Source of the DNA: Folioceros fuciformis
Lineage: Eukaryota
NCBI GenBank assembly: GCA_049999805.1
Contig: JBNGIO010005629.1
Coordinates: 1-38,311 of the forward strand
Reading direction: 5' to 3'
DNA: 38,311 bases
Shown here: piece after piece, positions 1 to 38,311 of the stretch
Numbering within the stretch: the first letter of the stretch is position 1
Layout of the letters: the number at the start of each line of letters is the position of its first letter
Translations under genes and position numbers: made by a program
Notes under the pieces: model-generated
Database searches by the model: none
What the model saw: the letters and a program-made list of their open reading frames with translations, nothing else
What the model was told of the DNA's origin: nothing

Positions 1-533
1 TTATATAATTTGTTCACTATGGAAGTTAGGGAAGGATGATGACGATTTCACATTCAAGAGAGTTTCCGGAATCTAGAAGATATGTAGAGAAGGGCAAGGT
101 CAAGGTTGCAAATAGTGCAACATATGCTTAGTGCACAAGAATGAGATATGAGAAGATTCCTAGCAACTTGCAATGCAGGATGAACAAGGGCCAATGTGGC
201 AAGGTGAGACAATAAAGATCAACTTATACAAAAAGTTTGTGGGTTACAAAGATTTGAGAAAATTTGTGCAAGAGATCAAATCAATCCTTGTAGATGGCTG
301 AAGAGATAAAATCATCGTTGAAGACGGCTTGGAACAGTCTTGTCGAAACTCAATGTTGTTTACGCTCTCGCTTGATGGATTGACATATAATGGAAAGCCT
401 ACAATATTGAGCAACGGGTCATAAGCTTTGTGACAATGTCGGTAAAGATCTTTAGTTACCTCCCGCTCTAATCAAGATGTTCTTTATTTATTTACATTTA
501 AATTACTGGTAAATAATTTTGTGTAAAATTTTA

Positions 534-2810
534 TCATGGTCGACCCTTACAACTGCAGCAACCAGCTGCAAATCGATGCACACGGTACCCATCCCTTACC
601 ACAATGTCTCTCTTTTCAACCCTTGACATGACCTCGGTGGAACTGTGACAGTCACTGCACATTCGTAAATTCTTCGTTACCACCAAAGGTGTGCCATTGG
701 GAGTGTTCAGCAGACCAAAGGCTAGAGCTAGCTTCTCGGCATGCCCACAAAGCACGTCTTCCTTTTCCCTTTCAGACAATTGCTTCAAAACCAACTTGGT
801 CTGAGGTACGTGGCCCCCTTTCTGCTTCAGACGTGAATTCATGCTCTCTACCTGGAGATCAAGATCATGTCTGTTTTCTCCCACTACGAATCTATGTACC
901 TGCTTCTCCACCTCAATGCCCGCTACTGCAGGTTTCTTGTTCGCTCCCGCTACCATTCTCTGTGTTTCAATCCTGTCCACATCGGCCCACCTACCTGCGT
1001 CGGCATACGCATTGGCCATGAGCACATACGCGGATGCACACTGAGGCTCCAGTCTCACGAGGCTTTCGAAACACCGCGTTGCCCTCTCCACATCACCATG
1101 ACTTTTGCATGCGTTCAGCAAGGACGTCAATGCCACAGCATTGTCTTGGCTTTCACTTGACAATAGCATGTTCTCTGCCTCATCCAAATGGCCTGCACGC
1201 CCAAGGAGATCAATCATACAATTGTAGTGCTCAACATTAGGTTGGATGCCGTGCCGTTCAACCATGGAATCAAAGTGCTTGCGACCCTCATTCACCAGTC
1301 CCCCACGACTGCACGCCCCTAAAAGGCACGTGAAAGTAGTATCATCAGGCTGGATACCAGCACCTATCATCTCCTCGAAACAAGCCAGAGCAGTGTGAGC
1401 TGCATCACAGCTACCACATCCTGCTATCAAGGCATTCCACGTCACCACATTCTTCTTGGCCAAGCTGTCGAAGACACGGCGTGCATCTTCCAGTTCACCA
1501 CACTTGGCATACATGTCCACCAGGCTGGTGCCTACAAGAATGTCACTCAGTTGTCCTCTTTCCACAATCTGTGAGTGCAGCTGCCTGCCCATCTGTAAAG
1601 CACCGCCGCTTGCACAGGCCTTCAGGAGGCAGGCAAAAGTGACACAGTTGCCCACAACAAGGCCCTCCTGCTCCATTTGTCCAAACACAAGAAGCGCCTC
1701 TTGGCCGAGCCCACGATTAGCATACCCAGCTATCAGGGCTGTCCAGGTTACCACATCCTTTTCGGCCAAGCTGTCAAACACCCTGCGTGCGTCTTGGAGT
1801 TCACCACATTTTGCATACATATCCACGAGGCAGTTGCCTACAAAAAGGTTAGGAGAAATGCCACTGTGCAGCAAATCAGAGTGCACCTTTCTGCCAGATT
1901 CCAAGTCCGCAGCAAATGCACAGGCTTGAAGCGCCGCTACAAACACGTGAGCATCCGCCTGCACACCTGAGCTGCGCATCTCATGATAAAGCTGGATGGC
2001 CTCGGTGGCTTTCCCGTGCTTGGCATTCGCGGAGATAATAGAAAACCACATAAAGGCATCCGGTTTTCCCACCCTGGTGAACACATCCATGGCCTCCTGC
2101 AGCCTCCCACCACATGCATACATGCGCAACACATGGTTCCCCAAGTACGTATCTGACTCATACCCAAGCTCCACAATGAGGTCATGAACTCGACGACCAG
2201 CATCAAGATCCTTCTTGGCTGCGCACAGTTTGAGCACACCGTACAAGAGAGACTGCGAAATGAGACAGTCCTTCCGCACGAGACATTCCAACGCTTCAAG
2301 GGCCTCGGCAAGCTTCCCCTGCTGACATAACGTGCTCACGCTCACAGCCGTGACGATGCCCGTTGCCGATCCCGCATGCCTGCCAGGCCCGGAAACACCC
2401 CGGGGCCTGGAATTGGAAGGCGAGGTACTACGACCCACATTCAGATCCAAAGACAAGAGCTGTTCATCCACCCAAGCTGGTTTCAACAAATTGTGCAACC
2501 AAAGGACCTCACCGGAACCCTTTCGCCGGAAGTGAGGCGAACGAGAGCTCTTCTCACCTCGCCTGTTATCCCACCACATGGCAGGGTCAAGAAAAAATTG
2601 TCGCCACAAGAGCTCCTGCTCGTGGCGACCACCATCGCTGGAAAATCTGTTCCCAGCCATCCATTTCGTGGGAACCGGTGGCTGCCTTACCCCGCTGCAC
2701 CTGATTGCAACGTTGTTCGCCAGCGCTTCACAGTCTGAGGTGATGGCATCGGGAGCTCCTCGTGACAGCCTTGAACACCCAACAAAATCCGGTTGCCACG
2801 CTGTGGCCAT
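534..2810 (-). CDS. PLS-class PPR protein with N-terminal PDF-like motif and C-terminal E1-E2-DYW:KP (GRP-type) domain; candidate organellar U-to-C editing factor (short array)
   Basis: Uninterrupted 758-aa ORF. P (VVTWxALI), L (TFACLLKAC) and S (LVDMYAKCG) motifs are followed by P2-L2-S2, E1/E2 and KPAVAGIEV...HAEKLA...CSDCH...CSCKGRP*. Confidence 0.93.
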   Translation of the reverse strand: MATAWQPDFVGCSRLSRGAPDAITSDCEALANNVAIRCSGVRQPPVPTKWMAGNRFSSDGGRHEQELLWRQFFLDPAMWWDNRRGEKSSRSPHFRRKGSGEVLWLHNLLKPAWVDEQLLSLDLNVGRSTSPSNSRPRGVSGPGRHAGSATGIVTAVSVSTLCQQGKLAEALEALECLVRKDCLISQSLLYGVLKLCAAKKDLDAGRRVHDLIVELGYESDTYLGNHVLRMYACGGRLQEAMDVFTRVGKPDAFMWFSIISANAKHGKATEAIQLYHEMRSSGVQADAHVFVAALQACAFAADLESGRKVHSDLLHSGISPNLFVGNCLVDMYAKCGELQDARRVFDSLAEKDVVTWTALIAGYANRGLGQEALLVFGQMEQEGLVVGNCVTFACLLKACASGGALQMGRQLHSQIVERGQLSDILVGTSLVDMYAKCGELEDARRVFDSLAKKNVVTWNALIAGCGSCDAAHTALACFEEMIGAGIQPDDTTFTCLLGACSRGGLVNEGRKHFDSMVERHGIQPNVEHYNCMIDLLGRAGHLDEAENMLLSSESQDNAVALTSLLNACKSHGDVERATRCFESLVRLEPQCASAYVLMANAYADAGRWADVDRIETQRMVAGANKKPAVAGIEVEKQVHRFVVGENRHDLDLQVESMNSRLKQKGGHVPQTKLVLKQLSEREKEDVLCGHAEKLALAFGLLNTPNGTPLVVTKNLRMCSDCHSSTEVMSRVEKRDIVVRDGYRVHRFAAGCCSCKGRP
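2457..2615 (-). other. PDF-like (OSB-type ssDNA-binding) motif, copy in gene 534-2810
   Basis: ELLWRQFFLDPAMWWDNRRGEKSSRSPHFRRKGSGEVLWLHNLLKPAWVDEQL; PDF is changed to PHF. Confidence 0.8.
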
Positions 2811-3344
2811 CCCACAGGCTCGTGTTTCGGAAATTGAGACCCACAGTAAGCGCTACGCACGGGGTGGCAAGACGCCAAGCACGCTTCTAGAAAGCGCCGT
2901 GCGTGGGCAAGTACTATGCTCTTTCTCCTGCCATATACACCAGGCCAGGTACCTGACAAGGGACAAGCTGTTTTGCTCTTTTCCCCACTTTCTGGAGCCT
3001 ACATAAAACTCCGCATTATTTTGTTGATATAAGGAATACTTAATATAATAAACAAATATGATAACTCGACATATGTACTTGACAAGAAGTTCCTATACTA
3101 CAGCACTGCATATGCAAGAACCAACAGAGGGTTAGAAGTCGCGTCATAGACTGGTGTGGGCTAACGATGCTTGGCTACGAGTGATGGACAAAGCCAGAGT
3201 GATCAGTGCATGTACAAAGTTTTCCCCCAGTGCGCGATCAGTGCACCGGGGGTTCCAAGGTGTGCACCCATCGCTTCAAACGGGGCCAAAAACTTGCTCA
3301 TCCCCTCCCCTTCCCTCGTCCAGAAGTTGCGGCCATTATCGCCT

Positions 3345-6300
3345 TCAGTTTGCAGAGTTGGATTGACTTCCAACCATAAAACTGTGCACCAGGCCGTCCA
3401 TGTCGGTCCACCAGCACTGGCCTGGCTGCTTCCATGACCCTATTTCTTTCCGTCTCGCTTGAATCTCCTTTGCCTGCTCCCACATTTGGGCACTCGCGTA
3501 TATGTTGGACATCAGCACATAAGCTGCGGCATCGTTCTTGTTCAGCTTAACTGCTTCTTCGAAAGCGTGACGGCCCACCTCCACGCTCTTCCATTTTCCA
3601 CAAGCACTAAGTAGAGTGCGCCAAAGTGTGTCCTGAGGCTGCACAGGCATAGCCCTGACAAGCGCTAGAGCCTGGTCAAGTTGGCCTGAGCGACCTAGGA
3701 GGTCCACCATGCATGAGTAGTGCTCTGCACTGGGACTGATGCTGTAATCTCTGCTCATAGCCTCAAAGTACTCTTGCCCTGTGTTCACGAGGCCTGCATG
3801 ACTGCAGACGGTTAGCACACTGAGAAATGTGATACCATCTGGATGTATGCCATGTTCTCTCATTCGGCGGACCAAGTCCAAGACCAACGCACAGTCTCCT
3901 TGACGGGTGTATCCTGCTAAAAGCGCATTCCAGGCAACGATGTGCTTTCTGGGCAATGCTTCAAACACCTGCTGAGCCTCATCGACGCTCCCCGCCTTTG
4001 CGTACATGTCAATCAAACTGATGGCTACCGACGAATTGTTCTCAAGCCCCAGTTGTTTGATCTTCACATGAAGATCCCTGCCCAGGTGCAAGGCTCCGAC
4101 AATCGCACACGCTTGCAGGAGGCACACAAATGTCACAACATCCAGAGTGACGATTTCTTCGCGCATAGCTGTGTAAAGCTCAAGGGCTTCCGTGGCCTTG
4201 CCCTGCTCAGAATATCCTGCTATCATCACATTCCACGTAACTACATCTTTCACACCGAGTCCATCAAACACACTGCGAGCATCCTCTAGGCTGCCACACT
4301 TTGCATACATGTTTATCAGATTGTTGCCAACAGTCACATGGGCCTGGAGACCTTGTTCTTCAATCTGAACATGAAGCCGTTTCCCTTTCTCTAGGGCTTC
4401 GAAACCCACGCTTGCACATGCCTGCAGGAGACAGACATATGTTGCAGAGTTAGGTGTGGTCACACCTCCTTCTTGCATTGCAGTGTACAGACGGAGAGCT
4501 TCCTCACCCATGCCCTGTTGGGAATATCCTGATATCAGGGCTGTCCACGTCACCACCTCTTTTTGAGTCAATCCATAAAACACGTTCTGGGCGTCCTGTA
4601 AGCTGCCGCATTTGGCGTACATGTCTATCAAACTGTTGGCTACAAATATATCAAGTTGCCGGCCCTGTTCTTGAATTTGTCCATGAAGCTGCTTCCCCGT
4701 CTCCAACCCCAATTCACCCATGCTGGCACAGGCCTGCAGTAGGCACGCAAATGTCACGGAATCGGGTGGAACAAGCCCTTCATCTTGCATGGCACTGTAA
4801 AGATGGAGGGCTTCCTGAGCCATGCCTTCTTCGGCGTATCCAGCTATCAGAGAGGTCCATGTCACCACATCTTTTTGTGAAATCTGGTCGAAGATGCTCT
4901 GCGCATGCCGTAGGCTGCCACACCTTGCATACATGTTTATCAAACTATTGGCTACAGATACATTGCCTTGAAAGCCCTGTCGGACAATCTGAGCATGGAG
5001 TTGCTTACCAATGTCTAGAGCCATGGCACCCACACTTGCACATGCCTTCAGGAGGCACAGGAATGCCACTGAATTCAGTGGCTCGATGCCTTCGGCTTGA
5101 ATGGCACTGTAAAGATCGAGGGCCTCCTGACCCCTGCCCTGCTGGGAATATCCTGCTACCAAAGTGGTCCAGGTCACCACATCTTTTCGAGGCAGATTGT
5201 TAAACACAGTCTGTGCAAGCTGTAGGCTGCCACACTTCATGTACATGTTTATCAAGCTGTTGGCAACAAACACATCATCTTGAAGCCCTTGCTCTTCAAT
5301 CTCAGCATGGAGCTGCTTTCCCATCTCAATAGCTATGACACCTAAACTTGCACATGCCTGCAAGAGGCACACAAACGTTACAGAATTGGGTAGAAGGATG
5401 CCTTCGTCTCTCATAGCACCGTAAAGATGAAGAGCTTCATCACCCATGTCTTGCTGGGAGTATCCTGCAATCATGGCATTCCATGTGACAACATCCTTTT
5501 GATGTAGCCCATCAAAAACAACCTGGGCATCCTCTAGGCTGCTACATTTCACATACATATTAATCAGACTGTTGCATAGAATTACATCTGACTGGAGGCC
5601 CTGCTTTTCAATCTGTGCATGGATCTGCTTACCCCTCTCTATGGCCTCGGCACCAACACTCGCACATGCCAGCAGGAGGCAAACAAATGTCACAGAATTG
5701 GGTGCAGAAATGCCTTCTTCTACCATACCACTGTAAAGATGAAGAGCTTCCTGACCCATGCCGTGCTGGGAATATCCTGCTATCAAAGAGGTCCAGGTCA
5801 CCACGTCTTTCTGTGGACGCCTGTCAAACACGCTCCGGGCATCCTCAAGGCTGCCACACTTCACATACATGTTTATTAAATTGTTGCCTACAAGCAACTC
5901 GTTCTGAAGGCCTTCTTCTTCGATCTGTGAATGAAGCAGCTTCCCCTGGGCCAAAGCAGGGTTACCAACACCTCCACATGCCTGCAGTGCGCAATTAAAT
6001 GTCACAGAATCAGGTGGTGTGACCCCTTCTTCTCGCATACAACTATAGAGACGAAGGGCTTCGTGATTCTTGCCGTGCTGGAAATATCCCGCTATCATGG
6101 CATTCCACGTCACCACATCTTTGTGACGAAGTCTGTCAAACACCCCCTGAGCGTCTTCTAAGCTGCCACACTTTGCATACATGTCTATCAAGCAGTTAGA
6201 TACAAACAAATGAGGTTCAACACCACACGCCAACACATCAGCATGCACCTGCTGCCCCGATTCCAAATCTGCTCCCCTTGCACAAGCCTGCAGAGCCGCT

Positions 6301-7016
6301 ACAAACACATGCCCATCTGCCTTCACAGATGAACTACGCATGTCATGATATAATTGTATGGCCTCTATCACTTGTCCATGTTGAACATGCGCTGAGATAA
6401 TAGAGGACCACATAAAGGCATCTGGTTGGACAACCATGGTGAACACATCCATCGCTTCCTTCAACCGTGCATGAGAGGCATACATTCGCAGGATGTGGTT
6501 GTTCAGGAACGTGTCCGACTCATACCCCGCTTCCAGTATGAGAGCATGAACACGACGACCCAGAGCCGAATGCTTCTTAACCCGGCAGGTTTTGAGAACA
6601 GTGTAGAAGAGGGACCTGGAAACAGAAAACTCGGCATGTACCAGGGTGCCTAGGGCCCTCACGGCGTCAATAAGCTCACCCTCCTGACACAGTCTGTACA
6701 CGGTTTGACCTGTTATGCCATTTTCGTATCCTGCAGTCCCCGGAGGTTCACTTGCATTCGACAAACTCATTTCCCTCACTCGAAACTCGGAGACATGGGA
6801 CCAACTATTCAAACAGAGGGACTGGTCTGGGACAGACCGTCGCCACAAGAGTTCCCCCTCGCTGGAAGGCCCTTCTCCTTCTTTTCTTCCCCTGGATCGA
6901 TCCTGCTCCGCCATCATGGGACACCTTGCAGTCAGGCTAGGGGCCACGCTTCCTGTCATCATGCAGTTTGGTCTTTGGCCTGCGTGCCAATGAAATCCAA
7001 CTCTCCGGACAAGCAT
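3345..7016 (-). CDS. Long PLS-class PPR protein ending in E1-E2 plus a truncated WW-type PG box (no deaminase core); probable C-to-U editing specificity factor
   Basis: 1223-aa ORF with about 7 internal ~104-aa P-L-S triplets, P2-L2-S2 and E motifs. It ends KQPGQCWWTDMDGLVHSFMVGSQSNSAN* with no HxE or CxxC. The start codon is uncertain (several Met near the N-terminus). Confidence 0.9.
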   Translation of the reverse strand: MLVRRVGFHWHAGQRPNCMMTGSVAPSLTARCPMMAEQDRSRGRKEGEGPSSEGELLWRRSVPDQSLCLNSWSHVSEFRVREMSLSNASEPPGTAGYENGITGQTVYRLCQEGELIDAVRALGTLVHAEFSVSRSLFYTVLKTCRVKKHSALGRRVHALILEAGYESDTFLNNHILRMYASHARLKEAMDVFTMVVQPDAFMWSSIISAHVQHGQVIEAIQLYHDMRSSSVKADGHVFVAALQACARGADLESGQQVHADVLACGVEPHLFVSNCLIDMYAKCGSLEDAQGVFDRLRHKDVVTWNAMIAGYFQHGKNHEALRLYSCMREEGVTPPDSVTFNCALQACGGVGNPALAQGKLLHSQIEEEGLQNELLVGNNLINMYVKCGSLEDARSVFDRRPQKDVVTWTSLIAGYSQHGMGQEALHLYSGMVEEGISAPNSVTFVCLLLACASVGAEAIERGKQIHAQIEKQGLQSDVILCNSLINMYVKCSSLEDAQVVFDGLHQKDVVTWNAMIAGYSQQDMGDEALHLYGAMRDEGILLPNSVTFVCLLQACASLGVIAIEMGKQLHAEIEEQGLQDDVFVANSLINMYMKCGSLQLAQTVFNNLPRKDVVTWTTLVAGYSQQGRGQEALDLYSAIQAEGIEPLNSVAFLCLLKACASVGAMALDIGKQLHAQIVRQGFQGNVSVANSLINMYARCGSLRHAQSIFDQISQKDVVTWTSLIAGYAEEGMAQEALHLYSAMQDEGLVPPDSVTFACLLQACASMGELGLETGKQLHGQIQEQGRQLDIFVANSLIDMYAKCGSLQDAQNVFYGLTQKEVVTWTALISGYSQQGMGEEALRLYTAMQEGGVTTPNSATYVCLLQACASVGFEALEKGKRLHVQIEEQGLQAHVTVGNNLINMYAKCGSLEDARSVFDGLGVKDVVTWNVMIAGYSEQGKATEALELYTAMREEIVTLDVVTFVCLLQACAIVGALHLGRDLHVKIKQLGLENNSSVAISLIDMYAKAGSVDEAQQVFEALPRKHIVAWNALLAGYTRQGDCALVLDLVRRMREHGIHPDGITFLSVLTVCSHAGLVNTGQEYFEAMSRDYSISPSAEHYSCMVDLLGRSGQLDQALALVRAMPVQPQDTLWRTLLSACGKWKSVEVGRHAFEEAVKLNKNDAAAYVLMSNIYASAQMWEQAKEIQARRKEIGSWKQPGQCWWTDMDGLVHSFMVGSQSNSAN

Positions 7017-8247
7017 CGTATAGACGCATCGCGTTCGCTGAGCTTGTATTCAGGAATTCAGCAGACTCCAACAATGGGAGCATGGAATCGTACGCTTCCG
7101 CTCCCGATGTTCTATCCCTCTTCACATCCTTGCAAGCCTATCGCCAGCCGCTAAGCTCAGAGTGCGTGAAGGTCAAGGTCCCCTTCTCACTACAGTTTGG
7201 AATGAGCAGGGAAAGAACCAGACGAGGTGAAGGCTACATGACTCACGATTGAAAGCAAAATCACGACCGGCAATGTCAAGGATTTCCTTACTTGAACCAA
7301 ACAGACTCGTCCCGCATAGCTGTTGGAGGCCATCCCTACGTCTCTAGGAACACAATCTGTCGACTTGGGCTCCTCGGTTCTCTTCGACGATCGTAGCTCC
7401 TTGGAAATAAGAGTAGCAAACGTTCCGACCTCCCTCTCCAGTCACACGGATTCGTCAGTGGAGTCCTCCGTCTGTCGGAATATGGCACCTGGCTGTTCCC
7501 AAGCCGGGCGAAAGCATAGCCACACTGCAATGGTCACGCACTACTCTTGCCAAGATCCAAATTAACGGGTTGTTCGGGATTAATCAATCATAATCTAGTT
7601 GATGCACCACCTGATGCGCTTTACGGGGCATGGAGATGCTCTCCAAGGGGTTCCACCTGAGAGCAATGCTATTGAATGCGAGTGTGCAATGTGAGGTATC
7701 CTGCCTGATGGTGTTCTATTCCTGTGCCCCCTTCGACCATGTGCCAGTGCTGGATAAGCTTCGGCAGGTCAGGAAGCTTCATTCCCTTGTTGTGGAAGCT
7801 TCATTCCCTTGTTCAGGAAGCAGGCTTGAAGGTGATCAGCTGATCGCATGTAGGTGAGAGTTAGATCAGCTTCAGCAGAGCAGGAGGCATCATTTCCAAA
7901 TTCAGGAGGCAGACCTGACCAGCTGATGGCAAGCAGGGTGAGGGTTCGATCAGCTTCAGAGGGGTAGGAAATCACATTCGCATGTTCCGGAAACAAGCCT
8001 CGAAGCTGATGACTAACGAATGGCAAGGTGGATGAGGATAGGTGCACCAGTTACTTGCATGTGCGTCGTCCATGAAGGATGGTAATGTCGCAAATAGCAA
8101 GTGCCTACCCAGGTGAGCCATCTCAACAAGGGTAGTATCAAGCAGGGGAGCGGATTCAAGTTCATATGAGCTGCTTACCACAGTCGTCGTTACGAACAAA
8201 CACCTTCTTGTTTAACCAGCTGTTGGGCAGAGGCTACGCCACTTTTC

Positions 8248-11200
8248 TCACGGTCGACCCTTACAACTGCAACACCCAGCTGCAAATCGATGCACACGGT
8301 ACCCATCCCTTACGACAATGTCTCTCTTTTCAACCCTTGACATAATCTCCGTGGAACTGTGGCAGTCACTGCACATCCGTAGATTCTTCGTTACGACCAG
8401 GGGGGTGCCACTTAGAGTGTTCAAGAGACCAAACGCCAGAGCCAGCTTCTCAGCATGCCCACAAAGCACATCTTCCTTTTCCTTCTCAGACAGTGGCCGC
8501 AACACCAACTGGGTGTGTGGTACATGGCCTCCTTCCTGCTTCAGACGTGCATTTACGGTCTCAACCTTGAACGCAATATGTTCCCTGTTTTCCCCCACAA
8601 CAAACGTATGTACCTGCTCTTGCACCTCAATGCCCGCCACCGCGGGCTTCTTATTAGCTCCTGCTACCTTTCTCTGGGTATCAATCCTGTCTACATCGGC
8701 CCACCTACCTGCGTCTGCATAGGCGTTGGCCATGAGCACATATGCCGATGCACCCTGAGGCTCCAGTCTGACGAGACTTTCAAAACACCGCCTCGCCCTC
8801 TCTATATCCCCGTGTGTCTTGCAGGCATGCAGCAACGAAGTTAAACCCACAACATTGCTTCGGCTCTCACTTGATTCCAGCATGTGCTCTGCCTGATCTA
8901 AATGGCCAGCACGCCCAAGAAGATCAATCATGCAATTGTAATGCTCAACTGTCGGCTTGATGCCATGTTGATCAACCATGGAATCAAAGTGCTTGAGACC
9001 CTCGGTCACCATTCCCGCATGACTGCATGCTACCAGAAGGCAGGTAAAAGTAGCATCATCAGGCGAAATACCAGCGCCTAACATCTCCTCAAAACAAGCT
9101 AGTGCGCTGTGACCTTCGTCACAGTTACCACACCCTGCGATCAGCGCATTCCACGTCACCACATCCTTTGCGGCCAAGCTATCAAAGACGCTGCGTGCAG
9201 ATGGCAGGTCGCCACATTTTGCATACATGTCGACTAGGCAGTTGCCCACAAGTATGCTACCGAGCTGTCCTCTTTCCACAATCTGCGAGTGTAGCTGCCT
9301 ACCCTTCTGCAAGGCACCAACGCTTGCACAGGACTTCAGAAGGCAAGCAAACGTAACATGGTCAGCCAAAACCAGGCCCTCCTGCTCCATTTCTCCATAC
9401 AGAACAAGCGCCTCTTGGCCGAGCCCTTGCTGAGCATATCCAGCGATCAGGGCATTCCATGTGACCACATTTTTGGTCAGCAAGCTGTCGAAAACCAAGC
9501 GTGCATCTTCGAGTTCGCCAAACTTTGCATACATGTCCACCAAGGAAGTGCCCACAAGTAGGTTCCCAAGGTGTCCTCTTTCCACAATCTGAGAGTGCAG
9601 CTGCCTACCCTTCTGTAGAGCATCAGAGCTTGCACAAGCCTTCAGCAGGTAAGTGAAAGTGACATGGTCAGCCACAATCAGTCCCTCCTGCTCCATTTGT
9701 CCATACAAGACAAGCGCCTCCTGACCTGGCCCGTGGTTTGCATACCCACCAATCAGGGCATTCCATGTGACCAAATTTTTTGTGGCCAAACTGTCAAAAA
9801 CCCTGCGTGCATCTTCCAGTTCGCCACATTTTGCATACATGTCCACCAGACAAGTGCCCACAAGTATCTGCTCTACATGGGCTGTTTCAACAATCTGTGA
9901 GTGCAGCTTCCTGCCCCTATGTAAGTCACCAATGCTTGCACAGGCCTTCAGAAGGCAAGCGAAAGTAACCTCGTCAGCCACAACCAGTCCCTCCTGCTCC
10001 ATTTGTTCGTACAAAGCAAGTGCTTGTTGACCAAGCCCGTGATCGGCATAGCCAGCAATAAGGGAATTCCAGGTCACCACATTTTTTGTGGCCAAGCTGT
10101 GAAAAACCTGGCTTGCATCTTCCATTTCTCCAAACTTTGCATACATGTCCACAAGGGAAGTGCCCACAAGTATGTTCTCTAGCTGTCCTCTTTCCACAAT
10201 CTGAGAGTGCAGCTGCCTGCCCTTCTGTAGGGCGCCCGCGCTTGCACAGGCTTTCAGAAGGCAAGCAAAAGTGACATGGTCTGCCACAATCAAGCCCTCC
10301 TGCTCCATTTGTCCGTACAGAACAAGGGCCTCTTGACCGAGCCCGTGATTGGCATACCCACCTATCAGGGCCGTCCATGTCACCAGATTTTTTATCGCCA
10401 TGTTGTCGAAAACCCTGCGTGCATCTTCCAGTTCGCNNNNNNNNNNNNNNNNNNNNNNNNNNNNNNNNNNNNNNNNNNNNNNNNNNNNNNNNNNNNNNNN
10501 NNNNNNNNNNNNNNNNNNNNNNNNNNNNNNNNNNNNCAGTTACCCACCAGTATATTGTTTAGCTGTCCTCGTTCCACAATCTGCGAATGCAGCTCCCTGC
10601 CCCTCTGTAGATCAGCAGTGCTTGCACAGGCTTTCAGAAGGCAAGCAAAAGTAACATGGTTACCCACAACCAGGCCCTCCCACTCCATTTGTCTATACAA
10701 AGTAAGTGCTCGCTGGCTGAGCCCATGGATAGCATACCCATCAATCAGCGCCGTCCATGTCACCACATCCTTTGTGGTCAAGCTGTCAAAAACCGTGCGT
10801 GCAGCGTCCAGATCGCCACATTTTGCGTACATGTCCACGAGGCAGTTGCCGACAAATAAGTTAGGGGGAATGCCACTCCGCAGAACATCACTATGCACAT
10901 TTCTGCCAGATTGCAAGTCCGCAGCAAACGCACAGGCTTGAAGGGCAGCTACGAAGACGTGACCATTCGCCTTTACACCCGAGGTACGCATCTTGTGGTA
11001 CAGTTGGATGGCCTCTTCCGGCTTCCCATGTTTAGCATGTGCAGAGATAATAGAAAACCACATGAAACAATCTGGCTTACCCACCCGGTTGAACACATCC
11101 ATGGCCTCCTGTAGCCTACCTCCACGTGCATACATGCGCAAGATATGGTTCCCCAAGTATGTGTTTGACTCGTACCCGAGTTTGACAGTGAGGTCGTGAA

Positions 11201-11852
11201 CTCTTTGCCCCAGAACCAGATCCTTCGTAGCCGCACACTGTTTGAGCACAGTGTAGAAAAGAGACTGAGAAATGGGACTGCCAGTCTCTACACGAGACTC
11301 CAGGGCTCGTACGGCGTCAGCAAGCTTTCCCTGCTGACATAACGTGCTCACAGTGACAGCCGTGATCACGCCCATTTCCGACCCTGCCCTCCTGCGAGCC
11401 TCGGGAATATCCAGAGAGCTCGACTTGGAAGGCGAGGCACCATGGCCCATCCGAATATCCAAATAAACGAGCTGCTCATCCACCCAAGGTGGCTTGAACA
11501 GGCTGTTCAACCAGAGGACCTCGCCAGTCCCCGTATGCCAGAAGTCAGGCGAACGGAGACTCTGCTTACTTCTCCTGTTATCCAACCACATGGCAGGGTC
11601 CAGAAAAAATTGTCGCCACAGGAGGTCCTGCTTCTGCTGTTCCTCCTGGCGACCAATGTCAGTGGAAAATCCTTCCGTAACCATGCATTCTCTCGGGACC
11701 ACTGCGTGCCACACACTGCCGCTCCTGAAGGCTCGGTTGTTTTTCATAGCTGGACTCGCCAAGGTGAGGTGCGCGGAAGTTCCTGGTACAAGCCCTGCAG
11801 AGCAATCAACGTGTTGGGTCCACAACGAATCGGGTTGCCATTGTAGAGCCAT
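8248..11852 (-). CDS. PDF-like + PLS-PPR + DYW:KP (GRP) protein; one gene split by the N gap at 10437-10536
   Basis: ORF 10392-11852 stops at ILVGNC before the gap and the sequence resumes at GELEDARR of an S motif, continuing into ORF 8248-10401. It ends HAEKLA...CSCKGRP*. There are at least 5 internal triplets. Confidence 0.9.
11469..11627 (-). other. PDF-like motif, copy in gene 8248-11852
   Basis: DLLWRQFFLDPAMWLDNRRSKQSLRSPDFWHTGTGEVLWLNSLFKPPWVDEQL; PDFxHxxTGE and PPWV are retained. Confidence 0.85.
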
Positions 11853-12716
11853 CTTGAAGGCCCCCGATCACGAAAGATGAGACGCACAAGCAAGTAAAGC
11901 AGGCTGTAGCAATATGCCCGACTCACAGAAAAACAACAAAAATCCTCGTATCCTACAACAGCAACATCCGAACCGACGGAGGAGGTTGTGGGTGCCCTGG
12001 CCCCTCACCAAGTAACGGAATCTGATTGTTTTCCACATGACATCACTGTATCGAGAACTTGAGTGCATCGTGGCTTAACCTTTAGTGCATGATGGTACTA
12101 TATGTACTGCAGGAGTGGCCACCTCGGAGCAGATCAGGTTCTGCGAGCAGGAAAGACTACGCCAAGCTTGTGGTTTGCCGCCTTCAAAATGAAGCAGTTC
12201 GTCAAAGGGGAGGAACAGCCATGAAGAAAATTTCTAATCGTCAAAGTTGCCACCGAGCTCCCACACTTAAGACTGAACTGCGATTCTGGTCTGGCGGATT
12301 TCCCTCCAGAGATTCCAGTCGGCGACACGATGAAGTGGCTCGAATTGAGCAGGATGTTGAGATGCGTCTTGGGTTTCTCTTCTTCCCGAATGCTGCCAGG
12401 AAAGTGTACGAACGGAGCGAATTCCAGTGACTTCCGTAGGGATTTCGGGCAAGCTGACGCTCATGAGGCTATCGACACCCGCAGCTGCCGACCTTCAAGT
12501 CACATCAGCCATGTCTGGATTCTCAACCACGGTCTGCGCAGGACTGGATTCCTCGGACGTCAGCTCTGCGGCGTCGGCAACGGCAACGGCAACGGCTGAG
12601 AACGGGTAGTTCAGATTCAAACGTTTCTATTCAAACTTCGACATAGTCGAGATCTATTACACTGAGAATAGAACGTAGATAATACTGGACTTCACAAATG
12701 CCAGCAGAGTCTTATA

Positions 12717-13051
12717 GTGCAGAGCACAAAAGCTCTATGCACAACTAAGAGTCAGCAGAGTCTTAGAGTGCAGAGCACAAAAGCTCTATGCACAACTAAG
12801 AGTCTAACAGTGCAGAGCACAAAAGGTCTATGCACAACTAAGAGTCTAACAGTGCAGAGCACAAAAGCTCTATGCACAACTAAGAGTCTAACAGTGCAGA
12901 ACACAAAGGGTCTATGCACAACTAAGAGTCTAACAGTGCAAAGCACAAAAGCTCTATGCACAACTAAGAGTCTAACATTGCAGAGCACAAAAGCTCTATG
13001 CACAACTAAGAGTCTAACAGTGCAGAACACAAAAGCTCTATGCACAACTAA
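12717..13051. repeat. 42-bp minisatellite, 8 copies
   Basis: Unit gtgcagagcacaaaagctctatgcacaactaagagtctaaca; visible as VQSTKALCTTKSLT repeats in the ORF track. Confidence 0.95.
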
Positions 13052-13407
13052 TCTTCGTCCCCCTCATCCGTGAAGGCATCTCCGCATTCGACACCGAGGT
13101 GATCGGGCAGTAGCTCGCACCCTCCCCAATGCAAAATGCATGTCAGTCGCTCCACCAAACATTCCTCTCCCTGATGATTGATGAGTACAGTAGGAGAATT
13201 ATTTGTTAGAGTCTCAATCCAAGGAAGCTGTTCCACCACATTGTTGATGAGCGTCTGTCCCACTGGCACAGCAAATCCAAGAGCTTGAATTCGCACAGTA
13301 GCCTGAAATGATCCCTGCAAATGAGCAATAGCCATCTCGGTCTTCCTCTCCAATGCTGCAGAAGAACAACCTGCAGTAACTCGAATCTCCAAATTGTTCG
13401 CCATTTC
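13048..13407 (-). CDS. Possible terminal exon of an unidentified gene or transposon
   Basis: A pyrimidine tract and acceptor (ttttttcttctctctacttag|GAAATG) precede ~120 open codons ending AFTDEGDED*. A homologous decayed copy lies at 14681-15112. Confidence 0.4.
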   Translation of the reverse strand, partial: EMANNLEIRVTAGCSSAALERKTEMAIAHLQGSFQATVRIQALGFAVPVGQTLINNVVEQLPWIETLTNNSPTVLINHQGEECLVERLTCILHWGGCELLPDHLGVECGDAFTDEGDED

Positions 13408-14414
13408 CTAAGTAGAGAGAAGAAAAAACAAATCACTCACTAAACAAAATAAAATCAACATACTTTTATAAAAAGAAGAAAGTCATAAAGATAGACAAAC
13501 AAAAGTATAGTCTACACACCAAGTGCTCTCAAGTTTGGCAACAACCAATGCAAAAAGAAGGTGACCTGCTCCTACATATATATTGTGCAAGAGCACCTAG
13601 ATCTCGACAGATTCATTAAAAAACTATCATTGTAAGACCTTTCTCCGATGAAGAATGATATACTATATATGTTCAAATAGGTCTAGTATGCTATCACAAT
13701 CATTGTAGGACTTTTTTCCACTTGAGTGATGTTATATATATATGTGATACATGGATTGCTTTACTATCAAACAATCATTACAAGACTTGTTCTTCCATGA
13801 ATGATATGGATCAATTTTTTAGTATAATAGTAAAAGTATTCTTATGATCGTAAGAGGATATGCTCTCAATTATCATTAAGTGCATATTCTATCTTCCTTG
13901 AGGTGTTATGATAATTATTACATGTAGAGAGCAAGTTTAATTTTGTTTTTTCTCACCAACAGTTGAAGAAACAAAAGCTTATTTTGGACCTTGATGTTGT
14001 GTACATGTTTTGTATTTGTCACATACCATAATTTATGTAACTATATGTACTTTTGGTACAATCTATCTCAACCTTGACTTAATATGTACCTTATGTATGT
14101 TGGCGACATTAGCACGTAATACAATAGTGTTCTTTTATGATCTTTTATGACAACATCGAACAAAGAAAGAGTTCCCAAGATAAGCGATATCACTTTAATG
14201 CCAACCTCTAATATGACTAGAGGAGAGCACCCAAACATTTCAAGTATTGTTGAACTTCAACTTTATTCAATTGTTTTTTAGATCTAGAACAATGCCTTAC
14301 TCATTGAAACAAACATGTTATAAGAATACTCTAACTATGACACTAAAATATTGATCCATATCATTCCAGTGAACTAAACCCTAAACCCTTGTAATTATTG
14401 CTTGATAACAACGA

Positions 14415-14506
14415 TATGTATTGGATATATATGATATCATTCAAGCGAAGAAACATATGGTATGTATTGGATATATATGATATCATTCAAGCTAAGAAAC
14501 ATCTGG
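14415..14506. repeat. 46-bp tandem duplication
   Basis: tatgtattggatatatatgatatcattcaagc(g/t)aagaaacat(a/c)tgg x2. Confidence 0.9.
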
Positions 14507-14654
14507 TAAGGAAGCGAAGAAAAGTCTTGTAATGATTGGTCGACAACAGAACAAAGAAAAGTAGATCATATTTTTCTAATAGGTTTATGATTACCTATTT
14601 TTCTAACTTTCTTCTTTTCGTAGGTTTCTGTTGATTTTGTGTATTTAATAATTG

Positions 14655-15112
14655 ATGTGTGTTTTCTTCTCTCTTCTCAGGAAATGATCANNNNNNNNNN
14701 NNNNNNNNNNNNNNNNNNNNNNNNNNNNNNNNNNNNNNNNNNNNNNNNNNNNNNNNNNNNNNNNNNNNNNNNNNNNNNNNNNNNNNNNNNGCTATTCTTT
14801 TGTTGCACTTGTAAAGAAGATAGAGATGACAATTGCTCATCTACAAGAATCACATCAAGCTACCGTGCAAATTTAAGCTCTTGGATTTGTTGTGCCAATT
14901 CCTACAAATGCTCACAAACAATGCGATGGAGCTTTGGGGTTGAGACTTGGACTAATCATTCTCCTACTGTACTTATTTATATTCATTAGGATAGGAATGT
15001 TTGGTGGAACGATTGATCTACATTTTACATCGGATAGGAAACTAGCTACTATATCACCTTGATGTAGAGTGAGGGGATGTATTCACGGATGATGATGAAG
15101 ATTAGTTGTGCA
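14655..15112 (+). pseudogene. Degenerate inverted copy of the 13048-13407 exon (contains the N gap 14691-14790)
   Basis: Same acceptor context (cttctctcttctcag|GAAATG). It translates as IEMTIAHLQESHQATVQI*ALGFVVP...ECLVERLIYILH...DVE*GDVFTDDDED*, with stops and frameshifts relative to the other copy. Confidence 0.7.
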
Positions 15113-15660
15113 AAAATTAGAATGTAGAAACAGTATCTACAATGTGTGGGATACGTGATTAAGAAAAGAACGCTATAACTAAGGAAAGAGAATGCCTGCA
15201 GAGATATGTGCCGTTGTATTTTACTAATAGTACATTCCCAGGACTTCTATTTGGAAGAGTTGATGTTGAGACCCTTACAAATGGAGTGAGGAATGATCTA
15301 ATATGACGAAGTCTATGAAAGAGATTCAGAATTAGGGTGAGAAAAGAGATTCAAAAGAGATCCATGACCATTGAGAACATGATGTGCATGCAATGCCATG
15401 ATTAACAATGCTTTGTTTGCATGCAAAGAACAAGCCAAGTGGGAGAGGTGTTAGAAGGGTTCCATAGCTGCAAGAGAAAAAGCCAAGGGTGCCCCAAGTC
15501 AAGAAGGTTGAAATGAGCTCATCATAGTGCAAACAAATATTTCATGATTCAAAACATTGAGATTCAAGTCTGAGCATGAAATAATGAGTCTTAAACTCAC
15601 TTTCCTTAAAAGTGCCGAGACTCACAAGCTTCTTTTGGTGACAAGCTTGAAAACCACGCT

Positions 15661-15911
15661 GCCCATGAGCGAAGAGCAAGGAAAACAGATATATATATAT
15701 TGCCCATGAGCGAAGAGCAAGGAAAACAGATATATATATATTGCATACGAGCAACTCCATGAATCTAAAGTAAAGAATCTTCAACTCACTATTCTTAACA
15801 AGAGCAAAGATCCCGATGAGCAAGCCAAGCATGCCATAGTAAAGTTGAGTTGAGAGGCATGCAATAATAAAGTTGAGTTAAGAGGCATGCAATAGTAAAG
15901 TTGAGTTGAGA
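15661..15911. repeat. Short tandem repeats: 41-bp x2 (15661-15744) and ~28-bp x3 (about 15830-15911)
   Basis: gcccatgagcgaagagcaaggaaaacagatatatatatatt x2; gcaata(a/g)taaagttgagtt(g/a)agaggcat x3. Confidence 0.85.
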
Positions 15912-16788
15912 AAGATCATTTGTTTGCTAGAACTACCCACTATGTATATTAAACTTCTTTTGGTGAGTTACAAGCTTGAAGGTACATTGTCCATACACAA
16001 AAGAATGAGGGAAAAGGAGACACGTACCATCTAAAAAAATCACCCACACACCTTCTTAACCATGTTAAATCCTGGGATATATCCCTTTGCAAATGAGCGC
16101 AATTTCTGCAAAAGTGAGATCCCTGCGCTAAGGTAAGCAGGGCAGGATCTGGACATCCCACGGAGTCCGAGGAAGGAAGCCGCTGTTCCAATGCCGGGTC
16201 ACAAGTTTCAAAACTAGTGAAGCCTCCTGGACTCTCACTGAATAAGCTCGGCATGCGAGGAAAGCGGTGGCCGCACTCCTGACTCCACTTCCATCACATT
16301 GGGTTGCATCATGTTTCCAAAGACCAGCTCAAATCAATGCAGTCTGACATAAAGGACTCTCTCTACCCATGATACCAGTCTACACGACGTTCATGAGAAC
16401 GTAGAGCGAGCTCGGTTCCGGAGTTCAACCAATAAGATGAGTCACCTGCAGAAGCAAAATCACGTACACCAGTGTCAAAATGATAGATCGACAGACGGAA
16501 AGACAGGATCCCTTCTATCTGGAAGCACGAGAGGGATAAACAGCTAGGTTATGCTCATCTATAGAGACAGTCCTGACCAGCCCAGCAACACTTGCAACCC
16601 ATGAGGTACATGTCACGAACGATGCAAATGAGCGTGGTTTCAGGTACCTGGACAGGTGAAATGAAGCTCCTATCAACTCCTTGGCTCAGTCTCCCTTCCT
16701 GTTGGAATTCTGATTCCTGATTCTTATGTGGACTCCCACAAGCAACATTCCCCATGCTGATCAGGCATTCGCTACACAATCTTCATTC

Positions 16789-19700
16789 TCACGGTCGACT
16801 GTTACAGCTGCAGCGACCACCTGCAAATCGATGGACACGGTACCCGTCCCTTACCACAATGCCCCTTTTCTCCACCCTTGACATTATCTCCGTAGAACTG
16901 TGGCAGTCACTGCACATCCGTAGGTTCTTCGTTACTACCAGCGGTGTGCCGCTCGGAGTGTTCAAGAGACCAAACGCCAGAGCCAGCTTCTCAGCATGCC
17001 CACATAGCACATCTTCCTTTTCCTTCTCGTTTAGTGGCTTCATGACCAACTTTGTGTGTGGTGCATGGCCGCTTTCCTGCTTCATACGTGCGTTCATGCT
17101 GTGTACCTTGCGGGTTATCTCATCTCTGTGGTTTTCGCCCACCACAAATGTATGCACTTTCTTCTTCACCTCAATGCCCGCCACCGCAGGTTTCTTATAA
17201 GCTCCTGCTACCATTCTCTGCGTTTCAATCCTGTCTACATCTGCCCACCTACCTGCATCTGCGTAGGCGTTGGCCATGAGCACATAAGCCGACGCACTCT
17301 GAGGCTCCAGCCTGACGAGACTTTCAAAACACCGTCTCGCCCTCTCTACATCCCCGTGACTTTTGCAGGCATTCAGCAAAGACGTCAACCCGACAACATT
17401 GCTTTGGCTTTCAGATGATAACAGCATGTTCTCTGCTTCATCTAAATGGCCAGCACGCCCAAGAAGATCAATCATGCAATTGTAGTGCTCAATACAAGGC
17501 GTGATACCATGCTGGAACAGCATGGAATTATAGTACTGGCAACCCTCCTTCACCAGTCCTTCGTGACTGCACGCCGCTAACAGGCAAGTGAAAGTGGCGT
17601 CGTTAGGCTGAATACCGGCAACTAACATCTCCTCGAAACAAGATATTGCATTGTGACCTTCATCACAAGTTCCACACCCACCTATCAGGGCATTCCATGT
17701 CACAACATCTTTTGTGGCAAGACTGTTGAAAACCTGGCGTGCAGCTTCCAACTCACCACACTTTGCATACATGTCCACCAGGCAATTGCCCAACACTATG
17801 TTATCCTGCTGTCCTCTTTCCACAATCTGTGAATGCAACTCCCTGCCCTTCTGCAGGGCACCTGCGTTTCCACAGGCTTTCAGAAGGCATGCGAAAGTAA
17901 CCTCGTCCGCCACAATCAGGCCCTCCTCCTCCATTTGTCTATACAGGACAATTGCCTTTTCGCCCAGCCCGTAATCCGCGTACCCAGCAATCAGGGAATT
18001 CCATGTCACCACATCCTTGGCGGTCAGGCTGACAAAAACCTTGTGTGCATCTTCCAGTGCGCCACACTTTGCATACATGTCCACTAGGCAGTTGCCCACC
18101 AGTATGTTGTCTAGCTGCCCCCTTTCCACAATCCGTGAGTGCAGCTGCCTTCCCGTCTGTAAGGCACCAGCACCAGCACTTGCACATGCCTTCAGTAGGC
18201 AAGCAAAAGTTACATGGTTACCCACAATCAGGCCATCTTGCTCCATTTGTTCATAAAGAACAAGGGCCTCTTGGTAGAGCCCACGACTTGCATACCCAGC
18301 TATCAGGGCCGTCCATGTAACCACGTTTTTAGTGGCCAAGCTCTGAAAAACCCGCAGTGCATCTTTGAATTCGCCACATTTTGCATACATGTCCACCAGA
18401 CAAGTGCTCACAAGTATGTTGTCTGCCTCCCCTCGTTCTACTAGCTGTGAGTGCAGCTGCATGCCCCGTTGTAAGGCACCGGCGCTTGCACAGGCCTTCA
18501 AAAGGCAGACAAAAGTCACATGGCTACCCACAATCAGGCCCTCCTGCTGCATTTGTCCGTAAAGAACAAGGGCCGTTTGGCCATTTCCTTTATCTGCGTA
18601 GCCAGCTATGAGGGCATTCCATGTCACAACATCTTTGGTGGCCAAGCTATCAAAAACCCTGTGTGCCTCTTCTAGTTTGCCACATTTTGCATACATGTCA
18701 ACAAGGCAGTTGCCGACAAACAGGTTAGGAGGAATGCCACTGTGCAATACATCACAGTGCACTTTCCTGCCAGATTCCACGTCCGAAGCAAATGCACAAG
18801 CTTGAAGTGTAGCTACGAAGACGTGAGCATCCGCCTTCACACCCGAGCTACGCATCTCATGGTACAGTTGTATGGCCTGCTTAGGCTTCCCATGCTTGGC
18901 ATGTGCGGAAATTATCGAAAACCACATGAATGCGTCTGGTTCACCCACCCTGGCGAACACATCCATGGCGTCTTCTAATCTACCAGCACAGGCATACATG
19001 CGTAAGATATGGTTCGCCAAGTACGGGCTTGAATCATACCCGAGTTTCACAGCGAGCTCATGAACTCGTCGTCCCATAACCAGGTCCTTCTTAGTTGCGC
19101 ACAGTTTCAGCACGATGTAAAAGACAGAATGAGGGATGAGACGCTTTGTTCGAGCCAGAGATTCTAAGGCTTCAACGGCCTCAGTAAGCTTGCCCTGCTG
19201 ACATGAAGTTCTCACGGTTACGGCTGTCAGCACGCCCATGTTCAGTACTTCATACCTGCCAGGCCCAGGCTTGTTCGGAGATCTCCACTTGCAAGGAGAG
19301 TCGCCATGATCAACATGCATATCCATAGAAATAAGCTGGTCATCCACCCAACCTGACTTACACATGCTGTTCGACCAAAGGACCTCCCCGGACCCATTAC
19401 GGCAGAGGTCAGGCCCACGGGAGCTCTCCTTACCTATCCTATTATCCCAACACATGACCGGGTCCAGAAAGTTTTGCCCTAACAAGAGATCTGGTTCATG
19501 GTGCTGCTCCTGCCGACCAAAACCGCAGGAAAATCCTTCTACACCCGTCCAGTTGGAAGGAACCTCACATAGCTGCACCTGAAGGCTTGGCCATTTGCCA
19601 CCGAATGACGAAGTAAGATGAAGTGAGCGAGTGCTCCTGCTGGTTTCCTTGTACACCCGCCGATTTTTTGGGTCCAAAACAGATCCGGCTGCCATACAAT

Positions 19701-19893
19701 TACCATCCTTCAAGGACCGCTTTCGGAAGATGTGAGCACAACAAACTATCCTATTACAGTAAGGTAGATCATGGCACGCTGAATCGTAAGCAGGAGTGTT
19801 TGACCATTTGCAGATGGGACTCGCGAGAACCCGGAAAGGCTGCTTCAGATCACGAGAAGCACCGAATGGTAAAGCAATCGACATCAGAGACAT
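16789..19893 (-). CDS. PLS-PPR DYW:KP protein (terminal SRP) with a degenerate PDF-like motif and a distinct, longer N-terminal leader
   Basis: 1034-aa ORF with 3 internal triplets, ending KPAVAGIEV...HAEKLA...CSDCH...CSCNSRP*. Confidence 0.92.
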   Translation of the reverse strand: MSLMSIALPFGASRDLKQPFRVLASPICKWSNTPAYDSACHDLPYCNRIVCCAHIFRKRSLKDGNCMAAGSVLDPKNRRVYKETSRSTRSLHLTSSFGGKWPSLQVQLCEVPSNWTGVEGFSCGFGRQEQHHEPDLLLGQNFLDPVMCWDNRIGKESSRGPDLCRNGSGEVLWSNSMCKSGWVDDQLISMDMHVDHGDSPCKWRSPNKPGPGRYEVLNMGVLTAVTVRTSCQQGKLTEAVEALESLARTKRLIPHSVFYIVLKLCATKKDLVMGRRVHELAVKLGYDSSPYLANHILRMYACAGRLEDAMDVFARVGEPDAFMWFSIISAHAKHGKPKQAIQLYHEMRSSGVKADAHVFVATLQACAFASDVESGRKVHCDVLHSGIPPNLFVGNCLVDMYAKCGKLEEAHRVFDSLATKDVVTWNALIAGYADKGNGQTALVLYGQMQQEGLIVGSHVTFVCLLKACASAGALQRGMQLHSQLVERGEADNILVSTCLVDMYAKCGEFKDALRVFQSLATKNVVTWTALIAGYASRGLYQEALVLYEQMEQDGLIVGNHVTFACLLKACASAGAGALQTGRQLHSRIVERGQLDNILVGNCLVDMYAKCGALEDAHKVFVSLTAKDVVTWNSLIAGYADYGLGEKAIVLYRQMEEEGLIVADEVTFACLLKACGNAGALQKGRELHSQIVERGQQDNIVLGNCLVDMYAKCGELEAARQVFNSLATKDVVTWNALIGGCGTCDEGHNAISCFEEMLVAGIQPNDATFTCLLAACSHEGLVKEGCQYYNSMLFQHGITPCIEHYNCMIDLLGRAGHLDEAENMLLSSESQSNVVGLTSLLNACKSHGDVERARRCFESLVRLEPQSASAYVLMANAYADAGRWADVDRIETQRMVAGAYKKPAVAGIEVKKKVHTFVVGENHRDEITRKVHSMNARMKQESGHAPHTKLVMKPLNEKEKEDVLCGHAEKLALAFGLLNTPSGTPLVVTKNLRMCSDCHSSTEIMSRVEKRGIVVRDGYRVHRFAGGRCSCNSRP
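19333..19491 (-). other. Degenerate PDF-like motif in gene 16789-19893
   Basis: DLLLGQNFLDPVMCWDNRIGKESSRGPDLCRNGSGEVLWSNSMCKSGWVDDQL; several aromatic residues are lost. Confidence 0.7.
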
Positions 19894-20866
19894 GCGACAT
19901 GTACTACGTCGAGCGTTACCAGCTTACTGTGCTGGACAATCCAGTCTCGCTACTTTTGTAAGGACCTTCTTCCCAGATGGTAGCCCGAGTGACCCACTTG
20001 GCAATCTCGAACAAGGTTAGACACAGACACAGCTTCCGAGGTCATTTTCTAGTCTGAGCTTATTAGAGCAAGTCCACGGACCATTAATCCAAGCTTCCCC
20101 TACCCTTGGAATCAGAGGGAACCTCGCACAATGCCAATAGGACAGCAGGATACTCCCCGCAGGGTATGGGTCTGAGGAACACTTTAGTTCCTACAGGGCA
20201 TGCACCAAGGAGGTGATTTTGCAATCGATTCCGTCAATCTTCGTCACCCACTGCAGGCGTTTGAGCAGATGACGTGAAATTCGCGGCTCAGCTGTGCTCC
20301 GAGTAGAGGTGGTTAAGCGCTACCTCCGGAAGGTGGTCTGCGCGTTGGATGCGCACGCAGGGCTGCGAAGGCGGCCGTTTGCAGCCCACAGCATGGGTTG
20401 CGGTGTGCAGATCTTTTCTTGCTTGCTTCCATTCTTGCTCGCATATTCATGGTACCCAGAGCAAGGAAGCATGTCTCTTAAGCAGGCATGGCGTGCTACA
20501 GGGCTTGCCAGCGTTCGCAATATTCTGCGGTTATCTGGCTCCGCTGCGTCACCCTCCAGGGATCGTGCTAGCAAGTGACTTTCTACCCTTGCTCCACAGC
20601 TTCATCGTTGTGTCAACGAGTGAATTCCAGCACCGCCGCGCCTGTATGTTTCTTGGGTTTATGCCCTGGCTTTCTACAGGGATGCCTTCACCTCTTACAT
20701 CAGCCGAATGACGCGCTGCAGCTGAAGCAAAACTTCCTGAAAGTGGACCGAGCAAGCACAGTACCCGACTGACAGCGCTCACCTTACATTGGGACCAATG
20801 CCTCATCCATTGTCCGACTGCATGTAAATCTTCATCTGCTGAGCACATACTAGCTCACCATCATTC

Positions 20867-23800
20867 TCACGGTCGACCCTTGCAACTGCAACAACCAGCA
20901 GCGAATCGATGGACACGGTAACCATCTCTTACAACAATGCCTCGCCTTTCCACTCTGGACATGATCTCTGTGGAAGTGTGGCAGTCACTGCACATGCGTA
21001 GATTCTTCGTCACCATCAAAGGTGTGCCGTTCGGAGTGTTCAAGAGACCAAACGCCAGGGCAAGCTTCTCAGCATGACCGCAAAGGGCATCCTCCTTTTC
21101 CTTCTCAGAGAATTGCTTCAGCACCAATTTCGTGTCGGGCAAATGACCCTCTTGTTGCCTCAGTCGCGCAGTCATACTCTCTGCCTTCAGCGCAATCTCG
21201 TCATCTCTGTTTTCTCCGACCACAAACGTATGTACCTGCTTCTCAACCTCAATGCCCGCCACTGCAGGCTTCTTGTTAGCTCCTGCTACCATTCTCTGTG
21301 TTTCAATCCTGTCTACATCGGCCCACCTACCCGCATCTGCATATGCATTGGCCATGAGCAAATATGAGGATGCACACAGAGGCTCCAGTCTAACGAGACT
21401 TTCGAAACAGCGCACCGCCCTGTCTATATCCCCGTGACTCTTGCAGGCGTGCAGCAAAGACGTTAACCCCACGACATTGCCTTGAGTTCCACATGATACT
21501 AGCATGTCCTCTGCCTCATCTAGATGGCCTGCACGACCAAGAAGATCTATCATGCAATTGTAATGCTCAACAGTAGGGCTGATGCCCTGGTGTTCAACCA
21601 TGGAGTCAAAGTGCTTGCGACCCTCTTTCACCAGTCCTTCCTGACTGCAAGCAACTAACAGGCAAGTAAGAGTAGATTCATCAGGTTGAACACCAGAGGC
21701 TAGCATCTCCTCAAAACAAGCTAGTGCGTTGTAACCTTCACCAGACGTACCACAACCAGCTATCAGGGCATTCCATGTCACCACATTTTTCTGTGTCAAG
21801 TTGTCAAAAACCCTGCGTGCAGTATCTAATTCTCCACACTTTGCATACATGTCCACCAGGCAGGTGCCAACAACTACGTTATCCAGTTGTCCTCTTTCCA
21901 CAATCTGTGAATGAAGCTGCATGCCCGTCTGTAATGCACCGGCAATTGCACAGGCCTTCAGAAGGCAAACGAAAATAACATCGTCAGCGACAGTCAGGCC
22001 CTCCTGCTTCATTCGTTCATACAGAACAAGTGCTTCTTGGCCAAGCCCATGATTTGCATATCCAGCTATGAGGGCTGTCCATGTCACCACATTTTTCATA
22101 GACAAGCTGTCAAAAACCTGGCGTGCATCTTCCAGTTCGCCACATTTAACATACATGTCCACCAAGCAGTTGCCAAGAAGCATGTTATCCAGATGTCCTC
22201 TTTCAACGATTTGTGAATGCAGCTGCTTCCCCTGATGCAAGGCACCAACGCTTGTACAGGCTTTAAGGAGGCAAGCAAAAGTGACATGGTTAGCCATTAG
22301 CAAGCCTTCCTGCTCCATCTGTGCGTATACAACAAGCGCCTCTTGGCCAAGCCCATGATTAGCATACCCGCCTATAAGGGCTGTCCATGTCACGACGTCC
22401 TTTGCAGTCAAGCTGTTAAAAGCTCTCCGTGCTTCTTCTAGTTCGCCACATTTAGCATACATGTCCACCAGGCACGTTCCCACCAGTGCGTTATCTAGCT
22501 GTCCTCGTTCCACAATCTGTAAGTGCAGCTGCTTGCCCTTCTGTAAGGCACCAGCGCTTGCACAGGCCTTGAAAAGGCAAGCAAACGTGACATGGTTACC
22601 CACAATCAGGCCCCTCTGCTCCATTTCATCATGCAACACAAGTGCCTCTTCACAGAGCCCATGATTAACATACCCAGCGATCAGGGTCGTCCATGTTACC
22701 ACATCCTTTGTGATCAAGCTGTCAAAAACATTGCATGCATCTGCCAGTTCACCACATTTCACATACATGTCCACAAGGCAGTTACCCACTAGTAGTTTAT
22801 CTAAATGTCCTCTTTCCGCAATCAGTGAGTGCAGTTGCCTGCCCTGCTGCAAGGCACCAGTACTTGCACAGGCCTTCAGAAGGCAAGCAAATGTCACATG
22901 GTCAGCCACAATAAGGCCCTCTAGCTCCATCTGTCCGTACAGAACAAGCGCCTCTTGACCAAGCCCATGATTCACATACCCAGCTATCAGGGCCGTCCAC
23001 GTCACCACATCCTTGGAGGCCAAGCTGTCAAAAACCCTGCGTGCATCTTCCAGTTCGCCACACTTTGCATACATGTCCACCAAGCCGTTGCCAACAAACA
23101 AGTCAGGAGGAATGCCACTATGCAACACATCACAATGCACTTTTTTGCCAGATACCAAGTCCGTAGCATATGCACAAGCTTGAAGGGCTGCGACAAAGAC
23201 CTGAGCATTCGCCTTCTCACCTGAGATTTGCATCTCATGGTACAATTGAATGGCCTCCTTAGGTTTCCCATGTTTAGCATGAGCGGAGATAATGGAAAGC
23301 CAGATAATGGCATCTGGCTTTCTCACTCTGGTGAACACATCCATAGCCTCCTCAAGCTTACCTACGCATGCATACAACCGCAAAATATGGTTACCCAAGT
23401 ACGCATTTGACTCGTACCCAAGCTTCACGACGATATCATGTATTCGTCGTCCCACAACCAGATCCTTCTTAGCAACACACAATTTCAGCACAGTATGCAA
23501 CAGAGATTGAGATACAGGCGAATTTGCCGCCAGAAATTCTAGGGCCTCGACGGCTTCTGTCAGCTTTCCCTGCTGACACAAACAGCAGACGGTTACATCA
23601 GTTACGACGTCCATTTCAGCTCCTGAACGCCTGCCAGGCTCAGACTTGTCCGGAGACGCACCGTGACCCTTCTGCATATCCAACGAATCCAGCTGCTCAT
23701 CCACCCAAGCTGGCTTGACCAAGTTGTTTAACCAGAGGACTTCTCCAGACCCCTTACGCCGGAAGTCGGGCGATCGGGAGCTCTTCTTATCCCGTCTGTT

Positions 23801-24159
23801 ATCCCACCACATACCAGGGTCGAGAAAAAATTGTCGCCACAAGAGCTCCTGCTGCTGGCGACCACCATCGCTGGAAGTACCTTCCCCAGCAGTAAATTTC
23901 CTTGGGAGAGCTGGGTTGCCTANNNNNNNNNNNNNNNNNNNNNNNNNNNNNNNNNNNNNNNNNNNNNNNNNNNNNNNNNNNNNNNNNNNNNNNNNNNNNN
24001 NNNNNNNNNNNNNNNNNNNNNNCTGCACCTGCAGTCTAGGTTGTCTACCAGCGGTCGGCTCCCTGACATGATCTGAGTGGGAGCTGTTGGCAGCTTGCCC
24101 TTAGACCCACCAATTTGTTGAATCCATACGGAATTCGGTTGCCATATCACAGTGGCCAT
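20867..24159 (-). CDS. PDF-like + PLS-PPR + DYW:KP (GRP) protein; true start probably ATG 24159, across the N gap at 23923-24022
   Basis: MATVIWQPNSVWIQQIGG at 24159 matches the paralog starts MATVWPPDSLWTQQIGG and MALQWQPDSLWTQ. It has 4 internal triplets and ends CSCKGRP*. Confidence 0.9.
23690..23848 (-). other. Best-preserved PDF-like motif, in gene 20867-24159
   Basis: ELLWRQFFLDPGMWWDNRRDKKSSRSPDFRRKGSGEVLWLNNLVKPAWVDEQL. Confidence 0.85.
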
Positions 24160-24473
24160 CTTCCAGTCACCACTTCGGAAGATGAGCCGCGCAACAAATT
24201 CAAGACAAAGCCATGAATCACCCCGATCCACCTTGTAGAATCATCACAATCCACCTTCATGAATTAATCAGGATCCACCTCCATGAATCATCGCGCAATC
24301 CATGTGTGTCTCTGATCTTCAGGCCAACTTCACGACCTTCCTTCCATGTAGGAGTTTTGAAACATCAGAAAAATGTAGGACAACTGTGGCCAAGGCTACA
24401 GAGAGTTAGTGCGAACGTAACTCGGATTAGAATTAGATTGGACTGTGCTTTGACAGTTGACACCACCAGCCGA

Positions 24474-24502
24474 AGGGTTTAGGGTCTAGGAATCTAAACC
24501 CT
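24474..24502. promoter_or_regulatory. Oppositely oriented telo-box-like motifs in the divergent intergenic region
   Basis: agggtttaggg followed by ctaaaccct, near the midpoint between ATG 24159 (-) and ATG 24827 (+). Confidence 0.35.
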
Positions 24503-24826
24503 GAACATCAACATCGGAGAAAAATGCAAGCATTGCAAGTTTGACTTGTTGATGCTTCTTGCATCCTCCCTGATGGCACAGTCGAGTGGGAGTTGCAGGT
24601 GACACTCCCCATCCGGGCGGTAGGGAGCATGGAATTATGGTACGACGCATCAGGGCATATTTGTTTCCCTTCATCAGGCTGAACGATTATCTGTTTGACA
24701 GTAACACTGAGAGTGGCAAACATCGAAATGGGCAGGTCAGGCTGGGTTAGAGATCTTGGTGGTGCCCGTTGTTAGGATGGTCTACGGGTAGTGTGAGTCT
24801 CGATTTCGCAGAGCGGTGCCTGAAAG

Positions 24827-27800
24827 ATGGCGACAGTCTGGCCACCGGATTCATTGTGGACCCAACAAATTGGTGGATGTGTGCGGATTTCGGAAGGAAC
24901 TGTTGCTCACCCCACCTCTGACAAGGAAGCCTCCAGGTACAGCTCTGTAAAGAACCTAGCGCTTCCAAGAAACTGGTTGGCCGTGGAACCATTTCCCAGT
25001 AATGGAGGTCGACAGGAGCAGGAGGTATTGTGGCGCCTATTTTCTCTGGACCCTGACATGCGGAGGGATAACAGGCGAGGTAAGAAGAGCTTCCGTTCAC
25101 CTGGGTTCCGGCGTAAGGGGTCCGGCAAGGTTCTCTGGTTAAACAGCTTGTTCAAGACAGCTTGGTTGGATGAGCAGCTTGTTTGGTTGGATCTGCAGAT
25201 TGCTCATGGGGCGTCTTCTTGCAAGTCGAGGCAATCGGACAAGCCCGGGCATGGCAGACGTGCAGGATCGAGAAGGGGAGAAGTAACGGCTGCGAGAGTG
25301 AGCACGTTTTGTCAGCAGGGGATGCTCACCGAGGCCGTTGGAGCCCTGGAATCTCTGGCGCAGTTGGACAGTCCTATTTCTCAGGCTCTCTTTTACTCTG
25401 TGCTCAAATTGTGTGCAGCTAAGAAGGATGTGGTTGTGGGGCGACGAGTTCATGATCTTACCGTCAAACTTGGGTACGAGTCGAATGCATACTTGGGGAA
25501 CCATATCGTGCGAATGTATGCATGTGTAGGTAGGCTACAGGACGCCATGGATGCGTTCAGCAGGGTGGGCAGACCAGATACCTTCATGTGGTTCTCCATA
25601 ATCTCTGCATATGCGAAGCATGGGAGGCCTGACGAGGCCATACAACTGTATCGTAAGATGCGTAGCTCAGGCGTGAAGGCAGATGCTCACGTCTTTGTTG
25701 CAGCCCTCCAAGCTTGTGCGCTTGCTTCGGACTTGGAATCAGGCAGAGAGGTACATGGTGATGTGTTGCTCAGTGGCATTCCTCCCAACTTGTTTGTCAG
25801 CAACTGCCTGGTGGACATGTACGCAAAATGTGGCAAGCTAAGCGAGGCACGTGAGGTTTTTGACAGCTTGCCCAGGAAGGATGTGGTCACATGGACGGCC
25901 CTGATAGCTGGGTATGCAAATCATGGGCTGGGCCGAAAGGCGCTTATTCTGTATGGGCACATGGAGCAAGATGGGCTGATTGTGGGTAACCATATAACTT
26001 ATACTTGCCTTCTTAAGGCCTGCGCAACTGCTGGTGCCTTAGAGCAGGGCAGGCAGCTGCACTCACAGATTGTGGAAAGAGGACAGCTGAATACCGTACT
26101 GGGCAACTGCTTGGTGGACATGTACGCAAAATGTGGTGAATTGGAAGATGCACGGAGGGTGTTTGACAGCTTAGCCACAAAAAATGTGGTGACATGGACT
26201 GTCCTCATAGCTGGGTATGTGAATCATGGGCTCAGTCAAGAGGGGCTTGATCTGTATGGACTAATGGAGCAGGAGGGCCTGATTGTGGCTGACGAGGTTA
26301 CTTGTGCTTGCCTTTTGAAGGCCTGTGCAAGTGCTGGTGCCATACAAAAGGGCAGGCAGCTGCACTCACAGATTGTGGAAAGAGGACAGCTGGATGATAT
26401 ACATGTGGGCACTTCCCTGGTGGACATGTATGCAAAGTGTGGTGAACTGGAAGATGCACGCCAGGTTTTTGATAGCTTGGCCACGAAAAATGTGGTGACA
26501 TGGACGGCCCTGATTGCAGGGTATGCACAACAAGGTCTTGGCAAGGAGGCGCTTGCTCTGTATGGACAAATGGAGCAGGAGGGCCTGATCATGGCTGATG
26601 AGATCACCATCGCTTGCCTTCTCAAGGCCTGTGCAAGTGCTGGTGCCTTGCAGCAGGGCAGGCAGCTGCACTTACAGATTGTGGATAGAGGAGAGCTAGA
26701 TAACTTAGTGTTGGGCAATTGCCTGGTGGACATGTACGCAAAATGCGGCCAACTGGAAGTTGCAAGTGAGGTTTTTGACGGCTTGTCCTCAAAGAATGTG
26801 GTGACATGGACGGCCCTTATAGCTGGGTATGCTAATCACGGGCTTGGTCAAGAGGCTCTTGTTCTGTTCAGACGAATGGAGCAGGAGGGCCTGCTTGTGG
26901 CTGATGGGGTTACGTTTGCTTGCCTACTGAAGGCATGTGCAAGCGTCGGTGCCTTACAGAAGGGCAAGCAGCTGCACTCGCAGATTGTGGACAGAGGACA
27001 GCTGGATAACATACAAGTGGGCACTTGCCTAGTGGACATGTATGCAAAATGTGGCGAACTGGAAGAGGCACGCCGGGTTTTTGACAGCTTGCCCACAAAA
27101 GACGTGGTGGCATGGAATGCCCTCATAGCTGGGTGTGGTACTTGTGATGAAGGTCACAACGCACTAGCTTGTTTTGAGGAGATGTTAGTGGCTGGTGTTA
27201 AGCCTGATGATGCTACTTTTACTTGCCTTCTAGTAGCGTGCAGTCATGAGGGGCTGGTGAGTGAGGGTCTCAAGCTCTTTGATTCCATGATGAAAAAGCA
27301 TGGTATCAAACCTACTGTTGAGCATTACAATTGCATGGTTGATCTTCTTGGGCGTGCCGGCCATTTAGATGAGGCACAGAACATGTTGTTATCATGTGAC
27401 TGCCAAAGCAATGTTGTGGGGTTGACATCTTTGCTGAATGCATGTAAAATTCACGGAGATATAGAGAGGGCGACTTGGTGTTTTGAATGTCTCGTTAGAC
27501 TAGAGCCTCAGAGGGCAGCCGCTTATGTGCTCCTGGCGAATACCTATGCAGATGCAGGTAGGTGGACGGATGTAGAGAGGATAGAAAGACAGAGAATGGT
27601 AGCAGGAGCTAACAAGAAACCTGCAGTGGCGGGCATTGAGGTGAATGAGCGGGTACATACATTTGTGGTTGGGGAATGCGGAGATGATGTTGCATTCAGG
27701 GTAGAGAGCATGAATGCACGTTTGAAGCAGGAAGGGAGCCATGTGTCACATACAAAGTTGGTGTTAAAGCCGTTGTCTGAGAAAGAAAAAGAAGATGTGC

Positions 27801-28018
27801 TTTGTGGGCATGCTGAGAAGCTAGCCCTGGCATTTGGTCTCTTCAACACTCCGAGTGGCACACCCCTCATGGTGACTAAGAATCTGCGCATGTGCAGTGA
27901 CTGCCACAGTTCCACAGAGATTATGTCAAGGATTGAGAAAAGAGACATCGTTGTGAGGGATGGCTACCGTGTGCATCGATTCACAGCTGGTTGTTGCAGT
28001 TGTAAAGGTCGAGCGTGA
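24827..28018 (+). CDS. PLS-PPR DYW:KP protein (terminal GRA) with a partly degenerate PDF-like motif; head-to-head with the preceding paralog
   Basis: 1063-aa ORF with 4 internal triplets, ending KPAVAGIEV...HAEKLA...CSCKGRA*. Confidence 0.93.
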   Translation: MATVWPPDSLWTQQIGGCVRISEGTVAHPTSDKEASRYSSVKNLALPRNWLAVEPFPSNGGRQEQEVLWRLFSLDPDMRRDNRRGKKSFRSPGFRRKGSGKVLWLNSLFKTAWLDEQLVWLDLQIAHGASSCKSRQSDKPGHGRRAGSRRGEVTAARVSTFCQQGMLTEAVGALESLAQLDSPISQALFYSVLKLCAAKKDVVVGRRVHDLTVKLGYESNAYLGNHIVRMYACVGRLQDAMDAFSRVGRPDTFMWFSIISAYAKHGRPDEAIQLYRKMRSSGVKADAHVFVAALQACALASDLESGREVHGDVLLSGIPPNLFVSNCLVDMYAKCGKLSEAREVFDSLPRKDVVTWTALIAGYANHGLGRKALILYGHMEQDGLIVGNHITYTCLLKACATAGALEQGRQLHSQIVERGQLNTVLGNCLVDMYAKCGELEDARRVFDSLATKNVVTWTVLIAGYVNHGLSQEGLDLYGLMEQEGLIVADEVTCACLLKACASAGAIQKGRQLHSQIVERGQLDDIHVGTSLVDMYAKCGELEDARQVFDSLATKNVVTWTALIAGYAQQGLGKEALALYGQMEQEGLIMADEITIACLLKACASAGALQQGRQLHLQIVDRGELDNLVLGNCLVDMYAKCGQLEVASEVFDGLSSKNVVTWTALIAGYANHGLGQEALVLFRRMEQEGLLVADGVTFACLLKACASVGALQKGKQLHSQIVDRGQLDNIQVGTCLVDMYAKCGELEEARRVFDSLPTKDVVAWNALIAGCGTCDEGHNALACFEEMLVAGVKPDDATFTCLLVACSHEGLVSEGLKLFDSMMKKHGIKPTVEHYNCMVDLLGRAGHLDEAQNMLLSCDCQSNVVGLTSLLNACKIHGDIERATWCFECLVRLEPQRAAAYVLLANTYADAGRWTDVERIERQRMVAGANKKPAVAGIEVNERVHTFVVGECGDDVAFRVESMNARLKQEGSHVSHTKLVLKPLSEKEKEDVLCGHAEKLALAFGLFNTPSGTPLMVTKNLRMCSDCHSSTEIMSRIEKRDIVVRDGYRVHRFTAGCCSCKGRA
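25022..25180 (+). other. Partly degenerate PDF-like motif in gene 24827-28018
   Basis: EVLWRLFSLDPDMRRDNRRGKKSFRSPGFRRKGSGKVLWLNSLFKTAWLDEQL; WW is changed to RR and PDF to PGF. Confidence 0.7.
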
Positions 28019-28171
28019 GAAACATGATGGGATCGCCAGTGCTCAGCAGGCGAACCGTTGCATAAGGGATGACGGGCCACACTCGCTTTGTGACTGCTGA
28101 CTTCTTTTTTTTAGAAATATCTGAAGATAAAGCCAACCCGCTGTCCACAGACTTAGTAGTCTCTACTCTGT

Positions 28172-28570
28172 TTGTGCCATGCTTCTCACCCGTGCCTCAC
28201 CAAAACCAGTGCCTCACCAAAACCAGTGCCTAACAATGACAGGAACTGGGACCGTGTTGTGCTGTGCTTGTCAGTGGCGCCCCACCCAGACCAGCGCCTC
28301 AGAATGACAAGATCTAGGACAATGGTGTGCTATGCTTGTCCCTGGCGCCGCTCCAAGACCAGTGCCTCACAACGACAGGATCTGGCACAGTGGTTTGCTG
28401 TGCTTGTCACTGGTGCCTCACAGAGACCAGTGCCTCACAATGACAGGATCCGGCACAGTGGTTTGCCGTGCTTGTCATACGTTCCTCACCCAAACTAGCG
28501 TGGACAACGACCTATTGGTCCGTACCATGTTTACGTGCTATGCCTGTCATAAGGGCCTCAGCCAAACCAA
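28172..28570. repeat. 68-bp degenerate minisatellite, about 5-6 copies
   Basis: accagtgcctcacaatgacagga-like anchors at 28222, 28290, 28358, 28426 and 28494. Confidence 0.85.
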
Positions 28571-28929
28571 ACTAATGCCTCACATCCTCACGCCAGCCCT
28601 TGAATTCCTGAGTACAGAGCAGGTTATCCACGATGAACTGCCTACTGTAGTTTGAACCCACGGTAGGAACTGCACGTAAGATTAGTTGTTCATCCTGGGG
28701 GAGGTTCTGACTAGCCAGAACCTTGGCGTTGACTGGATGCTTTGGACGATGTTTTTCCAAGTTGCAGCCAGCAACACCGTGGTATTATTTTAAGGAATTG
28801 CCAGCCTCTGTTGTAGGGCTAGCCGTAAAAATCAGGTGGCCGGGTCTGGGCCCCACTGACATTCTTCTTACACGAGTGTGCTGCAAAGGTTGCCACATAA
28901 CATGTGACCATGTACATACACCATATACG

Positions 28930-29065
28930 TATAGGCTTCACCGGCTACCGGTTGTGTTTGCCGCTAGGTTAAACTAAACCATAGTTATTAAAACCCTATA
29001 GGCTTCACCGGCTACCGGTTGTGTTTGCCGCTAGGTTAAACTAAACCATAGTTATTAAAACCCTA
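28930..29065. repeat. 67-bp perfect tandem duplication, each copy ending in a telo-box (AAACCCTA)
   Basis: tataggcttcaccggctaccggttgtgtttgccgctaggttaaactaaaccatagttattaaaaccc x2. Confidence 0.92.
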
Positions 29066-29129
29066 ATTTCAAATCGTGATTTGCTTACACCGCGGTGCAC
29101 GAAATTGGTGCCAAAGTTGTGCTCCTTGG

Positions 29130-32100
29130 ATGGACAGCACTGATTCTAGCTGACCTCGCTTACCACCAAATGATGCGCCCCGTACTACTTACTACCAAAG
29201 CGTGATACCTGTCATGGATTTTGACTTGCCAACGGACTGTCCATTCTCGATAGAAGTACCATGGCTTGGCTCATTTCGAGAATGTCATCTCACGTGGCAA
29301 AAGTTGCTGTACAAGCATTCTTTAGCTCCAGGACAAATAAAGGAGACTAGAATCGCCCACATTCCTTGGGAAAGAGTGCAAGATTTTGTGGCGGGAATGG
29401 ATAGCCAGCATGAAGCACCGACAAATTTTGCTCGTCTTTGGACAAAAGGGCCCAGCCAATTACCACAACCAAGTCAGCCCAAAGCAGATTCTCTTATCTC
29501 AGTAGTCAGGTACATTGGTTTCAGATTGCTTCTTTCAATTCGTTTTCAAATGTCACATGATGCCTTCACAACCTCACTTTTCATAGTAGTAGAGTTTGCT
29601 CCACTACACTCTATTCTTATCAAATCATATACCAAACTTTTTGCCTTAATGAGCCGAATTAAACCGTATGCTATGTGTCCAATGCTGAGCACATTTGAGC
29701 AAGATGCTGCAAGAAAAGGTTTTTCTCACATCCTGACTTTGGGTGTTCATTTCTTTCTCTAGTCTTCATTGATTGTTGCATGCTATATATCATTCTGTTG
29801 TCCTCAGTAACACAAATAGAATTATGTGTTTTGTGTGCGTTTTAGATCACAATTGAGCAGGATACTGCAAGAAAAGGTTTTTCTCACATCTTGACTTCGG
29901 GTATCCATTTCTTTCTCCAATCTTCACTGATTGTTTCATATTATATATCATTCTGTTTTCCTCAACAACACAAACAGAATGATGTGTTTTGTGTGCGTTT
30001 TAGAGCACATTTAGGGTGGATGCTGCAAGAAACGTTTTTCTTCACGTCCTTACTTTGGGTGTTCAGTTCTTTCTCCAGTCTTCGCTAATTGTTGCATGTT
30101 GTATACCATTCTGTTTCATTTACAAAGGCAAACAGAATGATGTGTTTTGTGTGCGTTTTGGAGCACATTTGATCAAGATGCTGCAATGCAAAGGTTTTTT
30201 CACATCCTCACTTTGGGTGTTCAGTTCTTTCTCCAGTCTTCACTAATTCGTGCATGCTGTATACCATTCTGTTTCCCTTAGCAAGGCAAACAGAATGATG
30301 TGTTTTTTGTGCATTTTGGACTACATTTGGTTAGGATGCTGCAATGCAAATGTTTATTCACATCCTGACTTTGGGTGTTCATTGCTTTCTTCCGTCTTCA
30401 CTAATTGTTGCAAGCTGTATACCATTCTGTTTCCCTTAGCAAGGCAAACAGAATGATGTATTTTTTGTGCGTTTTGGAGTACATTTGATCAAGTTGCTGC
30501 AATGCAAAGGTTTTTTCACATCCTCACTTTGGGTGTTCAGTTCTTTCTCCAGTCTTCACTAATTATTGCACGCTGTATACCATTCTGTTTCCCTTAGCAA
30601 GGCAAACAGAATGATGTGTTTTTTGTGCGTTTTGGAGTACATTTGGTTAGGATGTTGCAATGTAAAGGTTTTTTCACATCCTGACTTTGGGTGTTCATTG
30701 CTTTCTCCAGTCTTCACTAATTGTTGCATGCTATATACCATTCTGTTTGGCTCAGCAAGAAAATCAATTTGGTGTATATTTTGTTTGGTTTTAATATGTT
30801 TTGAGGAGGATGCTGATAGAAAGGCCTGCTTTATATTCTACCTTCTAGTTGCTCTTACATAATCATGGACTCCACAAATTGGTTGCCTTCTCACTTCTCG
30901 TGGATTGTCCAGGTATTGGTGTGCCTACGGGCCTGAAGATTATCGATTGACCACAGCAACTGGTGCTCAGGATTTGCCTATGCATTCTCCACAAACTAAG
31001 AGGCGGTCACGATTGAAAGCTAGAGAAAGCATCAAACATGGGTGTCAAGCTAGCTTCACTGTGAAAAGGTTGTTCTTGTGGCCATCTGTTGCTCAGATTT
31101 TGCTTTTTGAGATTAGACATAGCGATATCAAGGGTCAAGTGTGTCACGGCCCTAGTTATGCAGGCATAGTAAGAGATATAAGAGTGCTACATTTGTCAAC
31201 CGAGAAGAGAGCTTGGGTGAGGCATTGTCTATATTGCAATGTATCAGTTGATGAGATTTTGCGTCGTCATCAGCAGGCTGTTATAGCTAAGTGTTGTCCG
31301 TCTACTTTATCAAATCATGAAGTTCCCTATGTAAAGGTAAGAGATGACTTCCTTTCACGGGACAATGTTTATAATATAGCCAGGGAGGTGGAGAAGATAC
31401 AATGGAGGTATCATGCCGATGATAACCTTAGTGTGGGAATGTGGATGAATTTACATGCAGGGTATGTGTTCCATACATCTAGTGAAGGAGAATCTTTTTG
31501 CCTCGGCTTACAAACTTCTTTCATGTTGGAAACTTGTGTCCGACATGGGCACAATAGTTTGCTTGCAATGGACTCCTCTTTTGGGGTAAACAGGTACAAG
31601 TATCAATTATTTACTGTCATGGTATTTGACCAACACCAGAATGGGATTCCTATTGCCTGGGCTCTCACACAAGAGGCAACTACAAGAGCATTAGTTCCAT
31701 GGCTTACGGCATTTCGCACAAGAGTTCTACAAGCAGCTCCACATTGGTTGCCTAGTGCCTTCTTGATTGATGATTGTGCCGCTGAAATAGGTGCTTTACG
31801 AGAAGTTTGGTCACGTGATGTGCCAGTCTATTTATGTTTGTGGCACGTTCGCCGTGCTTGGCTACGCAATCTGCTGAAGAAGGTGAAGAAAGTGCACGAT
31901 AGGCAAGCTATGTGGGCTGAGTTAGGACAAATTATGTATGTTCAAGGGGGCCAGACAAGGGAGGACTCCATTGCTATAGACAGAGAACTTCTCCAAGCAT
32001 TTTACAACAAGTGGAGCCAAGCACAACTGCAATTTGTGGATTACATTCAGCACACTTGGGAAGGCCAGCTAGGTGAGTGTGTTTTGTAAGCTTTCAGCAA

Positions 32101-33090
32101 AAAGTGTACAACATGGTGTTTGTGAACAACATCAAATGTGCTCATTTCAAATGATTTGCCTTGTTTCTAGATATGTTTATGAAGGCAGCTCGCACCATGC
32201 CTCATGCTGGACTGGATTGTGCCTCCTCTATTGAAGCTTGGCATAGATTCTTGAAGGAGAGGTTAGCTAACTCAAAAGTTGGCATTCATGCTCGTCGAGT
32301 TGATTGGTTGCTGCATCAATTATGTTTTGTAGTTGCTCCTCATTTTTGGTACCAAAATCATTGCAAGGAGGGGGGTTACATTGTCAATACTAAGCAAGAA
32401 CAGTTGCACAAACATGCAGTAGCAGGTGCAAATGATATCCTTGATGATATGGTGACCCTTCCTGTGGTGCCTTACGGTGTGGCTAAGTGTATGCCTGTAG
32501 CAAATCCTTGGAAGCCAGCTTATGTGGTCACTGATCCAATGTCTATGTGGGCAACTTGCAGCTGTCCACAAGGACAACAAGGTTTTTTATGTAAGCACGT
32601 TGTGAAAGTTCAACAGATGCTTGGAGTGTTTAGTCATACGTCAGCTCTTAGTCGCAAGTTTGCAGTTAGTAACGGAAAGGAAGGGGAGGAAGTGGACACA
32701 ACCTTACGGTTAAATTGGCTTCACTATACACATCACGATGAGACTACCTTCCCAGCTTCATTGGATGAGTATTCTACCCCAAACGTACTACCTCCAGTAG
32801 AATGTCATAAGCCTAGATATCAAGAATTGAAGGAAAAGAAGCTAGTGAGTGTGGAACAAGGGTGCAAAGACATTTGGGATTGTGTGTACATGCACGATGG
32901 TATTGTGTTTGAGGCTGATGTCCTTGTGCAGAATACTTTGTTGGCTGTGAAGCAGCTCATAGCCCAAATGCAAGAGACTGGAGGACAGCCGGAATGCAGG
33001 TCATTACAACCTTTTACACCAATTGAAGGACCAAGCATTGCAACTAGGTTGAGACCTTTCTTTTCCCCTCCCAAGGGGAAAAGGAAGTAA
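29130..33090 (+). mobile_element. Mutator-like (MULE) DDE transposase with SWIM zinc finger; exons 29130(or 29214)-29509, 30913-32072, 32171-33090
   Basis: GT-AG junctions join in frame (VVR|YWCAYGPEDYR; GQL|DMF). Motifs: MDSSFGVNRYKYQLFTVMVFD (D1), FLIDDCAAE (D2), CLWH, SIEAWHRFLK (E), SWIM CSCPQGQQGFLCKH and a C-terminal basic PPKGKRK. There is an in-frame TGA at 29151 after ATG 29130. Confidence 0.85.
29687..30830. repeat. ~158-bp tandem satellite, about 7 copies, inside intron 1 of the MULE gene
   Basis: gagcacatttg...gatgctgcaa anchors at about 29687, 29845, 30003, 30162, 30320, 30477 and 30635. Confidence 0.92.
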
Positions 33091-33546
33091 ATCACTTGGA
33101 ATGTAGGAGGTGGCAAAGAGAATGCATAGAGGCCAATGGTAGATAATTACATGCCTTGTTTTCCAGGACAATGGCAGGGTTGCACGCCCTGGTTTTTCTC
33201 TGTGAACGAGCACCTTGGCTTCCATGTTTTTGTTGCTTTGTGAATTTAGTTTTCATTCACTATAGTGCCTTGTTGCCTCCATGAGCTTTTTACTTTACTT
33301 GCAACCTTCATATCCATGGAGCTCAAGCTCCTGCAGCCTTCCAATCCATGGGCCTTAGATTCCTGCAGCCTATAAATCCATGTGAGAAAAACCTCCTGCA
33401 ATTTTAAGTCCATGGGGCTCCGGAGTGCAATGGCAAATCCATGGCAAACCTTGTATGCTCACGAACGCAGACACACACTTCGCTTGTCTCTGCCCGTGGA
33501 AGACGAGAGGCGAGACTTGGTTCTCTTCGTGGAAGAAGAAGAAGCG

Positions 33547-34114
33547 GGACTTGGTTCCAACCAGGCGCACGTCAATATTTCATTGAAGATAATACGCATA
33601 TTCGTATACGTATATTGTGTGTAGTGTAATAGTGTGCGCTGTAGAACAAGGACAGTAGTTCGCTCGTGATCTGCATTGGCAGCTCGTTTTTTCGCGGCGA
33701 TAACCCACTGCTTGCAAGTGCCGCTTTATTTCACCGGTTGCCGGTGCCCTGCAAAACCATACGTAGATGCTAACCGTATCCCTATGCACAAGCCATGGGA
33801 TGTCATACATGAAGCATGGCACGGCTGCACGTAAAAATCAGGTGGCCAGGTCTGGGCCCCACCGATCCACTCGTGGAGCACTGCCATGCCTGATGTATTA
33901 CATCCCTTGGCTTGTGCATTGAGCATGTACGTATAGTTTCGCTGCGCACCGGCAACCGGTGAAATATGTAGAGCGGCACGGGCAAGCCGTGGGTTACCGC
34001 CGCGAAAAACGGGCTGGCAATGCAGATCATGAGCGAACTACCGTCCTTCGTCTACAGCGCAAACTATTATATCTTAAATAAAATATTCACTTGCGCATGT
34101 GTGGAACCAAGTCC
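33547..34114. repeat. Long imperfect inverted repeat (foldback, MITE-like): arms 33547-33831 and 33872-34114, 40-nt loop
   Basis: Arms pair throughout: ggacttggttcca/tggaaccaagtcc, taatagtgtgcgctgtag/ctacagcgcaaactatta, tttcaccggttgccggtgc/gcaccggcaaccggtgaaa, tgcacaagccatgggatgt/acatcccttggcttgtgca. Confidence 0.9.
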
Positions 34115-35722
34115 AGGGCTTGGGCTTGGTGTAGGCACGCGGTGAAGTAGTCCACCGGCTTCGGCTTGTATTAGGGCTTCTTCTCCTCTTGCTTCTTGGG
34201 CTTACTGTATCCGTAGGCATGGCCCTTCCCCGGCTTGTGGACTCCACAAAGTTGAAGTCCCCACAAGTTTTACCTTCAGCCTATCGGGGCAGGTTCTGCC
34301 ACAAGCCACGCTGTTCGGCGGGTGAAGACGGGGCCGGAACATCACAGAAGCCGAGCAGCCCCACAGAGTAGCGCCAGATATAACCTATTGGGAAGTACCC
34401 TCTACGAGATTGCCCTTGGTTTTTTCTACAAGGATTGGTGGACACCAAGCGCCAAGCTCTCCTTCGAACCCCATTCCATGCTGCCCAAAGAGAGGAACCA
34501 GGTTGTTACGGGAGACCACATTGATCATAACGTGGCTAGCAAAGCTTACAACTTATGAACTTCAGCTGCTTGTACAAACTTCTGCACTTCCCGTTGGTGC
34601 TTGGAAACAAGCCGATGTGAAAAATAAGGACGGGCGTTTCGGTTTTCGTGACTACAAAAACTTTGTAGTGACGAATAGCGCCCGGGGACATTTAAGCTCC
34701 TGGTGCAACTACGACGCGTGCACCATTCCTGCAAGGTTTTAATGCCAACTCGTAGATGGTAACAAGATGAACAGCGCGCGCGACTGCGCACTCGGGCAAT
34801 GCCTCTTCATTTTATTCCCCTGCTGCACTTCCACAACATTCCAGAGCGATGCTGCAATTGGGCTGTGACTCCTTCCCTTCCCGTGCTGCACTACACAAGA
34901 CACCGTGCCCGAATCCAGGTGTTGTGGGCCCCGCCACCACGCAGGACGCACACATGTCATTGCGTGAAAGGTGGAAGGTTGCTTACCATCTTGGAGGAGG
35001 ATGGGAGGCCAAGGTCACAGCATGCCACCTTTCCTTCCATGGGAAGAGTACAAGAAGGATCCTGGCTACCGCATTTTCAATCTTGTCTTTATCATCTCAA
35101 GAACTCCAACACTCCCAATCTCTTACTTCTTCTTCAACAGAATGAACAAAGCTGCAAACGAGGGGCGGCCGATTGCTGTTGCGTCGGAACAAGTATTATT
35201 TCCAAGTACAGCGCGGCCGTCCTTTGTGTGTCTGTTTGTTGCTATCTGTGACCCCTTCAACTCAAGAACTTGGCGGGCATAAAAAGTACCACCACGAAAT
35301 TTTCATACCGAGCACACCAAGCATCCTCATCACTCGCTCGTTATTCATCCAACGGGTTCTGGGAGACGGCGTGCAATGCCATGTTTCGTCGGGGAGGTGG
35401 AGGCCGTTCACATTGTGGAACTTGTTACAAACAAACAAAAAAAGATATTTGTTTATTCGAAGGCCAGCAAGGAGCGAGATGCCGACACGGTTCTTGGTAA
35501 CTTCCTCCGGCATCGCTCGTGGCGGAAGTGGGAAATATCTGAGAGTACAAAGGCGGATGTGGCCTCAGCAGGTGTGACCAATGTGATAGCTTGTCTAATC
35601 CGCACTCTTCAGCCTTGAGCTCGTGGCGGATGGTCATGCTCTTCACGAGTTGACGTGAATGCAAGAATTTCCTTGTCTGGTTTTGATAGAAGAGTCTGAT
35701 TGTAAGGCTTGATTGAGTAAGC

Positions 35723-37586
35723 ATGGCCGTGGCCGTGGCAGCAGCAGAGGCAGAGGTAGGGCCAACTTATGGACTCAGTCAGGCGCCAGGGCCAGCTTTG
35801 ATTGTGGCGGCAGCCTTGATGGGATTGCTGTCCGTGATCCTCTACACAGCAAGGAGGGAGCCGGGAAAGGATGCTGGAAGATTAAAGCTTCCTCCAGGGC
35901 CTCGGAATCTTCCACTCATCGGATCAATGCACCTGCTTTCCGACCCCCTGACTCTGGCTTTCGAGGATCTGGCCCGAAAGCACGGCCCGCTCATGTATAT
36001 GCGGCTGGGCGCCACGGACTGCATCGTCGTGTCCGATGCCGACACAGCCAAGGCCTTCACCACAACGCACGACGCGCAGTTCGCGTCCAGGCCGTACACA
36101 ACCGTGGGAAAAGTTGCCGGCTTCGACTTCAACAATGTGGCCACCGCGCCACAGAGCCCCCGCCTTCAGCGGCTGCGGAAGCTCATTGTCGTGGAGCTCA
36201 TGTCTGCGGAGAGACTCGCTAGCTTCGACAACATTCTGGCGGAAGAGATTGCTGCGTGTGTCACCAGGATGTGGGACGTGCATACCAAAGCGCAACGTGT
36301 TGCGTTCCGGCGGGAGCTCAAGGATTGCACAGCCAAGATCATCTACCGAATCTTGTTCGGGGTGCAGTCTGAGGTGGCGGGGGAAAAAATAGAGGCCTTC
36401 GGCGAGGCCATGGAGGGTATCAACAAGACCGCCGGGAGGCTGGACCCCGGCCAGTTCTTCCCTGCTATTCGCTGGCTGGATCTGATGGGAGTGGAGCGTG
36501 ACTTGAAGGAGGACATGCGTGTCATTGAGGGCTTCCTCCAGGCAGCGATCGATGACAGACGCGCTACTGCCATTGCCGACAAGCAGCGCACCATTGCGGA
36601 CATTTTGCTGTCGCAGCATCAGGCGGGCCAAATCTCGGCTCTCGAGCTCATAGCTGTCATTTTTGTTAAGTATCCTTTTTTTTATTCCGAACCATGACAT
36701 TCGCTCAACTGGTGTTTGGCGTTGCACTAGCTGAATGCGTGGACTCTGAGCTCTGAACCAACATTTGCTTTGAGCTGCTCGCGGTTGCAGGACATCTACG
36801 CTGGGGCGGTGGAGTCTACGTCTGCAGTCGTGGAGTGGGGGATCGCGGCGCTGCTCAACAAACCGCACCTGCTCAAGCGAGCTCGCGAAGAATTAGACCT
36901 CGCGGTTGGGAAACACCGTCGTGTTGAAGAGAGTGACATCGCCAATCTCCCCTTCCTGCAGGCAAAGTCACCACGCTGTCAAATGGACTCCATTAGTTCC
37001 CGATGCACAAACCCATTCCGCACTTTTCTCCTTGCGAATCGGCACCCTTCCGCTTGTTCACCATCTCATTAGGGTTTGCCTGACGGCTAATGATGCGCAG
37101 GCCGTGGTGAAGGAGACGCTGCGTCTGTACCCTCCCTTTCCTGTCACCTTCCCGCACTACAACGAAGAGGCAGCGGTTGTGAAAGGATATTACATCCCAG
37201 CCAAGAGTGCCGTCTTCTTCAACCTCCCCGTCATCGGCAGGGACGCCGGGAAATGGGAGAGACCCGACGAGTTCGAGCCCGACCGCTTTCTCAACACCAA
37301 CATCAACGTCCTGGGCGCACACCATCAGGTGATCCCATTTGGGGCGGGGAGAAGGATGTGTCCTGGAACACCCTTGGGAATTGCCACCACTGTGAGAGCT
37401 CTGGCCAGCATCTTGCACGCGCTGGACTTCCAGCTGGTAGGAGCAGATGGCATCATTCAAGCTGCTGGAACACAGGCGGAAGGGGCTATTGACATGGCCA
37501 TTGCCAAGGGGCTGGGAGGGTACATGAGGACACCAGTGCCTGCAGTGCCACTTCCCAGGCTTCCCGTCAACGTTTACCGGACCTGA
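35723..37586 (+). CDS. Cytochrome P450, CYP71 clan (A-type); exons 35723-36664, 36791-36961, 37101-37586
   Basis: N-terminal transmembrane segment, LPPGP hinge, FASRP, I-helix DIYAGAVESTS, KETLR (ExxR), FEPDRF and heme motif PFGAGRRMCPG. Both introns are phase 0. Confidence 0.93.
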
Positions 37587-37965
37587 CACCAGACCAACCG
37601 CAGAGGACCCATCCACACCCCCACCTTGCTATCTTGGGTGTCTCGTCCACTGTGTAAGTTGCCGGAGGTTACAAATCGGCGGAAGGATCTAGGAGATTGA
37701 AAGAACTAACACATGCGTTGGACAGATACCAGAGGATATATCATAATTTAAAAAAATATTTTTATTATGTTATTATTTTGATGTGTCATTATTGTTTGGA
37801 CTAAGGCCGGGTTTACACTATGACCGGGCTGTCAGTTCGTGGCACTGCTCACCACTGCTCACCACAGATTATGACCCTGACACATGGTGACAAGGATTTT
37901 ATAGAGATGTGGTTGTAACTTGTCCAGTCGAACTCTATTTTCTGACATCCTGTTCCCGGCATCAC

Positions 37966-38311
37966 GGTTCGCGGTGAGGTATTTACATCTCATCTTTGCA
38001 GCACATCTTTATATTAAACTTGTTATAATTTCGTAATTACGAGTTGTGAACCAGCTTACCACTCAACCGTGCTCGTCCCCGCCACCTTTAGGTTCGCGGT
38101 GAGGTCTTTACATCTCATCTTTGCAGCACATCTTTATAGTAAACTTGTTATAATTTCGTAATTACGAGTTGTGAACCAGCTTACCACTCAACCGTGCTCG
38201 TCCCCGCCACCTTTAGGTTCGCGGTGAGGTCTTTACATCTCATCTTTGCAGCACATCTTTATAGTAAACTTGTTATAATTTCGTAATTACGAGTTGTGAA
38301 CCAGCTTACCA
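37966..38311. repeat. 125-bp tandem repeat, about 2.8 copies, running off the window end
   Basis: ggttcgcggtgaggt anchors at 37966, 38091 and 38216; copies are near identical. Confidence 0.93.

Follow-up and report, generated by a model that had tools for sequence, protein, structure and literature searches.

A compact array of six PPR genes in Folioceros fuciformis includes five candidate DYW:KP editing factors of the GRP subgroup that carry an OSB-type PDF motif

The window, by which we mean the whole 38,311-nt stretch of Folioceros fuciformis DNA that was analysed (contig JBNGIO010005629.1), very probably holds six nuclear, paralogous PPR genes of the PLS class in a local array that is both compact and old; five of these would encode organellar editing factors of the GRP subgroup of DYW:KP proteins, with a role in U-to-C editing by analogy to their family. 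Three of these five are single unbroken ORFs, namely g1 (534..2810, minus strand; PPR-E1-E2-DYW:KP, 758 aa, terminus GRP), g4 (16789..19893, minus strand; PPR-DYW:KP, 1034 aa, terminus SRP) and g6 (24827..28018, plus strand; PPR-DYW:KP, 1063 aa, divergent from g5, terminus GRA). The other two PPR-DYW:KP genes, g3 (8248..11852, minus strand) and g5 (20867..24159, minus strand), both have the terminus GRP, and each is crossed by one of the three 100-N assembly gaps in the window. The gap in g3 (10437-10536) lies within the PLS array, flanked by open frames of 438 and 729 codons in different phases, and that in g5 (23923-24022) lies in the N-terminal leader, with the ATG at 24159 on its far side. 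Among the sequencing-run contigs listed, none bridges either gap. An earlier, sequence-only reading of this DNA had described a cluster of five intact genes; the number of DYW:KP genes stands, intactness is verifiable for g1, g4 and g6 only, and a sixth PPR paralog inside the array had gone unmentioned.

This sixth gene, g2 (3345..7016, minus strand; 1223 aa), is, as judged from its translation, an E+-like PLS paralog without a deaminase. It stops after E2 with a PG-like KQPGQCWWT box, Pfam detects no DYW domain in it, and no DYW remnant was found downstream in three frames of 2811-3440. According to the literature, enrichment of the E+ class is confined to hornworts.

The C-terminal domains of the five DYW:KP proteins were compared with profiles, structures and one another. 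Counted from the K of KP, they measure 133 or 134 aa, and together with the stop codon they occupy 534..935 in g1 (133 aa, minus strand; PF14432 E 7.1e-34), 8248..8649 in g3 (133 aa, minus strand; E 5.9e-32), 16789..17193 in g4 (134 aa, minus strand; E 6.4e-32), 20867..21271 in g5 (134 aa, minus strand; E 6.9e-33) and 27617..28018 in g6 (133 aa, plus strand). In Pfam, each of the five matches both PF14432 (DYW_deaminase; E from 1e-31 to 7.1e-34) and PF20431 (E_motif; E from 2e-11 to 2e-15), which excludes a chance match. Each domain has KPAVAGIEV aligned opposite the EPGCSWIEV of 9kfx, HAE at residue 65/66, CSDC at 93/94 with a spacing of 28 residues from HAE, CSC at 127/128, and Lys88 (K89 in the 134-aa copies) within KNLR; in g1 these elements read HAE65, Lys88, CSDC93 and CSC127, followed by GRP. 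All catalytic and zinc-binding residues are thus present in five of five, and the xHP stretch is missing from every domain. The terminal triplet is exactly GRP in three of the five (g1, g3, g5). The five translations bear out the KPAVAGIEV, HAE, CSDC and CSC motifs and the missing SHP that had been noticed at the outset, together with the five domain coordinates and the order of C-termini, GRP, GRP, SRP, GRP and GRA for g1, g3, g4, g5 and g6.

Alignment of the g6 domain with 9kfx, a solved synthetic PPR-DYW protein (E 6e-39), places a four-residue gap opposite SHPQ and HAE opposite HSE. The stretch ..SSTE[IV]MSR.., present in all five, aligns to ..TATKFISK.. of 9kfx, with Glu opposite the Lys of PG-type domains (the CH..TK stretch). 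This site was located by alignment, our own count being one residue off the K103 numbering of the published work, and its occupation by Glu in five of five fits the K-to-E change reported for GRP proteins in PMC9478123. An AF2 model of the g6 domain gave six Foldseek matches at E<=1e-3, all from the DYW structures 9kfx, 7o4f, 7o4e and 7w86 (E 1e-13 to 2e-7); two segments that separate the KP-box hairpin from the HAE helix, model residues 42-56 and 58-72, are of low confidence (pLDDT <50). In the ESM Atlas, residues 760-1063 of g6 matched DYW/PPR clusters only, with taxa given no finer than Streptophyta.

Pfam PPR families match all five proteins at E 4e-53 to 5e-100, and the PPR motifs segment cleanly into 35/36-, 35- and 31-aa units. 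The resulting PLS triplets show a periodicity of 306 nt (102 codons) in g3, g4, g5 and g6; g1 has four triplets, the other genes between six and at least eight. Central triplets are 76-87% identical within genes as between genes, so that the order in which PLS units were duplicated is not readable. The P and S motifs were read with the PPR code table, and the residue codes differ between all five genes; different target sites are therefore expected for the five proteins.

In addition to the PPR array and the editing domain, each of the five DYW:KP proteins has a single N-terminal motif of the type found in OSB proteins, the PDF motif, preceded by a leader of about 50-120 residues. It is located at 2436..2651 in g1 (minus strand; triad PHF), 11448..11663 in g3 (minus strand; PDF), 19312..19527 in g4 (minus strand; PDL), 23669..23884 in g5 (minus strand; PDF; AF2 pLDDT 88.7) and 24965..25180 in g6 (plus strand; PGF), the exact P-D-F triad thus being kept in two of five copies and degenerate in g1, g4 and g6. 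No such motif is detectable in g2. A HMMER profile built from the five copies retrieved 472 proteins at E<=1e-3, including proteins named 'OSB1, mitochondrial-like'; among 150 listed matches, the motif follows an SSB OB-fold in 33 and stands at the N-terminus ahead of PPRs in 13. A word-indexed search with the PDF region among shorter proteins yielded 18 candidates, none at E<=0.01. No Pfam family matched the N-terminal pieces, even at E<=10.

The window proteins share with OSB proteins a motif of 58-72 residues with the consensus ..LW..FF.DP..WWDNR..K...R.PDF.HK.TGEALW......P.WV..QL. OSB proteins, in contrast, carry C-terminal copies of the motif behind an SSB OB-fold, whereas the window proteins have one N-terminal copy fused to a PPR array. 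The OB-fold family PF00436 was found neither in the window proteins at E<=0.01 nor in their N-terminal pieces at E<=10, and hence the PDF-PPR proteins share the motif only and are not members of the OSB family. Comparison of the motif fold with the PDB by Foldseek (none at E<=1e-3, best E 5.8) and with 48,161 chains by VIA-align (none at Z>=5, best Z 4.1) indicates neither a new nor a known fold. In the literature searched we found no description of an OSB motif fused to PPRs, although Gerke et al. 2020 and Gutmann et al. 2020 may mention the N-terminal motif or the loci; the presence of a PDF motif on PPR editing factors is thus an apparently unreported feature.

In a tree of the editing domains, all 31 HAE entries form one clade (100/100) apart from all 19 HSE entries. 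The window's five domains are monophyletic (100/99), and together with four GRP-ended homologs they make up a nine-member GRP subclade (100/98). Their assignment to the GRP subgroup of DYW:KP domains is supported by motifs and tree alike; as the initial classification had proposed, they group with the KP (HAE) clade and not with the canonical PG type. Together with published statements on the subgroup, this placement makes a hornwort the most likely source of the array. Over the C-terminal 204 residues, identity to the closest database proteins is only 68%, and the best relatives (P0006, P0007, P0008, P0010) show 64-69% identity over the E2-DYW stretch.

PMC9478123 divides hornwort DYW:KP proteins into DRH and GRP subgroups and cites Gerke et al. 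2020 for a catalogue of GRP-type members in Anthoceros. With the GRP subgroup the window proteins share the KP box, HAE, the missing xHP, a length of ~133 aa, Lys88, Glu at the site of the PG-type Lys, the G/S-R-P/A terminus and the PLS-E1-E2 architecture, differing in that two of the five end in SRP or GRA. With the DRH subgroup, on which designer KP1 is based, they share the HAE/KP clade and the zinc, Glu and Lys88 core; they lack both the terminal-triplet Asp and the Lys of the ..STK.. stretch that DRH proteins retain. The C-to-U factors of the DYW:PG type (the OTP86 DYW domain in 7o4e/7o4f, DYW1 in 7w86, and 9kfx) have the same deaminase fold and HxE..CxxC signature (sequence E 6e-39 to 4e-27), whereas the window proteins have KPAxA for the PG box, HAE for HSE, SHPQ deleted and GRP for DYW, and the reaction predicted for them is the opposite one. 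The five genes belong to an already catalogued class, and as candidates they therefore do not stand out from the many that hornwort genomes contain, each with 1,583-2,308 PPR genes according to the literature.

The direction of editing was considered in the light of published work on KP proteins (PMC9478123 and PMC11845758). In the former, the GRP-based designer proteins KP2 and KP3 perform U-to-C but no C-to-U conversion, whether in E. coli or in HEK293T cells, and HAA and AxxA mutations abolish the activity of designer KP proteins; in the latter, Lys88 is essential for U-to-C editing by designer KP proteins and K88A switches them to C-to-U. According to these papers, U-to-C activity has been shown for the designers KP2, KP3 and KP6 alone, the activity of natural KP proteins is described as unknown as of 2025, and U-to-C is alone among pyrimidine transitions in that no working natural enzyme has been demonstrated for it (both in PMC11845758). 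We infer from the family that the five proteins have U-to-C activity and organellar targets; the description of them as natural candidates for such editing is a fair one.

It is unlikely that the five are instead C-to-U or two-way editors, in which case the KP/GRP signature would not dictate the natural direction. In human cells designer KP6 carries out U-to-C and C-to-U editing alike, and the choice between HAE and HSE does not tell the two reactions apart (PMC9478123); a single K88 substitution turns KP2, KP3 and KP6 into efficient C-to-U editors (PMC11845758); U-to-C editing by KP proteins could not be reconstituted in vitro, according to the literature; and the zinc and Glu deaminase core is intact in the window proteins. 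KP6, however, rests on fern sequences and not on GRP sequences as KP2 and KP3 do, all five window proteins retain the Lys88 on which the direction depends in the designers, and the KP clade is limited to lineages with U-to-C editing, both in PMC9478123 and in further literature.

Selection on the array was assessed from synonymous and nonsynonymous divergence. At dS 0.6-0.9, the DYW domain has a mean dN/dS of 0.12; the means for P2-E2 and for the two leading triplets are 0.19 and 0.18, and that of the PDF motif, 0.28, exceeds all other regions compared. Such low ratios at this divergence indicate that the copies are both old and constrained. This bears on the quite improbable view that some copies, with g4 (SRP), g6 (GRA) and the short-array g1 as candidates, are decaying or have no catalytic activity and would be RNA binders at most. 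The variation of terminal triplets, the four PLS triplets of g1, the degenerate PDF triads of g1, g4 and g6, and the neighbouring paralog g2, which has already lost its DYW domain, would be in keeping with such decay. Against it stand the complete set of catalytic and zinc residues with Lys88 in five of five, DYW dN/dS values of 0.07-0.19 (dS 0.58-1.31) throughout the pairwise comparisons, g4 and g6 being no exception, ORFs of 758-1063 codons without a stop, and a spliced, mismatch-free contig over the g4 3' end.

The contig in question comes from one of the sequencing runs used (X1, X2 and X3 among them), namely X3, which is taken as RNA by guess. One X3 contig overlaps the g4 stop region without mismatch and skips a putative GT..AG intron of 202 nt in the 3' UTR of g4 (16446..16647, minus strand), through which contigs of the DNA runs read, an indication that g4 is transcribed. 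Between 12184 and 15503 X3 has no contigs although the DNA runs have, and nothing was drawn from this hole; depth over the PPR repeats, being inflated by multi-mapping short contigs, was not used. In X3 record 31, 164 letters upstream of 24735 do not align and adjoin a possible AG acceptor; a 5' UTR intron at this place was rejected as too weak. It is very improbable that the array is partly an assembly artefact, with collapsed or chimeric joins across the PLS repeats and a wrong gene number or order: three 100-N gaps (two inside PPR genes), highly similar central triplets and many short contigs that fit two places would allow it, but runs of two studies supply contigs of 553-1,897 nt that cover the unique spacers between genes, and the gene ends, without mismatch (X3 record 28, at 18994-20890, begins in the 5' part of g4 and reaches the 3' end of g5, and X1 and X2 records, which may be the assembly's own data and so are not independent support, cover 15701-16917 and 24024-25360), and the five genes differ by dS 0.5-1.3, so that they are not duplicated reads of one locus.

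For the six-gene array with its five DYW:KP proteins, a mechanism can be proposed from the family. The five proteins would be imported into plastids or mitochondria by a presumed transit peptide, and the fifth and last residues of each P and S motif would let the PLS array recognise a cis-element on the 5' side of the target. With S2 opposite position -4, the C-terminal domain would be placed on a uridine. There the zinc site (His65, Cys93, Cys96), Glu67 and Lys88 would turn U into C by way of a Schiff base between lysine and uridine, the intermediate that has been put forward for designer KP proteins. The PDF motif, which follows the presumed transit peptide and precedes the first PPR, could raise the affinity for single-stranded nucleic acid on the 5' side of the PPR footprint independently of sequence, or else anchor the factor at the nucleoid. 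According to a review (PMC6963530), AtOSB1 can bind ssDNA through its PDF motif alone; RNA binding by the motif is something we purely infer. We tentatively suggest that the motif might be a functional accessory module of PLS-class editing factors in seed-free plants, serving either to clamp single-stranded nucleic acid or to anchor the factor at the nucleoid and so couple editing with transcription, a possibility that we hold to be doubtful.

The literature describes designer KP proteins as stalling in bacteria as RNA-protein crosslinks. If the suggestion is correct, the PDF motif could help natural enzymes to complete the reaction and release the product where designer proteins fail. KP2 and KP3 consist of a synthetic PLS tract and consensus C-terminal domains only, whereas the window proteins have the N-terminal motif. 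The same holds more widely: the motif is carried by natural GRP-type proteins and is missing from every designer KP editor, which makes it a concrete, deletable difference between the two. The added value of the array lies in this motif, the genes themselves being few among many such genes in hornwort genomes. As unbroken natural GRP-type genes under purifying selection with readable PPR codes, g1, g4 and g6 are ready test objects, g1 being the most convenient at 758 aa. PDF-PPR fusions were also retrieved in ferns, Selaginella and Sphagnum with the profile of the five copies, so that the combination of OSB motif and PPRs spans mosses, lycophytes, ferns and this genome.

The window (38,311 bases, about 50% G+C, three 100-N gaps) contains six long open reading frames within 534-28018, each encoding a PLS-class pentatricopeptide-repeat (PPR) protein. 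Five of them carry a DYW:KP domain: g1 (534-2810), g3 (8248-11852), g4 (16789-19893) and g5 (20867-24159) on the minus strand, and g6 (24827-28018) on the plus strand, divergent from g5. The cluster of five DYW:KP genes described in the sequence-only reading is thus present, but its span also holds a sixth paralog, g2 (3345-7016, minus strand), which lacks a deaminase. The genes had further been called intact. This could be verified for g1, g4 and g6, whose frames are unbroken, whereas g3 and g5 are each crossed by a 100-N gap. The gap in g3 (10437-10536) lies inside the repeat array and is flanked by open frames of 438 and 729 codons; their phases differ, as expected because the gap is a placeholder. 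That in g5 (23923-24022) falls in the N-terminal leader, with the start codon at 24159 and the 45 codons ahead of the gap resembling the start of g6.

Translation of g1, g3, g4, g5 and g6 gave the C-terminal triplets GRP, GRP, SRP, GRP and GRA, respectively, and reproduced the proposed domain limits, the lengths being 133 residues (g1, g3, g6) or 134 residues (g4, g5) when the KP-box Lys is taken as residue 1. All five domains contain KPAVAGIEV, HAE, CSDC and CSC, and all five proteins matched the Pfam family DYW_deaminase (E 1e-31 to 7e-34) as well as the E motif. The claimed loss of the SHP motif was recovered in an alignment of g6 with 9kfx, a synthetic PPR-DYW protein of solved structure (E 6e-39), in which a four-residue gap faces SHPQ and HAE faces HSE. 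Lys88, within KNLR, is kept in all five domains. In the CH..TK stretch all five have Glu at a site occupied by Lys in PG-type and DRH-type domains; the site was located by alignment, our own residue count being one off K103 of PMC9478123. In that paper Ichinose et al. report a paired K-to-E and D-to-G change in GRP proteins, which the Glu of the window's domains fits.

To classify the domains, the C-terminal 204 residues of g6 were used as the query of a protein search, which returned 491 candidates, 45 of them at E<=1e-3, the closest being 68% identical; proteins of the host itself are absent from the collection searched. The best 26 of these 45 homologs all have HAE, four ending in GRP and eight in DRH; the remaining 19 have HSE and mostly DYW-like ends. 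A maximum-likelihood tree was built from the full set of 50 domains (the 45 homologs and the window's five, none left out). In it the 31 HAE sequences formed one clade (support 100/100), within which the four GRP-ended homologs and the window's five made up a subclade (100/98) and the window's five were monophyletic (100/99). The motifs and the tree together bear out assignment to the DYW:KP class, GRP subgroup. The E2-DYW stretch of g6 was also modelled with AlphaFold2 (mean pLDDT 73). Two parts of the model exceed pLDDT 84, the KP-box hairpin and the region running from the HAE helix almost to the C-terminus; the segment separating them is below 50. At E<=1e-3 the model matched the PDB six times (E 1e-13 to 2e-7), always in the DYW entries 9kfx, 7o4f, 7o4e and 7w86, with other cytidine deaminases ranking next.

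GRP and DRH are the two hornwort subgroups of DYW:KP domains, and the designer proteins KP2 and KP3 were built on GRP sequences, KP3 drawing on the Anthoceros angustus genome. In E. coli both gave about 22-26% U-to-C editing and no C-to-U activity, and their HAA and AxxA mutants are inactive (PMC9478123). Later work reports that U-to-C editing needs Lys88, a change of which turns designer proteins into C-to-U editors (PMC11845758), and that designer proteins stay crosslinked to RNA, with a lysine-uridine Schiff base as the proposed intermediate (PMC11332814). U-to-C activity dependent on HAE, CxxC and Lys88 is established for the class through designer proteins. In 2025 the same group still called the activity of natural KP proteins unknown (PMC11845758), and a search of the literature from 2023 on showed, by titles and abstracts, no test of a natural KP protein. 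The products of g1, g3, g4, g5 and g6 are putative organelle-targeted U-to-C editors of distinct sites. The sequence-only reading had proposed them as natural candidates for U-to-C editors; what is known of the class supports that proposal, which is based on sequence, although the class itself is already catalogued. The observation is real and its interpretation correct, and the genes are new members in a type of genome with very many of them. The host is probably a hornwort, and each hornwort genome contains 1,583-2,308 PPR genes, a number reached mainly through dispersed duplication.

A further conserved region with 23 invariant columns, about 60-125 residues in from the N-terminus, is common to the five DYW:KP proteins. 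It is encoded at 2436-2651 (g1), 11448-11663 (g3), 19312-19527 (g4) and 23669-23884 (g5) on the minus strand and at 24965-25180 (g6) on the plus strand. No Pfam family matched it. A profile made from the five window copies alone was searched against 1.84 billion representatives and retrieved 472 proteins at E<=1e-3, 101 of them at E<=1e-10, many with 2-13 repeats of the motif. The consensus common to these proteins and the window copies is ..LW..FF.DP..WWDNR..K...R.PDF.HK.TGEALW......P.WV..QL. Matches include a protein named 'OSB1, mitochondrial-like protein' from Drosera capensis, and a cluster-mate is named 'protein osb1 mitochondrial' (Phtheirospermum japonicum). We scanned 149 of the 150 listed matches against Pfam (32 at E<=1e-5, 117 at E<=1e-6); in 33 of them the motif follows an SSB-type OB-fold. 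Sequence comparison thus shows the N-terminal motif to be homologous to the PDF motif of OSB proteins, which a review (PMC6963530) describes as 50 residues sufficient for ssDNA binding in AtOSB1. The structure of the motif is confidently predicted (pLDDT 88.7, pTM 0.74) as a helix, a small sheet and a helix, and nothing in the PDB clearly resembled it.

The motif is followed by PPR repeats in 12 of the 149 scanned matches, or 13 with P0008, a homolog whose domains were taken from the g6 C-terminal search. Named PDF-PPR fusions come from Ceratopteris richardii, Adiantum capillus-veneris, Selaginella moellendorffii and Sphagnum compactum. The spread of the fusion over several lineages, together with a canonical DYW terminus in the Sphagnum compactum protein, means that the architecture is old and not restricted to the KP type. 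Of the 45 homologs retrieved with the g6 C-terminus, only three have the motif, two GRP-ended and one DRH-ended; some of the other 42 have gene models that begin at the first PPR. The fusion is not mentioned in the PDF-motif passages of PMC6963530, nor are PPR proteins in a 2026 paper on the OSB family, and a literature search for an organellar ssDNA-binding motif at a DYW N-terminus returned no description; Gerke 2020 or Gutmann 2020 may mention it. In a DYW:KP protein the PDF motif would add a putative single-strand nucleic-acid binding or nucleoid-anchoring function, and it is this apparently undescribed architecture that deserves further study. One scanned match (P0103, 1526 residues) has the motif upstream of a kinesin motor, and the rest had no Pfam family at the thresholds used; long motif-only arrays comprise 13 copies in 1160 residues (P0051) and 11 copies in 908 residues (P0063).

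Selection was assessed by the Nei-Gojobori method over all ten pairs of the five DYW:KP genes. Mean dN/dS was 0.12 for the DYW:KP domain (mean dS 0.89), 0.19 for P2-E2 (0.60), 0.18 for the first two triplets (0.82) and 0.28 for the N-terminal PDF motif (0.71), with no outlier among the pairs, including those with the SRP (g4) and GRA (g6) copies. All five copies are old, and purifying selection acts on them throughout. At the DNA level their central PLS triplets are a repeat of 306 nt, with one copy in g1, three in g4, four in g5, four in g6 and five or more in g3. The arrays at 9140-10436, 17676-18714, 21756-23097 and 25800-27134 have 3.4-4.4 copies at 75-80% match; the repeat adjoins the gap in g3 and probably caused it. 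Triplet identity is 76-87% whether two units come from one gene or from different genes, and copy number varies among paralogs, which suggests unequal exchange among the central triplets.

In the PPR code, residues 5 and last of P and S motifs specify the base, TD reading G, TN A, ND U, NS C and NN C or U. With this table, each gene gives its own P/S string over the stretch running from triplet three to S2 (for instance, A-A U-Y in g1, G-A U-A U-A U-U U-Y in g3 and A-Y G-A G-Y G-G U-Y in g6), and the five proteins should therefore recognise different cis-elements.

The product of g2 (1223 residues) stops soon after E2 and has a PG-like box, KQPGQCWWT, in contrast to the KP box of its neighbours. 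We found neither a DYW domain nor a downstream remnant of one in g2, and, unlike the five DYW:KP proteins, it has no PDF motif. It is an E+-like protein, a class that, according to a 2026 survey, is enriched in hornworts only (PMC13386178). The triplet period of g2 is 312 nt (6.7 copies). Because its first triplet resembles the first triplets of the KP genes and the PG-like box does not resemble theirs, the C-terminus may have a different origin.

A 999-nt contig from X3, a run whose kind is a guess (no run is recorded as RNA), overlaps the stop region of g4. It aligns without mismatch as two blocks, 16915-16646 and 16443-15715, and leaves out about 202 nt that, read on the minus strand, open with GT and close with AG after a pyrimidine-rich tract. 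This stretch is covered without a break by contigs from the DNA runs X1 and X2. The skip, seen in one X3 contig, is best read as splicing of the g4 3' UTR, the GT..AG intron (16446-16647, minus strand) lying 141 nt past the stop codon. X3 also has contigs without mismatch within g3, g4, g5 and g6, but expression cannot be ranked from contigs.

Intergenic spacers measure 0.5-1.2 kb except between g3 and g4, where the 4.9-kb spacer falls to 33% G+C and contains one gap (14691-14790, 100 N) and short tandem repeats. The repeats of this low-G+C spacer (33-43%), at 12757-13051, 14415-14532 and 15660-15911, comprise a 42-nt unit in seven copies (94% match) and smaller ones. Other tandem arrays occur at 28211-28477 (68 nt, 3.9 copies), at 29687-30759 (a 158-nt satellite, 6.8 copies, 86% match) and at 37966-38311 (125 nt, 2.8 copies, 99% match), the last continuing past the window end. 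At 30863-33090, on the plus strand, two adjoining frames match the MULE transposase, ZSWIM RNaseH-like and SWIM zinc-finger families and represent a Mutator-like transposase or a domesticated derivative. A cytochrome P450 gene of at least two exons lies at 35717-37586 on the plus strand, with the haem-binding site PFGAGRRMCPG in exon 2.

Follow-up and report, generated by a model that had tools for sequence, protein, structure and literature searches.

An OSB-type PDF motif ahead of the PPR array in a tandem cluster of candidate DYW:KP-type editing factors from Folioceros fuciformis

Described systems and the architecture of the locus

Two reviews (PMC6963530, PMC4166229) describe OSB proteins as having an SSB-like OB fold followed, on its C-terminal side, by one to five copies of the PDF motif. 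For AtOSB1, the PDF motif alone is reported to be sufficient for ssDNA binding, and AtOSB2 is reviewed as a tetramer (PMC6963530); OSB1 and OSB2 are both said to prefer ssDNA over dsDNA or RNA (PMC4166229).

A second group of described proteins, the PLS-class PPR-DYW:KP factors (PMC9478123, PMC11845758), have a PPR array, an E motif, a DYW_deaminase domain in which KP replaces PG, the HAE...CSDCH pattern, and a C-terminal end other than DYW. The DYW:KP and DYW:PG types differ in the PG box, in the active-site region and in the C-terminal triplet, and the U-to-C editing activity given in the same source was shown only for synthetic consensus DYW:KP proteins (PMC9478123). As presented in these papers, both the DYW:KP descriptions and the synthetic designs start at the PLS array, with no mention of an N-terminal domain, whereas the genes considered here have a PDF motif at that position.

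PPR proteins with accessory domains are also comparable, as they too combine sequence-specific recognition by a PPR array with a general RNA- or DNA-binding module; examples are the N-terminal RRM of maize PPR4 and PpPPR_3/76, and SMR, NYN and LAGLIDADG domains (PMC9459714). However, these are P-class proteins whose domains are annotated in Pfam, and PDF is missing from the list given in that paper. Finally, the MORF/RIP and ORRM proteins of seed-plant editosomes, non-catalytic helpers that make PLS-PPR factors act better on their targets, may offer a functional analogy, although they differ in fold and are for the most part polypeptides of their own, and any likeness to PDF would be one of function.

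The stretch of DNA analyzed here in full, 38,311 nucleotides long and termed the window, contains five PPR genes with the following coordinates. The E values given for the motifs are those of the OSB-only HMM described in the next section.

534..2810, (-) strand: gene g1, 758 aa
2457..2615, (-) strand: PDF motif of g1, residues 66-118 of P0003, E 3.6e-19
8248..11852, (-) strand: gene g2, architecture as g1, with an assembly gap inside
11469..11627, (-) strand: PDF motif of g2, in-frame 53-aa translation, E 1.3e-19
16789..19893, (-) strand: gene g3, architecture as g1, longest ORF starting at 19893
19333..19491, (-) strand: PDF motif of g3, partly decayed, E 1.1e-09, HMM positions 11-55 only
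20867..23922, (-) strand: gene g4, architecture as g1, 5' end lost in or beyond the gap 23923-24022
23690..23848, (-) strand: PDF motif of g4, in-frame 53-aa translation, E 2.7e-21, 14/14 family columns
24827..28018, (+) strand: gene g5, architecture as g1, 1063 aa, ending in GRA
25022..25180, (+) strand: PDF motif of g5, partly decayed, E 6.6e-12

The architecture of g1 consists of a leader, the PDF motif, a linker, the PLS-PPR array, the E motif and the DYW:KP-type domain. In all five genes, whose ORFs are intronless, a leader of ~65 aa precedes the block and the first PPR repeat follows it, with the usual ~65-aa leader of g3 obtained from an internal Met at 19695. A 100-N gap at 10437-10536 splits g2, and a second gap (23923-24022) cuts the g4 leader 75 bases from the block. 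All five 53-aa blocks translate in frame as originally predicted, and their alignment has 21 invariant columns and a mean column identity of 82%. The genes are tandem paralogues (dS 0.45-1.06), and for this reason the window counts as a single inherited fusion and not as five separate events.

Regarding domain content, Pfam finds PPR families (E down to 5e-100), E_motif (1e-11 to 1e-14) and DYW_deaminase (1e-31 to 7e-34) in the window ORFs, which have the composition of PLS-class PPR-DYW proteins: a PPR array, an E motif, and a DYW deaminase with the HxE and CxxCH ligands, present here as HAEK and as CSDCH/CTDCH. The exact signature of the DYW:KP subtype is KPA.A together with a GRP end. The C-termini of the five ORFs run KKPAVAGIEV ... 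HAEK ... CSDCH ... GRP (GRA in g5), and the alignment with P0147, a PG-type protein from Sphagnum, sets them apart as DYW:KP: KKPAVAGIEV versus KKEPGRTWIEV, HAEK versus HSEK, and GRP/GRA versus DYW. The window genes are candidate U-to-C editing factors of this type. Pfam finds no SSB domain in any window protein, the families being PPR, E-motif and DYW only, and no Pfam model covers the PDF block. Judged from this content, the window proteins carry an OSB motif but are not OSB proteins: they differ from these in lacking an SSB domain and in having a single PDF copy, which precedes the PPR array. Pfam, alignment and AlphaFold2 together bear out the proposed three-part protein, made of a PDF module, a PLS-PPR array and a DYW:KP-type domain.

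Homology, fold and selection of the block

The block and the OSB motif share a length of ~50 aa and the pattern LW..FF.DP..WWDNR..K....PDF..K....LWL....P.WV..QL; ssDNA binding has been measured for the OSB PDF only. In a search of 1.84 billion representatives with a profile made from the five blocks, 409 proteins passed E<=0.001, 74 of them also passing E<=1e-10. The matches include "protein OSB1, mitochondrial-like [Populus nigra]" (E 6.4e-18), two proteins with a Pfam SSB domain ahead of the motif, P0035 (4.4e-13) and P0065 (5.6e-12), and four more, P0033, P0047, P0009 and P0015, with an SSB match below the Pfam cut-off. In the reverse direction, an HMM built solely from OSB sequences (8 PDF copies from 5 SSB-bearing proteins) and run on the six-frame window found exactly the five blocks, at E 2.7e-21 to 1.1e-09, with the next best at 0.34; the two directions are not fully independent, because the OSB copies had themselves been found with the window's profile. 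The homology to the OSB PDF motif put forward in the original prediction is sustained by strong profile matches in both directions (Populus OSB1 and the OSB-only HMM), and the match to OSB is significant throughout. These matches mark the block as a genuine homologue of the OSB PDF motif. The 60-sequence alignment A2 has 14 columns with little or no variation; of these, g2 and g4 keep all 14, g1 keeps 12, and g3 and g5 keep 11 each.

Other searches were less productive. The best hits of the profile among PDB sequences were chlorophyll a-b binding proteins (E 0.39), taken as chance. In the index-limited word-index searches, the five-block profile returned two matches among longer proteins, both of them PPR proteins, and residues 62-122 of P0003 returned five candidates, none of them scored.

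AlphaFold2 gave a pLDDT of 87.2 for the g4 block with 10 flanking residues per side. For g1 in context, residues 1-57 and 126-149 fall below 50, the block lies at 78-91 and the PPR array exceeds 90, with a folded module spanning residues 60-127 and a linker of ~25 residues, predicted to be flexible, between this module and the array. The block is thus confidently predicted to fold independently, as helix, beta-hairpin and helix, between disordered segments. A Foldseek comparison of the block model with the PDB had a best E of 3.4, and hence no solved relative of this fold appears to be present there. The predicted complex of two block copies scored 0.00, which decides neither for nor against self-association.

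Selection was estimated as dN/dS by NG86 on gene pairs among the five paralogues. The block has values of 0.05-0.48 (at dS 0.45-1.06), the 24 codons before it 0.34-1.21, the linker 0.22-1.48 and the PPR array 0.15-0.25; hence the block is comparable to the array and below its flanks, a difference that is significant when only g1-g4 and g2-g5, which are independent pairs, are counted (Fisher p = 0.004). As had been claimed, the block is more conserved than the flanking linkers (0.05-0.48 versus 0.22-1.48), and its dN/dS across paralogues is well below 1. The block is under purifying selection. Values are 0.05-0.24 among g1, g2 and g4 (at dS 0.6-1.0) and highest in pairs with g3 (0.21-0.48).

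Decay is seen in some members. The g3 block has the substitutions W4L, F29L and P46S, and that of g5 has WW replaced by RR and PDF by PGF. In P0008, the nearest KP-type relative outside the window, DP has become DT, WW has become CW and PDF has become RDF. In addition, a neighbouring PPR-E gene (3345-7016), without a DYW domain, retains a trace of the motif:

6801..6902, (-) strand: decayed remnant of the second half of the PDF motif

The remnant aligns with the g1 N-terminus by BLASTP at E 1e-05 (DRSRGRK..GELLWR..VPDQ..SLCLN against DNRRGEK..GEVLWL..VDEQ..SLDLN) and was missed by the OSB-only HMM. Decay in g3, g5, the PPR-E neighbour and P0008 indicates that at least some factors can do without the motif.

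A further feature lies in the g5 block:

25080..25198, (+) strand: 119-base GT..AG stretch in the g5 PDF block, skipped by one contig of run X1

Run X1 is presumed, as a guess, to be RNA; its depth and most of its joints are swamped by the paralogous PPR repeats and were left out. The contig, 507 letters long, lies with 0 mismatches on 24735-25077 and 25197-25360, and the skipped stretch has the borders AG|GTAAGA ... CTGCAG|A. It is either an intron or a deletion allele. The g5 transcript may lose most of the PDF block; the skip would either break the frame from the ATG at 24827 or leave a PDF-less protein from the ATG at 25002.

Occurrence of the fusion among land plants

PPR proteins account for 14/150 of the profile matches listed, and in these the first PDF copy starts within the first 93 residues; the named PDF-PPR sources are Ceratopteris, Adiantum, Selaginella, Diphasiastrum, Sphagnum and transcript ORFs of Pteridium. 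Among the matches listed with a length of 680-2000 aa, PPR proteins make up 111 of the 120 PDF-bearing proteins, their records coming from liverworts, mosses, lycophytes and ferns. The first PDF copy lies within 200 residues in 110 of these 111 listed proteins, with up to 3 copies per protein. A DYW domain is absent from 62 of the 111, and of the 49 listed that have one, 46 end in DYW.

These counts do not uphold two parts of the original prediction. The fusion had been tied to the DYW:KP type, and among the matches listed it sits mostly on PPR proteins that end in DYW (HSE, PG-type) or lack the domain. The use of PDF as a marker of U-to-C editors was rejected, as most of the listed fusions are PG-type or without DYW. 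Likewise, the view that PLS arrays have only a targeting peptide ahead of them fails for the non-seed-plant records among these matches. The link between PDF-PPR and DYW:KP is incidental, and the fusion seems to be old and widespread in non-seed land plants; the tandem cluster would have inherited it.

In a tree of 213 PDF copies, those of PPR proteins group together more than shuffled labels do, with 10 label changes where 1000 shuffles average 21.2 and never fall below 17, and the largest all-PPR clade takes in 11 of the 22 (support 0.79); with ~50 columns and related rows, this tree cannot settle one origin versus several.

Proposed role and significance

We consider it probable that the PDF module is an N-terminal accessory helper, binding nucleic acid, of a PLS-class PPR editing factor. 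The block would most likely be a non-specific binder of single strands that adds affinity or nucleoid anchoring. Without sequence specificity of its own, it would bind RNA on the 5' side of the PPR footprint, or else ssDNA where nucleoids are being transcribed, and in doing so would raise the local concentration or the affinity of the editing factor. A role as an RNA clamp is not the obvious default, since OSB1 and OSB2 prefer ssDNA over RNA. The PPR array would then provide specificity and the DYW domain catalysis, with PDF as a helper outside the catalytic core. Synthetic DYW:KP editors, designed from PLS repeats plus C-terminal domains and preceded by a thioredoxin and a His tag, edit in bacteria and in human cells (PMC9478123), and moss PPR56 without its N-terminus still edits in E. 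coli (PMC10482289); the block is not needed for catalysis.

A broader form of this proposal, possible but doubtful, is that the PLS editing factors of land plants originally had PDF built into them as a helper, which anchored them to the ssDNA of transcribing organelle nucleoids for co-transcriptional editing. Lineages from liverworts to ferns would have retained the module and increased its number, and seed plants would have lost it, with separate MORF/RIP proteins taking over there. If so, synthetic C-to-U and U-to-C editors might gain from having PDF restored.

It is unlikely that PDF instead serves protein-protein docking or oligomerization, recruiting the editor to OSB-, Whirly- or RecA-nucleoid complexes or to other editing factors, with no binding of nucleic acid. 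A compact, independently folded module on a flexible tether, as predicted, suits docking as well as it suits nucleic-acid binding, and both the AtOSB2 tetramer (PMC6963530) and the presence of up to three PDF copies per PPR protein among the matches listed are consistent with it. However, that review reports no biochemical activity of the motif other than ssDNA binding, and the composition of the 53-residue block, with 8 aromatic residues and 10 Lys or Arg, fits stacking and charge contacts with nucleic acid.

We regard as quite improbable that the block is functionless in the mature protein, either as a relic drifting to loss or as part of a cleaved presequence. The decay described above, the possible splice that takes out most of the g5 block, the predicted disorder of the leader before it, and heterologous editing without N-terminal regions (PMC9478123, PMC10482289) all point that way. 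They are countered by the low dN/dS among g1, g2 and g4, by the confident AlphaFold2 fold, and by the retention of OSB-defining residues in PPR proteins from liverworts, mosses, lycophytes and ferns; moreover, in OSB proteins the motif functions in a C-terminal position, and so PDF is not a targeting signal in itself. That PDF steers DYW:KP to ssDNA, to modify DNA bases instead of or besides RNA, is very improbable, its sole support being the preference of OSB PDF for ssDNA (PMC4166229), here joined to a base-modifying enzyme, whereas many ordinary PPR proteins that end in DYW carry the fusion, as do PPR proteins with no DYW domain (62 of the 111 listed), PPR arrays are known RNA readers, and the present data give no sign of DNA editing.

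As read from the sequence, two well-studied parts, the OSB ssDNA-binding motif and the PLS-PPR editing factors, are joined in an architecture that is unannotated. The part of the literature that was searched yielded no description of the PDF-PPR fusion, and the main text of a 2026 kingdom-wide survey of domain fusions in editing factors has 0 mentions of OSB or PDF (PMC13386178). Domain surveys miss this architecture because PDF has no Pfam model. To our knowledge, laboratory constructs of editing factors usually begin at the first PPR repeat, with all preceding sequence removed, and any contribution of PDF has thereby been excluded by design.

The fusion reaches well beyond this locus: among the matches listed, more than 100 PPR proteins of non-seed land plants have it. 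If PDF binds nucleic acid or nucleoids in these proteins, it would physically link organelle DNA or the transcription machinery to RNA editing. It would also give a hint of how early-diverging plants edit without MORF proteins, and could provide a simple add-on for engineered RNA editors.

A tandem cluster of PPR genes

Intronless PPR genes of the PLS class form a tandem cluster in the window. In five of them (g1-g5), Pfam recognizes PPR repeats together with an E motif and a DYW_deaminase domain. The features are as follows:

534-2810, minus strand: g1; PPR, E motif, DYW_deaminase
3345-7016, minus strand: sixth PPR gene of the cluster, a PPR-E gene without a DYW domain
8248-11852, minus strand: g2; PPR, E motif, DYW_deaminase, with a 100-N run inside
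16789-19893, minus strand: g3; PPR, E motif, DYW_deaminase
20867 to about 23922, minus strand: g4; PPR, E motif, DYW_deaminase, with a 100-N run in the leader
24827-28018, plus strand: g5; PPR, E motif, DYW_deaminase
10437-10536, 14691-14790, and 23923-24022: scaffold gaps of exactly 100 N each
30905-33090, plus strand: two adjoining ORFs with MULE transposase, ZSWIM RNaseH-like, and SWIM zinc-finger matches (Pfam)
35723-37586, plus strand: cytochrome P450 gene, split over two ORFs that match positions 1-261 and 325-437 of the Pfam p450 profile

Two of the gaps cut PPR genes: one falls inside g2 and obscures how many repeats it has, and the other falls in the g4 leader, 75 bases from the block discussed below, and hides where that gene starts. 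The transposase-like ORF pair and the P450 gene downstream identify the window as nuclear plant DNA. The ORF pair is a Mutator-like or FAR1-like element beside the cluster.

The C-termini of g1-g5 read KKPAVAGIEV ... HAEK ... CSDCH ... GRP (GRA in g5), against KKEPGRTWIEV ... HSEK ... CGDCH ... DYW for a PG-type protein in the same alignment, and on this comparison the five are of the DYW:KP type. The three regions in which the two subtypes differ are named in PMC9478123.

A constrained and folded OSB-type module

Between the leader and the first PPR repeat, each of g1-g5 carries a block that the original prediction likened to the PDF motif of OSB proteins; all five ranges assigned to it translate in frame, as first written, into 53 amino acids. 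On the minus strand they are 2457-2615 (g1), 11469-11627 (g2), 19333-19491 (g3), and 23690-23848 (g4), and on the plus strand 25022-25180 (g5). Because Pfam has no model matching the block, homology was tested in both directions. The forward search, a five-block profile against 1.84 billion representative proteins, gave 409 matches at E<=0.001, of which 74 reached E<=1e-10 and 8 reached E<=1e-30; one match, with E 6.4e-18, is “protein OSB1, mitochondrial-like [Populus nigra]”. The 150 matches listed among the 409 are mostly proteins of 150-500 aa that carry one to several PDF copies, commonly toward the C-terminus. Ten matches were scanned with Pfam: SSB scored above the curated cut-off in two (P0035, 4.4e-13; P0065, 5.6e-12) and below it in four (P0033, P0047, P0009, P0015), while the remaining four comprised two without any family, one with a kinesin model, and one PPR protein.

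For the reverse test, an HMM of 8 PDF copies from 5 SSB-bearing proteins was run against the window translated in all six frames, and it recovered g4 (E 2.7e-21), g2 (1.3e-19), g1 (3.6e-19), g5 (6.6e-12), and g3 (1.1e-09), the next best E being 0.34. The seeds were first found with the window profile, so that neither test is fully independent of the other, but they are named or domain-verified OSB-type proteins. When 60 sequences, mostly profile matches, are aligned, their consensus (LW..FF..P..WWDNR..K.NPR.PDFKHK.TGEALW......P.WV..QL..LD) agrees with the OSB PDF pattern given in the original prediction. Judged by these significant profile matches in both directions, the block is a homologue of the OSB PDF motif, and this homology is secure.

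The five-block alignment has 21 invariant columns. Among the paralogues (dS 0.45-1.06), dN/dS (NG86) is 0.05-0.48 in the block and 0.15-0.25 in the PPR array (first ~230 aligned codons), compared with 0.34-1.21 in the 24 codons ahead of the block and 0.22-1.48 in the linker after it. The block is under tighter constraint than its flanks (Fisher p = 0.004, counts pooled over two independent pairs, g1-g4 and g2-g5). Since the copies are paralogues of one another, the window counts as a single inherited fusion.

AlphaFold2, given the 60-sequence alignment, models the g4 block with 10 flanking residues per side as two helices (5-19 and 58-70) with a short hairpin (24-26, 39-41) between them, at mean pLDDT 87.2 and pTM 0.73. 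Foldseek found no relative of this model in the PDB (best E 3.4), and a PDB sequence search with the block profile returned chance-level matches alone. When the first 330 residues of g1 are modeled, pLDDT is 78-91 in the block and >90 in the PPR array from residue 155, and falls below 50 at residues 1-57 and 126-149. In these models the module is a folded bead, with a disordered leader on one side and a flexible linker on the other, which agrees with the high dN/dS of both flanks.

The motif is not intact everywhere. Three of 14 family-conserved columns are lost in each of g3 and g5, the highest block dN/dS is that of g3, and in P0008, a database protein, the motif is eroded at DP, WW, DNR, and PDF. 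The PPR-E gene retains the second half only (6801-6902, minus strand; BLASTP E 1e-05), a remnant undetected by the reverse HMM in the six-frame window; this decayed half suggests that the ancestor of the entire cluster had a PDF motif and that such a motif can disappear. In g5, a 507-letter contig from sequencing run X1, its kind guessed to be RNA, lies with 0 mismatches on 24735-25077 and 25197-25360, and its joint (25077/79 to 25197/99) has GT..AG borders. It skips:

25080-25198, plus strand: 119 bases within the g5 PDF block, AG/GTAAGA ... CTGCAG/A

Both splice-like sites are present in g5 alone among g1-g5. The segment is either an intron, whose removal would delete the greater part of the motif and cause a frameshift, or, if X1 is DNA, a deletion allele. 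With splicing, the ORF from ATG 24827 would stop at codon 158, and ATG 25002 would be in frame into the PPR array, giving a protein without the motif. Under either reading, g5 may have no intact PDF motif in its product.

Possible contributions of the module

Together, these results show editing factors carrying at their N-terminal end a PDF motif that is selected, independently folded, and tethered. The module would be expected to bind single strands non-specifically. Since the N-terminal repeats of a PPR array face the 5' side of the bound RNA, the module could contact RNA upstream of the PPR-recognized element. Given the ssDNA preference reported for OSB proteins, it could instead retain the factor at transcribing nucleoids through their single-stranded DNA. 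The review PMC6963530 describes the AtOSB1 PDF motif alone as enough for ssDNA binding and a nanomolar ssDNA affinity for AtOSB2, and the review PMC4166229 a preference of OSB1 and OSB2 for ssDNA over dsDNA or RNA.

Catalysis does not require the module: synthetic KP editors made of PLS repeats and C-terminal domains are reported active in bacteria and human cells (PMC9478123), and moss PPR56 edits in E. coli when no more than 14 residues precede its first PPR in the clone (PMC10482289). The habit of starting clones near the first PPR has thus left the module's contribution out of editing assays. Rivals to single-strand binding are that the folded module is a protein-docking element, or that it is a relic or a cleaved presequence; targeting of DNA is the least likely.

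Distribution and novelty of the PDF-PPR fusion

PPR repeats occur in 14 of the 150 listed forward matches (phmmer), all 14 having one to three PDF copies, the first starting at or before residue 93. Named among them are Ceratopteris richardii, Adiantum capillus-veneris, Selaginella, Diphasiastrum complanatum, and Sphagnum compactum; two transcript-derived ORFs of Pteridium aquilinum are also among the PDF-PPR matches. P0008 is a KP-type relative, and Sphagnum P0147 is plainly PG-type.

A second search, with a broader alignment against the 7999 candidates of 680-2000 aa sharing most words, gave 121 proteins at E<=0.001. Among the 120 listed, 111 have PPR repeats, with one PDF copy in 84, two in 20, and three in 7; these proportions are of the matches listed, biased by length and word sharing, and are not proteome proportions. 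The first copy lies within the first 200 residues in 110 of the 111, the sole exception being a Kingdonia model with an additional SSB domain, probably two merged genes. By name, Diphasiastrum complanatum accounts for ~90 rows (some of them isoforms from a single locus), Ceratodon purpureus for 6, Adiantum for 5, Calypogeia fissa for 3, and Sphagnum fallax for 1. The fusion is therefore present in records of liverworts, mosses, lycophytes, and ferns as well as in Folioceros. Many Diphasiastrum rows have the motif start at residues 135-150, which points to a large lineage-specific expansion of PDF-PPR genes with a long leader of conserved length.

The original prediction described the fusion on DYW:KP factors. 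Of 49 listed second-search proteins with a near-complete DYW domain, the terminal triplet is DYW in 46 and GRP in none, and HSE[KR] is present in 45; among the proteins listed, most carriers of the fusion are PPR proteins of the ordinary C-to-U type or without a DYW domain, and we reject it as a feature of U-to-C editors as such.

Some PDF contexts are unusual. P0020, a gene model of the dinoflagellate Cladocopium sp. (534 aa), contains 6-7 PDF-like repeats and matches the window profile at E 6.2e-25, and P0021 (719 aa) resembles it; one review confines PDF motifs to green plants, and the P0020 repeats could reflect transfer, contamination, or a family wider than known. Among angiosperms, Kingdonia uniflora P0009 (1160 aa) has 10-13 PDF copies, Coptis chinensis P0062 (1526 aa) has copies ahead of a kinesin motor, and Kingdonia P0202 (999 aa) combines SSB, PDF, and PPR; these three may be merged gene models.

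The literature searched gave no description of a PDF-PPR fusion and no paper combining PPR, DYW, and “PDF motif”, though an earlier mention may exist. A 2026 OSB family study retained a protein only if it had an OB-fold as well as a PDF domain (PMC13393729), OSB/PDF has 0 occurrences in the main text of a 2026 kingdom-wide survey of editing-factor domain fusions (PMC13386178), and a Physcomitrium review lists accessory PPR domains without PDF (PMC9459714). PDF-PPR proteins are already public, labeled hypothetical or simply PPR; the architecture is a new arrangement of known parts. The PDF block on g1-g5 is confirmed, and the three-part architecture of the original prediction stands; the PDF-PPR fusion is much more widely spread than the first reading assumed and is not KP-specific.
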